This document shows, in pieces, positions 1 through 64,000 of a stretch of 64,000 nucleotides of DNA; the stretch's first letter is position 1; each line of letters begins with the position of its first letter. The notes under the pieces were generated by a model. The model saw nothing but the letters and a program-made list of their open reading frames with translations. It made no database searches and had not been told where the DNA came from. A program made the translations under genes and the position numbers. This DNA is from Ophelia neglecta (taxonomy: Eukaryota). Where the stretch lies: assembly GCA_965285935.1 (NCBI GenBank), contig OZ260663.1:112778001-112842000 (forward strand), read 5' to 3'.

Positions 1-820
1 TCCCATTTATATTAATATTCAACGCGGATTCAAATGCGAACTTACGAAGCTTAAAACCATTTGGTTTCGTGGCAAATATGTTTACAATTACAAGATATAA
101 ATATTCCGTATTATAAACAAACATACCTGCCCAGCCTAGCAGGTACTTTTGTGAAAGGTAACCGGAGTAGAAATGTATTTAATTGAGTTTTGTAATTTCC
201 GCTTCAAACATGTCTTAAACAATCTAATGGGAAGCTGCTAGATACCTGGGAGGCAATATCATTGGTGCTCACATATTACCACAAGCAATTCAAAAGGATT
301 GACGTGTCAGGATGTCACCCCAGGTGGACAGCACGAAGCTAAGTACATCCAATCATCAGACAAAGAGGCTTGTGAATATTAAGGAGATAAGTGCCAGATT
401 AACCTATAACACAATTTACAACACAGATAGCCTTCTTACTATTGACTGTCTGTTTTGGGCGGCCTGGTGTAGAGGTCAAGAAACGAGATTATTGGAGAGC
501 AGATAGCGGTTGTCATACACGAGATGGCCGCTGTCAGACACCATATAACTGCTGTCTAACACCATATGACACCTAACAGACACCCGACGGTCCCTCTCAG
601 ACACCAGATAGCAGCTACAATACACCATATCATATGGATGCTAGCACATATGGGCCAGAGTCTACATAGTGAGGGTGTGATATGACCATTCTAATTAAAC
701 ACCCTTCAGTCAAACTCTTACAGATTATCAAGGACTGAATAAACTCCACGGACACCGCCCGAAACAGAACATTTTCAGGATATGGCAAATTATAATGTAA
801 AGAAAAACTATTCAACGTTC
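1..820 (-). repeat. Paralogous copy of the receptor-family first-intron region (closest to 57599-58246), cut off where the leader exon would begin
   Basis: Near-colinear with 57599-58246 (tcccatttatattaatattcaacgcggattc ... aaaaactattcaacgtt) and related to 17380-18710 and 55705-56615. Contains 21-bp-period cagacaccagatgg subrepeats. Confidence 0.8.
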
Positions 821-1448
821 CCGTTCAAGCTTAATACCAAAAGAGCAACACTGCTCAATTGCACCAAGTGAAATGAAATGTACATAATAAAATGAAATAA
901 CGTGTATCAATATATTTCTATAGCATTTTTTCTTACGTATCTCTTCTGCATTTCGTTTACCTGGATATATGTCCTCCATTCACAGGGGTGAAAAGGTGTC
1001 AGAGACGAGCTAGCATACAGTCGGTTTTTATACCACTCGGTCTCGACCCGGGATGACCAACAAAGATCGTCATTGAGGCATAAGTGCAGGCCGAAGTATC
1101 ACATAGACGTTAAAAAGATAAACTACAGGCTCCGACATGCCAAATCTGCCCCGTGTATGGACTAAGCACTCTTGTATCGCAGACTAAAGATACTGAAGAG
1201 GTCCTCCGTCGGCACCAAAGTGATACTGTACACCGATGATGAGACCTGCCACGGGGAGTATCAATTGGGCACATTCTCGTGGATGCTCAAAACTAATCAA
1301 TGTCAAGACAAAGTTCGTCCTCTTTGTAATGAAGTGGAAGATCGGACTTTCTCCTCCGTTTTTTCCACTTTCATCATCAGCGGAAATTACTAGACGGTGC
1401 TTTATGGATAAAGGACCGTGCCAGTCCCATGAGTGCGCCCCAATATAA

Positions 1449-1521
1449 TTACGCATTTTCATTATCCAAATATACGCAAGCATCCGCAGGTCCGTAACAT
1501 GGCCGTGTGACTGTAGCATTA
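1449..1521. mobile_element. Orphan right end of a second copy of the same Harbinger-like element
   Basis: About 70 bp nearly identical to 2673-2741, ending in the TIR followed by TTA. Confidence 0.7.
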
Positions 1522-1563
1522 CATGGGATGGACGCAGCTGTTTACGGATCCTTGGGTAGCTAA

Positions 1564-2741
1564 TGCTACAGTCACACGGCCACTTACGGAAACTACGGAT
1601 GCTTACGGATAAAAATCCGTAAACATCCGCAAGGATACGTATCATCCGTAAGCATCCGTATCCATCCGTAACCCAATGCGCAGTATCCGCAGACATACGC
1701 ATATCCGCAGCAGGAATTTTGAAAATCTCAAAACTATGCTGCGGATGTAATATACGTAAGCATCCGCAGAATATACGTTAGCCATGCGTAAAATACGTTA
1801 GCCGTACGTAAAATACGTAACCCATACGTAAGATACGTAAAGTCATCCGCAGGTTACGTAAGATACGTAACTGATCCGCATCACTGTCTTCATGGGAATC
1901 TGAAAAGAAACAGATGACAACGTTTTAAACAAAATTGGATAAAGCAGCAAGTCTTAACCTGAAAGTGATATTATTCATTATAACCTGAAACGTAATGAAA
2001 ATGTGACTAATAATAAATGCTGCCATCGACCTGGGAATATGAGGCCCACCCCCATCCCCCGGCCAAACCCCAAAAAAATCCCCACCCTCCAGTCCAATCC
2101 CAAAAAGTTTTTAATTTATAGGATTATTTGACAATTTTAAGAGCCTAGAAAAGCTGAGAAAAGTTTAAATCCATTGCCCTCATTTAACTCCAAAAATCAC
2201 CATTTTCAAATAGGCACTTATTGGCACAAAAAAGTGGCACTAAAGAAGATGAGATGTTTTTTTTTACCTCTACGCTTCCTCTTGTCCCTTGCCTTGCTCT
2301 TTTGGCCACGTCCCTTGCCACGGCCATGTTTGGGGGTGGCGGTACTTGATGACATACGACTGAAGCAAGCTCCGATCCGCGTCGGTTTATATGCGGATGG
2401 TGCGGAAGCCAGTGGAAGCCGACGTGCGCAGACACAAGTGTAACTCATCTTTATCGTCCGTAAGTCATCCGTAAAATCCGTAAGTCATCCGTAAAATCCG
2501 TAAATCATCCGTAAGTCGTCCGTGACATGTGTCAGCGGGTTGGCAGCGGATGGGCTCATCCGCAGGTTTTACCCGTAACATCCGTAAGTTATACGCAACA
2601 TACGCAACTAATCCGTACCGTCCGCAGATTATGGTAACTTTTTCTCAAACTTCCCTTATTTGGGGTAAAAAATACGCATTTTCATTATCCAAATATACGC
2701 AGGCATCCGCAGGTCCGAAACATGGCCGTGTGACTGTAGCA
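1564..2741. mobile_element. Non-autonomous PIF/Harbinger-like DNA transposon (MITE-type)
   Basis: 19-bp TIRs tgctacagtcacacggcca (1564-1582) and tggccgtgtgactgtagca (2723-2741), flanked by a TAA duplication (1561-1563, 2742-2744). Subterminal atccgta/tacgta arrays. A 3-bp TAA/TTA TSD is typical of PIF/Harbinger. Confidence 0.75.
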
Positions 2742-3639
2742 TAACGTACAAGCCGCAGTGTATTACGTAGGCGAGTGCTGAGACTAGGCTTGTGTAAATT
2801 GTAAATGGAACATCACAGTTAGCGGTACCGACCACAACACATCTAAACGTTCCCGTTTTGATCAATCAATGGAAGAAGATGCCATACAAATGTACGGCAA
2901 TGGAAGGTGCTTATTATAGTACCATTATGCCGAGTATCATCCTTACAACAAATTTAGTGGAAGCCTCTCATTCTCTTAAAAGTATCTTTGTTTTTTTGTA
3001 TCACTTATAATTTCTGAAATTTAAATTTTGTAACAACATTATATACACATGTGTTAATCAAACATTTCTGACTCTTCACAATGAATCAGTCTGCACTTTT
3101 CATCGATCTCCACCCCTAGACGCACCCTTACCCCATCAGTCCCTATCCTACATGCCTAAACAATTTTCATACATCAACAGCATGTTCTTCACTAAATCCC
3201 ATGTTCAGCTCTTTCCCGACACTCATTGTACTAGATAAGAGATTGCCAACCGGCTGGCCCCGTATACCCAGGAACGGAGCACGTGTTCTCGAGACAGCAC
3301 TCTGCATGAGCAGCTGTTACTGTCCTTTCTACTTATGCTTGTCGTTTTCTCATATTGAGAGTCAATACAAAAGTGTAAATTGGACTCCACAGAATACCCC
3401 ACATGTACGAAACTCAAATATTATCATAGTACTTTTCCTCAAAAGAACAATATTCTTAGAAAAAAAGAAATTGCAATACCTCTCATTTTCCTAATTTCAG
3501 AAATGATAAGAGAAATACATGGTTTTCATTCAATGATACAATTAAAAGAGCAAGCAAGTAGTACACTTAAAAAGGATTTAACATTAATGTTGGCTAGAAT
3601 CTTTACCAGACCAATTAAAGCCGAAATCACTGTGGCCTT

Positions 3640-3750
3640 GATATTTTTTGTCATCCAATGTTTTCAAATATATTTCCTTGGAGATTACGAAGCCACTTAC
3701 TAGAATAATTAATCGGTCACTTTCAACTGGCATCTTTCCAGATGACTACA
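3640..3750 (+). mobile_element. Short CR1-like LINE RT fragment
   Basis: Peptide ITKPLTRIINRSLSTGIFPD matches the RT domain-0 region of CR1-type LINEs. Confidence 0.55.
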
Positions 3751-3859
3751 CATGTACACTCAAAACAATAAGGTTGGATAATTTAATAAGGCTATCATCT
3801 GATATACAATCTATTAAGAATTGTATGAATGTTTTCAAAGACTTAAGTTAAACCTGGCC

Positions 3860-4860
3860 AAGACTTAAGCAATTTGGCTTGCCATAAATAGAAATAATCC
3901 TAACTACTCTGAAGGAGTTAGGTTTACTGGTGGCTGTGTTTGATGCCTAGGCCTATGACAAATTAAAATGTTATAAAAAATAATTGGTTAAACAAAATAT
4001 ATGCCCTGAGGAACTGTCTACGAGTATGGAGAAGCAGAGAACTAACATAATGTGGAAAAATAACTATTGTTATAAGCTTATGGATGTATAATTGGTATAT
4101 AATTTTGCTGTGTTAAGTGTGCCAACTGATGATTATTGTAGAGGTAAATAGAATTATTTGTGGGTTTGTATGGAACAAAACTTAAAAGAAATACTTTAAT
4201 TGGCTCTCATGAAGAAGGTGGGTTAAAAATGATTGATATTGTCTCTACGGTGAATGCCTTGAAGGTAGCTGTATACGAAGGCTTGTTTACTCTAATCATA
4301 CAGCTAGTGCTAGTGCTGATTTCACAAATTTAAGTAAGTTACAAAGGATAAATCGCTTCTATATGGATTGCATTACATCTTTCAACAAATGTAAACCTAT
4401 ATTAACCCCATATAAGCTGTGTGTATACAAATATCTGTCAATTTGGTGTAACTATTCAAATTTAAAGGAAAAAACATTACTCTTCAAACAAAAGTAGTGG
4501 TTTTATTTGGGACAAAGATCTGTATGATGATAATTGTGACTTCCTGGAAGATGGTGTTATTTACACCAGGTTAACTAATAAACAAAACTGGATTTCTGAA
4601 TTGAAAATTATCAAAAAGGAATAAAATTGTCCTCTAGTAATGTGAATTTGTGTATTGCCCAAAGTATTGCCATCAATATAGACACAATTATTTTTCTTGT
4701 AAATAAAACTATATATACTGTTGAACATCAAAAATATAATTTTTTCTATAAGGCACTCATACTATAGAAATTTCAAAAACCTATTGGTGGAAGTGTATGG
4801 CAGAGAGAATATAAAATGGAACCCTCTACGTCGGTTACAAATCAATTGAGAAGAGTGTTT
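3860..4860 (+). mobile_element. Degenerate L1/Tx1-like LINE ORF2 3' remnant
   Basis: EEGGLKMIDI motif at 4211-4240, preceded by NYLW; many stops and frameshifts. Confidence 0.55.
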
Positions 4861-5075
4861 AAAGAAAATTCTTAAACCACGAAATTCAAACACATCCATC
4901 GACAATAAAATCAATTATTAGTACTAGAGCCCAACCTCGATAATTTGTAATATTATCGCATTCATTACCAATATAAGCTCAATCAAGAGTAAATTTAACA
5001 CATAACAATGTAAAGTCACTAATTAGCGATATATTCTTTGTTAATTATACGATCCAAAACATAATCACTCGTCCA

Positions 5076-7135
5076 CTAAATGTTCTGATATTCTGCGTGG
5101 CTATCGTGGTAATATATGGCCAACTCGTGTAGATAGCCATATTGGGCCTGTGGAAAGGATAGAAATTAACTCAGCATATATGATCACTAAGTATAATTCT
5201 AGAGAGTAGAGTATTGTTAAAAGCTTGTAAGAAGGACACGATACTTCATTTAAATCATTTTACGAGCTTAAAATTATGACTTTATTTATTATTTTCGTAA
5301 ACCTTACCACTAAGTCAATGAATTGAGACCTATTACTGGCAATGCGCCGCACTGTATTAAATACATTCAGTTCGTGGTCAGCGACCATCTTTTGTATCAG
5401 ATAGGAGGCAGCACAGAACAGACCGCATCTAGTGGCGCCATCTCTATCAAAAAATGTGTAATTGAAGAGGCTATCACAATATAACATAAATATAATTTCA
5501 ATAAAAAAGGGAATGTATATCGGATATTATCAGGATCCACAAGCTGCAGAACGACAAAAAAGGTCACAGGCAGAAATGGCATTGCATTATTGGACATGAT
5601 AGATAGATAGTTTGTCTACTAACAGACACTGAACTACTGTAGTCTTATTGGAGGCCTCCAACCTCCAGGTCTCCACCCGGTCGTACAGATTGACATAGGC
5701 CGCTTTGGTCGGGAGGTCTCTTGACTGAGGCCAGTCAAACATCTCAAACTGTGTGACTATACGAGCCTTTTCTCGGGTCTATAATATATAATATAATGTA
5801 ATAATATAATATTTATTGCCAAAGGTTCACAAAGGATCAAACACAAAGGAATAAACAACTAGATAAAGTAACAAACTAATATGAACATAATAAAACAAGT
5901 CCATATGATATTGAACCCCTGACATTTGGGGCAGAAGCAGAGGTTATTGGCCCCAAATAATGACATGTAATAATTTAGTGCAGAAGGTGCAAAAAAAGGC
6001 TCATAAACAATTATATACTTAGAAAGTACAAATTAATAGTGGGAAAATAAAACATAAATAACAATGTCCCTTTTAGTACATATACAGAAATCAAGCAATC
6101 TGACTACCAGAGTTAAGAAGAAAAAAATTTACACTGTGTTTGAAAGATGGCAGAGAACAATTGAAATAAATCAAAGTATGAAATGAATTGTAAGTTAAGA
6201 CCCCTTGATATTTGACAGTTCTATGAAATTATAGTTAAAAAAAATTACATTATAGTGATTAAGATCAAACTAGATGAGGAGAAACTATTTGCAATTGTGT
6301 TGAAGTAGGATTACATTACTGTTAACTAACCTTTCTGGTGTTGAGTAGTGCGAACTCTCGCGTGGAGACATCCGTCGTGTTGTTCTCCTTGACAAGCGTT
6401 ACCTCAAACGGACCAAACGTCATGTTCGAGTTGACACTTTGTGGCCAATACACTGGGCAGGTCTATTCAATGAAATGGTACAGAACTGTGAGAGATAGTT
6501 GGGCATTACATGCAATGTCATATTATATAGTTATAGGACTTAACCGACCTCGTCCAGAATATCCTCATTTTGAAGCAGCACGATGCATCCACATTCATGG
6601 TCATATATCAGCCTCCAAAAGTCTACGATGGTGTTTGGGAGCGGCATCTGGGTCGCTATCAGACCCTTTTCCATCCTGTAAGTCTATAAAAATACACACA
6701 GATATACATGTGTTGTTATTGTGTTCAGGTTAAAAATAAGACATGTTATAATGGAGGTTAGCAGCACTGGCTGATTGTAAAGCTGTTTTAGAACTTACGT
6801 CTAAGAACACAGCGTTGATGTAGTCATTACCATCGTCAGTTCTGGTAGAGAGAAATGGTCGAGAGCCGCCTAAACAATGGATATTATGTAGTTAGCAGAG
6901 CAGCCCCTCTATATACTGTGTAGGTAAAACGTTGTGTACATAATATAGGGTGCTACATTGAAATTACTGACAAAACTGCATTTTATTAGGTCGAACGTAT
7001 TTGAGTTTCAAAACATAGCGTTAGATTCATTTTAAACATACCCGGCAGTATATCGCTGTCTCTATTCTTCGAGGGGTTTTCGTCGTTCACTGCGGACTCA
7101 TCAGGAGTACATTTACGACACATTTGTCTTAAGAC
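5076..7135 (-). CDS. PTP D2 (pseudophosphatase-type) domain exons and C-terminus
   Basis: KNRDSDILP, DYINAVF, ATQMPLPNTIVDFWRL, CPVYWP, FDWP, VVQCLDGATRCG, QYGYL...EYQNI-stop. Confidence 0.88.
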
Positions 7136-10100
7136 CTGTGGGAGAAAATAAAGCATAACAGTATGAGCTATATGAGTATGTTGAATTTGCTTTTTCCAGC
7201 AAGAAATAAAAGGAACCCCAGATGGTTCTGAGTGTGTAAAAGATCTATTTGAATAGCTGAGTGTGAAAATAGGCAAAGGCCCTTTGAAGATGAAAAAATA
7301 TAAAGGCCCTTCTGAAATAAGACAGTACATTATTTTACATATAAGGGGCCACTGACAACAGTATGAGCTATTTGAATATGTTGAATTTGCTTTCAAAATA
7401 AAGAAGGTAAATTTAACTACCGACGGTACTGAGAACGGGCTACTGACCTGGTATTGTTTCTCCAGAGCAGTTCTGCCCTTTACTTGTTTGGATGTCAGTT
7501 TTTGTAGACATCGCTCATGTTGGAATAAGGGATGAACGGGCCATCGCGGAATCGTGTTGCCTCGACAATAGCTTCGTACACAAACTTGTACTGCTCCTTC
7601 AATCCAGCGCAAATAAATGGACGTTTATTTTTATTTTGCTCATTATCCAGAAGAAAGACATTGGCGAATTTGCTCATAGCATTCAAGCGTACCGTAAGGT
7701 AAGGGAAAGTATATATTTAAAGCTATCTTGAACTGCGGTACTGGTTGGAATTGAACTATCGTTTTGCACACAATGCTAAAGTGTATTGAAATTATAATCA
7801 AATGACCCACTGGAGTTTGGATGACATGGCTCCTTTGCGACCTCATTTTCCTTAACAATGACAGCACGTCTATCTCTCCGTCTGTCGCCGCCTGCTGGAC
7901 CAACTGGTCTATCGCTATGAAAGTCCCGGTTCTTCCTACACCAGCGCTGTGGAAGGAGCAAAAACATTAAGAATTTAACTTTGTGATGAACTTCTCCATT
8001 GACCAATGCCATAACAGATTGCCGTTAAACACTGTTCAGGGTTGTATTGTCTTATTTAGTGTTATATATTGTACCTGCAGTGGACGATGAGCGGACCGCT
8101 GCTGACCATGTCGAAGGATCTGACCTTCCTCCCTGAAGGCGAGCAGAGGGTAGGTCTCGTCTGGAGCCAACTTGTCTGGCCACTTTGAAAACTGAAGGTG
8201 ATGCACGGTTCTGGTTTCTTCCTTATAACGTTTACAAAAACACAGGCAAACGGATTTAGTACAAATATATGCTACTATAGCACATACTAAAACATCGAAC
8301 ATAAATTGGACAAAAATACCTACTCCTTTGATTACCTGCATTATCCTCAAAGCATATTCAGTAAAAACGTCACAACTAACGACTCGAACAGTGAAATGTC
8401 CAAACTTTTTTTCCGCATCATGCACGTCTGACCAGTAATTGCCGCATTTTCTCTACAAATGTATTATACCAATCATCATTATTTTTGTGTTTGGATTCTT
8501 TTCCTGTAAGGTAATGTCGATGAAATGTCCTCATGGACATTAGCTTTCTATTTTTCCTCCATTTTCACCTTTATTCTGACATATTATTATACATTTTTTT
8601 GAAGCTTCTGACATAATCTTCATTTACATTACTCTCTTGGGTAAATGGAAGTTATTATATGGGAAGCTTTATGGTAGCAATATACAATTTGATTAAATAT
8701 ATCTTGCCATGGATGTACATACCACGCCGTTTTCTATTACTTTAGTGAGCATGACAATTCTGTTCGCCTTTAACTGCCACATCATTCTCCAGAAGTCAGT
8801 CAGAGTGTGAGGTGTTGGTGCTGTAGTAAAAGATTTGAAGGCGATAATGCTGAATACATATGAACTTTATTAACATACAGATATCCTACTCAAACACTTG
8901 GCAAACATCGCTAATTCCGTGTAAAGCTTGCAATGAATGTATTGTTTCTTATTTTAGTTGTAGTTGTATCAGTGTTATGGAAGTTATAAGTTGGTAATAG
9001 GCATATAGTTAAATACAAAACCAATGAATTTAATCTTACCTTGAGTGGCTACATATGCTTTATCTGTGTTCCCAGCACCCTGGAATTAAGGGTTGCCGAG
9101 AGTAATACAAGGGAAAAGTTGTAGAACTATCACTGAACTAGTAAAGAAATATCAATCAGGAAGTTTTGTTCGGTTATAAAACAATACTAGATGGGTTACT
9201 GTGAGGAAGTTAGCGTTGATGTAGTCCGTCGTGGATACTGTGGAATCATCTTCAACATCCAATACAACTCTGGTCTTGTCGTCTGGAAGTAAGATGTTAA
9301 TTATGTTGAACATCACCCCATTTCGTCTCAAGCCTTCATTACGGAGAGCTTTCAAACTTTAAATCGACACTCCTTACATGATTTGATATTCTTGAATCTA
9401 TCCTTGTCTTTATTTTCAGCTTTTACTGCTGCTAAACACGGGAAGGGATATTCTACGAGGACGGACTGAAATATAACGACAGTTAGAAAACACGTACTGC
9501 TATCTTATCTAATAGAAAGCTGGATGACAATAATATTTATGATATTACCTCAAATTCCAATTGGAAAAAGTCCATCTTAGACTTTTCCACTACAAATGAT
9601 CTAAGGTCTTTAATCTTTATGGCAGTTGATTTAAATCTAACGACCCCAAAGTTCTGATACATCCGGTCAGATTCCTCATTATCGCCTTGATCTGCTACCT
9701 CAAGCCCAATGTCTCCCAGGTCGTCTTCCTCGGAGTCTTCTGCGGCGTCCGGATTGTCTACATTATCAAAAACGCTCGATTTTGATGAGACAATATTCCC
9801 AACATATAGAATAAACCTATTCATCGTTTATACTTAACATATTCTCACAAAAGACGTGTGTATTTACTACCACCTTACCGTCTGCCGGTCCTACCCGTTC
9901 TTCTCCCGAGCTAGATCGGTTTTTCTTTTCTTTTCGCTTAGAACTGCGTCTGTTGGAAAACATTCACTGATTCTGTTGTAAAGTTATTCTAAGTTGATCA
10001 ATTCATAAAATGACATGCCAGTATTGACAATGAAAAACGTGCACGTTGAGTGCCACTTTATTGAAGGTAACTTCAAAAGCACACGAAGTGTGTATAAAAC

Positions 10101-13100
10101 TTATTGTTGATGATTGTATTACCTAAGAGTTATTAGGACGGCTGCAGTTATCCCGACACCGAGGAGGACAGTAAAGGCGACAGACGGTCCGGCGATGACT
10201 CCGACGTTCATACCTGGAGACGAGGTCGCTTTGACAGTGGAAGAGGAAGTCACTTCTGATATACTCCCTGACGGCCGTGCTGACGTCATTGCTGATGTCA
10301 ATTCTGACGTCATAGTTTATCAAAAGTTTGTTAACACAGAAATGTAGGAATTGAAAGTAGAAGATTACAATAAGAGGGCAGTTCTACTGTCATAATTCAA
10401 ACATGGTAGTGGTTTAAGGCAAACGATTATGTGTAATTCGATTCATGTTTACCTTGTAATGTTGTAACGTTGACCTCAGGGTATTTTCCACTCCCTTCGT
10501 ACACAGTGCCGTCTGTATACACCCTGTACACAGACAAGCCAAACTGGTATCTGGTCCAAGGCTCCAGTCCTACCACTAACACCTGCTGCTCGTCTGTTTT
10601 CCGGTGTGTAACGTTCTGTTCTCGGCTCCACTGGCTGTCATTGACCTTTCTGTAGACTTGGTAGCCAATATACGGAGCCACGTTATCTGAGATGGAGTCT
10701 GAGTAATGCCATTCTAGTATAACCGTGGTCGAGCTGGCTGCTGTTCCCGTCAGTCTAGTAATGGCTGTGTTTAGAACTTTGTCTGAAAGAGGAAGTGAAC
10801 AGGTTTGTATATTACGATTTAGACAAATCACGGCGTTGTAGCCCCTCAAAATGGCTACAAAAATGTCCGGTATTTCTGTGATTTCATGTGGTTAAGAAAG
10901 CCCCTTTTAAGTATGTGCAATTACTCGCTTGTTGCTATTGCACTATGACGCGTACCATCGAAGATAATGAATTTGAGTAAATAGAGATTGGCAATACAAA
11001 AAAAAAGTAACTACAACCTGGGTCCAAATATTACCAAACGAAGACTATCAACTACCCACATAGTCTTTACACGGTGAGGTCAAGTTATATAACGTTGTTC
11101 CTCCTAACTTACTTATTTGGATGTCACACCTGTCTCCCAGCCACCACACGTCTTTCTCGACATCAGTGATGTTTTTACATCCGTCGGTACAGACCCCAGA
11201 CACTCTATTACAAGGCGGGTCATTGTCCGGTTTACAGTGGTCACTACATCTGGCCTCACAACTCTTCCCATACCAACCAGATATGCAAGCTATAACATAT
11301 TTAATAATTTGATGTTATTGACCATATTAATTATTTCAATGTTTTAAAAGTCGTAAGGCGCAATGCCAAATTTCTGCGCCATTAACTATTGGAGATTTAA
11401 TATATAAGAGACCCACATCTTGTACAGTTCGGTAGTCTGGTTCCATTAGGACAACTATTGCAGCCATCGTAGTCGTCGCAGGTGGCCGGGGAAGGACAAT
11501 GGCTGCAATCTGATAAACATACATGAAAATATAATCATTTGGCGGGGGAAGGTTGGGAGTTGGTTATGGCTTGGTGAACCCGATCACGGGTCATTTTTAA
11601 AGTAAAGGCAGGCACTAAATGACTATTATTTAAAATATGGGTTGTCACTCAATACATGAATGAAAAAAAATTCGAATCCCAATAAATTAAAGTAGTAAAT
11701 CCGACTTCACATGAAATCGTACCCTTCGCAGCAAGACTAATTCTTATCGCATAGCTTCTCCGCATCACGCATGCTACAGGCGAAGAGAACGTAGCTGTGT
11801 ACTCTACTACGAAGGGAAATGAAATCGTAAATGTCATAATAAATCATGTCTTAATTTCAATATAGGAACAAGTTCATTCTAGGGTCACGGGAATAGTCTT
11901 AATGTCTCATCCTTAGGGTTTAAAACGTGCCCGATTCCAACGCCTCCACCCCTCCACCTTCTACAGAAAATATTGCCTCCCCTTTTCTCGAAGACAACGT
12001 GGGGATATCCGTTAGGCCTAGAGGGTAATGAGGCAAACCAACCACTCAGCCTACTACGCACTTTTTGTTTGGATGCAACTGGCCAAAAAATTGGATACAC
12101 ACACTATGTAACCGTTAATGATGTGCTTGCAACTAACATTGTTTTTGGATACTTTTTTACCAACCTACTACCATTGGTACTACAGTGACGAAATTTTCAC
12201 AACTATACTCGTGAGCGGGATGGAGCAAAAAGTAGTATAGGTACTGTCAAAAAGTAATATAGGTACTGGCAATTTTTTCCTTCGAGGGATGAAGCGCCTA
12301 TATTTGACTTTGACCTGATTATCTCTAATAAGTAATGAAAATATGTATTTGCATGGAATAATTAGGCATTAATGAAGTCTTGAATTAAAAGGTTGGTTTC
12401 AAATGTCGATAACACTGTTCCAAACCCCAAACCTTGTACTAAGATAAATCTAGGTCGCATTTCTATTACTCACCGACATATGATCTCCCAGTAACTACGA
12501 ACTCACAGATAACCAAGTAGCGAATGTTTTCTGACATTCTCTCGCTAACAAGGGCGACATATCTACCAGTCATAGTAGTTGTACAGTTGAGAGTGAGATT
12601 CCCTCCTCTGGTCACTGGGTCCTTGTGCCGTACACATACCCTACCATTTTTGATATCGGTTGTGTTACCGACAGTTATCCGGAATTTAGACATCCTATCT
12701 ACAAATGTAATGATATTGCATTAAGGTCCCGATTCATGGTCAACATGATTAACCATTTAAAACAATTAAAATGTTGAAATGTATACACATACAAGACACA
12801 TGGTGATCCACATTAAACAAGGTTACACTGTAGATCACGTGGGCAGTTCCCAGGTCGACATACCACCAGGCGGCACTGGGGTCACTGGAAGTTAAGTTAC
12901 CGGCCTGAGCACAATGATATTGGTTTGGGTCAGGATTTATGTCACCATCGACGGCCAAACCAGCTGTTGCTAGCCTGTTCTCCTCATACAGCCAAGCCCC
13001 TTTCTGGTGAGCATGCTGGCGGTAGGCGACGTTACCTGGAATAGTGATACCACAAGTGAGATGTGAAGAGAACCTTTAATGTTAATCACACTCCATACAT

Positions 13101-14531
13101 ACCTGCTTAGTGAGGGCGTAACGTTTCATCAATGTATCGATTAATAGAATCGGGTGGCTTCCAGCTATTCATATGAATAGGAAGATACATTCCCGCTAGT
13201 TTTTAATTAATTCAGATTATCTTTATTTTTCAAACAGAGATCTCTTGTTTCAATAGCTGAAAGCATCATCGCTTGATGCATATCAGCCAATCAATAATGG
13301 TATCAATGTGTTTGTTAAATATGTCAGCCCGTCAATCCCACTTCTTTTTGAACAAATTTCTGTGCGAAATATAAGCCAGTATATATAAAGTCACAGACGA
13401 GTAAACGGCTTGTAAATGTTATATGATGGAGTTTGTTGTCTACCCCAGTTCGGCCATTGATCACGAGAAATTTCATCGGAAATTTGACAAATCCCGTAAA
13501 CCACACAATTCAAGTTTGCGCAATTCCCTTTACCGTAACAGCCCTACTATTTACTAATTTGTAATTACATGTATTATCAACACTGTATAAATACACAGCT
13601 TCACGATCAATAGACTAACATCACAATCTCTTACCAATCCGACATCCATGTCCATGCCATCTGTGTTCTTTGCCACGTGGTTCGCCATCTAAACAAGAAC
13701 CGTTATTAAGACAAGTCCCGTTATCAGAGTCACAGCCATCGGTACATCTACAGGGGAACGACGCGCCCTGGGTGACGTCACCATAACGATCTACAGCTAG
13801 GACAAAAAAAAATATCACGGTATTATAGAACAGCTTGCTGTAGACCTTTACTTTCTTCTCACTTTGTGTTGTTTGAGATAAAACCGTCTATAATCTCACA
13901 ATTAATATGAATAGGTTAAACCTAGACTAGCGAGAGCAGGACATTTTCCTAAATTATTCATGTACCTATCAGAATGACACCCTACATGTAGAAGTACATG
14001 TACGACAAAGTTTTCAGACCATATTGATAGCTAGCATGAAACAATCTTCCAAGTTACCCCATTTTGGAGAAAAATGTCCCCTTGTTAATTGACTCTAGGC
14101 ACACAATATCTATGTTCATAAATTTAGGGAGCGACAATTAAATGATGAGGGGAGGGGGCAGGATTTTTGAAAAAAAAACACCCGGCACAGGTTAAAAAAA
14201 AATTCTGGATCCATATATGATGGACCCGGTTAAGGGTCATACAGAAAAAAATTCTTGGTCCTCCCGACTTAGAAAAAAAATTCTGCCACAGACAAAAATC
14301 CCCCCTCCCCTTGATCACTCTCTTATCAACTTGTACCCAAACAAAACATACCTGCTCAGTTGCAGAAAAAGACACAAACCAAAATGAGGTAAAATGTGGT
14401 AAAACATGAATATTTTTTTTTCTCAACTGTTTTTTTCCCAGTAACCTCTATATTATTCATATATAATTATTATAGCCATAACAAGCAGTCCACTGTAGGT
14501 CATGTGCTCATCTTGTCAACTGTATCTTATG

Positions 14532-14570
<39 letters not shown>

Positions 14571-17500
14571 GTATACATATGTATACATATATATATATCA
14601 TTAAATGCAATGTTTCTTCCTTCAAAACACCTTAAGTCTAGAACTTATCTCTACTATATGTGTAAATATGAAATGAAACAGTTTGGAAATATTTACAGTA
14701 AATAAAAATGTGGGGCTCATGTACTCTGTCCTTGGCCATAAATGTATATCCCTATACTGTACTTTCCAAGAGACTCCCTGTCCCGATATGACCTCTCAAG
14801 TGTTGAAAGGGACGTTAAAACCCAAACATTTAACATTTAACCTATACTGTATCCTACATACACCCTGTGCAATCGCAAATGAATGGAAGTGGGTAGAACA
14901 CGGGTTGAAATTATTTTCTCATTAGTTCAAGACATATTGTGGAGTATAAGTTGGTCAAAAATTAGGCAGGTATATCATTTGCATTAATGTTAAGGACTTC
15001 CTGCTGTTTCTTTGCTCTGTACCTAATTATTTCTTTGCCTGCTTTTCCTAACTTTGTCTTCTTTTTCATTTTCAATAAGGGGCTCATAGCACAAACCCAG
15101 TTTTCTGCATGATCTTTGAGTGGCTACCTCATTAATTGATAGATTTTCCTTGCTCCTTCCTATATTCATATCACCTCCTTCTTCAATATGAGCAGTTTTT
15201 TCCTTGTTGTTATCATCTAATTGCCTTTTAATGTGTGTTTTTGTTCTTGTTGTCAAGTCCATCTTTATTATTTGTGATTTTGTCATTGTTGTCTTTTCCT
15301 ACATTGGGAGATTTTATTCCTGTCTTTAGCTTTTCTTTTTGAACCGTAATCTGTGTTTTTCATTCCTTGTTTGCTGTGAGGTTTATTTTGTGTCAGATTC
15401 TGTATGGCCCTGTTGAGAATTTGACCCAAGGTGGCTCATGTGCTGTCGCAGATAGTTTTTTCCCTTTCCCAGTATCAGGAGAGAGGTGTGAAAATTTGAT
15501 GTTAGTATGGTCTGATTGTACCTGAAAATGAATTTGTGGTTGGAATTGGTTTGGCAAAATTGTGCCCTGATGAGAAACTTCCAGCAATTTTTGGATCTTA
15601 AACTCTATAAGGGTTATGAGAATTGATGTTGAAGTGTTCTGGCTATAGGGCCTCAACACATGAAAATGCTGGTTTGCCAATAAAAGTTGTATTTCTGTTG
15701 TAGTGACATTGTGATCCATTGGGTTAGAGCAGCCTTCAAGGAAATGGTTATCAACAATGGATCTTGCCATTGACACTTTTATAGAGCAGTCCAAAACCAT
15801 GCATGCCACCTATATCTCACAAATTTTACCTCAGTCATTACCATACAGCATGGTGTCAATATACCTTTCCCTATTCATCCTGATGAGAAGGTAGAGTTGA
15901 ACTTTATGCTGCCAAATATTGCAATTGGGGTTACAAAACCACATATATTGCTCCTGTATTCCCGACTTCCCGTGTTTTGGAAAGACTCCCATTCACTGTC
16001 AAACTAAGGGCATGAAATAAACAATTTCCATCCCTAGGTACCCTGTACAAGAAACATGATTCATTTTGAAAGTGTTTTAGCTGGGAAGAGACAGAGAAGA
16101 GGTCTGCTAGATTGTTTTGAAACTACTAACACTATTTGGCTTAACAAGGGGCGTTCCCCGGAGTAGTTGTGATCTACGGCCATTTTTCAGGAAAAATAGA
16201 ACTGGAAAATAAGACAGGGATGGTAGAAATTTAGGGCAAAATGATGTGTAATTTGGGTTGTTTTGTGTTGTATTGGGGTGTACTACTAAACCTGGATCAA
16301 AAATGACCAAAAGCCTCTGCTGATCGGAGAATCTCGACAAGTAGTTGACTAGTAGTGCGGTGCTGGTTCACAAGCAGACGATAAGGGGACGCCACTGAGC
16401 CGTGTGCACGCGCGCGTTCTAAAAGTCAACTCACAGACATTTTACCGGAACCATTAGTAAATATCAGCACAGGTCGCATTGTGTGAGTCAGTTGACCCCC
16501 AGATCTTTTCTGTGAAATAAACATGTGATAAATAATTCACGTAGATGTGGTGGTTCGAAAAAGATTATTTAGCACGTTTGCATTATATTCGAAATTAGAT
16601 TAAGTTAATGTCGTCTACCTCACTGAATCCGCATTTTAGTTTCTGAGCCGGGCTGTTGATATTTGAAAAAGGTTTGATCGCAGCGCAGATCAAGAGTGGC
16701 AAATCTGCCTAAAACTATCTTTTTTCAACTAAATATTTATCTAGTTGAATATTGATCACGTTGTGTGTATTGAATGAGAGACTTCTTTTTTTGGCCATTC
16801 AAATTAGTTCCGCAGAGCGCACACTGGCACGCTGCTGACGTATCCTTGTTTAATTGGTTATTTTATTCAGTTGGCTATCCACTTCCCGTCTTCCCCGCTA
16901 AAGGCACCCCAACCTCTTACCCCAATCTCCCTAAACCGCCTCACACGACCCTAACCACTTCCCCTCAAAGGACGAAAATATTTCTCGCTGATGACACCAG
17001 ATGGTCGATGGCAGTCTCCACATGGCAGCTACCTGACTATGTATGAACGCCATACAAACCCCACATGGCCCCTCGCAGACACCTTACGGACGCAGCAGGA
17101 CATCACATGGCCTCAGACAGAACGCCATACCGTCGCTGAAAGACACCGTATGGCTAACTAGACACTGGATGGGCCCTGGTACACCGATAATCTCCATAAC
17201 GAGTTTACTAACAGCCAAACTCGTGAAGTTTAAATAATCCCGGAAAGGCACACCCCAAGATTCATGGTTAGTATGTCGCATTTTATTATGTGAATACAAA
17301 TATATTACCCAGAACGTTAGAAAGTATTTTAAAAATATAGTATAACTAAAACGATAACAGCTTCTTAGCCAGTGTCAGCAGACGGCCCATGATGTACAAG
17401 CCATCTCAATCAACAAGTATATGGACAGCAGACAGTCAGCCCGGGTTCACCGAGTTATTGTACACTTCGTTGATCATTGGTTATAAGACTAACCTACATT

Positions 17501-18780
17501 TACATAGATATCCTGTGCGAATTCAAAGGCGGTCTTACGAAGCGTAAAAACATTTGATTTGGTGGCAAACATGTTTGCAAATACAAAAAAAGAAGATATA
17601 AAACTGTCGTATTATATACAAACATAGAGGCCCAGCATCTAGTTTTGTAGTTTCCGCTTAAGACATGGCTTAAACAATCTCACAGAAAACTGTTAGATAC
17701 CTGGGGGGCAATATTATTAATTAGTGCTCAAATATTACCAAAAGCAGTTCAGCCGGATAAAAATGTGCTGTCCGAAATTCCTCCCAGTGTGGATATTGGG
17801 AAGATAACAGCTTTATCTGCAACACAATCTGATCTAATTCTGCGAACACCGCTCTCTTGTCGGGTAGCCTTAATACGACTAATTGTCTTTCTTGGGCGGG
17901 CTGTTTCAGAGGACAAGTAACGAGATTATTAGACAGGATATGGTGGCTGTCATACACGAGATGGCGGCTGACACAGACCATATAACCGCTGTCTAACACC
18001 ATATGGCACCTATCAGTCACCCGACGGTCCATATCAGACACCAGATGGCAGCTATACAAACATAGCGGCCCAGCATGGAGTTTTGTAGTTTCCGCTCAAG
18101 ACATGGCTTAGACAATCTCATGTAAAACTGCTAGATACCTGGGGTGCAATATATTTAGTGCTCATATATTATCACAAGTAATTCAGCAGGATAGAAATGT
18201 GCTCTCAGAATTCCACCCCGGTGTGGATATTGAGAAGAAACTGTTTTATCTGCAATACAATTTGATCTAGGGCTTCGAACAGGGCTCTCTTGTCGAGTTA
18301 GACTTTTTACTACTAACTGTCTTTCTTCAGCGGGCTGTTGTAATGAAACGAGAGTACTGTTGTAGAGGTTAAATAACGACATTATTAGACATAATATGGC
18401 GGCTGTCATACACGAGATGGCCGCTGACAGATACCATATAACCCCTGTCTAATACCGTATGGCACCTAACAGATACCCGACGGTCCCTAGCAGGCACCAG
18501 ATGGCAGGTACAATACACCATATCTTATGGATGCTGACATACATGGGTTAGCGTCTACATAGTGAGGGTGTGATATGTCAATTATGATTGAACACCCTTC
18601 AGTGAAACAGATTACACAGGACTGAATAGACTACACAGAGGGGCCCCGAGACAGCACATGTTTATGATATGTCAAATTAAAATGTAAGGAGAAACTATTC
18701 AACACATTACCCATCACAGCTCTGAGAACGCAGGATATCACCAGAATACTATACACAGCTATCGTGAACAGCGTAGCCAT
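5076..18780 (-). CDS. Receptor-type protein tyrosine phosphatase with signal peptide, EGF-like/Cys-rich modules, F-type lectin domain, FN3, TM and tandem PTP D1-D2 (25 exons, about 1139 aa)
   Basis: GT-AG exons with consistent phases: 18711-18780, 13635-13790, 12793-13035, 12474-12698, 11417-11509, 11113-11289, 10453-10782, 10123-10303, 9879-9949, 9549-9757, 9378-9465, 9200-9282, 9040-9079, 8723-8820, 8324-8452, 8075-8221, 7811-7946, 7448-7596, 7042-7135, 6799-6869, 6549-6683, 6331-6462, 5624-5778, 5308-5443, 5076-5147 (sum 3420 nt). Motifs DYINA, ATQ, DFWRM, WPD, HCSAGVGRTG (in the shifted frame), QTPEQY and D2 VQCLDGATRCG. The acceptors at 9757 and 10303 are less certain. Confidence 0.88.
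7448..9465 (-). CDS. PTP D1 domain exons (catalytic segment out of frame between about 8132 and about 7500)
   Basis: KDRFKNI, DYINANF, YVATQAP, DFWRMMWQ, KCGNYW and WPD in frame. VHCSAGVGRTG and QTPEQY are present only in the neighbouring frame. Confidence 0.85.
10453..10782 (-). CDS. Fibronectin type III exon of the RPTP
   Basis: SSTTVILEW...IGYQVYRK...VVGLEPWTRYQFGLSVY; 330-nt phase 1-1 exon. Confidence 0.88.
12474..13035 (-). CDS. F-type lectin (fucolectin/F5-8C-like) domain exons of the RPTP
   Basis: NVA..AHQ...AVDG...HCAQ...WWYVDLG..VIYSV.LFN...GRYV...LVICEFVV pattern. Confidence 0.82.
14531..14600. repeat. (CA)n(TA)n microsatellite
   Basis: Read directly from the sequence. Confidence 0.9.
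15000..16080 (-). pseudogene. Decayed OTU-like cysteine protease ORF, probably from a Helitron/Helentron or LINE
   Basis: VPRDGNCLFHALS (about 16005-16045), YIDTM...ND*G..EI*VA and IQLLLANQHFHVL (about 15655-15695), then a K/E/T-rich linker. Intronless, with stops and frameshifts. Confidence 0.65.
16985..17190. repeat. Degenerate 21-bp-period array (cagacaccagatgg family)
   Basis: Same unit family as 500-630, 17930-18060 and 18390-18520. Confidence 0.55.
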
Positions 18781-18880
18781 CTTTAAGGCTCTCGGGCGGT
18801 ACTGAACGGTTGGTGTAATATTCCCAGCTATTAAACTTCCTTGATGTATAAATCGTGCACCTTATAAGACCGCGTATTGC
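17380..18880 (-). repeat. Receptor-family first-intron/promoter block with an internal duplication
   Basis: Homologous to 1-820, 55705-56920 and 57421-58540. 17615-18060 is duplicated at 18060-18530. Confidence 0.75.
18711..18780 (-). CDS. Signal-peptide first exon of the RPTP (MATLFTIAVYSILVISCVLRAVM)
   Basis: ATG, hydrophobic 23-mer and phase-1 donor GTAATG matching the phase of the 13635-13790 exon. Conserved paralogs at 56616-56685 and 58249-58318. Confidence 0.75.
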
Positions 18881-19309
18881 GCCTGGCCTTTTCGTCGGTG
18901 TCCATCTGCTGTTACTTATAGATATATTATAATGCAACATTCAAGCATCACGGCATTCTATTTGTTAGTCTGCACAAAAGAGAAAACATTGAATACAAAT
19001 CTCTGGCGCGAACTAACGACCCGGTTGATTGACTTCGTGGTTCTCACTGTAAAGCTATATGTTTAAATCAGCTGCTTACTTCTTGGCTCTATTCCATATT
19101 GTGATAGGGGTTGGGTGGTGAATCAGACGCTAAAATGATCACCCGGGGGGGGGGGGGGGAGGATTAGTCACTAGGAATGGCTTGCGTGATGGGGGGGTGG
19201 GGTAAGATAACAACGTTCGGGGGGGGGGGGGGGTAAATGTTTTTGACCTGTTCACGGTGGGGTGTCGGCATCGCTTAATCATCCACAGGGAGTGGGTTTA
19301 CTTTCCGCA

Positions 19310-19955
19310 AACAACCAGGACGCTGTCGTTATCAGGGGCGGATCCAGGGGAGGGGGCGTAGGGGGGGGGGGAGGCCCCTACCAAGCCATCTAGGCTGGGA
19401 GCGACACAGGTGCAAGTACGGGGACATGGGACACTCATGTGGGATATGTTTATGCGTGGCGTATTGATGTGTGTGTGTGTGGGGGGGGGGGGGGCAGTGA
19501 TGATGATCAAATGTGGCATTTTTCATCATACGGTAATAAATTAAACTGTTCTAGAAAGAACTTATTTGCTTCGTTTCCCCAACAGACGCCCAAAACATAG
19601 GCAACTAGATGTATGTATGTAACAGCTGTGGCCACGCCCCCCCCCCCATCCACCCTCCTCCCCCCACCCCCCCCCCCCCCCGCCCCCCGCTTTCCAATTC
19701 TTCCACATGGAGTGGCCACCCCTGGAAATTGCTGGATCCGCATCTGGTTATAACTCTTAATAACAACCAGGACGCTGTCGTTATCAGGGGCTGATCCAGG
19801 GGGGGCGTAGAGGGGGGGAGGCCCCTACCAAGCCATCTAGGCTGGGAGCGACACAGGTGCAAGTACGCGGACACCCCCCCTACCCTTTCCAAATAATCCA
19901 CATGGAGTAGCCACCCCTGGAAATTCCTGGATCCGCATCTGGTTATAACTCTTAA
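19310..19955. mobile_element. Two tandem MITE-like copies (caggggcggatccagg ... ctggatccgcatctg)
   Basis: 19310-19420 matches 19763-19868 and 19703-19760 matches 19898-19955; short imperfect terminal inverted motifs. Confidence 0.55.
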
Positions 19956-20029
19956 TATTAAGTCTACGTAAGTCAGCGACTTTAACATTATACTTCCACC
20001 TAGTACGGCTGGATGGGCTTTGGTTTATT

Positions 20030-20710
20030 ATTGTGTATATTATGTCAGGGTGTCTTGTCCATATACCACAGTCTATGTCAGTGTCTTGTCCATACTCCCA
20101 TACGTTAGGTCAGGGTTTCTTAGCCGTAGTACCACAACCTAGGTCAGAGTGTCTTGTCCATACTACAACAGGCTTTACGTTGTTGTTGACAACATTATCT
20201 GGTTAAAAGAACCGTTTTCGTCTTGTCCATATTACACCGCCCAGTTCAGGTTGTCTTATCAATACTTCCAATGACTTGGTCGGAGTCTTGTCCATACTAC
20301 CACAGGCTAGGTCAGAGGGTAGCTTATATCTGCAACCACATGCTTATTCAGCTGTCATGCCTATGTCCACACAGGATAGATCACGGTATCTCGTCCATAC
20401 GACTTTATATTAGGTCAGGGTGTCTTTGACGTACTGCTACAGACTAGGTCAAAGTGCCTTGTCCATACTATTACATAAAGAGTCAGGTCGTGTTTCCATA
20501 GTACGACAACCTAGGTTAGGGTATCTCTCTATACTGCTACAAACAAGGGTCTTGTCCATACTACTACTGACTAGGTCAGGGCTGTCTTGTCCATACTACT
20601 ACTGACTAGGTCAGGGTGTCTTTTCCATGCTACCACTGACTAGGTCAGGGCTGTCTCGTCCATACTATTTAGATTAGGCGAAGATGTCTTGTCCTTTCGG
20701 CCACAGCCTA
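20030..20710. repeat. Degenerate minisatellite, about 34-35 bp (gtccatactactactgactaggtcagggtgtctt)
   Basis: Roughly 20 diverged copies; best preserved at 20550-20665. Confidence 0.75.
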
Positions 20711-20980
20711 GGTAACCATCAACGCCCCCCCCCCCCCCCCTACTTCCCTCTCGTGCGCATGTCAGGTCAGCCCCGACAAATTAGTATATATAAATATATA
20801 TCGTACCTGGCTAATATATATTGGTTGAGCACGTTAGGATGTACTGATCACAGAAACTTAGGTTGACATTTTGTCAAAGTGTCTGAATTTTCAAAGTCGC
20901 GAATTCAAAACCATGATCTAGAGGGAGAAACCGGGGGATACTATTTACATTGTTTTAACCAGGAGCTAGAGGAAAACCAA

Positions 20981-21228
20981 TGTTCCGGCGAAAGTTTAAC
21001 ACTATACAAGAAATGTCACGACTAATTTTACTTCTATATTTCTAAGTTTATTTCCTGCTCATAATCATCCATGGCAAACAAAACAAGTACCAAACTCAAC
21101 CTGAAGGCCTTGACCTTCATTTACATTCAATAACAATTTGCAGCGCACCTAGTGGTCACTGACTAAACTTAAAGCTAACAGTGTCCTACTACTTATACTA
21201 AGCAATTTAACCAAAAGTCTGCACAACA
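20981..21228 (-). repeat. 3' LTR of the BEL/Pao element
   Basis: Direct repeat of 27418-27665. Confidence 0.95.
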
Positions 21229-21480
21229 TCCTCCCCTTTCTGATATGAAATATCAACTAAATTTAACTAAAAGTTCATAATACTTATGCATGTCCGCATA
21301 GCTTCTAATGGTAATAAGATATTCCAAATCGAACTGGCTGTGTATCCAATTGAACTTTACGATATAAATTATATGTTTTACTGAATGATTTTTTCGAAAA
21401 AGCGTCATATTGATTATCCTGTGAGCAGATTCTCGTAAATCTTAGATGAAATTATTAACTAAATTTCATGTATCTGCTTG

Positions 21481-23091
21481 TTACTGATCGCGGCCTTGTT
21501 CCAATGGGCATAGCTTTGCTATGGGACGACGAAGAATAGTTTGTCCAACCTTGATATCAGCTGTTCGGACATGGCCGTCACGACCTGGGAAAGTCCTGAT
21601 TACTCTACCCAGGGGCCATTTGCCTCTAGGGGTGTCCGGTATAAGGACTAGTACTACTTCCCCTACATGAATGTCATCACGCGTTTGGCTCCATTTTTTA
21701 CGTGTGTTCAGTCCAGGAAGCCATTCACGTAGCCATCTGTTCCAAAATTGTCGCTTTAGTTCCTGAATGCGTCGCCATCGCTTCCGGGGACTGAAGTCAG
21801 TGCTGTCAACTGACTCGGGAGCAAATTCTCCTCCTATTTGCCCATGGAGGAAATGGTTGGGCGTCAATGGTACGTAGTCATCACAGTTCGCACTTTGGTA
21901 AATGAGAGGCCGAGAATTGATTAAGCCTTCAGCACATACAATGGCAGTCAACAGTTCCTCATCTGTTACATCAGCATCTCCGAGGATAGCTTTTATTGCC
22001 CGCTTAGCTGCTTTGATCATTATTTCGTGAGCACCATTAAAGTGTGGTGCTCCAGGGGGGTTGAAATGCCACTGCACTCCGCGATTGGCTGTTGATTCCT
22101 GTATCTTATTTTGATCAAGTGCAGCGACAAGTTCACGTAACTCTCTGTCCGCCCCTATGAAGTTAGTTCCATTATCCGAGACCATGTCCCTCGGTAGGCC
22201 TCTACGGGAAACCATGCGGAAAAAGGAATTCAAAAACGAATCCGTGTCTAAGCGGTAGGCTAGTTCCAGATCAACTGCTCTGGTTTGCAAACATGTAAAT
22301 AGACATAAATATCTCTTTTCACGGATTCTTCCTCGGCGTTGCTTTGTAATAAACGGACCAGCGAAATCGACTGCATTTTGAGTGAATGCCCGAAGCGACA
22401 TACGCGTTCGAAGTTCTTCAAGTGGTGCCATCACTCGGCTGGCAGGAGATGCTTTCCTCAACTTACATCTCATACACTTTCTCTCCCATCCTCTTATTGC
22501 CTCTCTAGCAGAGACAATCCAAAAGCACCTGGAGAGGTGTGAAAGCACCTGATTTGTCCCACCATGCTGACACTGTTCATGTGCCTCCTTAACGATCAAT
22601 GTGGTGACGTGGTGTCGACGTGGCAAAATAACTGGGTATCTTGTTTCCCACGACAAGCATTCGGCGAAGCACAATCGACCATCACATCGTAGAATGCCCT
22701 CCTCATCCAACATTGGTTTCAGAGGTCTGAGCTGTGAGTTGCTGGGTAACTGCTGACCGGCTCGCAATTTACGAATGTCTTCTCCAAATTGCTCTTGCTG
22801 AGCTATTTTGATGAAGTGTCTTTGAGAATCAGCAAGCTCTGCTGGCTGAATTGGCCCTGTTCTACGCAGTGGCTCTGGCAAGCGACAATTGTCTACAAAT
22901 CTCATCACTCTGGCCATCAACCTGGTCAATTTGACCCAGTTAGAGAAACGTGAGGGGTCTAGTCTGTCACACATGGCTGGTTCTGTAGATGTTACAAGAG
23001 CAACATCTTTGTCTGGTGCTCCTGTACTTACAGTACAATAGAGCTCTCTGTACTGTTTTCTGAGTTCTTTGTCCTGGTTTGATTTGGTCAA
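21481..23091 (-). CDS. BEL/Pao integrase fragment
   Basis: HHCC zinc finger (H..HGG...C..C), VDFAGP, SDNGTNF, C-terminal DUF5641-like WPLGRV. Confidence 0.92.
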   Translation of the reverse strand: MTKSNQDKELRKQYRELYCTVSTGAPDKDVALVTSTEPAMCDRLDPSRFSNWVKLTRLMARVMRFVDNCRLPEPLRRTGPIQPAELADSQRHFIKIAQQEQFGEDIRKLRAGQQLPSNSQLRPLKPMLDEEGILRCDGRLCFAECLSWETRYPVILPRRHHVTTLIVKEAHEQCQHGGTNQVLSHLSRCFWIVSAREAIRGWERKCMRCKLRKASPASRVMAPLEELRTRMSLRAFTQNAVDFAGPFITKQRRGRIREKRYLCLFTCLQTRAVDLELAYRLDTDSFLNSFFRMVSRRGLPRDMVSDNGTNFIGADRELRELVAALDQNKIQESTANRGVQWHFNPPGAPHFNGAHEIMIKAAKRAIKAILGDADVTDEELLTAIVCAEGLINSRPLIYQSANCDDYVPLTPNHFLHGQIGGEFAPESVDSTDFSPRKRWRRIQELKRQFWNRWLREWLPGLNTRKKWSQTRDDIHVGEVVLVLIPDTPRGKWPLGRVIRTFPGRDGHVRTADIKVGQTILRRPIAKLCPLEQGRDQ

Positions 23092-23184
23092 TATAGGAGT
23101 TTCTGGCCAGCCTGCAGTATCTGAATGCAGAAATTTAGGACCGTTCCACCATCTATCCTCGTCTATAAGGCTAGATACTGAGAG

Positions 23185-25068
23185 TCAACGAGTAAGCATA
23201 TCTGCCGGATTCTCATCTGTTGGCACGTACCTCCACTGAGAGGGTTCAGTAGACGCTTGAATGTCACCAACACGATTAGCTACGAACGGCTTAAATTTGC
23301 GACTGTTTCCCCTGATCCAATAAAGGACGTCCATGCTATCTGACCAAAATTGACAGTCAGTTTTCGAAATGTTCAGAGCATTTGCTACAGGTTCCAACAT
23401 TCTGAGTCCTACGATAGCTGCCATAAGTTCAAGTCTAGGTATGCTCACGGCATTCAGAGGTGCAACCCGTGACTTTGCACTGACTAACCTACAAGTGACT
23501 GTCCCATCCGTATATTGGTGTCTGGTATATGCAGCTCCTCCATAAGCCATCTCTGATGCATCTACGAAAAAATGGAGAGCTACATTGTCCAGTTTTTTCC
23601 TGATTTTGAGACAGCGAGGAATAGTGATATGTGCCAAGTCCTCCAATTCGCTGAACCATTTTTGTGCTCTTTTCACCAGTTCTACATCAGGAGTTTCATC
23701 CCAGGCCAAACCAGCAGCCCACATATCCTGCAGTAGTTTCCTTGCCTGGACAGTGAATGGGACTAGGAAACCCAATGGATCGAATAAAGTGGCTATCTTA
23801 TTCAGGAAGCTTCGCTTTGTAATTTCATATTCACTGTCCGGGGGATTAACAGAGAAATGGAATGTGTCGCTCTCTGGAATCCAAAGCACACCCAATGTTT
23901 TTATGCATGGCACTGGATCTTTGTCCAAATTTACAGCACTAATGCAATCTGCAGATGGTATCCACTTCCGAGCATGCATACCTGCGGATGCCCACAAGCC
24001 TGATAACTGCTTGTAGAGTTCAATAGCCGTGTCCTCATCAGCTACAGAGTCGAGGCTATCGTCCATGTAGGTTCCCTGCAAGACGGTCTCTGCTGCAAGT
24101 GGATATTCTGCCTGATGCTGTCTGGCATGAAACTGAGATATGAATTGTGCCATAAACGGAGATGAACCCATGCCGAATACTACTCTCGTAAATTCGTAGA
24201 CATCTGGTGGCTTACTTTGATCTAAGTCCCGCCATAAAAATCTATGAAATGGCCGGTCTTCGTATTTCAAACGTATTTGTAGGTACATTTCAGCCACGTC
24301 GCTTGTTAGAGCAATGGATTCTCGACGGAATCGTAGGAGAACAGCTACTAGATCATTCTGCAGTTTCGGTCCTTCATTGACAACATCATTGACTGATATA
24401 CCATCACATTTGGCGGCCGCATCGAATACTATGCGCACCTTGGTCGTACTCTTGTCAGGCCGTAATACAGGAAAATGTGGCAGATACCAAAGTTCATTGG
24501 GTTCCTGTTCCTGTGGCGCCACCTGTCGAATGTACCCCTTGTCTAGGTAACCTTGCAATACATTTCGGTATGCCTGACTTAGTTCTGGATTTCTGAGCAA
24601 TCTTTTTTCTGTATTGCTCAGTCTTTGCAATGCCACTTCGTAATTGTTTGGCAATGCAGGCCTGTCCTTCTTCCATGGTATACCAACACTGTAATGTCCA
24701 TCATTGTACTGTAAAGTTTCTGTAACAATTTCATTGGCATGTTTTTCATCTGGCTTTATCAATCTCCCAATGGTTTGTGGCTCTTCAATGTCCCAAAATT
24801 TACGAACAAGCTGATCGAGTTCCATAGTATCATTCTGAAAGAATGTAAAGTTAGTGTGAGGTTGTCCAGAACTGCCCTGCATATTGCCAATGCAAGTCCA
24901 TCCTAATGGCGTCAGTCTGGCAATTGGTTCTCCAGATTCACCTTTAATTTCACGCAGAGAACAATGCAGATCAATCTGGTCTATCCCGATTAGAATGTCT
25001 ACTATTGGCCGGTGTCCTGCCTGCGGAAATTTGATGCCAGCTTCCATCTGTCTTGCTGCTGTTTCCAA
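23185..25068 (-). CDS. BEL/Pao reverse transcriptase and RNase H fragment
   Basis: YLPHFPV, RIVFDAA, YMDD, FVDAS, IPRLEL, WSDS, NPAD motifs. Confidence 0.92.
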   Translation of the reverse strand: METAARQMEAGIKFPQAGHRPIVDILIGIDQIDLHCSLREIKGESGEPIARLTPLGWTCIGNMQGSSGQPHTNFTFFQNDTMELDQLVRKFWDIEEPQTIGRLIKPDEKHANEIVTETLQYNDGHYSVGIPWKKDRPALPNNYEVALQRLSNTEKRLLRNPELSQAYRNVLQGYLDKGYIRQVAPQEQEPNELWYLPHFPVLRPDKSTTKVRIVFDAAAKCDGISVNDVVNEGPKLQNDLVAVLLRFRRESIALTSDVAEMYLQIRLKYEDRPFHRFLWRDLDQSKPPDVYEFTRVVFGMGSSPFMAQFISQFHARQHQAEYPLAAETVLQGTYMDDSLDSVADEDTAIELYKQLSGLWASAGMHARKWIPSADCISAVNLDKDPVPCIKTLGVLWIPESDTFHFSVNPPDSEYEITKRSFLNKIATLFDPLGFLVPFTVQARKLLQDMWAAGLAWDETPDVELVKRAQKWFSELEDLAHITIPRCLKIRKKLDNVALHFFVDASEMAYGGAAYTRHQYTDGTVTCRLVSAKSRVAPLNAVSIPRLELMAAIVGLRMLEPVANALNISKTDCQFWSDSMDVLYWIRGNSRKFKPFVANRVGDIQASTEPSQWRYVPTDENPADMLTR

Positions 25069-25145
25069 TTTACAACCTGCATGTTGCCTGTGACACGCTT
25101 TGTGGAATAAGCAGTGATCGGCTTAACAACTTTGCCATCTATGCT

Positions 25146-27319
25146 CTAGATCCGAAAGTCAACTGCTTCACTTTCTATTTTGGCGGTGTTTTTGTTCAGA
25201 ACATTTACGGTTAAGTCCTGTGGTCTTCCCACAAGGCCTAGCTGAGCCACAACATCTTCATTTATAAATGTTCTGGTGCTAGCATCGTCAAGTAACGCAT
25301 TCACTACCACATTCCCATTGCCACTGACTAGGCGTACTGCTACTGTTCGTAAAGCAATAAACTCTGAACCACTCGAACTGAGAGTAGTAGTATGAGTATG
25401 ATCTACTGAATCTGCTTGCTTTTCCCTGGGAGGTTCCCCACCATGTGTTTGAGGAGTTGGTGAATTCTCGGCGACTGGCTCCAATGTTTTCCCTGTTATT
25501 GGGGTTTCAGGTGCTTTTTCCGTTCTCTTGGCATGCAAAAGTCTATTGTGATTGGACTTGCAGCCATCAATCCCACATGTGCGACTTCTTTGGCATTGAT
25601 CACCACGGTGTGAGTTGGACAAACAACGGAAACAAAGCTTGAGCAATTTTGCTTTTTCCCAACGCTGATCGTTGTTCAAGTTTTTGAATTCTTCACAAGC
25701 CCAAACTGCATGTTTTGCATGGCATATAACACAGTTTCTGTTGTATGTTTTATTTTCTGATCGTACTGGCTGTGTCAAAAATGTTCTTGCTGATTGGCCT
25801 TTTTTCGAACTGTCTTTTAAAATGCCCTTGACGGTTTCTACGGCAGTGCTGAGAAATTCTGATTCTTGGTTCACAAATGCTCTTAAAGTTTCGACAGTTT
25901 CTGGAAAATTGTGCTCGAAAATCCAGCGATTGTATTTAGACAGAAGGTTTTCATTCAATTTTCTCTGCAATGAAACATACAGAGCTCCCCCTCCGAGCTC
26001 GCCTTCCTGACCAACTTCATACATATTGACTACCAATACGTCAAGGAGTTCTGCGAATTTTTCTAAGTCCTGGGCACTATTTTCCCTAATTTGTTTGAAA
26101 TTGTCCAATTCCTCTAACCTGAGCACCATCTGTCGCCTTTTACCAACATACTTTCTCTCAAGACGGTATGTGGCAATATTGTAGGCAGCTGCCGAATGTC
26201 CTAAACTTTCAACAACTTTCAAAGCCTCTCCCTCCAGTGAGTCCCGTAAACGTAAAAGTTTGTATTCTGGTGGTACACTGGTTCTGTCCACACATGCAAT
26301 GAATGCAGCTTTTCATGCCTCATAATTCTTCTTTTCTCCTTTGAATTTTGGGATAGGCACTCGTGTGAGTAGTCTCATTGAGTCAAATTGGTGTGACTGC
26401 GGCGGAAGCGAAGGGTTACAGCTTGGCTGTGCGTAAAACAAAGATCCATGTTGTTGTGGTGACATAACGGATGGTTGTGGCGGAAATCCACTCTCCTGTG
26501 GTGGAGTAATCTGGGCTAGATATGCCGGTGTAACTGGCTGCTGAGGGGTAAACGGCTGTCTATCTGGTATCGAAGATATTTGAGCGGATTCATATGGGTA
26601 GGGCGTAGATGCGACAGCATGAAGGAATGACGGTGCAGGTCTAGTGGCAGCATGGTAAAAGGTGGACGGATTTGACGTAACGTACCTCTGAGGGGCCGGA
26701 GATCGGGACGAATATGACGAATATACCCCTGGGGTACCGAAAATTCCACCATTCCCTGCCATAGTACCTGGCTTGTCATCCTGATTATCAGCATCAGCAT
26801 CTGCCAGTTTGACATTAGTATTATCATGATTTGTAGTTTCTGGTCTTGTGTCATCTTCAGATTTAATTTGTGTGGATGACTTCATCTTGAGACTAGAAAT
26901 TGTCTCCTCTAAATCTTTAGACAGTTTATTGATTTTGGCTTCTGTTTTTGTAATTTCATTTTCAAGGCTGGGGGCTTTAGGACCTCTCAAATGTGTCTCT
27001 GAACCTCATTTTCAGCTTTTGAAAAGGCTTCTTCAATGGCTGATATCTCCACTTCCAGGGCGGCCATTTTGTCAACTTCACTATACACAGAATACATTTG
27101 ACCTAGTTCCTCAAAAGCCAGTATCACATCCTGTAAGACAGCTGACAACTGACCAAAAATTGCCCTGATTTGTGATTTTGTTGACAAGCCATCATCTAAT
27201 GAAGTGTATAATGTGTTCTTTACCTTCTCAAAGGCAGCCTTTGCTTTCAGTTTCCTTGTTCTGAGTCCTAAAGAAGCCATTTTCCTGATGGAAATTTCCA
27301 CAGTTAAAGCAGCCTCCAC
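25146..27319 (-). pseudogene. BEL/Pao gag and protease region (three broken ORFs)
   Basis: DUF1759-like IPKFKG...LRDSLEGEA, three Cys/His knuckles (CVICHAKH..C, CFRCLSNSH..C, CGIDGCKSNH), protease ALLDDAS. Confidence 0.88.
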
Positions 27320-27417
27320 ACAATGTAGATAGAAAATACTTGATCACAAAGTTCCTCCAAATTCCCCCACAAAATCCATGAAACACAACAATAACCATGT
27401 TGCTCTGCTACCAGCAA

Positions 27418-27665
27418 TGTTCCGGCGAAAGTTTAACACTATACAAGAAACGTCACGACTAATTTTACTTCTATATTTCTAAGTTTATTTCCTGCTCATA
27501 ATCATCCATGGCAAACAAAACAAGTACCAAACTCAACCTGAAGGCCTTGACCTTCATTTACATTCAATAACAATTTGCAGCGCACCTAGTGGTCACTGAC
27601 TGAACTTAAAGCTAACAGTGTCTTACTACTTATACTAAGCAATTTAACCAAAAGTCTGCACAACA
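27418..27665 (-). repeat. 5' LTR of the BEL/Pao element
   Basis: Direct repeat of 20981-21228; adjacent PBS. Confidence 0.95.
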
Positions 27666-28809
27666 ACCAATCTACATTATTTTAGCTGGAAACTAGTAAT
27701 TAATTCAGCTCCTTAAATATAGTGCTAACCCTTGTTCGTCTTTCAATTGAAAAGGGTGATTATTATAATCAAGAGCTCATAAAGGTATTGCACAACCCCC
27801 CCTCCCCCCCCCTTAGGCTAAACCTAAATCATGGACATAATTCTTAGTGTATATCCCATTTGAATCACTAGTCGAAGTTAACACAAATCTAAACTGTACC
27901 TTGAAATTGTACCCTGCTTATTATATATTTCATAGACTCAGTTCGTGATTTGGGTTTTCAATGTTTGATAATATCAATGTATGAATAGTATTTCTTGTCA
28001 AATGGGGACAAAGAGTCGTGAATGCGTAACTGCCAACCACTATTCCTACCATCGCAAGCGTTTGTTTGTAAGTATTGTAATACACAGTTGTATCAGGGTA
28101 AACACCATCGACGTGGTGTCTGCAGTCTGTGGACTCTGGATAAACAGGTCCATTGATACCAGTCACCAGTCACAGACGACACACACACAAAGTTACACAA
28201 TCTTAACAATCTTCATTATTCAGTTTAATTTATCAATCAATGTATATAAACATATAGATTTTCAAGACTGACTGTACTATTAATGAAAAAAAAAACAGAA
28301 ATAAAGTTCAAACATATCCCGCACGACTCTCTACTTTTGTATGAAATCCTTGATGAGTGCTTTATAACAATGTATTATTGTTCATGTTAATTAAATTAAT
28401 TGCCAGATGTACAAGGGCGTCTTTGTAAGTATGCAATGATCGCGCTATGTAAGGGTGTATAACTTATATATTTGATGTTTGTCATAACTGATTAATTCAA
28501 ATATATAACATCAAGATTACCTGCATTTTACAACATCCAGAATTAAGACGGCCCAGGCTTTTACAAACCAACCTAAGAAATCCAAACTCAAGAACACAGC
28601 CATATAAAATGCCACCATTACAAACCTGTGGAAGTTATTGCTGACTGTATATTCTGATATTACCCGAGGCCATATTGGTTCAAGAATAATTTTTAAAGTC
28701 GTTTTTAACACGGCCATGGCCAGGTGTGTGCTGTAAGCAGACATACAGTGCGAGTCCTTGATAGGGGAACATGTGGAGTATGAAGTCTATATATATTTGT
28801 CTGCGAGTT

Positions 28810-28988
28810 CCAATAAGTGGCAATATAAATCCAATAATTGGCAACACAAACCCAATCATTCGCAATACAAACCCACAGATTGGCAATATAAACCAAACCA
28901 TTGGCAATAAAAACCCAATGATTGACAAAATAAACCCAATAATTAGCAATACAATCCAAATCATTTGCAATACAAACCAAATCACTTA
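28810..28988. repeat. 21-bp tandem repeat (ccaatcattggcaatacaaac), about 8.5 copies
   Basis: Read directly; it explains the spurious heptad ORFs 28680-28985 and 28771-28989. Confidence 0.85.
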
Positions 28989-29034
28989 GGCCACCGTACC
29001 AACATGCCATGGTCATGGCGCCTGTTGGCCCTTT

Positions 29035-31352
29035 TATGAATCGTAAATTACGGGAACAGAAAACAATGCGTGTTTGCTGAGACTTGTTGTAAGAGATCGA
29101 GAGGGAAGACGCTGGAACACACACAGTGAGTTGTTCCACCGTCAATTCCGAGTTTCATCCGAGGAGCTAGTTGATAAATATAACCATGTTCTCAGCTCAC
29201 TGTTAGATCAGCATGCTCCTCTCAGGACAAAAACTGTGGCCTTACGAGCCATAGAGCCATGGTTTGATGACTCAATTGGGGAGGTAAAAAGATATAGAAG
29301 GAAACTCGAGCGCTAATGGCGACACACAAAACTTGTGGTGCATCGCGACATGTACAGGGCACAGGCTGATGCTGTTAACTGTTTGGTGAAGCGAGCCAAA
29401 CAGGAGCATTATACTTCAACTATTCAAGAAAATAGAGGTGATCAGAAAGCTCTGTTTAGAGTTATAGACACCCTCCTTCATCGAGGTAAAACTTCACCAC
29501 AACCCACAAGTTGCTCAACACAAGTACTAGCTGACTCTTTCGCGAATTTTTTTGCTGATAAAGTTACTAAGGTTTATAATGACCTGAGCGCAGTGCGCCA
29601 GTCATGTTCTGATACCCCGGGTGAGGAATTGCATGTGGAGCTGCCCTACTGTGGGGATGTGCTACAGGCTTTCCGACTAACAAATGTTGTAGAGCTAAAA
29701 AAAAGTTGTCATGAGCTCCCCCACCAAAATCATGCGAGCTTGACCCTGTCCCTACTTGGTTACTCAAGGGGTGCTTGGATACTCTACTGCCTGTTTTGGT
29801 TGACATTATAAACCTTTCATTCAGCTCTGGGGTTGTACCTCACAAACTCAAACATGCAGTGGTTAGACCATTGCTCAAGAAAGCTAGTTTGGACAAGGAA
29901 CAGCGCGGCCATTACAGGCCAGTGTCTAATCTGACTTACCTGTCAAAACTAGCAGAGCGAGTGGTCGCCAGTAGGCTCACTGACCACATGAAGTCAAACA
30001 ACCTAGATGAGTTGTTTCAGTCCGCTTACAAGAAATTCCACAGCGTTGAAACAGCCCTGGTGCGGGTTCACAACGATGTGATGGTGGCTCTAGACCAACA
30101 GAAATGTGTACTGTTGGTTCTTCTTGATCTATCTTGTGCCTTTGACACCGTTGACCATGCAGTCTTATTAGAGCGGCTAGAGAGTCGCATCGGTGTCCAA
30201 GGCAGTGCCCTTGCTTGGTTCAGTTCATATATTTCTGATAGATCCCAGTGCGTGAGCATTGGCTCCACTTGTTCTGAGTCGAAGCTTCTAGGTCGTGGCG
30301 TGCCCCAGGGGAGCGTACTAGGGCAGCTTTTGTTCTCAATCTATACACTGCCATTGGGGGATCTCATGGGATATTACCAGATCCCATACCATTTTTATGC
30401 TGATGATACTCAGGTATATATCTCTTTTAAACCGGAGGACTTGCCGGAGGCAAAATCGAAAGTTGAGATCTGCATTGATGGTGTGAGGAAATGGATGGCT
30501 CACAATTTTCTTCGTTTTAATGACACTAAGACAGAAATTATGTGTATCAGGTCAAGAGGAAGCAATCAAAGCATTGATACAGGCGTTCGAATAGGGGAGT
30601 CTCTGATTCAGCTTTCCTCTTCAGCACGAAATATTGGAGCAATTTTCAGTAGTGATGGCACTCTCGAAGCACACATCAACGCAGCCTGCAAGGGTGCATT
30701 TTTTCAGCTGCGCAATATTGCCAAGATAAAAAAGTATCTCACACCAGAGGCCCTGCAGACTATAACTCGTGCATTTGTAACATCAACAATTGATAATTTG
30801 AACTCACTCTATGGAGGGCTCCCAGTTTTTCTAGTTCAAAAATTGCAACGGGTGCAGAATGCAGCAGCCCGCATGGTGCTCGGGTCCCCTTACAGGGCAC
30901 ATATCACACCACTTCTCAAGCAGTGCAACAGCGCATACAATTTAAAATCTGCCTGATCACATTTAAGCCTCTCAACGGGCTGGCTCCCCCATACGTCAGG
31001 GATATGTTGCTCCCATATGTGCCAACCAGAGACTTAAGATCACGGGGTCACAATTTGTTGGGGTACCAAAGGTCAGAACCGTTAGTTTTGGACATAGGCA
31101 ATTTTCGCATCTAGCTCCTAAAATATGGAACAGTTTGCCAAGTGATGCACATTTGTCTGAAACTGTTTCCGGTTTTAAACGTAAAATAAAGTCTTTTCTT
31201 TTTAATGCAGCTTTCAAAAACTTGTAAACTATGTTTGTTTTTAACCCAATTGTTTTTACATAACTCTATATTTTTTATTGTTAAGCGCTATTGAACAAGT
31301 TTTTTGGAAATAACGCTCTATAAATGTGATAAATAAATGTAAATAAATAAAA
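29035..31352 (+). mobile_element. 5'-truncated L2-clade LINE (RT ORF 29775-30956, frameshifted)
   Basis: [50 protein letters not shown]; (TAAA)n tail at about 31320-31352. Confidence 0.9.
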
Positions 31353-31569
31353 TCGTTATTATTAATTACACCATATACATAGACCCGTCTTATCGCCCAC
31401 CACAGCTATCCGCTTGATTGCATTTGTAATGAATACGGCCTAAATGCAAACAAAATGCACACATGCAAGTACGGTGGCCTGTGTTTGCATCAATCTATGT
31501 ATCCGGAGTGCCGTTCACAGGGGGCTGCACCTGTTGCGTGACATCACCCGAGTCTTTTATCGCCAAAGC

Positions 31570-34390
31570 TGCGTATGGCTTCAATATTCAGTGCGTTAAA
31601 CGGCTCACCTGTGACCGATTGGGTCGTTGAGGAATCGGATAATGAGGACCAATATCCATCCACCAAGACCAGAGGCAGATATACTGGGGCAATTGAGAGA
31701 TAAGATCGGACACCTACCTCGTAAAAGCTTTGTAAAGTCACGTGCTCTGGACTTCTTTGACGTGGACCTTGATCATTTTCGGGCTGATTTTTATGATTAC
31801 ACTGTCCCCAACCTTAACGTACCTCAAGGGCAACTCATTTCAAGGAAAAACTCCAGCAACAGGCGAGAAGAAAAAAAGGCTAATGAAATATTCTGCCTTC
31901 TCCAGTACATTGAGAGAATATTCCAATGGACCTTAAAAAATGATAGGCGGCAGATGGAGACCCAAGTATAATGATTCGCTGGCTGAGATGGAGGCTGTTA
32001 AGGATGTATAGACCGGTACCAATGCGTCATTAATTAATCATATGGTGGTACTTACCTGTCTTCTCCCTTCCTGGATAAATTCATTACACGAGTGAGGCAG
32101 TCATTGAGTCCTCGCGAAACAACTCCAACCCCACTCCCAACAGTTGCAAGCATTAACCAATGCAAGGAAATAGGTGGAAATGGGAGAGACTTTTCTATTA
32201 TTTTGTATCGCCTGTTAGTTTGAGAATCTGTAGATCACAAGGCTATGGATGAAAAGATCGCGAAACTCCAGATAGAAGTGATGTCCTCTAGATGAAGAAA
32301 AATGGGTATCGAAACCCAATCCTATCGCACGGAACGTTCTTACCAAGTCCAGGTTTTCCTTAAAGGGGCAACTGGCTCTATTAAAAAAGTTGGACCAGTC
32401 CCTTTTGCCCCCTGTATGATGAGTAGATACATTTGCCCATACGTTTTCGGGCCTCAGTACACACCCGAAAGTTCTTTTAACACATTTTTACCACTTCTTC
32501 CAATAGCAAGATCCTAAAACATGCTACCTCAAGCACACTTCCCATTCACCGCAAAAAAAAGAGAATGCTTTAGATCCAGCAAGCCAGGAGGAAAACTCTT
32601 TCTCAGCGTCCCCAAGACCAGTCCTCCTTTGGACAGACCGGAACACCCATTTACCAAAATCTATGTTGGAAATTTAACAGACAAAGCAAGACTGGAGGTT
32701 ATAAGAAATACCCATGGCTTTGTAACAAAAGTGCCCGCAACATACGTATAATGAGAAGCAAAAATATGAGTGGATTTTCATCGTGGAGGCTTTACCAAGT
32801 GCGACTGACACCCTTACTAAGGAAGAGTTTGGGCTAGGCAGTACCTGCGCTAGGTCTTTGGAGGGGAAAGGTTATCGGAGTTTGGCTGCGGACAAAAAAA
32901 TACTCTTGCGGCGGTCAACTGAAAAGGCCTATTACGTGGCTTTAACTACGTGGATATTATATTGGATGATCTTAAACCTGATCGAATGTTTTTTCTGAAC
33001 TTTGGCGCCGTGAAAGGATGGAATGTGTACTTAGCGGACCTGACTCAGCCAAGTCAATCCGAAATCTGAGAGTGTAGCCAAATGCGACCCAAGGAATGAA
33101 ATACTCGATACGGAACATCAGGGCCAGCGATATAAGGGATGTTCTGCGTTTCTGTGAACAGAGAGCTAACACACATTGTGACACAGATAGATATTACAAA
33201 CCCAAGAATTCAAATAATCAATCTTCCATTGTCAATAGGCTTCTTTTTCATCGGTGTTGATCAGTCATCCTCGGACCATGGCTTGGCTAGGTTTGTTCAT
33301 TCCTTTCAGTCTGCTGTATATGATTCCCTCCGCGGTCAGGGTATGGTGATAATCATGGGCGACCTAAACTGTACATTTAAAAACTAGGATATACCATTGA
33401 AACGAGTATCTGACATAGCAAAGCAGATGCTTATTCATTTCCGTCGCTTCTTGATGGGTTGTGAACTGACCTCGTGGATGGTCGAGGAGGGGTGTATAGG
33501 ACCCAGATATACCAGGGAGCCATACGACGGTGGTCCAAGGTAATTAATTGATCACCCGAACGCGGCCCAGAGATATTGTGATTTCACATGCCATCATTGA
33601 TGACCCTGCTCCTAATGTATCTGACCATCTCTCTGTTACGATTATTATGAACATCAACAAAACGTCCCTGTGTGAACCCAAAACGTCTACTACAACCATG
33701 AAAGCTATCAATTGGCGGAATACTACAGAAAAGGGATAGACAATTGCTTAGTAACGTGAAGTAACCAATGCGATTCTAGCATCTGACCATCAAGGATTTC
33801 ATGGGGAGGACGATCTAGATTCCGTGTATCAACGCATAGTCAGAATCCTACGTAATGGCGCATATTGTCATATTCCGAAGAACAACTGTCCATCCTTATT
33901 TGAAACATAATGGGAAAAAGGATAGCCTAAATTAATTACGTGGTCATTTGAGGAGACTCATTGGCCTAATTGAACATCGGCCATTGTTTCCGAGAATACA
34001 AATACTCTAAAAGCCAATACCGATTAGCCCAGCGTCGCCCTATACTTGCGTCTGAAACTGAATACTATCATAAAATAGACGATGCTGCGGATTGTGATCA
34101 GGACAAACTTCAGGTCCTCTTGAATTCCCGAATTCGAAAAATAAACAATGGAAACCTATGAGATATATAATTGAATTCAGAAAGAGAGCCTACGCTGATA
34201 AAGAACACTTGGCCTGATGACCTCAGAGTTATACCAGTTGCTGAGTGATCCGGGGATCAATCATGAACATAAGGCAGACATTAAGAGAGAGGCTGATCAC
34301 ACTCGCGGGGCATGAATCAGAGCCAATAATGAGAGGTACAATATCATCAAAGGAAATTGATGTTGCCCTACAAGCAATAAAATAAAATAA
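31570..34390 (+). mobile_element. Old LINE 5' half: ORF1 remnant, APE endonuclease and linker
   Basis: IYVGNL (RRM-like ORF1), IIMGDLN, NVSDHL, ISSKEIDVAL; heavily degraded. Confidence 0.65.
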
Positions 34391-34549
34391 AAAGAAATAT
34401 TGATATTAGTGAAGTTTCTGTAACAAGAATAATTAAATCAAATTGTAGTTGAAAGAAAAGAGGATGGGAAAGCAACGTGGAATAATAATGCACCGATTGT
34501 TGAATCACATGGATATTATTGAAAACACCAGATCACCAGAAAAAATGCT

Positions 34550-37500
34550 TATCAACGTCAAGTACCCTGCTTGGTAGCAGTACCTATTGTAGTCGGTAAA
34601 ATGTGACGGATGACGCGTTGATTGTCTAGTTGATTTTTATCTCGTGAATAGCTTGTTGTTGACGACAGCTATGCCTCCGACTTCTTTACCCACGTCTTGG
34701 ATAACATATGTATTGCGAGGCGGCAATTAAGTAACACCACTTTTATGATTATATATCACTGTTTTCATTCGGTTAACACGGATCCAGATAATCTGAGAAA
34801 TACCTAACCTTTCGCTTTTGATGACGTCCGCTTTTCGACTTTGATCTGATACATGTATTTATTCTGTATTTATAAGTTCAACTAATTATCATATTGTTTT
34901 GTAAATAATTGTATTAATGATGTTTATTTTTTAACTGTACACTTTGTTATTGGAATTAGCAACTCCATGAAAAGGAGAAAATAAAAAATTTATACATATA
35001 TATTTGTAGTAAAATCAATCATGGTACAAGCTTAGAACAATTTTTTATGGCGTCTATTAAAATCTATAATACTAAATACGATAAATGGGAAATTGATCGC
35101 GGAACTATATAAAGACGCATGATTCTAACAATTCAATGTTAATTGTCATTGTCTATGAACAATGTATACATGAAAATATAAAACAAACAAGCAATAGGTA
35201 AAATTAGTGAGAAAGTCCTAATAAATGTGAAGAGTGTTTCGATGCACGAGTAGAAAAATAAACTCGTAACATTAACTATCTATCCATATAATGAAAGCCG
35301 AAAACTATTAACGCATAGAAAATTACCTATTAGTTCGTGGACATACATATATTATTTATCATCAAAGGCATCTGGGGTAAATACATGTAGGTGTAAAATA
35401 GATGCTTTTTAGCCCAATAACAAATCAGCTTGTTATTTTTACAATGCAGGCGTGATGATCAAAGTGCATGAATATAGGCCCAGTTTATAATATTTTAGTT
35501 ATGACCGAAAATAAGCACCTACATACTAACTGATTAAACTAGCATTAAGCTTCTACGTCAATAAAAGATTTTTCCCACAGAAAAGAGTTAGTAAAGTTTT
35601 AAAACAACTCTTCAAGATAGATAATTTATAACAGTAAGGGCGATAGTACCATTGACTGCTATTACGCGGCAGTCTGTTATGATACAAATGTCAAATATGT
35701 GAAAGTTTGTTTTTTGAATTGGGTCTTTATCCGTTGTTACCCCCCAATGTTTTCATAATCGTCTGGTCCCGTGGACTGCAGATACGGCGTGGGTCGTGGA
35801 GGACAGAGGTCCATTGGTAGATTCAGTTCACCTGAAACACAAATCTTGAATAATGGCAGGTTGGGACTGATAGCCCCGAATTGTTTGCTTTACAAATAAA
35901 AACACTTATTTAGATTATACGCGAGTGGATTTTAATTACAGTGCATTAACTAGAATGAAGAGCGTAAAAATATAATACTATATTCAGCGCCAGTAGTGGG
36001 TCCATGGTTTACTGAGGAGCGGCCGAGATCTAATGTCTCATACGATGTCTGAACGGTTTGTTGGCCGGTTGCCTCCATTCCAGTTGTCGGCTTCAAATCA
36101 TTTCTCTTGTTCCTTAAATTGAATAATTTTGATATTAAAAACTATACTTACCATAAAACGATATTGACGTGTACAATTTTTCTGTTAGTTTGTGGAACAT
36201 CTCTTCCTTATCAATATAACTGATAAAACCAGGACAATGGCGAGTGTGATAGCGTTTGCTCCAGCCAGTCCCGCTATCAACCCGGTGTTTAAGGCACTGC
36301 CTTGGCAAACACCAGATTGCCCAGGTCCCTCGAATGGCGATGTCGTCATCGTAGTTGAAGGAGGCGAGGTTTTAGAAGATGGCTTTGGAGCTACAGGAAA
36401 ATACATGTTGAATTCAGGATACAAAGTCTTTTCTAAGTAAAGGTTCTTATATGGAAATCACTAACGCTGCCTAGCGGCGTTTAACTGGGTGAAGTAGGAG
36501 ACAGAATTATAGTATAGGACAGAACTAGTTGGGAGAGGTTACTTGGGCCTGACTCTGAAGCAGAGAGAGAGTAGCGAGGAGCCAATGGACGATGGGGATT
36601 AAGACTAGATAACACGCTTCTTTTAACCTGTTATCACGTTGGTTGACCTCAGGGTATTTTCCACTCCTCTCGTACACCGTGCCGTCTGTATACACCCTGT
36701 ACACAGACAAGCCAAACTGGTACCTAATCTCAGGCTCCAGTCCTACCACTAACACCTGCAGTTGGTCTGACCTATGGTGTGTAACGTTCTGTTCTCGGCT
36801 CCACTGGCTGCCATTTCCCTTTCTGTAGACTTGGTAGCCAATAAACGGAGCCGCGTTATCTGAGATGGAGTCTGAGTAATTCCATTCTAGTATAACCGTG
36901 GTCGAGCTGGCAGCTGTTCCCGTCAGTCTAGTAATGGCTGTGTTTAACACGTGGCCTGAAGGATGAAGTGGGTATGATTGTAGTTTACAATTTACTTAAA
37001 TCACGGCGTTGTGGCCGCTGGAAATGGGTAAACCGATGTAAAGCCGATTTTTGTGAGTTTACGTGGCTAAGAAAGCATTTTTAAAGTATGTGTTATAACT
37101 CAAGGATTGCTGGGTCACTATGACGCGTACCATTCAAGATAATAATATTGAGTAATTAGACATTGGCAATATACCCAAGTAACGACAGCCTAGTCGAAAT
37201 ACTGCCATACAAAGACTACTAGCTACTCACATCGTCGTTACACGGTGAGGTCAGGTTATATAACCTTGTCTTCTTACTTACCTATTTTGATGTCACACCT
37301 GTGTCCAAGCCACCACACGTCGTTGTCAATATTAATGACTTCTTTACATCCGTCGGTACAGACTCCAGACACTTTATTACAAGGCCGGTCACTGTCCGGT
37401 TTACAGTGGTCAGTGCATCTGGCCTCACAACTGTTTCCATACCAACCAGATATACAAGCTATAACAAATTTACTAATATGATGTCATTGAACATATTATT

Positions 37501-39084
37501 AATATAAATGTTTTTAACACTTGTAAGGTGCAATGCCAAATTTCTGCGCCATTAACTATTGGAGATTTGATAAAAGAAAGACCCACATCTTGTACAGTTC
37601 GGTAGTCTGGTTCCATTAGGACAACTACTGCAGCCATCTTAGTCGTCGCAGGTGGCCGGGGGAGGACAATGGCTGCAATCTGATATACATACGTGAAAAC
37701 ACATTTATTCGGCCGCGGAATGTTGGGGGTTAGGTATGGCCTGTTGAACCCGGCCACGGGTCAATTTTAACGTAAAGTTTGCAGCCAAAACGATATTATT
37801 TAAAATATGGGTTGTCACTCAATAATGAACGACCGAATTATATAATCACAATCAAATAAAGTAGTAATTCCCACTTCACATGACAACGTAACAGTTATAA
37901 TAAATCAAGTCTTTTAGGACCGATGAAAAGTCTTAAAGTCTGATCCTTAGGGTTGAAAACGTGTCCAATTCCAACGGCTTCACCCTCCACTATCTACAGA
38001 AAGTATCACCTCCCCTTTTCTCGAAGCCAACTTGGGCGGATATCCATTAGGCCTAGAGAGCAATGAGCAAGCCAACCACTCAGCCTACTACGCCGAGCAC
38101 TTTTGGTTTGGATGCAACAACCAAACACTTGTATCCACACACTGTTTAGTCGTTAATCATGTGATTGGAACTGGCTATGTTTGTGGGATACTATTTAACG
38201 AACCTACAGCCATAAGTACTGGAGTGACGAAATGTTCATAAATGTACCTGTAAGCGCGATGTAGCATAAATAGTACAAATAAAACGCCAAAATTGACAGT
38301 GATGAATGAAGCGCCCATATTAATCCCTCTATTGTGAAATCTGCAAAATATGTAATTAGATGGCTACAGGGATGAAAAATGACTGCCGGGAAAGTGGTGG
38401 TGGGGGGAGGGGGGTTGGTTTGGTCGTCTGTGTGTGTTAAAAGTTTACGGTCGTTGTATTTCTTTTACTAATTATCGTGTAAGGAAATCATAAGGCATTT
38501 AAATACTGGTCTCAAAAGTCGATAGATCTGTTCTAAACCCCAACCTTGTACACACATATTTCAAAATAATGAAGCCTAGGTCGCATTTCTATCAATCACC
38601 GACATATGATCTCCCAGTAACTACGAACTCACAGATTGTCACGTAGCGAATGTCTTCTGACGGAGACGTTCTCTCGCTAACATAGGCGACATATCTACCA
38701 GTCATTATAGTTGTACAATTGAGAGTGAGATGCCCTCACCTTGTCACTGGGCCCTGGTGCCGTACACATTCCATACCATTTCTGATATCGGTTGTGTTAC
38801 CGACAGTTATCCGGAATTCAGACATCCTAACTACAAATGTAATGATATTGCATTAAGATCCCAATTCATGGCCAACATGATTAACCATTTAAAAAATTAA
38901 AATGTTTAAATATATACACATACCATACACATCGTGATCCACATTAAACAAGGTTACACTATAGATCACGTGGTCAGTTCCCAGGTCGACATACCACCAG
39001 GCGGCACTGGGGTCACTGGAGGATTGGTTACCGGTATAAGCACAATGATATTGAAATTGGTCAGGGTTTGTGTCACCGTCGACA
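34550..39084. repeat. Segmental duplication of about 48425-52360
   Basis: Colinear exons, introns and about 1.1 kb of 3' flank. Confidence 0.85.
35737..39084 (-). pseudogene. Receptor paralog 2 (F-lectin, Cys-rich, FN3, TM, short Tyr-motif tail), 5'-truncated
   Basis: Exons 38924-39084 (cut by a LINE), 38600-38830 (TGA at 38736-38738), 37587-37679, 37282-37458, 36628-36955 (frameshift), 36207-36390 (donor GT>GA), 35979-36112, 35737-35831. Confidence 0.85.
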
Positions 39085-39568
39085 ACAACACCTTAAATTT
39101 TTATAAAGTTTACAAGCCCAATTTTTTGACCATTTAATAGAAGGTCATTAACAGACAGTGTCCCAGATCTTTTATTTCTGAAGACCATAAAATTTGTTTT
39201 CGAGACATTTAGTGTAAGTTTATTTGAATGGAACCAGGAGATTAGCTTTGGCATTTCGGTATTGAATAAATTAATCAAGTTATTCACAGAGCGGCCTGTA
39301 ATCAGAAAGTTGGAATCATCGGCAAATAAGCGTGTAAAAAGAGTTTGAGATACGTTTGCCATATCATTAATGTATAGTAGAAAGAGAAGTGGCCCCAGGA
39401 TCAATCCCTGAGGAACACCACATGAGATTGGGGAGTACTGAGAATAGGTATTTTCAAAATCAACAAATTGGCTTTGATTTGTCAGATAAGAATTCAGCCA
39501 ATCAAAGGCAATGCCCCGCACTCCACAACACTCAAGTTTAGACAGGAGGATACCGTGGTTCACTGTGT
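39085..39568 (-). mobile_element. CR1-like LINE RT fragment interrupting paralog 2
   Basis: NHGILLSKL, GVPQGLILGPLLFLLYIND, LFADD. Confidence 0.88.
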
Positions 39569-40039
39569 CGAAGGCCCAGGGCTGGGTTGCTGAGCTTTCT
39601 TTTTGTTTGGGGGAAATTTAGATTTTGTTGTACAATATGACCGACCACACGTGGAAACACTACAGTTCTATAGCATGTCCACTCCCGGCGGCGTATTGTT
39701 ATCGACTGACCGTGGTCCTGGCCAGCCACACCGCGCCGCCTTGTTCACCCAGCCGTGATGGTTCCTCATTGGATACAAGAGGGAATCCCCTCGCTCACAC
39801 ATTATGAAATCCCACTAAGCTAATGATATACAAATGAGCGTATAAAGTTCGGGGCATGGAACTAAAGGACTGCCTCTTTGCCTTGTACAGTGCGATGCAT
39901 AGACATTGAAAGGTGCACGATTGGCTCAAAGCTGGAGTTGTGATAATTGTTTACATAGGCTCCGTAAAATACTCTGATGATCGCACGACCTATAGAGGCT
40001 TCACCCCACACCCCGATCTATAAACACTGGCAGCGCTTT

Positions 40040-41111
40040 TTACAAGGGAGACTGGAGAAACTAACGCAAAGGGGATACCAACCCAGAACTACAAAACTAC
40101 AAAATGCTAATCAAAAAGGCGTCAGTACTTTGATGGCATCTTTGACATTCAATGAATATATAAGTATTATTTAAAATAACAGTAATTAATACGAGTGTTT
40201 CCTAGATATTTCGACAACGTGTAGTTTCCTGGTTTATTTTGCAAACTGTCTGAATTTGGTATTAAGGGCAATACGTGGAGCTTACTGCTGGCCTCTTAAA
40301 ATACGAATAATTGTATCTTAGTAAAAGGCAAATTATCGGATCAACTTTAGGTAAGGCATTCAGTCCAGGGTGGAACAAAATTTATGATCCATTAAAACGA
40401 TCTGCTCGATGTACACAAGTACCGACAGTGCCAAAATATATGACATTCCTTGTGGAGCACCTACTCAAGCTGACGACGTTGTTCTGCTGACCCAGCAACA
40501 AAAAGGCTTACAGAATCTTTTCAAAATATGCGAGATGCACGCGAGAACTGGGAGATATAACTTTGACCCAACCAAAAGCGCCATCAGAATATTCCACCAT
40601 GTCTCCCATTTAACACGTGCAACAAATATGTTAAGTAACTACGCCAAATCAGAGGACATCATAAAACACGCTGGAATCGATATCGGTGAAACTGGCATTT
40701 ACTTCAAAAACAAAAGCGAACGATGCATGAAGGTCAGAGGAAAATGTAAGCTCTTCTGAAGATAGGCACAACACCATTTACATCGGCCAAACTGTATCCG
40801 ACCACAATGAAAAAAATTAACTTTATGGTTGTCAGCTCTGGTACTCCATGACGGAAGGCACACGGCTACAGATCGAGAGAGCTCACAGGTATTGCGCGAC
40901 ACAATGTTTGCAGCGAAGGACGGGGGCAATTTTGTCGCTTGGCCTTCTCGGATGGCTGTCAACCGAGCAGTACATCCACAAAGAAAAAGAAAGCTTTTTG
41001 GCGGCATATGCCGACTTGGGCCGGAATCTCACCTACATCGTATTTTGTTGACCAAATTTGGTGTTTACAAGTTTTTGTCACAGGCAGAAAAGGGTAGCGG
41101 CTATGCAAATG
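40040..41111 (+). mobile_element. Old LINE RT remnant, left part of the host of the YR element
   Basis: QNANQKG, GLFCKLSEFGIKG, CGAPTQADD; the frame continues at 47876. Confidence 0.75.
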
Positions 41112-42292
41112 ACATTTGCTTAGACTGGCACTTTTTCCACAGATAAAACCAGTTAGCTTAAATAAGGGTAGTTTTTTATTTGGGGAAAGGGCAACGCCGT
41201 AGGATAGAACAAACACAAGTTGATGATGATAATTTATTATTTGGAGCCATTCAAATCACGATCATATACATCAGGAGGAACCCTTTCCTCATCAATAACA
41301 ATATGACATAGTTGGTTTACTCATTATATTGGAAATTGTCAGTACAACAGTAAAACTAGCCATATAATGGAATATCAAAAGTTTCTAGTTACTAATGGTT
41401 AAACCAATAATCAATAATAATTGAAGTAGTAATAACCTAAAATTGGCACCCAAAGTTGGCTATATAGCCATACCACTATTGAAATCTACATGATTTCTCA
41501 ATACAAGGATTTTTAGAAGTTAGAACGAGGCATATACATAGAAATGCAATCCCTGATATTATGACAGAACTTTACGGTCAATATGGACAGTAGAGCATAA
41601 ATTTGACAAGAATGGAGCGCATATAATGTAATTGAACATACGCAGACAGTAATAACTTTCACATACTAGAAATTTAATAATCTGTCCAAGATTTATAATA
41701 AGAGGGTGACTCATTTACTCAGTCAACAAAATGTGCATTTATCCTTCTAGTAGTTAATAAGATGTTTAAATAACATTGAAAGTCAAATTTAAGGGTTATG
41801 GGAGGGTTTTGGGTGAGAGCGTAGCAGTGCGGCTTATCGCTTGGTATGGCGTTGAAAGGACTGAAATGGTCAGCTGACGTCCTATATATAGGTGTCTGGT
41901 GACCAAGAACAATGCCAGACTTATTCGGTTCTTGGAGAAGTCGTTCCAATTGCCATCACGCAAACCTAGTTTTTCACATGTTACAAAACTTACATTTGCT
42001 TAGACTGGCACTTTTTCCACAGATAAAACCAGTTAGCTTAAATAAGGGTAGTTTTTTATTTGGGGAAAGGGCAACGCCGTAGGATAGAACAAACACAAGT
42101 TGATGATGATAATTTATTATTTGGAGCCATTCAAATCACGATCATATACATTAGGAGGAACCCTTTCCTCATCAATAACAATATGACATAGTTGGTTTAC
42201 TCATTATATTGGAAATTGTCAGTACAACAGTAAAACTAGCCAAAATCGGGAGACTGATGATGACCCCAAAAGGCGGTGCCCACAACCAGGAA

Positions 42293-43228
42293 TTACCAGG
42301 TAATATCCCCAGATCTGATATAGGTGTGAAATGCATTAGATTTCCATCTCCCTAGTGATTTGATTTTATAATCATCAAAACCTAATTTTGCAGCAAAACT
42401 AGCCCCGCCTATTCGGAATGAATGAGGTTTATAACGATTTGGGTCGAGACCACAGGACACTACATTTTTCTGTAACATATATTGGAACCAGGACTTGGTT
42501 ACAGGAGTACCATTTTCAAAGATAAATAAGGGGACTGATATGTTTGGCCTGAGTTTTAGATAGTTGATCATGCCTGTGACAGGGCATAAAGGACTAGTAT
42601 TTTGTTTGAGACGGTATGTCGAAATTTGGCCTGGTGAGGAATGTTTGAATGTTGGCAGAGTGACTAACATATTTGTAGTTTCTTTGTCCACTTCAAAGGA
42701 AATGCCTTTCTTTTCTATATTATGGCAAAGCTGTTTTGAGTAAGTAAATTCACTAATTCTAAGAAGGCAGTGGAAGGCTAACATGTACATTGCTTTCAGT
42801 AAAGTCTGATTATAGTTGTTTAGGCCTAAGTGAACAATTGTCTGGCAGAGTTGTAATAGGGTCTCAGGTAAGAAAGGTAATCTGGTATCAGTTGTATTTG
42901 GTTGGTGGTGTTTAATGCCTGCTACAAGTTTCTTTATCATAAAGGATTGTGTAGGATCAGGGAGATCATTGACTTTGTGATGGAAAGCGAGGGCAGATAG
43001 GTGGAGGGAAATTGTAGAAGAACTAAATTTGTGATGCATATGTAAGTAGGTTATATATCTACTTACAGAAAGTGAGGTCATAGGGAATATAGGCGTTTCT
43101 TGCAAGTGGTTGTCTTTTAAGAATTTTGTTGCCTTGTAGATTACTTTTTGATATTGACGTCGTGAACTCTTGGCAAGGGAAAGATCGATGAGTTTGTGCA
43201 TTTGAGAATCGATTTTGGAGACAGCCAA
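42293..43228 (-). CDS. Tyrosine recombinase of the Ngaro-like element
   Basis: LRISE, K, HSFRIG, LGRWKS...Y catalytic residues; overlaps the RT ORF end. Confidence 0.93.
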   Translation of the reverse strand: MAVSKIDSQMHKLIDLSLAKSSRRQYQKVIYKATKFLKDNHLQETPIFPMTSLSVSRYITYLHMHHKFSSSTISLHLSALAFHHKVNDLPDPTQSFMIKKLVAGIKHHQPNTTDTRLPFLPETLLQLCQTIVHLGLNNYNQTLLKAMYMLAFHCLLRISEFTYSKQLCHNIEKKGISFEVDKETTNMLVTLPTFKHSSPGQISTYRLKQNTSPLCPVTGMINYLKLRPNISVPLFIFENGTPVTKSWFQYMLQKNVVSCGLDPNRYKPHSFRIGGASFAAKLGFDDYKIKSLGRWKSNAFHTYIRSGDITW

Positions 43229-44757
43229 CGACTGATTGGAGTTGGGGTTCTGTCGAGCCAGGTCCCTAGTCTCAGCGCTTCTGTTACCTGTAATCGTGAT
43301 AAATGGTCTGGTATAACATTTGTGTAACCTTCAATATATTTTGCCCGGAAATAAATATTGTATTCTATGCTTAGCAGGACTAAATTTCTGATTAGAATCA
43401 TCAGCAAGTTATTGGTGGATGATTGTTTGTTAATTGCTCCTACAATTGAGGTATTATCTGTTAGGAAGAGAACAGAGTGGTTTGCTAATAGAGACCCCCA
43501 TAATTGTAGCCCGACCAATATTGGAAATAATTCCTTCAAAGAGATATGTAATTTTGCCCATGTTGGTGGCCATGAGCCAAAAGTCCACCTTTTTCCTAGT
43601 GTGACCCCAAAACCTTTATTAGAAGCGTCGGAATAAAATTTCAAGGTTGGCGTTGTGACAAAGCTTTGATCAATTAGGAGGGATCTGCCATTATAGTTTT
43701 CCAGGAAATATGTCCAAGCTTGTAAATCGTGTTTTGCATCGGTGGTAATTTTGATAGTTTTATTTTGAGTTCGTTTTATGCCCATTGGGCATTTTCCTGC
43801 TGTAAGGTTATATAGTCTACGTGCAAACGCACGACCTGGAGCTATTACTTTACAGGCAAAGTTGAGAGAACCACAAAGGGATTGAATGTCTTTAAGGCTA
43901 CATGATTCTTGGGTTATTAGGGTATGACATAATATTTTAAGGCGATGTAGTTTTTCTTGTGGCAGTCTGGCTTCAAATTTGACAGTATCAATTTCTATGC
44001 CATGTACAGTGACACATGTGCTAGGATGTACGGTTTTAGAAGATTTAATTGGAATGTTCAAAATGTTACATAAAGCAATGAATTTCTGAAGTTTTTTGTT
44101 GCAATCGATTGAAGCAGGGGGCCCCACGAACATAAAGTCGTCTAAAATATGTGACACCCCAGACATATGGAATTGATATTTCATGATCCATTGAAGTGCA
44201 CAACTGAGTTTTTCAAATATAGCACAAGAAGAGCTTGCCCCCATGGGTAGACTGCAGTCAAAGTAAAAATACCCTTCCCAGGTGAAGCCGAGGAGTTTAT
44301 GGTCATCCGGATGGATAGGTATTATTCTGTAGGCATTTTCAATATCGCATTTGGCCAGTAGGCAATTTCTGCCATATTTTTGGACCATTTTATATATATC
44401 ATCAATTGTCTCATAGGAGACTGAAGAACTTTCAGCTGGGATACCAGTGTTCACGCTGTTGTTTTCCGGAAAGGATAAATCATGGATCATTCTATAGCTA
44501 TCCGAGTCTTTCTTGGGAATGAGGCCTATTGGTGAGCAACAAAGAGTTTGAAAGGGGGGTTCTTTGAATGGACCGGCAATGCGTTCTAGTTTTAACTCAG
44601 AGTTAATTTTTTCTCTAACTTTATCGGGTTTTAATTGTGTGCTTTGATGATTTTTACAACGGTGTGTTAAAGTGGGCCCTTCGTATCCTAATTTGAATCC
44701 CTCTTTGAGGCCATTTACCAGATATTTGCGAGAAGGTGTAGGGTAACCTCGTAACAA
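43141..44757 (-). CDS. DIRS/Ngaro-type reverse transcriptase and RNase H
   Basis: YRMIHDLS, KCDIENAY, LPMGASSS, ILDDF, SDAS, KEL, TDN. The frame opens at about 44866 inside gag (+1) with no nearby ATG. Confidence 0.93.
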   Translation of the reverse strand: MLRGYPTPSRKYLVNGLKEGFKLGYEGPTLTHRCKNHQSTQLKPDKVREKINSELKLERIAGPFKEPPFQTLCCSPIGLIPKKDSDSYRMIHDLSFPENNSVNTGIPAESSSVSYETIDDIYKMVQKYGRNCLLAKCDIENAYRIIPIHPDDHKLLGFTWEGYFYFDCSLPMGASSSCAIFEKLSCALQWIMKYQFHMSGVSHILDDFMFVGPPASIDCNKKLQKFIALCNILNIPIKSSKTVHPSTCVTVHGIEIDTVKFEARLPQEKLHRLKILCHTLITQESCSLKDIQSLCGSLNFACKVIAPGRAFARRLYNLTAGKCPMGIKRTQNKTIKITTDAKHDLQAWTYFLENYNGRSLLIDQSFVTTPTLKFYSDASNKGFGVTLGKRWTFGSWPPTWAKLHISLKELFPILVGLQLWGSLLANHSVLFLTDNTSIVGAINKQSSTNNLLMILIRNLVLLSIEYNIYFRAKYIEGYTNVIPDHLSRLQVTEALRLGTWLDRTPTPISRWLSPKSILKCTNSSIFPLPRVHDVNIKK

Positions 44758-44770
44758 TATGTCTAGCTTA

Positions 44771-46063
44771 TCATGGTTTACTCTTTGGGGGCGATTTTTG
44801 AGACGTGACCCGTGGAGCGGATTTTGGAGGGTTTGGTTTTGTTCCTGTGTTGGTCCGAAAATTGTTTAGATATCCTGGCCTGGTTTGGCAGGTAAATGCT
44901 GGGTGTGGAGATTTACATAAAGCACAAACATGGGCATATGGGCAATTATCCCGGTGGCATTGTTTTTCGTTGAAGTCAAAGCAGGTGCCTGTTACCCTGG
45001 GGGCCCAAAGTTTGGAGCGGTAAGTTCTACGAGGCTGAGAGGTAGTTTGAGGGGGGTAGGTAGTTGGATGGGATTGGTTGATATTTGTGTTGCCATTTAC
45101 TATTGGCCAATAAATTTCCCAACAGTATTGGTCCCAGGGGAGGTCGACGTTAGCTTTAGTTTTTCGAAATCTTTTGTCGTACTCGATCACGCGATGTATC
45201 GAACAGGTTTGAGCTAAATTGTTTATTAACCAGCCGTATTTGGTGAGCCCAGCGAAATCTTGTGGGAAGATATTAGTGTGGAGGCTCATGAAAGTGAAAA
45301 AGGCATCGAACCATTCATGAATGTTAGTGATATATCGCTGCTCCTCGCTTATTTGGATTCTTTTCCCTCTGACTTGGAGATTGAACCTCTCCTCGTCTTC
45401 TTCATTTTTGGTATTGAAAGAGGAGAGCAATTGGGGAAAAGGAATGTATTCTTTTTTAGAAATTTTTTGTTTAATTTTTCTGTCTAATGAGGCTCCCAGT
45501 GGTAGGCTAGATGAGAAGTTGGCAGATTTGATATGGGGAAAATTTGTTAGATTATCAATGGGATAGGTTTCGGAAGGTTTATCAATGTTTTGTCTAGCGA
45601 ACTCTGCCCATGATATATTCATTGGGGAATCTGGAAAGGGTATATCATAATCTCGGACTCCGGCGTCAGCCGCTGTAGCCCCCTGGCTTTCAGCAGGTAA
45701 CCTCGGAGTCCTACTTGTATTCGTGTGCCGATGTACAGTACCATTGTGTTCCATAGGTTGTTGTCGGTCTTTCAGATTCTGGAGTTCGTGCCTTAATGTT
45801 CTGATGTCGTATTGTAGGTCGTTGATCGAGGGTTGATGTGACAGTTCATCAGATAAATCTGTTACATGGTTCTCAATGTCGCAGCCGGAGAATGGGTTTT
45901 GGCTAGTCTTGAGTCTCTTGGGGCGAGGACCGGTGGTGGGAACAACAACAGGTTCGGCGGTTGGTGATGGTTCTGGAGAGATGATTGTGGGTGGTCCCTT
46001 CTTTTTGGCTGGCTTTCTTGATCTTGTTGTTGGCTGTATGTTTTTTTTCTTTCCTCTCGGCAT
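44771..46063 (-). CDS. Gag-like ORF of the Ngaro-like element
   Basis: Basic N-terminus, coiled coil, WFDAF/YDKRFR region, zinc fingers CFDFN..C....C...H-C..C...H....C. Confidence 0.88.
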   Translation of the reverse strand: MPRGKKKNIQPTTRSRKPAKKKGPPTIISPEPSPTAEPVVVPTTGPRPKRLKTSQNPFSGCDIENHVTDLSDELSHQPSINDLQYDIRTLRHELQNLKDRQQPMEHNGTVHRHTNTSRTPRLPAESQGATAADAGVRDYDIPFPDSPMNISWAEFARQNIDKPSETYPIDNLTNFPHIKSANFSSSLPLGASLDRKIKQKISKKEYIPFPQLLSSFNTKNEEDEERFNLQVRGKRIQISEEQRYITNIHEWFDAFFTFMSLHTNIFPQDFAGLTKYGWLINNLAQTCSIHRVIEYDKRFRKTKANVDLPWDQYCWEIYWPIVNGNTNINQSHPTTYPPQTTSQPRRTYRSKLWAPRVTGTCFDFNEKQCHRDNCPYAHVCALCKSPHPAFTCQTRPGYLNNFRTNTGTKPNPPKSAPRVTSQKSPPKSKP

Positions 46064-46412
46064 GGTTATATAATAATGAAATGGATTTTTGTTACGGAAA
46101 GTAATTTGTTCATTGACGTTGGAAAGTGACTAATGGTTGAATAAACACCTTAAGTATCCAGTGATATTTAAACAGTACACGTATGACAGGGAAAAAGAAC
46201 ACACGGCATTTTAAATATATTCTCTTTAGTATTCCCTGCACGTTTGGTACAGATATTCAGTCTGCATATGTCAAAAGGAGAAGAAAAAAAATAATTGTGT
46301 ATGATTACTTATCACATTATTAACAGAGGAATTGATTCTTGTTTTATATTTGAGAAACTAGAGTAATAACGTATAAAAGGTACCTGTGTCAAGACATTGG
46401 AAAATTTTACAG

Positions 46413-46778
46413 AACCCAGACATGTCCGTCTGGAAGATAAGTACCCAGGCATGTACAAGTCTGTCACTGGGAAAACTGATAAAAACCCAGGCATGTATAA
46501 GTCTGTCACTGGGAAAAATTCAAAACCCAGGCATGTACAAGTCTGTCACTGGGAAAAATTTTCAAAACCCAGGCATGTATAAGTCTGTCACTGGGAAAAA
46601 TTTAGAACCCAGGCATGTATAAGTCTGTCACTGGGAAAAAAAATTCAGAACCCAGGCAGGTATAAGTCTGTTACTGGGGAGAAAAAAAGAAAAAAAAAAT
46701 TTTGAACCCAGGCATGTATAAGTCTGTCACTGGGAAAAAAAAATTCAGAACCCAGGCATGTATAAGTCTGTCACTGGG
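46413..46778. repeat. Array of 8 (plus 1 degenerate) 28-bp hairpin units CCCAGGCATGTATAAGTCTGTCACTGGG with A-rich linkers
   Basis: Cores start at 46444, 46486, 46526, 46568, 46608, 46651, 46707 and 46751; CCCAG/CTGGG ends are complementary. Confidence 0.9.
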
Positions 46779-47055
46779 TAGGAAGTCTCGAAACAGGTAC
46801 CAGTAGATCTATATGTTAGTATAGATAATAGTTTGGAAAAATACAACTCTATAGTGTTCGAAGTGAATCCTGAGATGTGTGTAGTATGGGGACGTATATA
46901 AATGAACATGGCTTAGGAATAATGTACATGTAACATTGTTAGCAAACATGTTGTATTCTCCCATGTATCAGCACGTACCGTAATTTGATAGAAGTACAAT
47001 TTACAGAAAGGTGTCGGTATATGTAGATACTTATTAATACCTTACAGTTATAATT

Positions 47056-47661
47056 CTAATTAAGAAAGTGGGATAGTACAGCTCCCCTCAAGCTCCTGTA
47101 TAAAATGTCATTCCCGAAGGTATTTAGGTGAACACCATCGTATGCAACGTATGAGGAGTTGTGGTGTTGGTCAAAATCGTGGTGCCAGTAGTTAATGGAA
47201 CTGCCTGGAAAGTGAGTGGTTATGTACCCTGATTGAAGTGAACACAAAGACTCCATCGAGGTGTTGTATGCCTCGACTGACTGATTATATTGAAAGGGAG
47301 CATATGTGCGGTCCCATAGGCTGCATATAACGACTTTTTCAGCCCCCATATTTAGGATTTCCTTTGATTTGTTAAAGTAAAATTCTGCCAAGATATGTGG
47401 GGCATATAGATACTTGGGTTTGCATAGGTCGTTGGAGCCTAACTGTAATATTACGGATCTGGGCTCCATATGAGCTATGAACGTTAAACACTCCTGTATA
47501 CGGCTAGCCGCCATGCCGCCGTCACCATGTGCGAGTAATGATTTCCCTTTGGTTTGTAAACCAATTTTTAAGTTAAAGTCAGTGCCATATTTTGGCGAAA
47601 CATATTCTTTCAGACGCCTAATATGAGAGGAGCCATATATAAGAATAATATCTTTCTCCAT
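47056..47661 (-). CDS. SGNH/GDSL-family hydrolase (esterase) carried by the YR retrotransposon, 201 aa from ATG 47661
   Basis: Blocks IYGSSH (I), GDGG (II), QLGSNDL (III), DGVHLN (V). The ORF-track start at 47829 is a TTG inside repeat A. Confidence 0.85.
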   Translation of the reverse strand: MEKDIILIYGSSHIRRLKEYVSPKYGTDFNLKIGLQTKGKSLLAHGDGGMAASRIQECLTFIAHMEPRSVILQLGSNDLCKPKYLYAPHILAEFYFNKSKEILNMGAEKVVICSLWDRTYAPFQYNQSVEAYNTSMESLCSLQSGYITTHFPGSSINYWHHDFDQHHNSSYVAYDGVHLNTFGNDILYRSLRGAVLSHFLN

Positions 47662-47751
47662 GGTATACCTGAAGAATAATAATGAACTTACGATGAGAGC
47701 GTAGCAGTGCGGCTTTTCGCTTGGTATGGCGTTGAAAGGACTGAAATGGTC

Positions 47752-47772
47752 AGCTGACGTCCTATATATAGG
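47752..47772 (-). promoter_or_regulatory. Putative promoter in repeat A: palindromic TATA (CCTATATATAGG) beside overlapping E-box/CRE-like CAGCTGACGT
   Basis: Motifs read directly, about 100 bp upstream of the SGNH ATG; also present in A2 (41872-41892). Function is inferred. Confidence 0.45.
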
Positions 47773-47875
47773 TGTCTGGTGACCAAGAACAATGCCAGAC
47801 TTATTCGGTTCTTGGAGAAGTCGTTCCAATTGCCATCACGCAAACCTAGTTTTTCACATGTTACAAAACTTACAT

Positions 47876-48420
47876 ATTACATGTGCTTACCAAATATAGT
47901 CTCAGCAATGTCTATGCAGGGTTACACAGTAACCGGTTAGTTCCCTGATATGGTGACCGCGAAAAATTGGTTGGGATGGTATATGTTGCTCGGAAAGAGT
48001 GCGTCTAGAAGTAGAAATGGAATCAGATCCCAAGTTGCATAGATATCTTAATATAGCCCCAGGCGGGATCATTTAGTTTTCTGTGGGTAATTGCTCGACA
48101 GTGCCAGGAGAGGTGCTATGTGTCCTAGTCAATGGCTAAGCTGGCAAGTTTGCCTTTAACTGACACCTTCCAGGTTTAATAAGAAAGGAAGATGGCTTGG
48201 AATGTTTTAATTTCCCAGAAGAATTAAGTTCCAATAACAAAAGATTAGTCTTCAGTATCTGATCGTAGACATGCTGGGGGAGACCTCCCTAACCAGTTCT
48301 GTCAATAACATTAAAAAGTCACACTTCACGGAGACTCACCTTGGTGGCGCGTAGCAAACCATATGTGGAGTGACTATAGCAGTTGAAGACAGATGTTGTT
48401 TGAGCACTTTCGAAAATTGC
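47876..48420 (+). mobile_element. Continuation of the same LINE after the YR-element insertion
   Basis: Removing 41116-47875 gives the in-frame join GYANDI-LHVLTKYSL. Confidence 0.7.
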
Positions 48421-49524
48421 AACTTTTCAACGGCAAGTACCCTGCTTAATGGAAGTTACGCTTTTTAGTCGGTAAAATGTGATCTGGGCATATAAGCATT
48501 GTTTACTGGCACATAAAATGTAAACTACATGGAGAGATCTAAACCACACAACGGATGACGCGTCGATCATGTTGATCTAGTGAATAGCTTGTCGTTGACG
48601 ACTGCTATACCTCCGCTGTATTCACGTCTTGGATTACATTTGTATTGCCAGGGGGCTATTAAGTAACATCAATTCTATGATTATATAACACTGTTTTCAA
48701 TCGGTCAACACGGATCCAGATCAACTGAGAAATACCTAACCTATCACTTTCGATGACGTCCGCTTTTCAACTTCGATCTGAGTACCTGTAGTATTTATTC
48801 TGTATTTATACGTAATTGTTTTGTAGATAATTGTATTAATGATGTTTTATTTTTGGACTTGTTATTTAAATTAGCAACTCCATGAAAAGGAGAAAATAAA
48901 GAATATATATGTTTGTAGTTGAATCAATTATGCTAGAAGCCTAGAGCAATATTTTATTGCGTCTACTAAAGTCTATAATACTAAATAAAATAAATGGGAA
49001 AATACTCGCGGGACTATAAACTGACGCATGATTGTAACAATTCAATGTAAAATATAATTGGATAAGAACAATTTATATAAAACATTTAAACAAACAAGCA
49101 ATGGCTGAAATCTTTGAATTCAACAATGTTTCGATGCTCGAGTAGAAAAATAAACTCGTAACAAGGACAATCTATACATAAAATGATAGCCGAAAAAAAT
49201 TAACGCATAGAAAATAACCTATTAGTTCGAGGACCCACATAAATTATTTCATAACATCAAAGGCCTAATTGGGGTAAATAGGGGTAAAATAGATGCTTTT
49301 CAGCCCATAAACAAATCAGCTAGTATTTTTTTTTAAATGCACGCGCGATAAACAAAGTGAATGAATATAGGCCCAGTTTTCAGTTAGGAAAGTATTAAAA
49401 AAACTCTTCAAGATAGGAAATTTATAAAACTAAGCGAAATAATAACTTTAATTACGCGGTAGGCTGTGGTATGATACAAATGCCAAATATATGTATGTGA
49501 TAGTTCATTTCTTGAAACGGGTCT

Positions 49525-52500
49525 TTATCCGTTGTTACCCGGAATGTTTTCATAAGCGACTGGTCCGGTGGACTGCAGATGCGGCGTGGGTCGTGGAGGA
49601 CAGTGCTCCATTGGTAGATTCAGTTCACCTAAAACACAAATCTTGAATAATGGCAGGATGGGACTGATAGCCGCGAATTGTTTGCTTAACATGAACAAAC
49701 ACTAATTTAGATTACACGCGAGTGGGTTTTAATTACAGCCCCATTAAACAGATAGAACAGCGTAAATATATAATACTATATTCAGCGCCAGTAGTGGGTC
49801 CATGGATTACTGAGGAGAGACCTAGATCTAATGCCTCATACGATGGCTGAACGGTTCGTTGGTTGCTAGACTGTAGTCCAGTGGTCGGCTTCAAATCATT
49901 TCTCCTGTACCTTAAATTGAACAATTTTGATATTAAAAACTATACTTACCATTAAACGATATTGACATTTTCAATTTTTCTGTTAGTTTGTGGAATATCT
50001 CTCTACCTTATCACTATAACTGATAAAACCAGAACAATAGCCAGTGTGATAGCGTTTGCTCCAGCCAGTCCCGCTATCAACCCGGTGTTTAAGGCACTTC
50101 CTTGGCAAACACCACATGGCCCAGGTACCTCGAATGGCGATGTCGTCATCGTAGTTGAAGGGAACGATGTTTTAGGAAATGTTTTTCCAGCTAGAAGAAA
50201 ATACATAAATTATTCAGGACAAACAAGTCTTTCCTTATATGTAATTCACTGATATCTCGCCTATCGGCGTTTCACTTGGTTTAGCATGAAATATTATTAG
50301 TTGCGAGATGGTAATTAGCCCAGACTCTGAGGGGGAGAGAGTAGCGAGGACCCAAGGGAGCATTGGGATTTAGACAAGATTATTCGCTTATTTTTAACCT
50401 GATGATGTTATCACGTTGACCTCAGGGTATTTTCCGCTCCCCTCGTACACCGTGCCATCTGTATACACCCTGTACACAGACACGCCAAACTGGTATCTGG
50501 TCTCAGGCTCCAGTCCTACCACTAACACCTGATGCTTGTCTGTTGTCTGGTGTGTAATGTTCTGCTCTCGGCTCCACTGGTTGTCATTGACCTTTCTGTA
50601 GACTTGGTAGCCAATATACGGAGCCACGTTATCTGAGATGGAGTCTGAGTAATGCCATTCTAGTATAACCGTGGTCGAGCTGGCTGCTGTTCCCGTCACA
50701 CTAGTAATGGCTGTGTTAAGAACTTTATCTGAAAGAGGAAAAGAACATATGTTTGTATTTTACGATTTAGATAAATTACGGCTTTTTCGCCCCTTAAAAT
50801 GGATACAAACATTTCCGGTATTTCTGTGATTTCATGTGGTTAAGAAAGCCCACTTTTAACTATGTGTTCGAGGTCACGTTATATAACGTGCTTCCTCCTA
50901 ACTTACCTATTTGGATGTCACACCTGTCTCCCAGCCACCAAACGTCCTTGTGAACATTAGTGATTTCTTTACATCCGTCGGTACAGACCCCAGACACTCT
51001 ATTACAAGGCGAGTCACTGTCCGGTTTACAATGATCACTGCATCTGGCTTCACAACTCTTCCCATATCAACCAGATGTACAAGCTATAACATATTGACTA
51101 ATTTGATGTTATTGAATATATTATTAATATAAATGATTTTAAAACGTGTAAGGTGTCTTGACAAATTTCTGTCCTATTAACTATTGGAGATTTGATATAA
51201 GAGAGACCCACATCTTGTACAGTTCGGTAGTCTGGTTCCATTAGGACAACTACTGCAGCCATCGTAGTCGTCGCAGGTGGCCGGGGGAGGACAATAGCTG
51301 CAATCTAATAAACATACATGAAAATACATTAATTTGGAGGCAGAATGTTGGTATTGTGGGATGCCCGAGAGGGCAATGACGCAAGCCAGCCGCTCAACCT
51401 ACCATGCCAACAGGAAATGTTCACAACTTTACCAGTTAGCGCTACGGAGCAAATCGTATTATAGTAACTGGCAGAACGTTTTAAAGATAATGGCATCTTC
51501 TTTCTTTCGAGAAATGAAGCGCCCATATTTGACTATGAACTGATTATCTCTAATAACAATTCTAAACAAATGTATCTACATGTCAATAGGAATGAAAAAT
51601 GACCGCCGTGGGCGGGGGGGGGGGGGGGGGGGGTTCGAGTGTACGTGTTAAACTTTTAATTCTGTTGTATTTCTGGCTTTTCAAGTGAATTTGGAAAAGA
51701 ATAAAAATGCTCCTTTATTAACCTGGAATTTTTGTTATTTATTATCGTGTCAGGAAATCATTAGGCATAAATGAAGTCTTAAATTAAAGGCTGGTCTCAA
51801 AATTCTATAACACTGTTCAAAAACCCCCAACCTTGTACTAAAATAAACCAGTAATGAAGCCTAGGTTGCTTTCTATTACTCACCGACATATAATCTCCCA
51901 GTAACTACGAACTCACAGATAGACAAGTAGCGGATTTGATCTGGCGGAGACGTTCTCTCGCTAACATAGGCGACATATCTACCAGTCATAGTAGTTGTAC
52001 AGTTGAGAGTGAGATTCCCACCTCTGGCTACTGGGTCATGTTGCTTTACACATTCCTTACCATTTTTGATATCGGTAGTGTTACTGACAGTTATCCGAAA
52101 CTTAGACATCCTAACTACAAATGTAATAATATTGCATTGAGATCCCGATTCAAGGCCACATGAATAGCCATTAAAAAAGTTGAAATGTTGAAATATATTT
52201 ACATACCAAACACTACGTGATCCACATTAAACAGGGTTACACTGTAGATCACGTGGGCAGTTCCCAGGTCCACATACCACCAGGCGGCGCTGGGGTCACT
52301 GGAGGATAGGTTACCGGGATGAGCACAATGATTTAGGTCAGGATTTGTGTCACCGTCGACAGCCAAACCAGCTGTTGCCGGTCTACTCCCACGTAATAGC
52401 CAAGTCCCTTTCTGGTAGGCATTCTGACGGAAGGCGACGTTACCTGGAATAGTGATTCCACAAGTGAGATGAGAAAAGAAGCTTTTTATATTAATCACAC

Positions 52501-55500
52501 ACCATACATACCTGATTAGTTAGGGCTTTTCGTTTCATCAATGTATCGATTAATCGAATCGCTTGGCTTCCAGCTATTTATATGAATACGATAAGCTATA
52601 TTTCCGATAGTTTGTAAGTAATACATAGCCTCTTTGTTATGCAAACCTAGATATCTGGGTTCAATAGCTGAAAGCGTCACCACTTGATGCATATCAGCTA
52701 ATCAACAATGGTATCTGTTTGTTTGTTAAACTACTTAGCCCGTCAATCTAACCTTTTATTTAAAGAATTTTCTGTCTGAAAAATACATAGCCTCTTTGAT
52801 ATGCAAACCCAGATCTCTTGGTTCAATAGCTGAAAGCGTCACCACTTGATGCATATCAGCTAATCAACAATGGTATCTGTGTGTTTGTTAAACTACTTAG
52901 CCCGTCAATCCAACCTTTTATTTAAAGAATTTTCTGTCTGAAAAATCTCTGAATATCAGTCAGTATATATAAAGCCACAGACAAGAGAACGGCTAGTAAA
53001 TGTAATTTGATGGAAATTGCTGTCTACCCCGGATTGGCCATTGATCACGAACTGATCAGAAGTCAAATCCCGTGCACCACACAATTCATGTATCCTCTAT
53101 TGCCTTTACCGTAACAGCCCTACTGTTTATTTAATTTGTAATTACATGTATTAGCTACATTGTATAAATACAGAGCTTTACGACCAGACGGCTCACATCA
53201 CAATCTCTTACCAATCCGACATCCATGTCCGTGCCATCTGTGTTCTTTGCCACGGGGTTCGCCATCTAAACAAGAACCGTTATTAAGACATGTCCCGTTA
53301 TCAGGGTCACAGCCGTCGGAACATCTACAGGAGAACGCCGCGCCCTGGGTGACGTCACCATAGCGATCTACAGCTAGGACAAAAATAATATCTTGGTATG
53401 ATACTCTATATTATGGCCACCCTAGAGCATATTTCTTCTCTGTCCTACGTTATATTTATGTTAACCCCCCCCCCCCCTCCTCAAAGACACCCCCAATCCC
53501 AAACATAACCATCCTAGCCAGCCCCTACAGTCAGGTTTTCTTTCCCCTCAGAGACGCAACAACGAAATTATTAACATTAGTCTGTCACTGCAAGGCACAA
53601 GATAATATAATCTCCAGCACGAGGCTGGCGAGACTACTAGCGAGAGTGTCATTTGACCTTATGATTAAGCAACTTACAGCAGAACATGCGGAGTGTAAAT
53701 AAATCCGAGGCTCAGAATGTCGCATCTTAATATGTTAATATAAATATATTACCAATCGCGTCCCTGGAATCGGAGCAAACAAGTTCAGACTGAAAACGAA
53801 AATAAAAACAAGAAGCAAGTACCCAATCAAATAACTAAGCTTACAAAGCTGGTCCGTCCTTAATCTTGTCTTGACAATAAATAACTTTAACAAGGGTGCG
53901 CTGTGGTTGCCGAAATTCGTCATCAATGCCTTAAACTACCTCCCACAAGAAGAGTTCTGATCAAGGCTAACTTCAAAATAAACAGGGCAAGGATGCACAG
54001 AACACCCTGCACCATACTGCTATTAATGATTAGCCAGCACTATTAACCCTTGCTGAATTAAATATGCCAGTAATGCAGAAATCATTTTATACAATATAAT
54101 AAAATAATAAACGGTATTATGTATGTAAAATATAATAAATTCTGACTCTCACTGTTGCCGTGAAAAATTGGCAGTAACAGCCACGTTATGATGTTTCCTA
54201 CTCTTAAGAACAACACTGCTGCATGGCTTCATGCACTGATCTGCAACGCATTTATAGGCCTACAGGTTTTTTCGAAAAATATACATATAATTTGTATATA
54301 TTTATGTGTAGGTGTGTGGCAAAAGACGATGCCTCTATTAATTTATTATATTTATCCCAGTACTAAGAACATTCGGGAGCAGCAGTGTCTTTATCAAGGC
54401 CAGTCTGTTTTTTCATTACCTTCGTACATCAGATGAAGATCAGTGCAAATATCATATTAGGTACTTGCAGTAACAGGTCCTTATTTACAGGTATTGGGAA
54501 GGAATGTGTGGATCATGTGGCCCAAATACAGGTTACGACCTAGTCGATCTATTTACTGCTCTTACTATCCACACCCTCTTGACGGTAGGGACAGTCAGTA
54601 GTTATTTTAACCAGTCCAACGTTATTTATATTTTAAGAGAATGTTTATTATTTAAGGATCGCCTGAATGACTGATGTTATATTCCCCAGCTACTGTATGG
54701 TAAACACTCAAGTTAACTGAACCATACCATCCCTGGCCTGACGTTAATAAGACGCCTTCCCCTGTTATCTGTTTACTTTTACTGTAAATCAGAACTGCTG
54801 CGCGTGTAGAGAAATGTCCTTCACGACATTTTACTTCTAAAACACATTTTCCAGTTGTTCAAATGTAATTGGTTTACAGTATATTTTAGGGCAATCGTCA
54901 CGCATCTCCCATTCTATTACGTTAATGTACATAAAATAAGAACACGTCAATTCAAGTATGTTTATCTTAGCTCCACCTCCAGGTTAGATTTTCTAAAGTC
55001 GCATTTCTCAATGTGTAGTCGTCACTTTCATTGGTTGGATATTTATAACCAAAAATTAGGAATATAAAGTGTCACTGATGCAAAAATATTTGAACACAAG
55101 AGTCAGATCAACTGTATGGAAATGACCTACATATTATGATGACGATTAGACATGTACGTATCGCCTGACATTATAAGGTGCATATGATGTATTATTATTC
55201 AACTGACAAAATAGAATACACACATTGCATATATACGTCAGTACCAGCTGTCAGATCATTTATATATATTGACAGCTCCTCCCGGATGATGTTGCCATAA
55301 CGGTTTACAGCTAAGGCCAGTACGTATTATATACTGGACAAACAAGTCAAATAATAACTAAAATCCTTAAGTCTGCAGTACCTCTTGAATAGTTTAAGTC
55401 AGAGAACAATATATCAAGACAATCATCTCTCACTTCCCTTCAGAGATCTTAAACAACAGTTATATATTTCTTGAGACAGTGTCTTCTCAAGACCGTGATG

Positions 55501-56685
55501 CACAGTTTATTGACTTAACTAAAGATTGTCAATCCTTATCATGAATTTAGTTGACAATTAATACTAGTGTTCCCCGATTATTGAGGTGCTAAATATGGGC
55601 GAACTCCTAAGATCAATATCTATAATAAGATGTTAGATTTCAAGTTTGGTTCCACCCCTCTTGTGTGTGTTGAAATGAATGTTTTAGCAGTAAAGTAAAG
55701 AAGAGTACACAATCTATCGGGGCCATTTCTAGTGAGTACATATTCCTCCTATCTGCCTTTATTTAGCCGTTCTATGGGTACAAGCCATCTCAACATACAA
55801 GTTTATTGACAGCCGACTGTCAGCCCGGGCCACACACCAAGTTTTTGTACACTTTGTTGATCACAGGTTATAAGTCAACCCCCAATTTAGGTAAGTACCT
55901 TTACGAATTTAAAGGCGGTCTTAAGAAACTTTAAATCCTTTGGCTTGTTGGTAAATTACAATATTTAAAACTCCCGTATAATATACAAACATACCGGCCC
56001 AGTTTACCAGTCATTGGTTTTAAAGGTAAACGGAATATACATATTATTAATCGAGATTGGAATTTCCGCTTCAAACTAATCTTAAACAATCTAACGAGAC
56101 GCTGCTAGTTACCGGGCCCTTATCATTAGTGTTTAAACATTTCAACAGGCAATTCAGTAACATAGACATTTCAGGATGTCATCTTAGGTGGACAGCACGA
56201 ATCTAAGTGCATCCAATTATCAGCATCAGACAGGCATGTGAATACTGGGGATATAAAAGCCAGGTAAATCAACAGCACAACGGCCCTCTTGTCGGGTAGC
56301 CTTAAAACTAACTGTCTTCCTGTTGTAGAGGTCAAGAAACGAGATTATTAGACACCAGATGGCGGCTGTCTGACACCATATGACACCTTACAGACACCCG
56401 ACGGCCCCTAACAGGCCCCAGATGGCAGATACAATACACCATACCATATGGATGCTAACACACATGGGTTAGTGTGTACATAGTGAGGGAGTGATATGTC
56501 CATTATGATTAAACACCCTACAGCCGAAATCTCACAGATTATCTAGGGCGCCCGAGACAGGACATGTTCAGGATATGTTAAACTAAATGTAAAAAGAAAC
56601 TATTCAACACATTACCCATCACAGCTGTGAGAACGCAGGATATCACCAGAATACTATACACAGCTACCGTGAATAGCGTAGCCAT
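49525..56685 (-). pseudogene. Receptor paralog 3: SP, EGF-like, F-lectin, Cys-rich x2, FN3, TM, short Tyr-motif tail; one nonsense codon
   Basis: Exons 56616-56685, 53212-53367, 52207-52443, 51884-52114, 51212-51304, 50907-51083 (TGG>TGA at 51067-51069), 50399-50728, 50007-50190, 49777-49910, 49525-49628. All splice sites and phases intact. Confidence 0.85.
52621..52945. repeat. Tandem duplication of about 162 bp in an intron
   Basis: atacatagcctctttg... at 52621 and about 52783. Confidence 0.8.
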
Positions 56686-58540
56686 CTTTAAGGATCTCGG
56701 GCGGAACTGAACGGCTGGTGTAATATTCTCAACCTATTAAACTTCCTTAATGCATATCAGTGCGACTCTAAAGCTAGCAGCACGCCTTAACTTGTTGTCG
56801 GGGTAGCTCTACCGCTTGTCACGGATATTTCGCGTGCGCTGTATTCTTTATAGCATGTACCTACAAAGACATATTTGCGCGCAAATAGTTTTTTGGCTAC
56901 AATATATCGTAGGGCAGCAGTCAAACCGGATAGATTTGGGGATTTCTTTTCTATAACGCAATGATAGCTTTTTTGAGAATATTCAAAGAGATGGGTGGCT
57001 TTTTGAGGATTTTATAATGACCTGCATTTTCAACCCTGCACGGAGAAAGAGAAATCGCAACATGGCATTTCCTACCCGGGTCCTCCGGGCAAAAAACATA
57101 TTTCTTGAAAATTCTTTTTTTCGGTGTTACATAACACTTCAAATCCACATGTTCAAGGGTGCAATGCAGATTAAACATCATAATAATAACCCCAGGACGC
57201 CAGTAACAGCCGAGGCCGTCGTCACTGCACGTCCTGCAATATATATACCTAGATTCATGATACACCGAGGAAATGAAAAAATAGACTAATATAATAATTA
57301 GTATAAGTAAATCTGCTATCCCAAAGGGGTCGGCCAGCGTTTCAGAATCATTATGATTGATAGACAAATGTGAGTTTCTCCTGGCGGAGTAGGCAGATAC
57401 GACAAAAGTAACGTAATAAAATGTACACAATCTATCGGGGCCATTTATAGTGACAACCTATTCCTCCTATTTGCCTCTTTAAAGCAGCATTATGAGTACA
57501 AGCCATCTCAATAAACATGTATATTGACAGCCGACCGTCATTACGGGCCTCACACCGAGTTATTGTATACTTTGTTGATCAAAGGTTATAAGACATATTC
57601 CCATTTATATTAATATTCAACGCGGATTCAAAGGCGGACTTACGAAGCTTAAAATCATTTGGTTTCGTGGCAAATATGTTTGCAATTACAAGATATAAAT
57701 ATTCCGTATTATAAACAAACATACCGGGTTTTGTAATTTCCGCTTCAAACCTGTCTTAAACAATCTCATGGGAAGCTGCTAGATACCTGGGAGGCAATAG
57801 CATTAGTGCTCACATATTACCATAAGCAATTCAATAGGATAGGCATGTCAGAAAGTCACCTCAGGTGGACAGCACCAAGCTAAGTACATCCAATCATCAG
57901 ACAAAGAGGCTTGTGAATATTAAGGAGATAAATGCCAGATTAACCTATGACACAATTTACAACAGAGATAACTTTCTTACTATTGACTGTCTGTTTTGGG
58001 CGGCCTGATGTAGAGGTCAAGAAACGAGATTATTGGAGAGCAGATAGCGGCTGTCTAACACCATATGACACCTTACAGACACCCGACGGTCCCTAGTGAG
58101 GGTGCGATATGACCATTATAATTAAACACCCTTCAGTAAAACTCTTACAGATTATCAAGGACTGAATAAACTACACGGACACCGCCCGAAACAGAACATT
58201 TTCAGGATAAGGCAAATTATTATGTAAAGAAAAACTATTCAACGTTACCCATCACAGCTCTGAGAATGCAGGATATCACCAGAATATTGTACACGGCTAT
58301 CGTTAATAGCGTAGCCATCTTCAAGGGTCCCAGACGTTACTAAATTGCTGGTGTGATATTCCCCAGCTATTTAACTTCCTTAAAGCATGTCAGTGCGCCT
58401 CTCGAGCTAGCAGCACGCCTTAACTTGTTGTGTTGTCGGGGTAGCTCTACCGCTTATCACGGATGTTTCGTGTGCAGTAACATATTCTTTATGTACCTAC
58501 AATTATTTTGGCTACAGTATATTGTAGGGCAGCAGTCATA
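55705..58540 (-). repeat. Two tandem copies of the promoter, leader exon and first-intron block
   Basis: 55705-56920 and 57421-58540, each with a 70-nt signal-peptide exon. Confidence 0.8.
58249..58318 (-). CDS. Extra signal-peptide exon (MATLLTIAVYNILVISCILRAVM)
   Basis: ATG, hydrophobic peptide, phase-1 donor GTAACG; paralog of 18711-18780. Confidence 0.7.
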
Positions 58541-60709
58541 CATCACTGCATTTTATTCGTTAGTCTTTATAAAAAGAGAAAACATTAAATACAAATATTT
58601 TTATCAGTGGCGCGACTTTAAGGCTCTGCGGACTGAAGTCTTGGATCCCAGTGTACAGCTTTGTTTCTACTTCCGCCGCATATTTCTAAAGATTATTCCA
58701 ATTTTCTTTTATTAATAGGGAAGGGGCTTTGATGTTAAATGATCACCGCCGTGCGGGGGGGGGGGGTTAGTATCCCTACGTATCCCCATCCCTGCCGCAC
58801 CTGCCCTCTCTCTTTCACCCCTGACCCTGAGTTCCTTTCCCCCTTTCCACCCTCTCTTTCCTATCCTTCACTCCTGCCCCACTCTATTCCTGTCCCTCAT
58901 CTAACCCTAACCCTATCCCAATCCCCTCCTCCCTGCCAATCCTGCCCCACTCCCTTCTTGTCTGCCCCTCTTTTCCACTATTACCCTAAACTTTTACTTT
59001 AATTTCTGTTCCCACCTCCTACCACCCCCTCAACCCTTGGTGCCTTCCACCCAACCCCCATACTGAATCAGCACCTGATAATATGCGCTCACTTGCAACG
59101 AACTTTTGATCTCTTAACACATACAGCATTTTTGGAAAGTGGAATGGCAGTCAATTTTATTTTGACAGTCTCTCCTAAAATACTTTTTTTTTCCTTTTCA
59201 CCTACGATTGTATGGCAAACTAGACAGGACAATATAATGTAAGGCTTACATGACTAGTAACCAAGATGCTTGAGTCTCGCACACAAACACTACGCCACGG
59301 ATATGTACGCTCCACTGCACTCACATTGACAGTAGAGCAGTCTGGGCCTATGTACATTACGTCAGCTAAACCTGGTCGATCTGACCTATGGTCGACAACA
59401 AACGACAGTTTGAGAGGGTTGAAAACGTGGTAAGGAGACAAAGCGAATTTTAGTTCGCCCTTCAAAAAATTGCGTAGTATTTTTACTATCTATCTATGAG
59501 TGCTAGGAAACAATTTGCTAAAGTACGCGGAGCGATAATAAAGCAGAAAAGGATAGTTCGTGTCAGTTCGAGATGCTTCTGCTATTAATATAGTAGATTA
59601 TTTTTTCACTTTATAGGCATGTGCCGCTAAAACCCGTACAACTTTCACTTGCGTTCTACAATAAATGATCAAGTAAGTTAATGCACTACATTCAGAATCC
59701 GAATATGGGTGAAAAAATAAGAAAGTTATTTAGCACCAATGATAAAACGTTGAGAAATAGCTGTATATACAGAGCGGCAAAAAGAAAGTATTCACTGGTC
59801 ACTGAGAGCAGGTCCTAGAGTCATTAAATTTCACCGACACCGGAGCAAGGATATGCGCCCCCCCCCCCTCGGTCTTGACCCGGGATTGCTAGAAAGGATG
59901 GTAAATGAGGCATTAGTTGATGTCGAACTATTACATCGATGACACTTTGTGAACTTTACCCTATCAATAAACTAATGTAGGCCTGTGCGTTGGGGGCAAT
60001 ATATTATGCGATTGGCTGGGATGTTCCGTGGTACGCAAGGGAGTTGGGTGTGAAAAACCATGCCCAATGTAGCTGATATTTTCCATGAAAAGAGTTTAAG
60101 AACACCCAATGTACCTGATTTTTCTCGTAGGCATATATTAAGCATCTCGAATGGTGATATCATATAAGTATTTCAAGAGGGAGTAGGTTTGACAAGAGCG
60201 AGTTTGACCAAATTAAGCCGGTCCATAATGATAGTATACCCCAATGTAGATTTTTATGTTAAAAAAAGAGGCTTTACAGCAGTACCTTCTTAACCCCACC
60301 ATATATGGGAGTCACCCCTCCCCCCCTATATGTGGAGACCTGTAACTGTGTCTACTGGAGCATTGCAGTACACCTCTAGCCCAACACAACACCACATTAA
60401 GCGGCTATTGAGGGATAAGTTCAGTAAAGAACCGCTGGTGTAATCATGTTTACACAGGTTATTGCTTAGTGTACTGGTTGTGTGCTAAAATCAATATCTA
60501 ATATAATATATATGTATTCTTACAGAAATGAGAGATTCTGGTTATAAGATTGACGTGGTAGGGTTGTAGTATTATAACATCCAATGACGATTGACTAAGC
60601 TACGAGTCGGAATCATGTGCCTGGGTCAAACAAAGCAGACATCCTTGAGTCTTAATCACACTATTTCATAATTTGGCACTGCTAATAATCCTACAAACCT
60701 GAAGTTTGT

Positions 60710-60883
60710 CAGTGGCGGATCCAGGATTTCAGGAAGGGGGGGGGCAAAATTTTCCAAGGCTGGCAAGGCAAATGTCTGGATTGTCCCCGTTACCAACTCT
60801 CTGAAAGCACCTTGCATGGGTCCAGAAATAGGCCCTGGTCCAGGCCCACTTTTTGGCAAAAAAAAAATAAAAATCCGCCACTG
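60710..60883. mobile_element. Small MITE
   Basis: 11-bp TIR cagtggcggat / atccgccactg. Confidence 0.55.
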
Positions 60884-61197
60884 TTTGCGGTTTCATAAAA
60901 AAAAATTCTAAGCTTTTCATCCTGAATTTTGCTTTGGTAGTACTGTATGAGCACCTGACAAGAAAGGTCAACATTTTCAAACACCACAAGGTATTTTATC
61001 AAAACTCATACCATTTCATTATTGGTGGTCCAAGTCCATGTCACAGATTAGAAATTAGTAGCAAGATGTAGCAAGGTTATGCCCTTTCAGAACATATATA
61101 GTTTAGGCATATAGGGTTCACCATGATTCTTTTAATGGTAGTCAAAGGGTTGAGCCTTTAGAATATAATGCCCAACGCTTTTCCAGTGTGTGTGTGT

Positions 61198-61228
<31 letters not shown>

Positions 61229-61436
61229 GCTACAGCCTTCAGCAAATGATATTTTCTCTTGTTTCTGACCATTAAAGTTGCATATAACTTCATCAGGAAG
61301 CCAATATCTGTATAGAATCGTACTGGGAGCATCAGTCTACTGTCCCAGGTTACAGTCGAGCTTCACCTGGCTGAGGGCATATACAGATCCAGGTTTTATA
61401 CCTAAAGTCTATAATTCCATTTTCCCAAACTTTCAG

Positions 61437-62299
61437 GTGCAAAGAAAGGAGCTCCAGTTCCAGCAAAGGGTAAACCAGGTCCCAAAAAGGAGGTGGCGCC
61501 GGCGGTGCCCAAGTGGACCCCCCAAGATGAGGCCGCCCGGAAAATACAAACAGGCATTCGGGGCTTCCTGGCCCGCAAGGCACTGGAAAAACAGAAAAAG
61601 GAGAAAGAGGAGTACGAGGCCCTGATGGACAGACTGGAGAAAGAGGTTAGAATCTCCTTATACATGGAGGGAGGGCTGATACAGGGGGGGGGGGGGTAAG
61701 GGGGGAGGGGGGGGGGGGGGGGCTTGGTCTCTAGGAGGGAGAGGACTATGGGGCCCTGATGGACAGACTGGGGAAAAAGGTAAGAATCTCCTTAAACATG
61801 GAGGAGGCTGATTCAGGGGGGTAAGGGGGGGGGGCTTTGTCTCTAGGAGGGGGAGGAATATGAGGCCTTGATGGATAGACTGGAGAAAGAGGTAAGAATC
61901 TCCTTAAACATGGAGGGGGCTGATACAGGGGGATAAGGGGGGGGGGGGCTTGGTCTCTAGGAGGGAGAGGACTATGAGGCCCTAATGGACAGACTGGGGA
62001 AAGAGCTTCAAATCAATTTAAACACTGGGGGGCTTATCCAATGGGGGGAGGGGGTATGGTCATTAACAGCCCCCCTCCCCCTTCTCCTCCCTCCCCTCTA
62101 GTTGTACATGTATATTTGTTTCTATCATTAACAGGCCTTTGTACACCTGGTGAAGCTGGAGCAGGAGGTGGCAGAGAAGCAGAGACTGAAGGAGGAAGAA
62201 GAGAGGAGGAGGAAGAAGGAAGAAGCAAAGAGGAAAAAAATAGTCCTAGAAGCGGCGTTTGACGGGGACATTAATGAAATCCAAAACGTCCTTAGGGAG
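61437..62299 (+). CDS. IQANK1: IQ motif and ankyrin repeat domain-containing protein 1-like, two internal exons (61437-61645, 62135-62299); gene continues beyond the window
   Basis: IQ motif AARKIQTGIRGFLARK, coiled coil, then LEAAFDGDINEIQNVLRE resembling the IQANK1 LDAAFDGD..EI.AVLKE segment (recalled, not searched). GT-AG boundaries in frame. Confidence 0.8.
61646..62005 (+). repeat. Three tandem copies, about 112-134 bp, of the exon 3' end plus intron start
   Basis: gaggactatg...ctgatggacagactgg..aaagag at 61735, 61847 and 61961. Confidence 0.88.
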
Positions 62300-64000
62300 G
62301 TAGGCTAAAAAGGCAGGGTACCTACTTAAAACCAGAACCCTAACCCCCAACACCCTGAGGGAGGTAGGCTACAAAGGCAGAGTACCTACTTAAAACAGAA
62401 CCCTTACCCCCAACACCCTGAGGGAGGTAGGCTACAAAGGTAGGGTACCTACTTAAAACCAGAACCCTAACCCCCAACACCCTGAGGGAGGTAGGCTACA
62501 AATGCAGGGTACCTACTTAAAACAGAACCCTAACCCCCAACACCCTGAGGGAGGTAGGCTACAAAGGCAGGGTACCTACTTAAAACCAGAACCCTAACCA
62601 CCAACACCCTGAGGGAGGTAGGCTACAAAGGCAGGGTACCTACTTAAAACCAGAACCATAACCCCCAACACCCTGAGGGAGGTAGGCTACAAAGGCAGGG
62701 TACCTACTTAAAACCAGAACGCTAACCCCCAACACCCTGAGGGAGGTAGGCTACAAAGGTAGGGTACCTACTTAAAACAGAACCCTAACCCCCAACACCC
62801 TGAGGGAGGTAGGCTACAAAGGTAGGGTACCTACTTAAAACAGAACCATAACCCCCAACACCCTGAGGGAGGTAGGCTACAAAGGTAGGGTACCTACTTA
62901 AAACCAAAACCCTAACCCCAAACACCCTGAGGGAGGTAGGCTACAAAGGTAGGGTACCTACTTAAAACAGAACCCTAAGCCCCAACACACTGAGGGAGGT
63001 AGGCTACAAAGGTAGGGTACCTACTTCAAACCAGAACCCTAACCCCCAACACCCTGAGGGAGGTAGGCTACAAAGGCAGGGTACCTACTTAAAACCAGAA
63101 CCATAACCCCCAACACCCTGAGGGAGGTAGGCTACAAAGGCAGGGTACCTACTTAAAACCAGAACCCTAACCCCCAACACCCTGAGGGAGGTAGGCTACA
63201 AAGGCAGGGTACCTACTTAAAACCAGAACCCTAACCCCCAACACCCTGAGGGAGGTAGGCTACAAAGGCAGGGTACCTACTTAAAACCAGAACCATAACC
63301 CCCAACACCCTGAGGGAGGTAGGCTACGAAGGCAGGGTACCTACTTAAAACAGAACCATAACCCCCAACACCCTGAGGGAGGTAGGCTACAAAGGCAGGG
63401 TACCTACTTAAAACAGAACCCTAACCCCCAACACCTTGAGGGAGGTAGGCTACAACGGTAGGGTACCTACTTAAAACAGAACCATAACCCCCAACACATT
63501 CTGAGGGAGGTAGGCTACAAAGGCAGGGTACCTACTTAAAACCAGATCCCTAACCTCCAACACCCTGAGGGAGGTAGGCTACAAAGGTAGGGTACCTACT
63601 TAAAACAGAACCATAACCCCCAACACCCTGAGGGAGGTAGGCTACAAAGGCAGGGTACCTACTTAAAACCAGAACCCTGACCCCCAACACCCTGAGGGAG
63701 GTAGGCTACAAAGGTAGGGTACCTACTTAAAACAGAACCCTAACCCCCAACACCCTGAGGGAGGTAGGCTACAAAGGCAGGGTACCTACTTAAACCAGAA
63801 CCCTAACCCCCAACACCCTGAGGGAGGTAGGCTACAAAGGTAGGGTACCTACTTAAAACAGAACCATAACCCCCAACACCCTGAGGGAGGTAGGCTACAA
63901 AGGCAGGGTACCTACTTAAAACAGAACCATAACCCCCAACACCCTGAGGGAGGTAGGCTACAAAGGTAGGGTACCTACTGAAAACCAGAACCTTAACCCC
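62294..64000. repeat. 63-64 bp satellite, about 27 copies, running off the window
   Basis: Unit gagggaggtaggctacaaaggYagggtacctacttaaaac(c)agaaccctaacccccaacaccct. Confidence 0.97.

Follow-up and report, generated by a model that had tools for sequence, protein, structure and literature searches.

The stretch of Ophelia neglecta DNA analysed here (64,000 nucleotides, hereafter the window) is the decayed right-hand end of a tandem array in which about 84 surface-receptor genes, 38 phosphatase-type (P) and 46 tail-type (T), extend over 2.2 Mb of one chromosome (G000:C5 110.59-112.83 Mb). The family is one of lineage-specific single-pass receptors; a search of 1.84 billion representative proteins gave no close relative, and no published description was found in the literature. 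Considered as a whole, the array is best explained as a set of lectin-like receptors built on two chassis, with a proposed signalling interplay between P and T members, a reading that we hold to be rather probable.

Within the window, self-BLAST, a three-way alignment and exon models recovered three paralogues with ectodomain exons in common, all on the minus strand (Table 1). A preliminary description had taken these for a cluster of three genes, and the exon census replaces that view with the end of the array. Searches with the T transmembrane (TM) exon gave 48 matches, 46 of them in the cluster, and those with the T tail exon E9 gave 49, with 47 in the cluster; all 38 matches of the P-type TM exon (TM') fell in the cluster, and the D1 phosphatase exon was found in 38 copies. 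Of the 80 cluster matches of the lectin exon, 40 have a T TM exon and 35 a P TM' exon 1.5-4.5 kb downstream. One T gene (L073) is intact, with ten of ten exons present. The two types alternate along the array more than expected by chance, since 62 runs were observed against 42.6 +/- 4.5 expected, a count reached by 1 in 100,000 shuffles of the P/T order. Among the near-identical array copies, some may have arisen by recent segmental duplication or by duplication in the assembly.

Table 1. Features of the receptor genes in the window.
Feature	Position	Strand	Details
Upstream and exon-1-like repeat of the next T copy	1..831	-	Self-BLAST, exon models
Copy 1 (P) PTP D2 exons	5076..7150	-	Pfam Y_phosphatase match; resolved exons 5778-5624 (WPQ replaces WPD; ...VVQC), 5443-5308 ((L)DGATRCG) and 5147-5076 (last exon, ends ...HAEYQNI-stop)
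Copy 1 juxtamembrane and PTP D1 exons	7448..9963	-	Pfam Y_phosphatase match; first borders approximate; resolved exons 8221-8075 (WPD loop, ...GPLIVHC), 7946-7811 (SAGVGRTG...QTP) and 7596-7448
Copy 1 Ser/Thr-rich stalk and TM' exon	10123..10303	-	Phase 1 to 2
Copy 1 E7	10453..10782	-	FN3; last exon in common with T type
Copy 1 E5, E6	11113..11509	-	Cys-rich, phase 1-1; E5 11509-11417, E6 11289-11113
Copy 1 E3, E4	12474..13035	-	F-type-lectin-like, split by phase-1 intron; E3 13035-12793, E4 12698-12474
Copy 1 E2	13635..13796	-	Cys-rich EGF-like, phase 1-1
Copy 1 exon 1	18711..18780	-	ATG 18780, donor GTAATG, phase 1; homologous to copy 3 exon 1; signal peptide MATLFTIAVYSILVISCVLRAVM
Copy 2 (T), pseudogene	35727..39092	-	Exon models, three-way alignment; E3 remnant 39092-38924 (5' part replaced), E4 38830-38600 (TGA stop), E5 37679-37587 (TAA stop), E6 37458-37282, E7 36955-36628 (328 nt, end rearranged), TM exon 36390-36207 (donor GT lost), E9 36112-35979, E10 35831-35727
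Reverse-transcriptase fragment	39096..39617	-	Pfam RVT_1, E 3.2e-18
Copy 3 (T) TM and tail exons E8-E10	49525..50190	-	Conserved cluster exons; E8 (TM) 50190-50007, phase 1 to 2; E9 (tail) 49910-49777, phase 2 to 1, donor GTATTA; E10 (tail) 49628-49525, up to stop
Copy 3 ectodomain exons E2-E7	50399..53373	-	Exon models; E2 53373-53212, E3 52443-52207 (6-nt in-frame deletion), E4 52114-51884, E5 51304-51212, E6 51083-50907, E7 50728-50399
Copy 3 exon 1	56616..56685	-	ATG 56685
Extra promoter and exon-1-like duplicate	57407..58541	-	ATG 58318, same signal peptide and donor

All members share an ectodomain cassette of seven exons whose internal exons are all in phase 1-1, in the order signal, EGF-like, F-type-lectin-like head (two exons), two Cys-rich exons and FN3. 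The shared exons of the window copies, formerly called near-identical, are better described as similar (79-91% DNA identity), a resemblance that, judged from the alignments, is far beyond chance. After FN3 the copies diverge, as had been proposed: P and T genes part at a constant position in intron 7, 9-17 bp from its start, and the homology between copies 1 and 3 ends 17 bp past the FN3 exon (at 10436 and 50382, versus exon ends at 10453 and 50399). P genes continue with a stalk/TM' exon followed by tandem PTP D1-D2 domains, and T genes with a different, highly conserved TM exon followed by two small exons encoding a tail of about 80 amino acids; between the TM exon of copies 2 and 3 and that of copy 1, BLASTP aligned a match of 8 residues alone (E 0.03). 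Exon models and the array census bear out the proposal of one ectodomain cassette with two different cytoplasmic ends. Highly similar ectodomains on different cytoplasmic signalling parts are one of the traits of paired receptors in the vertebrate sense, and the array has it.

With respect to the individual domains, E7 of copy 1 matched Pfam fn3 above the cut-off (E 5.6e-7, 30.1 bits), the copy 3 counterpart of E2 gave a weak Pfam EGF match below it (E 0.0038), and E5/E6 of copy 1 matched no Pfam family at E 0.01. The head exons E3 and E4 of copy 1, each searched separately, matched successive halves of PF22633, both below the cut-off: E3 at positions 2-41 of 91 (E 2.7e-5), and E4 at positions 47-90 (E 0.058). 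E3 also matched the solved F-type lectins FBP32 of striped bass (3cqo, E 1.2e-5) and eel agglutinin (1k12, E 0.004), aligning from its N-terminus to the ...WW.VDL...V.I.N strand. Unlike in those lectins, the array heads are membrane-anchored within multi-domain proteins, and their second exon lacks a sequence match, E4 of copy 1 having found no solved lectin in the PDB. F-type lectins bind fucose through the motif H-x24-R-x-D-x4-R/K; the heads depart from it, the first Arg being absent, with Val at its position, in 6/6 copies read. The E3/E4 junction reads NVDHxV(S/F/Y)-x-RMSKFR, and a residue near the sugar-binding His varies between Q, Y and H among copies (CAQAG / CAYTG / CAHPG). The head is the most variable part of the protein: within the cluster, its amino-acid identity to copy 1 spans 63-100%, and E3 has a dN/dS of 0.84 (n=4).

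The P-type end has, at the family level, the hallmarks of receptor PTPs: a C(X)5R loop, a WPD loop and a Q-loop, in tandem D1-D2 domains placed after the TM. D1 carries HCSAGVGRTG (VHC|SAGVGRTG across the exon border), and D2 is degenerate, with WPQ and QCLDGATR. Two D1 exons found their best PDB matches in RPTP epsilon/alpha (2jjd, 6uzt) and sigma/LAR (3sr9, 1lar), a likeness drawn from single exons; the P type differs from classical RPTPs in its lectin-like head and its 38 tandem copies. Copy 1 has its own TM exon and both PTP domains, as first described, each with exons that match Pfam Y_phosphatase, and position 5076 is the final base of its stop codon. Its D1 catalytic loop is out of frame because, compared with its paralogues, copy 1 has gained one base near 8133 and lost one near 7503/7504; 7/7 paralogues differ from it at both sites. 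P genes end in a conserved EYQNI-COOH, whose Tyr is kept in 38/39 cluster copies; the C-terminal 24-mer is exact in 26 cluster copies and one base off in 13. In RPTP alpha, the Grb2-binding Y789 lies in a YxN context, as does the P-type C-terminal Tyr.

Copies 2 and 3 have the different TM exon and the tail of about 80 residues previously noted, with YETL or YEAL, YSEL and YENI motifs; copy 2 reads TSYETLDL, AEY|S|ELNL and DDYENIGG-stop, and copy 3 reads ...PSYEALDL...GAEY|S|ELNLP...VAYENIPGNNG-stop. The YSEL motif is formed across a splice junction, its Ser codon being split A|GT between E9 and E10. The TM and tail exons of copy 3 matched no Pfam family at E 1. Along the array, the T tail retains YETLDL, EY-S-ELxL, PPRP and (D/E)YENI; motif 1 YxxL is kept in 40/41 T copies, the motif 2 Tyr in 39/41, and Y-x-N-[IVL] precedes the first stop in 34/40. 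In the 25 of 41 copies that are clean in E7-E10, the Y, E, L, D and L of YETLDL, the E and both L of ELxL, and the Y, N and I of YENI are conserved at 100%; the tail tyrosines pointed out in the preliminary description are invariant in clean copies, and the YxN remains a candidate Grb2-type site (Y and N at 100% in 24 clean T copies). The E9 acceptor AG is kept in 41/41 and its donor GT in 40/41. In sequencing runs, this sequence occurs only as DNA contigs from a single sample, in which introns are covered and splice joints are not seen; from the conserved splice sites and phases, we infer that E7 is spliced to the tail exons.

The tail does not fall into the canonical classes of immune tyrosine motifs. 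An ITIM-like VAYENI is indeed present in copy 3, but it is peculiar to that copy in the window, most copies reading DDYENI; the three motifs carry T/P, A and D, respectively, at -2, and since Val at -2 of YENI occurs in just 3 of the 34 copies retaining the motif, a canonical ITIM was rejected as the class of the T tail. A canonical ITAM (YxxL/I, 6-12 residues, YxxL/I) was likewise rejected, the gaps being 16 residues between Y1 and Y2 and 22 between Y2 and Y3. Charged residues are absent from the T-type TM (GLIAGLAGANAITLAIVLVLSVI). The array accordingly shows neither the ITIM of inhibitory paired receptors nor the charged TM with ITAM adaptor of activating ones.

Exchange between the two types was assessed with a tree of 9 P and 25 T genes (E5-E7 genomic DNA), which implies 7 changes of type, of which the starred branches force at least 5. 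Mean distances are 0.137 between P and T, 0.126 within P and 0.134 within T, and in one P/T pair the identity is 96% across 1278 bp, until 9 bp past FN3. The proposed module swapping thus finds support: P and T ectodomain segments are phylogenetically intermixed, indicating that heads have been repeatedly exchanged between the two chassis. The nearest T head of a P gene belongs to a gene other than its neighbour, and a strict one-to-one pairing therefore lacks support. Birth-and-death evolution, also suggested earlier, is borne out by the visible damage in E7-E10 of 16/41 T copies and by retroelements that cut copies, such as the reverse-transcriptase fragment that adjoins and truncates the lectin exon of copy 2.

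All three window copies carry disabling lesions, and probably no longer take part in any such signalling. E1 and E2 of copy 2 were not found. Copy 3 has a single nonsense codon in E6 (TGG to TGA at 51069-51067), where the other 36 of 37 E6 copies keep the Trp codon and DNA contigs, probably from the same sample as the assembly, have no alternative letter. The exon-1-like duplicate beyond copy 3 has no gene body behind it. The next T copy, just left of the window, has E7-E10 at G000:C5:112775.7-112776.9 kb, with a stop in E10; its E5/E6 were not found. About 8 kb left of the window lies a fully intact T gene.

In the mechanism that we propose, the variable lectin-like head would bind a ligand and the receptors would cluster; the T tail would be phosphorylated by a Src-type kinase and would dock SH2 and SH3 proteins, with a Grb2-type adaptor at pYxN and further partners at PPRP and at each of the two YxxL motifs. 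The ligand would also attract any P receptor whose head is identical or alike; there, this receptor might act as an antagonist by removing the T-tail phosphates or, like RPTP alpha, as a co-activator that primes Src-family kinases and docks the adaptor at its C-terminal YxN. According to one account of RPTP alpha, the enzyme removes the phosphate from Src Y527, and both Grb2 and Src are recruited by its C-terminal pY789 (PMC7959691). Because of the resemblance to RPTP alpha/epsilon and the conserved C-terminal YxN, a co-operating role of the phosphatase by Src-kinase priming may be as plausible as an opposing one.

Other readings of the same genes must be weighed. The head may function in adhesion between cells, in gamete recognition or in allorecognition, and not in immune glycan sensing, binding a protein or self ligand while the phosphatase/tail duality tunes adhesion signalling, as in classical RPTPs. 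The missing canonical fucose-binding residues, the variability of the head and the similarity of the PTP domains to the adhesion-related alpha/epsilon and LAR/sigma types are in its favour. Large polymorphic receptor arrays with tyrosine-motif tails offer a precedent in the allorecognition of a colonial chordate, as outlined in PMC12582321. The best matches of E3, however, are solved F-type lectins, and we regard this possibility as rather unlikely.

It is somewhat more doubtful that the T genes are endocytic or scavenger lectin receptors, having the head alone in common with the phosphatase genes and no signalling link to them. All three T motifs (YETL, YSEL and YENI) also fit the YxxPhi signal for clathrin adaptors, canonical ITIM or ITAM motifs are absent, and many vertebrate endocytic lectin receptors use YxxPhi-type tails. 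Yet clean copies hold invariant residues that sorting does not need (the +2 Asn of YENI, the Asp-Leu after YETL and the acidic residues before each Tyr), the phosphatase genes end in the same Y-x-N-I, and P and T alternate along the array. Lastly, the T class would be a decaying by-product if non-functional sequence had taken the place of the 3' part of phosphatase genes and had then multiplied together with the array. Although the damaged T copies and the broken state of both those in the window agree with this, it is very improbable given the splice sites and phases kept in 38-41 of 41 copies, the invariant tyrosines and the existence of an intact ten-exon gene. Divergence in E7-E9 is 0.09-0.11 versus 0.16-0.30 in flanking introns (exons about 1.7 times less diverged), and dN/dS is 0.24 for TM and 0.46 for FN3, with the tail exons mildly below 1 (0.76 and 0.59).

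The signalling receptors on two chassis that we favour can be compared with known systems. Snail PTC1/PTC2, as portrayed in PMC7494358, form clusters of hyperdiverse genes for single-pass transmembrane proteins with a presumed role in recognition, and resemble the array in being clustered, divergent single-pass membrane genes; the main text of that paper contains no instance of phosphatase, lectin, fibronectin or tyrosine and documents no common architecture. The vertebrate paired immune receptors (KIR, Siglec-5/14, PILR, SIRP and similar), as outlined in a review (PMC3533184), share with the array very similar ectodomains on different signalling ends, clustered genes, birth-and-death evolution and the exchange of ectodomain sequence between the two kinds. 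The array differs from that outline in that its putative 'inhibitory' arm holds the phosphatase itself instead of a phosphatase-recruiting ITIM, and its other arm bears a tyrosine tail of its own in place of a charged TM with an ITAM adaptor; it comprises about 84 genes without canonical ITIM or ITAM, and its heads are lectin-like/EGF-like/FN3, not Ig or C-type lectin. Opposing outputs are part of the vertebrate definition, whereas the array is likened to it by its genes alone. At that level, a layout in which similar lectin-like heads are placed on either a phosphatase or a tyrosine-motif tail recalls the paired immune receptors of vertebrates.

A search of the window's own genome, conducted exon by exon, placed the receptor genes of the window at the right-hand end of an array of about 84 genes spanning 2.2 Mb of the same chromosome (C5, 110.59-112.83 Mb), which consists of phosphatase-type (P) genes, represented in the window by copy 1, and tail-type (T) genes, represented by copies 2 and 3. 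The T-type transmembrane (TM) exon had 46 of its 48 genome matches at C5 110.60-112.83 Mb, and the cluster also held 47 of the 49 matches to tail exon E9 and all 38 matches to the P-type stalk and TM exon (TM'), while the exon of the first phosphatase domain (D1) was found in 38 copies, a figure obtained with a shifted-frame query, which counts exon copies and has no bearing on the canonical frame. P and T genes are interleaved by position (PTPTPTPPTPTT...), with 62 runs observed vs 42.6 +/- 4.5 expected, a value reached in 1 of 100,000 shuffles; block duplication of P-T units alone would produce such an alternation. The lectin exon (E3), common to both types, yielded 150 scored matches from 370 first-look candidates, with at least about 88 in the cluster, and more distant relatives lie, among the matches listed, at other sites on C5 and also on C2, C7, C16 and C77. 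Among the 80 full-length cluster lectin exons in the matches listed, 40 sit 1.5-4.5 kb upstream of a T-type TM exon, 35 upstream of TM' and 5 of neither. Within the array, the segments at C5 111.135-111.170 and 112.041-112.076 Mb carry near-identical P and T genes on opposite strands and in mirror order, with coordinate sums constant within 20 bp, corresponding either to an inverted segmental duplication or to an assembly duplicate.

The window, located at C5:112778001-112842000, is eukaryotic DNA with a G+C content of about 41%; an Rfam search of it gave no match, and self-comparison revealed three related segments as well as repeated promoter/exon 1 regions. The gene plan of the three copies, all on the minus strand, was obtained from a three-way alignment and splice-site reading, and comprises ectodomain exons E1-E7, followed in T genes by TM and tail exons E8-E10 and in P genes by TM' and tandem PTP domains (D1 and D2). 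The preliminary description had depicted the common exons as near-identical and as diverging after the FN3 domain; the split after E7 was confirmed, homology between copies 1 and 3 stopping 17 bp into the following intron, and the identity proved lower, at 79-91% of DNA positions. Between the two TM exons no homology was detectable. BEL/Pao and other retroelements lie between the gene copies.

Gene plan of the receptor family and features of the window (window coordinates; acceptor and donor counts among the 41 T copies with sequence)
Feature	Position (strand)	Content	Phase	Acceptor AG	Donor GT	dN/dS
E1	ATG 18780 (copy 1), 56685 (copy 3) (-)	Signal peptide	ends in 1			
E2		Cys-rich, EGF-like	1-1			
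E3 + E4		Single lectin-like domain, intron-split	1-1			
E5 + E6		Cys-rich	1-1			
E7		FN3	1-1	38/39	39/39	0.46
E8		Stalk + TM	1 to 2	38/41	40/41	0.24 (TM half), 0.84 (stalk half)
E9		Tail exon	2 to 1	41/41	40/41	0.76
E10		Tail exon, ends at stop		40/40	n/a	0.59
TM', copy 1	10303-10123 (-)	Ser/Thr-rich stalk + TM				
D1, copy 1	7448-8221 (-)	Resolved exons of the first PTP domain				
P-gene end, copy 1	5076-5099 (-)	24-base C-terminal end				
Related segments	about 10.4-13.8, 34.6-39.1 and 48.6-53.4 kb	Self-comparison				
BEL/Pao-type LTR retrotransposon	20978-27668 (-)	LTRs 20978-21231 / 27415-27668, 98.4% identical; ORFs with Pao peptidase, integrase zinc-binding domain, DUF5641, DUF1759				
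Reverse-transcriptase fragment	39096-39617	Interrupts copy 2 lectin exon				
Element with RT ORF	41112-47875	251-bp direct repeats 41112-41362 / 41992-42242, 99.6% identical; 42/82-bp tandem repeat 46443-46678; GDSL/SGNH-like ORF 47059-47829				
Tandem duplication	52620-52946	162 bp, 96% identical, in copy 3 E2-E3 intron				
Orphan promoter + exon 1 duplicate	57407-58541 (-)	Upstream of copy 3; ATG 58318, signal peptide and donor intact, without gene body				
Satellite	62290-64000	64 bp, about 27 copies, 94% matches; extends past the window's right end, just beyond the array's last gene				

All three copies in the window are decayed. The sole lesion of copy 3 is a TGG-to-TGA nonsense codon in E6, at a position encoding Trp in the other copies (36 of 37 E6 copies). 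Copy 2 is a dead gene: besides its interrupted lectin exon, it lacks E1 and E2, carries stops in E4 and E5, has a rearranged E7 end and has lost the E8 donor. In copy 1, the exons downstream of TM' match Pfam Y_phosphatase and encode two domains, D1 displaying the WPD loop, the Q-loop and ...GPLIVHC/SAGVGRTG spanning an exon junction (slash), and D2 displaying WPQ and QC-L-DGATR, and the last exon terminates in ...HAEYQNI-stop at 5076. The solved chains most similar to two D1 exons were RPTP epsilon and alpha, followed by sigma and LAR, single-exon matches that do not settle the PTP subfamily. Compared with 7/7 paralogues, D1 of copy 1 has one base extra near 8133 and one base fewer near 7503/7504, and therefore its catalytic core is read in another frame in this assembly. 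The shifted frame between the two indels is open, with no stop; over the active-site exon it is also open in 38/38 paralogues, so that openness there is not special to copy 1.

The two exons of the lectin-like head (E3 and E4) were searched separately. E3 matched F-type lectins of known structure, FBP32 at E 1.2e-5 and eel agglutinin at E 0.004, no solved chain in the PDB was matched by E4, either as a single exon or as a five-copy profile, and the galactose-binding-like family PF22633 of Pfam was matched in its first half by E3 and in its second by E4, both below the cut-off. Thus, judging by these similarities, the head appears F-lectin-like in fold, and sugar binding is putative: the residue close to the sugar-binding His varies between copies (Q, Y or H), and in the stretch N-V-D-H-x-V-x / x / R-M-S-K-F-R across E3 and E4 the first Arg of the F-lectin motif is missing. 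Of the ectodomain exons, E3 varies most: among the matches listed, cluster copies share 63-100% protein identity with that of copy 1, and its dN/dS is 0.84 (n=4 copies).

A maximum likelihood tree was built from contiguous genomic DNA from E5 to E7 of the 9 P and 25 T copies that had both exons, and it was not sorted by type, as 7 type changes were needed vs a mean of 8.1 with shuffled labels, at least 5 being forced by well-supported branches; mean distances were PT 0.137, PP 0.126 and TT 0.134. One P/T pair located 1.5 Mb apart shares 96.1% identity across 1278 bp, with a match that ends 9 bp past E7, and the same boundary was found in 3/3 P/T pairs (9, 13 and 17 bp past E7, the last being copies 1 and 3). 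In the lectin exon, among the matches listed, the closest relatives of copy 1 follow the order P, P, T, P, T, T, P, T..., with P heads (median identity 73%) no nearer to it than T heads (76%). Ectodomain segments have therefore passed repeatedly between the P and T cytoplasmic ends (chassis), or the tails have been swapped, with a fixed boundary in either case. Homogenisation of P and T heads between neighbours was ruled out, as the T head nearest to that of a P gene is not its neighbour. Nor do the heads show a one-to-one pairing of P-T neighbours.

The reality of the tail exons was judged on paralogues; the archived runs with the sequence were three, from one sample, and consisted of DNA contigs spanning introns, in which no splice joints were seen. 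Motif 1 (YxxL) is present in 40/41 T copies (TSYETL in 21, PSYETL in 13), the Tyr at the end of E9 (motif 2) in 39/41, ELxL(P/S) at the start of E10 in 39/40, and Y-x-N-[IVL] ahead of the first stop (motif 3) in 34/40, with DDYENI in 19. Furthermore, 25/41 T copies are clean in E7-E10, and at least 14 of these are also clean in E5-E6 where that sequence is covered. In the clean copies, conservation is 100% for the Y, E, L, D and L of YETLDL, the E and both L of ELxL, and the Y, N and I of YENI, 91-100% for PPRP, and 95-100% at 26/30 TM positions. Divergence per site is 0.09-0.11 in E7-E9 vs 0.16-0.30 in the adjoining introns. A T gene to the left of the window (L073), with its exon 1 at a distance of about 8 kb, has ten of ten exons intact and keeps all three motifs (PSYETL, AEY/S/ELNL and AAYENI); the tyrosine motifs are therefore conserved in an intact copy. 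Beside these figures, the view that the T type is a wholly decaying class appears highly improbable. No Pfam family was matched by the TM and tail exons.

The tail of copy 3 reads R-YRRNDLKPTTGLQSSNQRTVQPSYEALDLGLSSVIHGPTTGAEY, a Ser and ELNLPMEHCPPRPTPHLQSTGPVAYENIPGNNG-stop, and the codon of this Ser is split by the E9/E10 junction, so that YSEL is formed across a predicted splice junction, as previously described. The ITIM consensus requires S, I, V or L at position -2, which in the T tails is occupied by Thr or Pro in motif 1, Ala in motif 2 and mostly Asp in motif 3, the Ser of T-S-Y-E-T-L being at position -1. The reported ITIM-like character of VAYENI holds for copy 3 itself and does not extend to the family, since Val is found at -2 of motif 3 in only 3/34 copies. 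Spacings are 16 residues from YETL to YSEL and 22 from YSEL to YENI, beyond ITAM length; these spacings and the -2 residues rule out ITIM or ITAM as a conserved tail feature. Conserved in the tails are two YxxL sites preceded by acidic residues, a PPRP run and, close to the end, a YxN. It is unlikely that such motifs represent endocytic sorting signals.

The C-terminus of P genes also carries a YxN, in a conserved E-Y-Q-N-I-stop found at 39 sites (C5 110.59-112.78 Mb), with the 24-base end exact in 26 cluster copies and one base off in 13, and with Tyr retained in 38/39, one copy reading YENI. This terminus (HAEYQNI) resembles both the DDYENI end of T genes and Y789, the C-terminal tyrosine of RPTP alpha, which sits in a YxN context. 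According to PMC7959691, RPTP alpha undergoes phosphorylation at Y789, a site that recruits Grb2 and Src, and it removes the inhibitory phosphate from Y527 of Src. The YxN common to the P and T C-termini suggests that a single adaptor may serve both arms.

Comparison of the FN3 exon with 1.84 billion representative proteins revealed no close relative, only generic FN3 proteins (best 25-51% identity; 5 matches with E of 1e-10 or lower, and none reaching 1e-30), which in turn were of no help in modelling copy 1 when compared with it by tblastn. A literature search that covered subscription journals in part found no account of an RPTP/tail family with a lectin head. The snail PTC2 paper (PMC7494358) deals with clusters of single-pass membrane genes; the terms lectin, phosphatase, fibronectin and tyrosine are absent from its main text, and this lead was set aside.

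Upon the architecture, the alternating array, the conserved tails, the exchange of heads and the decay seen in the window's three copies, which the genomic sequence establishes, a signalling reading of the family can be built that we consider somewhat probable. A ligand would cluster the receptors, a Src-type kinase would phosphorylate the T tail, and the phosphorylated tail would dock SH2 and SH3 proteins; P receptors with like heads would enter the same clusters, where they may erase the signal or prime the kinase as RPTP alpha does, the opposing and co-operating versions being about equally plausible. A role in adhesion or allorecognition instead of glycan immunity appears rather unlikely, although less so than endocytic sorting. 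More tentatively, and with only slightly better prospects, the signalling family may constitute a germline-diversified recognition system, in which the start of intron 7 is a fixed exchange point where any head can be placed on a phosphotyrosine-docking tail or on a tandem-phosphatase chassis, and therefore each specificity would be possible in both forms; "signal" and "eraser or primer" forms would then come together on one ligand, setting a response threshold, in immune recognition or allorecognition.

The window is chiefly valuable as an instance, resolved in detail, of how the array decays at its edge. The array itself, with about 84 genes in which a tyrosine-tail receptor alternates with a receptor phosphatase bearing the same shuffled heads, constitutes a natural experiment on matching cassettes across two chassis. 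Paired receptors are seen as a vertebrate means of tuning immune recognition; if the germline-diversified reading is true, this family would represent an invertebrate counterpart with the enzyme built in, an independent and mechanistically different solution in which the phosphatase is part of the receptor and not recruited to it.

Follow-up and report, generated by a model that had tools for sequence, protein, structure and literature searches.

One copy of a tandemly duplicated receptor-phosphatase gene in the assembled genome of Ophelia neglecta carries two single-nucleotide indels that cancel each other, and between them 96 codons holding the catalytic motifs of the first phosphatase domain (D1) are read in another frame, with the gene remaining open to its normal stop. 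We put the chance that both indels are real, recent and unselected slippage events in a redundant copy at about one in two. This reading, which was absent from the initial annotation of the locus, appears slightly likelier than assembly error. Most of the surprise of the open frame disappears, as the same shifted frame is stop-free in several unshifted paralogues.

The gene occupies the minus strand of the window, by which we mean the whole stretch of 64,000 nucleotides that was analysed. Twenty-four exons were modelled from 13796 to 5075, giving 1,110 codons with a single terminal stop and the domain order Cys-rich, F5/8C-like, Cys-rich, FN3, transmembrane, D1 and D2 (Table 1). The FN3 domain (10782-10453) matched PF00041 with an E-value of 1.7e-7; the F5/8 type C (galactose-binding-like) domain (13035-12474) matched PF22633 at 2e-5, short of the cut-off, and the second Cys-rich part, labelled by eye, we take to be EGF-like. 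Extracellular domains, one transmembrane stretch and an in-frame D2 are all present, as in tandem-domain receptor protein tyrosine phosphatases, with which the gene shares an FN3 domain, a transmembrane stretch, the D1 motifs (in the displaced frame) and a degenerate-loop D2; it differs from them in its lectin-like F5/8C and Cys-rich ectodomain, its KDRF loop and its membership of a 38-copy sub-family. A conserved first-exon candidate with the start and signal peptide was sought among the copies and none was found; the description of the protein as full-length in the initial annotation thus holds from the exon at 13796 to the stop, the start/signal-peptide exon not having been located. A protein search with the FN3 exon gave no match among 110 candidates, and identity to the nearest proteins in the database is 50-58% for the P-loop exon. 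The phosphotyrosine-recognition loop (exon 9465-9378 and its paralogues) reads KDRF, not the usual KNRY, in 33 of 39 rows and KDRFQ in 3 more, and given this loop the activity or specificity may be altered even in intact copies.

Table 1. Features of the focal receptor-phosphatase copy, in window positions.
Feature	Position	Strand	Evidence
GGG with extra G, first frameshift	8131..8133	-	Comparison with 37 paralogues; unique 21-mer
A5, cancelling second frameshift	7499..7503	-	Comparison with paralogues; unique 21-mer
D1 exon, 147 nt: WPD loop before the shift, VHC of the P-loop after it	8075..8221	-	PF00102 over residues 2-34 only
D1 exon, 136 nt: AGVGRTG...QTP in displaced frame; entirely recoded in open frame	7811..7946	-	PF00102
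D1 end and linker exon, 149 nt: EQY in displaced frame; frame regained near the 3' third	7448..7596	-	
Private intronic indels: +T at 8006, +TA at 7796-7795	7795..8012	-	Paralogue comparison
Two further private small intronic indels: 9122, 8973	8973..9122	-	Paralogue comparison
Ectodomain exons: Cys-rich, F5/8 type C, Cys-rich (presumably EGF-like), FN3	10453..13796	-	
Stalk and predicted transmembrane exon (10291-10123), two juxtamembrane exons	9549..10291	-	Hydrophobic stretch in sequence
D1 first half, five exons, open: 9465-9378, 9282-9200, 9079-9040, 8820-8723, 8452-8336	8336..9465	-	
D2 pseudophosphatase (QCLDGATRCG), seven exons, open to stop: 7135-7042, 6869-6799, 6683-6549, 6462-6331, 5778-5624, 5443-5308, 5147-5075	5075..7135	-	

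Both indels had been proposed in the initial annotation, and comparison with the paralogues agrees with it at each site. At the first, the assembly has GGG where the paralogues have GG, and 37 of 37 have one G fewer; the exon that holds this site is 146 nt long in all 37 paralogues having it. At the second, one base is missing from a run that is most commonly A6 in the paralogues; the exon is 150 nt in 36 of 38 loci and 147 and 155 nt in the remaining two, the focal length of 149 nt being absent from every fetched paralogue. The 21-mers bearing the indels are each unique in the 762-Mb genome. Neither indel occurs in any of the other 37 copies, and no single-indel intermediate was found among them. 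The recoding of about 96 codons over three exons was likewise confirmed: together the exons make up 432 nt, stop-free, with standard AG and GT splice ends, and the open frame departs from the phosphatase frame after the GGG and rejoins it at the A5 run, as claimed, before D2, whose exons are open to the normal stop. As the initial annotation stated, the P-loop HCSAGVGRTG and the Q-loop QTPEQY lie in the displaced segment; that frame would terminate at a TGA at 7497-7495. As assembled, therefore, both loops are found only in the displaced frame and are absent from the open one, which retains the WPD loop of D1. In the displaced frame the middle exon (7946-7811) matches PF00102 with an E-value of 9.5e-12; in the shifted frame it has no Pfam family match at curated cut-offs. 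The intron at 7447-7136 is distinctive for the focal copy.

The focal gene belongs to a set of 38 copies inside 2.2 Mb of one chromosome (110.58-112.79 Mb, G000:C5), whose middle exons are 93-100% identical, and the copy in the window is the last of this array. The copies lie in both orientations and show mosaic exchange with one another; one block of the focal copy (about 7900-7100) is held in common with another located 2 Mb away. More distant matches number at least 112 at 50-61% identity (150 scored of 322 candidates), and at least 150 phosphatase exons of related type are present genome-wide. The same contig has additional clusters near 95-107 Mb and near 5-13 Mb. We compared 10 kb around each of the 38 cluster loci, together with one distant gene. 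The exon set was incomplete inside the 10 kb fetched at 7 of the 38 loci and fully recovered at 31; the frame test was run without L058 and L059, in which exons were missing, the D1 alignment without L029, L033, L038, L058 and L059, and the D2 alignment without L027, L047 and L059. All 37 paralogues having the exons retain an intact P-loop. The complete set of 18 exons that begins with the transmembrane exon was recovered at 31 loci; of these, 26 are open and stops or frameshifts interrupt the other 5, in three cases through single nonsense substitutions. Uncompensated frameshifts were observed in L045 (G000:C5:110693600-110703599; +5, in the same third exon), in L057 (110761100-110771099; -1, in an A7 run) and in L028 (112705600-112715599; -4, in the transmembrane exon). 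These data suggest an array of birth-and-death type that is highly redundant. With its ectodomain of F5/8C, Cys-rich repeats and FN3 it is possibly a diversifying recognition-receptor family, and the receptor-phosphatase expansion is itself perhaps of greater interest than the frameshift pair; a search on such an expansion gave no match in the literature collection covered.

How surprising is a shifted frame that stays open across this segment? The initial annotation had estimated about 1% for a stop-free stretch. That figure is of the right size as a prior for the family ancestor (0.75%, using the segment's own codon use) and is the wrong null for the focal copy, in that 10 of 37 unshifted paralogues, the nearest one included, already lack stops when the corresponding 97 codons are read in the shifted frame. 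In the other 27 the shifted frame is interrupted at six sites, with at most three stops per paralogue; in the normal frame all 37 read through these exons without a stop. Because the frame is already open in these 10 paralogues, a second random 1-bp indel restores it with a chance of 6-9%, whichever indel came first, the stretch in which it can do so being about 360-400 nt. Two unconditioned random indels left an open frame in 3.2% of trials and a span of at least 90 codons in 0.27%, and a run of at least 97 codons somewhere in exons 6-23 was obtained in 5-20% of codon shuffles. Judged by these comparisons, the naive 1% surprise mostly disappears for the focal copy. Latent open frames inherited in a young array make such pairs far likelier than a naive stop-codon model predicts.

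We favor the following sequence of events for the focal copy. Either single shift alone leads to an early stop with many exon junctions downstream, and transcript decay would be expected. The first slip would have disabled the copy at little cost, and would have been tolerated because intact copies are plentiful, about 26 or more remaining. The second would have fallen within the restoring stretch and regained the frame, and since the shifted frame there was already stop-free in the sub-family, a full open frame would have been left. Any protein made from this copy would lack D1 activity, and its D1 would probably be misfolded; it would be a null or near-null receptor, not a folded decoy. Consistent with this proposal are the private nature of both indels, the pre-open frame, the frequency of copy loss (5 of 31 paralogues broken, and two related genes in the window with in-frame stops) and the accuracy of the assembly here otherwise, and the large number of phosphatase exons genome-wide raises the chance of finding one such pair. 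In the same direction, the focal copy has 18 non-synonymous and 5 synonymous private changes in exons 6-23, a ratio of about 1.0 versus 0.52 in other copies. Several results fit less well. The difference in this ratio is not significant (p 0.26), and intact copies have similar counts. The recoded stretch contains none of these 23 private exonic substitutions (P 0.03-0.08), so that neither frame can be scored there, and their absence is better explained by very recent events or errors than by long decay; the indel events look, from this distribution, either very recent or artefactual. Six private indels of 1-2 bp in 1.6 kb, the rarity of so long a two-indel span and public contigs that lack the extra G (and other private bases as well) also count against the slips.

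A variant of the same reading would have both indels arise in one error-prone conversion. Error-prone synthesis during gene conversion yields 1-bp indels in short runs (PMC12891019), and the mosaic array and the block shared with a distant copy are in keeping with it; the yeast data favor -1 over +1 (PMC12891019), whereas the four clustered indels of the focal copy include three insertions. The shared block does not clearly extend over the extra G. The idea that both indels came from one recent conversion tract was rejected: the mosaic block does not match both sites, and its private divergence is ordinary.

The strongest competitor is assembly error at one or both sites, within a short stretch that was poorly corrected, in which case the gene would be an ordinary receptor with an active D1; we regard this as a serious possibility, somewhat short of an even chance. 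In a variant, the missing A alone would be real, giving a receptor that ends just past D1. Both sites are run-length changes, the usual residual class of long-read error (PMC12212083). In favor of real events, the same study reports that some 78% of the genes with frameshifts in unpolished HiFi human assemblies proved genuine (PMC12212083); the technology of the O. neglecta assembly may differ. The focal copy has a local excess of private 1-2-bp indels: 6 versus 18 substitutions in the D1 span (1.6 kb), compared with 33 versus 525 in 34 other copies (p 0.003, or 0.045 minus the two coding indels). Four of them lie within 640 bp, and the maximum is three in any of 70 other copy-regions. The displaced frame moreover fits the family at all catalytic motifs, with zero private substitutions, and the 24 exons are otherwise unbroken. 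However, the excess is confined: D2, 2 kb downstream, has 0 private indels versus 27 substitutions, and the 7.4 kb upstream have 3, so that a bad stretch must be shorter than 2 kb. Nearly all paralogues show the A6/A7 runs and the GG without anomaly, a step from GG to GGG affects a very short run, and near-identical duplicates are resolved in the assembly. Paralogue exons totalling 76.5 kb contain a single further homopolymer frameshift, which lies in a copy with other lesions. In addition, two neighboring intronic indels adjoin private substitutions, the +T at 8006 sitting in a cluster of five private or rare changes within 33 bp (8012-7980), and they look more like complex mutations than consensus errors. 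The error branch of the initial annotation keeps a probability somewhat short of even.

Public contigs were also compared with the two sites. The extra G at 8131 is absent from all overlying contigs (5, 4 and 5 in three runs of one sample), as expected of an error. But the same contigs also lack the private substitutions of the focal copy at 8360, 8187, 8010, 7996 and 7644, and contain 0.32-0.37 of the 31-mers of the window, compared with 0.36 common to at least five paralogues. The contigs represent the family majority and not the focal copy, and since they cannot see its private bases the absence of the extra G from them does not decide. At the A run, the extra base is present in 323 of 485, 180 of 295 and 417 of 836 depth units; the remaining units may derive from those paralogues, about 10 of 37, whose run contains other letters, and the remainder is consequently no evidence for A5.

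A selected, catalytically dead receptor, whose ectodomain and D2 would compete for the ligand or partners of its active paralogues, is improbable. The frame is open through D2 as far as the normal stop, the P-loop and the Q-loop are both lost, a span of this length is rare for two random indels, and PTPRU provides a precedent as a decoy receptor with a dead D1 (PMC7320164). The change is nonetheless found in 1 of 38 copies and has not spread despite block duplication and exchange in the array. The 96 new residues share 3 identities with the displaced ones (BLOSUM sum -67); the new peptide has a GRAVY of -1.18 versus -0.17, 20 Arg+Lys, and 19 versus 30 hydrophobic residues. The recoded residues correspond to the core of D1 in the PTP fold. 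With that core replaced by a hydrophilic, basic peptide, retention of the fold is unlikely, and a folded decoy is accordingly improbable on sequence grounds. A CX5R motif in the new peptide is a chance occurrence, lacking the Gly-rich P-loop. The focal copy has 8 private changes at otherwise invariant columns in the D2 and juxtamembrane part together with D1, so constraint is not visibly tightened; the 5' start exon, as noted, was not located; and the paralogue and substitution comparisons gave no sign of selection on the new peptide. The paired private indels and the loss of the D1 motifs stand from the decoy branch of the initial annotation, and a functional decoy is unsupported. Equally doubtful is the stronger version in which a real and expressed pair of about 290 nt would yield, by way of the sub-family's latent open frame, a 96-residue basic peptide and a dominant-negative receptor with a dead D1.

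The comparison with PTPRU points the same way. PTPRU has evolutionarily conserved point changes and a folded, crystallized D1 that still binds substrates (PMC7320164). Like PTPRU, the focal gene has two inactive phosphatase domains and active paralogues alongside; unlike it, 96 core residues are replaced in a single copy (PMC7320164). Neither point changes in motifs within a fold that the sequence suggests is kept, nor an inactivation conserved among copies (1 of 38), were found here. The pair does correspond to a compensatory frameshift pair (pCFM) by sequence definition, with a 1-bp insertion, a 1-bp deletion and no stop between. Biba and colleagues describe six high-confidence pairs spanning 7-99 nt and a low-confidence class of 624 genes, nearly all seen in one genome, for which errors are the main problem (PMC8935012). 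The focal pair resembles these in its single-base insertion and deletion on one terminal branch, its dissimilar replacement peptide and its weakly constrained gene, and differs in covering about 290 nt over three exons and in hitting the most conserved part of the protein (PMC8935012). Its length is three times that of the longest high-confidence pair, although longer low-confidence cases may be published (PMC8935012); being known from one genome and one copy, it belongs to the low-confidence class. A search for papers on both compensatory frameshifts and protein tyrosine phosphatases gave no match in the literature collection covered. Known pairs are short and lie in weakly conserved regions, unlike this one, and if real and expressed it would have converted an enzyme to a pseudoenzyme at a single stroke, with the change running over three exons and through the most conserved part. 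It also serves as a warning, in that annotation tools would score the focal copy as intact with an odd D1.

The inherited open run is somewhat long, and for this reason we also tested whether the shifted frame is a kept second reading frame. It is open for 474 nt in the focal copy and for 162 codons in the unshifted copy L021, and an inherited run of 160 codons had a P of 0.0003-0.005 in synonymous shuffles. Over exons 8452-7042 the stop-free shifted run is 158-162 codons in these two copies, longer than codon shuffles yield. A simulation with family-wide codon usage (P 0.0007) was dropped as a null, these exons being poor in T-ending codons (0.12). In exons 8221-7811 a stop-making T occurs at 1 of 17 at-risk columns versus 12 of 36 others (p 0.04, post hoc), a deficit much of which the scarcity of T-ending codons explains. 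Synonymous variation shows no drop, 20 of 40 fourfold columns varying in the stretch versus 154 of 267 elsewhere (p 0.39). Of 21 distant phosphatase genes, just 2 have the shifted frame open over the equivalent exon, and the shifted exons have no family match at curated cut-offs. That the sub-family maintains a constrained second frame, normally reached otherwise and switched on permanently in the focal copy, is thus highly improbable given these results and the interruption of 27 of 37 paralogues, and the sequence comparisons indicate that the shifted frame is not a kept one.

Other elements were observed in the window. Paralogues of part of the ectodomain lie on the minus strand at 34606-39110 and 48551-53403; one of them has a transmembrane stretch of its own, predicted near 36457-36188, and no phosphatase exons were seen after either. 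Three exons of these two paralogues contain in-frame stops, and the copy at 39.1 kb is interrupted by a reverse-transcriptase fragment (39617-39096). In other parts of the array, phosphatase genes and similar ectodomain blocks follow one another in turn, a layout like that of paired receptors. A Pao-type LTR retrotransposon at about 20976-27668, with terminal repeats of 254 bp that are 98.4% identical and an interrupted coding region, lies upstream of the first modelled exon and is absent at this place in 10 paralogous contexts. An element at 42296-47835, which we take to be DIRS-like, has reverse-transcriptase, tyrosine-recombinase-like and GDSL-like frames and near-identical split repeats (41112-42242 and 47694-47875). 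Finally, a tandem array with a unit of roughly 63-64 bp, about 95% identical, occupies 62280-64000.

What the first reader, a model, noticed from the sequence alone, without database searches (positions are those of the whole stretch)
47056..47875. Stand-alone SGNH esterase as the first gene of a YR retrotransposon
Seen: an intact 201-aa SGNH hydrolase with catalytic Ser, Gly, Asn and Asp/His blocks lies inside the split repeats, directly after repeat A1 and about 1 kb upstream of gag. Established: SGNH domains are known in some Ngaro elements and in CR1/L2 ORF1 proteins; as I recall they lie downstream of YR in Ngaro. A promoter-proximal separate ORF followed by a hairpin array appears to be a different architecture. 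Inference: an accessory membrane/lipid-acting or deacylating factor for particle assembly or spread.
Basis: partly seen in the sequence, partly recalled or inferred. Interest (0 to 1): 0.7.

Follow-up and report, generated by a model that had tools for sequence, protein, structure and literature searches.

The report
Esterase gene inside a retrotransposon's intron
A widespread group of animal jumping genes carries an esterase-type gene in front of its particle (gag) gene, likely inside an intron, so that the unspliced RNA would make the enzyme and the spliced RNA the particle protein, the reverse of the usual retroviral arrangement.

Summary
Confirmed and extended. An intact 201-aa SGNH hydrolase gene lies 32 nt after repeat A1 and 995 nt before gag in a Ngaro-like YR retrotransposon that is polymorphic at this site (empty allele seen). 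The layout is not a one-off: 21 families in this genome and 15 in metagenome contigs carry such a gene, and it precedes gag wherever gag/RT/YR are present. These elements form one side of a supported RT branch; the hydrolase tree follows it, under purifying selection. The papers I could read place the Ngaro hydrolase after YR. New here: a splice donor sits just before the hydrolase ATG (AG|GCAAGT in 14 of 15 metagenome families), and an acceptor AG ends 1-2 nt before the gag ATG in 16 of 22 families (11 of 238 background; 0 of 22 at the hydrolase ATG). So the hydrolase likely sits in a retainable leader intron, and gag would come from spliced RNA. This is inferred from DNA only; no leader-spliced copy was found. 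The hairpin array is incidental (5 of 22 families). The scan earlier noted the mirror case (3' hydrolase spliced to gag) on other DNA. Repbase and two key papers were not available.

The parts
47694..47875 (-). Split direct repeat A1 (5' end of element); TATA-like box at 47763-47770
   Evidence: 99% to A2; TATATATA read from the sequence
47686..47691 (-). Predicted leader splice donor (ATC|GTAAGT), 2 nt after A1 and 30 nt before the SGNH ATG
   Evidence: donor hexamers at the matching place in most families; inferred
47056..47661 (-). Stand-alone SGNH/GDSL hydrolase ORF, 201 aa, Ser12-Gly-Asn77-Asp175/His178
46426..46784 (.). Tandem array of ~42-nt units inside the predicted intron; family-specific, folding not significant
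46076..46095 (-). Site of the predicted gag splice acceptor, 12 nt before the gag ATG; four sister copies carry the AG, the window copy lacks it
44771..46063 (-). gag-like ORF, 430 aa, basic N-terminus, Cys/His cluster near the C-terminus
   Evidence: no Pfam hit
43141..44865 (-). RT/RNase H ORF (574 aa stop to stop), +1 frame to gag, no methyltransferase hit
42293..43330 (-). Tyrosine recombinase ORF (345 aa stop to stop)
41987..42242 (-). Repeat B1
41814..41995 (-). Repeat A2; the B1/A2 junction is the predicted circle junction
41363..41813 (-). 451-nt spacer between A2 and B2; a similar spacer is present in the sister copies and other families
41107..41362 (-). Repeat B2 (3' end); ends share only a 2-4 nt core with the target; empty site seen in another sample

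Best explanation
This is a Ngaro-like tyrosine-recombinase retrotransposon whose SGNH hydrolase gene lies between repeat A1 and gag, likely inside a 5'-leader intron, so that unspliced RNA would be read as hydrolase and spliced RNA as Gag. Transcription likely starts in A1. A weak donor about 30-110 nt before the hydrolase ATG (often GC- or GTACGT-type) is sometimes skipped. The full-length RNA, which also serves as the template for new copies, is then scanned to the hydrolase ATG first. When the donor is used, it joins an acceptor 1-12 nt before the gag ATG, which removes the hydrolase gene and spacer. Splicing efficiency would thus set the hydrolase-to-Gag ratio. The hydrolase is probably an active, soluble esterase, most likely acting on lipids or membranes where particles assemble (about 0.5 for this role). 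Shown: layout, conservation, purifying selection, co-inheritance with RT, splice-signal enrichment. Inferred: transcription start, splicing, translation scheme, substrate.
For: Layout: SGNH lies upstream of gag/RT/YR in 90 of 118 own-genome loci with core genes; 60 of the 131 loci examined were picked by SGNH, so this is not a frequency. It also holds in 54 of 54 metagenome loci with core genes, of 80 kept from 349. Among 40 loci picked by YR, 21 have a clear upstream SGNH (one more has a weak fragment) and none has one after its own YR. RT/RH tree: 24 5'-SGNH elements are split from 7 SGNH-less ones, SH-aLRT 99, quick tree. SGNH vs RT distances r=0.92; 12 of 14 supported RT splits recovered; no strong conflict (22 families). 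dN/dS of SGNH is 0.08-0.19 in the five unsaturated pairs with dS 0.48-1.3; YR 0.14 and 0.07 in the two comparable pairs. Acceptor: AG ends 1-2 nt before the gag ATG in 16 of 22 families vs 11 of 238 spacer ATGs. It does so at 0 of 22 SGNH ATGs although 32 of 36 of these have a -3 purine, which controls for Kozak context. Pyrimidine fraction before the AG is 0.70 vs 0.57 in the spacer, higher in 20 of 22. Donor within 200 nt before the SGNH ATG: AGGCAAGT in 14 of 15 metagenome families (shuffle mean 0.0, max 1); G[TC]A[AC]GT in 15 of 21 own families (shuffle 3.0, max 8). ATGs are depleted in the leader: 12 observed vs 52 expected, 30 families. SGNH-less elements have gag close behind A1 and no such donor in the 6 where gag start was found. 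Two genomic copies carry GT-AG-bounded deletions elsewhere in the element (L130 exact; L099 one mismatch), so these RNAs can be spliced and copied back. Catalytic Ser kept in 34 of 36 families, D-x-x-H in 35 of 36.
Against: No genomic copy with the donor joined to the gag acceptor was found in six families searched, although other spliced forms exist. This needs either exclusion of the spliced RNA from packaging or rare splicing. Donor patterns were chosen after viewing the sequences. The strict GTRAGT pattern alone is found in only 7 of 21 own and 2 of 15 metagenome families, and 6 of 21 own families lack the wider hexamer. A gag start could be assigned in only 22 of 36 families. Families share ancestry, so the counts are not fully independent. 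The window copy lacks the acceptor AG yet is a recent, polymorphic insertion; it must have changed at or after insertion, or moved with help in trans. Block III Asn is replaced in 8 of 36 families and was not located in 1. The window's own enzyme is neutral (pI 7.2), unlike most relatives.
Confidence: 0.72

Rival explanations
1. Two promoters: A1 drives hydrolase and genomic RNA, and an internal promoter in the spacer drives gag/pol; the AG before gag is initiation context.
For: No leader-spliced genomic copy. A TATA-like stretch lies about 150 nt before the window's gag ATG. The window copy lacks the acceptor AG.
Against: The pyrimidine tract plus AG at a fixed 1-2 nt distance is absent at the SGNH ATG, which has equally strong Kozak context. 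A conserved donor upstream of SGNH has no role in this model.
Confidence: 0.12
2. Same intron, but the hydrolase is made from a short RNA cut and polyadenylated inside the intron, not from the full-length genomic RNA.
For: AATAAA/ATTAAA in spacers: 20 observed vs 12.7 expected. A short RNA would avoid decay of a message with a very long 3' UTR (established knowledge).
Against: 9 of 22 spacers have no such hexamer, including the window family and 6 of the 8 metagenome families.
Confidence: 0.1
3. One unspliced RNA serves all genes by reinitiation, shunting or internal entry, with the tandem array as a structured translation element.
For: Spacer of 0.3-1.1 kb, with arrays in some families.
Against: Arrays in only 5 of 22 families and folding not significant. 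The spacers examined hold 238 ATGs in total. Splice signals remain unexplained.
Confidence: 0.04
4. The SGNH domain works as a non-catalytic RNA- or membrane-binding module, like the Oskar OSK domain, rather than as an enzyme (a rival for function only).
For: Net positive charge in 32 of 36 families. Oskar OSK is among the fold matches (Z 13.5, rmsd 2.8, 159 aligned). Liposome binding of ZfL2-1 esterase did not need its active site (PMC3905857, passage).
Against: Ser and Asp/His are kept in 34 and 35 of 36 families at about 25-30% identity.
Confidence: 0.15

Closest known systems
Hydrolase-bearing Ngaro-like retrotransposons (Xenopus DIRS-53_XT, DIRS-54_XT; PMC9210276, passages read)
   Same: Split direct repeats A1..B1 A2 B2; gag, RT/RH and YR in overlapping frames; no methyltransferase; an extra SGNH ORF.
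   Different: There the hydrolase lies after YR and all ORFs overlap. Here it is the first ORF, with its own ATG, no overlap, 0.3-1.1 kb before gag, between a donor and an acceptor; A2 and B2 are separated by a spacer.
Esterase ORF1p of CR1/L2/RTEX non-LTR elements (ZfL2-1; PMC3905857, passages read)
   Same: SGNH fold with intact catalytic residues, 5' of the RT gene; mostly basic protein.
   Different: There it is a domain of the gag-like ORF1p with a coiled coil. Here it is a bare ~190-215 aa protein in addition to a separate gag, in a YR element. A search for longer forms gave one hit, which lacks the last catalytic block (weak evidence).
GDSL ORF3 of bdelloid Vesta LTR elements and Athena elements (PMC5408684, passages read)
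   Same: Stand-alone esterase captured as an accessory gene by a retroelement; function untested.
   Different: Sits in the env-like third position of LTR elements, not before gag.
Retroviral/errantiviral splicing (env from a spliced subgenomic RNA; PMC12992720, passage read); extra ORFs before gag in Ogre elements and walleye dermal sarcoma virus orf C (position recalled, not checked; Ogre's extra ORFs mentioned in PMC6431247)
   Same: One promoter; a partly used donor near the 5' end divides RNA into genomic and spliced forms; an accessory ORF can precede gag.
   Different: The roles would be inverted here: accessory gene from unspliced RNA, Gag from spliced RNA.

Membership tests
Ngaro-like YR retrotransposon | Split direct repeats A1 ... 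B1 A2 B2 | tested here: met
   (99% pairs); a 451-nt spacer lies between A2 and B2
Ngaro-like YR retrotransposon | gag-like, RT/RH and YR ORFs, overlapping, same strand | tested here: met
Ngaro-like YR retrotransposon | No methyltransferase domain after RT/RH | tested here: met
   RT ORF ends after RH; no MT hit at E<=0.1; criterion from PMC4157794 and PMC9210276 (passages)
Ngaro-like YR retrotransposon | Integration through a short shared core, without a longer target duplication | tested here: met
   2-4 nt core in 5 of 5 copies; empty site with 4 shared letters
Ngaro-like YR retrotransposon | RT/RH groups with reference Ngaro sequences | not testable with these tools
   No named Ngaro, PAT or DIRS reference sequences were available; the tree holds only fetched elements and is midpoint-drawn
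Hydrolase-bearing Ngaro as described (amphibian type) | SGNH ORF after YR | tested here: not met
   SGNH precedes gag; none after its own YR in 118 own and 54 metagenome loci (one apparent case is two elements in tandem)
PAT-like YR retrotransposon | Methyltransferase domain | tested here: not met
SGNH/GDSL hydrolase | Blocks I (Ser), II (Gly), III (Asn), V (Asp-x-x-His) | tested here: met
SGNH/GDSL hydrolase | Five-stranded alpha/beta SGNH fold | tested here: met
   (Z 17.8, rmsd 2.5, 173 aligned)
SGNH/GDSL hydrolase | Ester hydrolysis | not testable with these tools
   needs an assay

The most novel reading that the evidence does not exclude
An old, animal-wide, undescribed clade of YR retrotransposons runs an inverted retroviral expression scheme: its genomic RNA is the esterase message, and Gag (and likely Pol and YR) come only from spliced RNAs that are kept out of packaging. 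A conserved weak (GC-type) donor tunes the ratio. Together with the 3' hydrolase of other Ngaro elements, this would mean the same enzyme is kept under two opposite splicing solutions, and so is needed at a set dose for retrotransposition.
Probability: 0.4. Interest if true: 0.75.

Novelty: new variant of a known kind. Interest (0 to 1): 0.62.

Why it matters
How YR retrotransposons express their genes, and what their hydrolase does, are open questions (PMC9210276 and PMC6681497 call the function unproven or unknown). Here the hydrolase is a free-standing ~200-aa protein with its own start codon, so it can be expressed and assayed as it is. The predicted junction is exact and can be tested with one RT-PCR or existing RNA-seq of any host. 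If true, Gag comes from a spliced RNA and is supplied in trans to a genomic RNA that encodes something else first, which is unusual among retroelements. It also explains a multicopy family of unnamed ~190-aa GDSL proteins in invertebrate assemblies as transposon genes.

Tried and rejected
RNA evidence: no RNA holder listed. The three listed runs are contigs of one sample with even cover over flanks, and show no splice joint; this says nothing on expression. Leader-spliced genomic copies: none in six families. Candidates L115, L225-L227, L237, L253 and L254 were ordinary deletions, truncations or fragments. Alternative-acceptor model (SGNH itself spliced in): acceptor rule met at only 4 of 21 SGNH ATGs vs 21 of 218 background; in the window that intron would be only 23 nt, so rejected. 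Hairpin array as a functional core: rejected. 3'-hydrolase Ngaro in this genome: none among 20 further GDSL loci of 107 matches; not exhaustive, since only 131 of 627 YR candidates were scored. Viral contigs: one weak unrelated hit. Single-sequence PDB search was uninformative; the profile found GDSL enzymes; 4C1B (ZfL2-1) was not among the rows shown, which is inconclusive. Literature: nine searches gave no description of a hydrolase before gag in YR elements. Passages of PMC3783388, PMC2632668, PMC12440569 and PMC7599744 had nothing on it. Goodwin & Poulter 2004 and Poulter & Butler 2015 are not held; Repbase and Dfam could not be searched; no supplements were read (those of PMC9210276 list ORF positions and may bear on this). 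The careful RT tree did not finish; the quick tree is cited. In one search the gag ATG of L032 was set 2 nt off (true AG distance 12, not 14); the 1-2 nt count is unaffected.

Full report
Observation. The element is on the minus strand: A1 (47875-47694), SGNH ORF (47661-47056, 201 aa), a ~42-nt array (46784-46426), gag (46063-44771), RT/RH (44865-43141), YR (43330-42293), B1, A2, a 451-nt spacer and B2. The hydrolase hits Pfam Lipase_GDSL above cut-off and keeps Ser12, Gly46/49, Asn77, Asp175 and His178. It folds with pLDDT 86.8 and matches SGNH structures (best Z 17.8, rmsd 2.5, 173 aligned). The five copies of this family share only a 2-4 nt core with their targets. Contigs of another sample join across the whole element, so the insertion is polymorphic and recent.

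How general. A protein search of the own genome gave 63 matches of 99 candidates: five copies of this family at 97-100% identity and many at 22-32%. I fetched 60 of the 61 other places, 40 loci picked by YR, and 30 more. Of 131 loci, 118 have core genes; 90 have SGNH upstream and 28 have none. The one SGNH close behind a YR belongs to a second element in tandem. The SGNH-picked loci bias this ratio; among the 40 YR-picked loci, 21 have a clear upstream SGNH and none has a downstream one. Of the 28 without, 11 belong to a divergent SGNH-less group with gag right after A1. Eleven checked by BLAST are truncated, deleted or fragmentary relatives of SGNH families, and six were not resolved. In metagenome contigs, 349 stretches encode a relative; of the best 80, 54 hold core genes and all 54 have SGNH first. 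Many of these contigs are redundant. Intact ORFs fall into 36 clusters at 80% identity, 21 own and 15 metagenomic. A profile search found 109 further proteins, nearly all unnamed and mostly ~185-200 aa. Atlas look-alikes are eukaryotic clusters, commonest Cnidaria, Mollusca or Annelida, on few records (leads only).

History and selection. In a quick RT/RH tree of 31 elements, the 24 with a 5' SGNH are separated from the 7 SGNH-less ones (SH-aLRT 99), and the metagenome elements form their own group (97) (unrooted, no named references). For 22 families, SGNH and RT distances correlate at r=0.92, and 12 of 14 supported RT splits recur with no strong conflict. SGNH dN/dS is 0.08-0.19 in five pairs at dS 0.48-1.3. 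It is 0.16-0.94 among near-identical copies with few changes, and synonymous sites are saturated between families. The gene was thus most likely gained once at this position and kept under selection.

Expression. A first ORF followed by 0.3-1.1 kb of spacer would block scanning to gag. An AG ends 1-2 nt before the gag ATG in 16 of 22 families, against 11 of 238 spacer ATGs and 0 of 22 SGNH ATGs, with a pyrimidine-rich stretch before it (0.70 vs 0.57). A stricter YAG rule gave 12 of 21 vs 21 of 218. Before the SGNH ATG lies a donor: AG|GCAAGT in 14 of 15 metagenome families (shuffle max 1) and G[TC]A[AC]GT in 15 of 21 own families (shuffle mean 3.0, max 8); strict GTRAGT alone gives 7 of 21 and 2 of 15. 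The patterns were chosen after seeing the sequences. Leader ATGs are depleted, 12 vs 52. In the window family the donor is at 47691-47686. Four sister copies have the acceptor AG 12 nt before the gag ATG, and the window copy lacks it at 46076. The simplest reading is a leader intron of about 1.6 kb that contains the whole SGNH gene. Retained, it makes the genomic RNA a hydrolase message; removed, it exposes gag. This is inference from DNA.

Against. No genomic copy with this intron removed was found in six families. GT-AG-bounded deletions elsewhere do exist: 2 of 73 junction rows (many rows redundant; L130 exact, L099 with one mismatch) and 1 weak GC-AG case of 25. So spliced RNAs can be copied back. 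Either a packaging signal lies within the leader intron, as in retroviruses (established knowledge), or the splice is rare or absent. Six of 21 own families lack the donor hexamer, and gag starts were assignable in 22 of 36.

Function. Catalytic Ser is kept in 34 and D-x-x-H in 35 of 36 families; block III Asn is replaced in one subclade. The fold starts at residue 5, leaving no room for a signal peptide or coiled coil. Thirty-two of 36 families are net positive, though the window's own is neutral. By analogy with the ZfL2-1 esterase, which hydrolyses esters and binds anionic liposomes (PMC3905857, passages), a lipid- or membrane-directed esterase is the best guess (about 0.5). The array is incidental: 5 of 22 families, z -1.5.

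Compared with what is known. It meets the structural criteria for Ngaro (split repeats, no methyltransferase; PMC4157794, PMC9210276, passages). PMC9210276 places the Ngaro hydrolase after YR with no proven function; PMC6681497 and PMC7192593 (passages) mention the hydrolase without a position. Nine searches found no 5' layout, but the two founding papers were not held and Repbase could not be searched. Given how common the clade is, I put about 40% on the layout already standing in a repeat-library annotation; the splicing scheme is less likely to be described. Five earlier scan notes describe the mirror case, a 3' hydrolase spliced onto the gag start. I had noted the donor idea before reading them and did not test their claims; no 3'-type element turned up in 20 further GDSL loci here.

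Verdict. Real, conserved and clade-wide; a new variant of a known kind, with a precise and cheaply testable expression model. Interest 0.62.

Noticed in passing
window ~43290 (minus strand); 27 elements: The RH C-terminal D-x-x-S-R-x-Q stretch carries a CAG after a pyrimidine-rich run, about 90-100 nt before the YR domain and inside the YR open frame, in 26 of 27 elements where the motif was found (4 of 31 not found). Many YR frames have no ATG in their lead. YR may also be reached by splicing, in SGNH-less elements too.
   Followed up: partly
L082:2507-4592, L084:2470-4543, L233: Mini-elements A1-SGNH-B1-A2-B2 lacking gag, RT and YR; different breakpoints, single copies seen.
   Followed up: partly
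L231, L232: Solo A-spacer-B2 remnants of the window family (88-92%), as expected from A1 x A2 recombination, like solo LTRs.
   Followed up: partly
window 41813-41790 (minus); most families: A2, but not A1, is followed by a C-rich tract that opens the A2-B2 spacer; possible priming or termination signal.
   Followed up: no
L119-L130: SGNH-less split-repeat YR elements with gag and pol in one frame separated by a single stop (possible readthrough); CCCH finger in one gag.
   Followed up: partly
L255-L259: Multicopy unit with a very long ORF (up to 1928 aa; DUF6589, weak OTU hit) followed by a different SGNH ORF with an acceptor-like stretch before its ATG; no RT or YR hit from my profiles; element type unknown.
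   Followed up: partly
L247, L042/L111: YR elements of this clade lying head to tail, which places one element's SGNH just after another's YR; a possible route between the 5' and 3' layouts.
   Followed up: no
L113, L116; L067, L075, L076, L078, L085, L089: Internally deleted derivatives that keep SGNH but lose most of RT were amplified to several copies with identical breakpoints, i.e. moved in trans.
   Followed up: partly
window 62202-64000: 63-64-nt satellite array, 27+ copies.
   Followed up: no
window 49956-52519 (minus): Host exons that look like fibronectin type III and F-type lectin domains (recognised from recall).
   Followed up: no
window 40388-41106 and 47876-48400: The element sits in a decayed, multicopy sequence with RT-like remnants (LINE-like by recall).
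   Followed up: no
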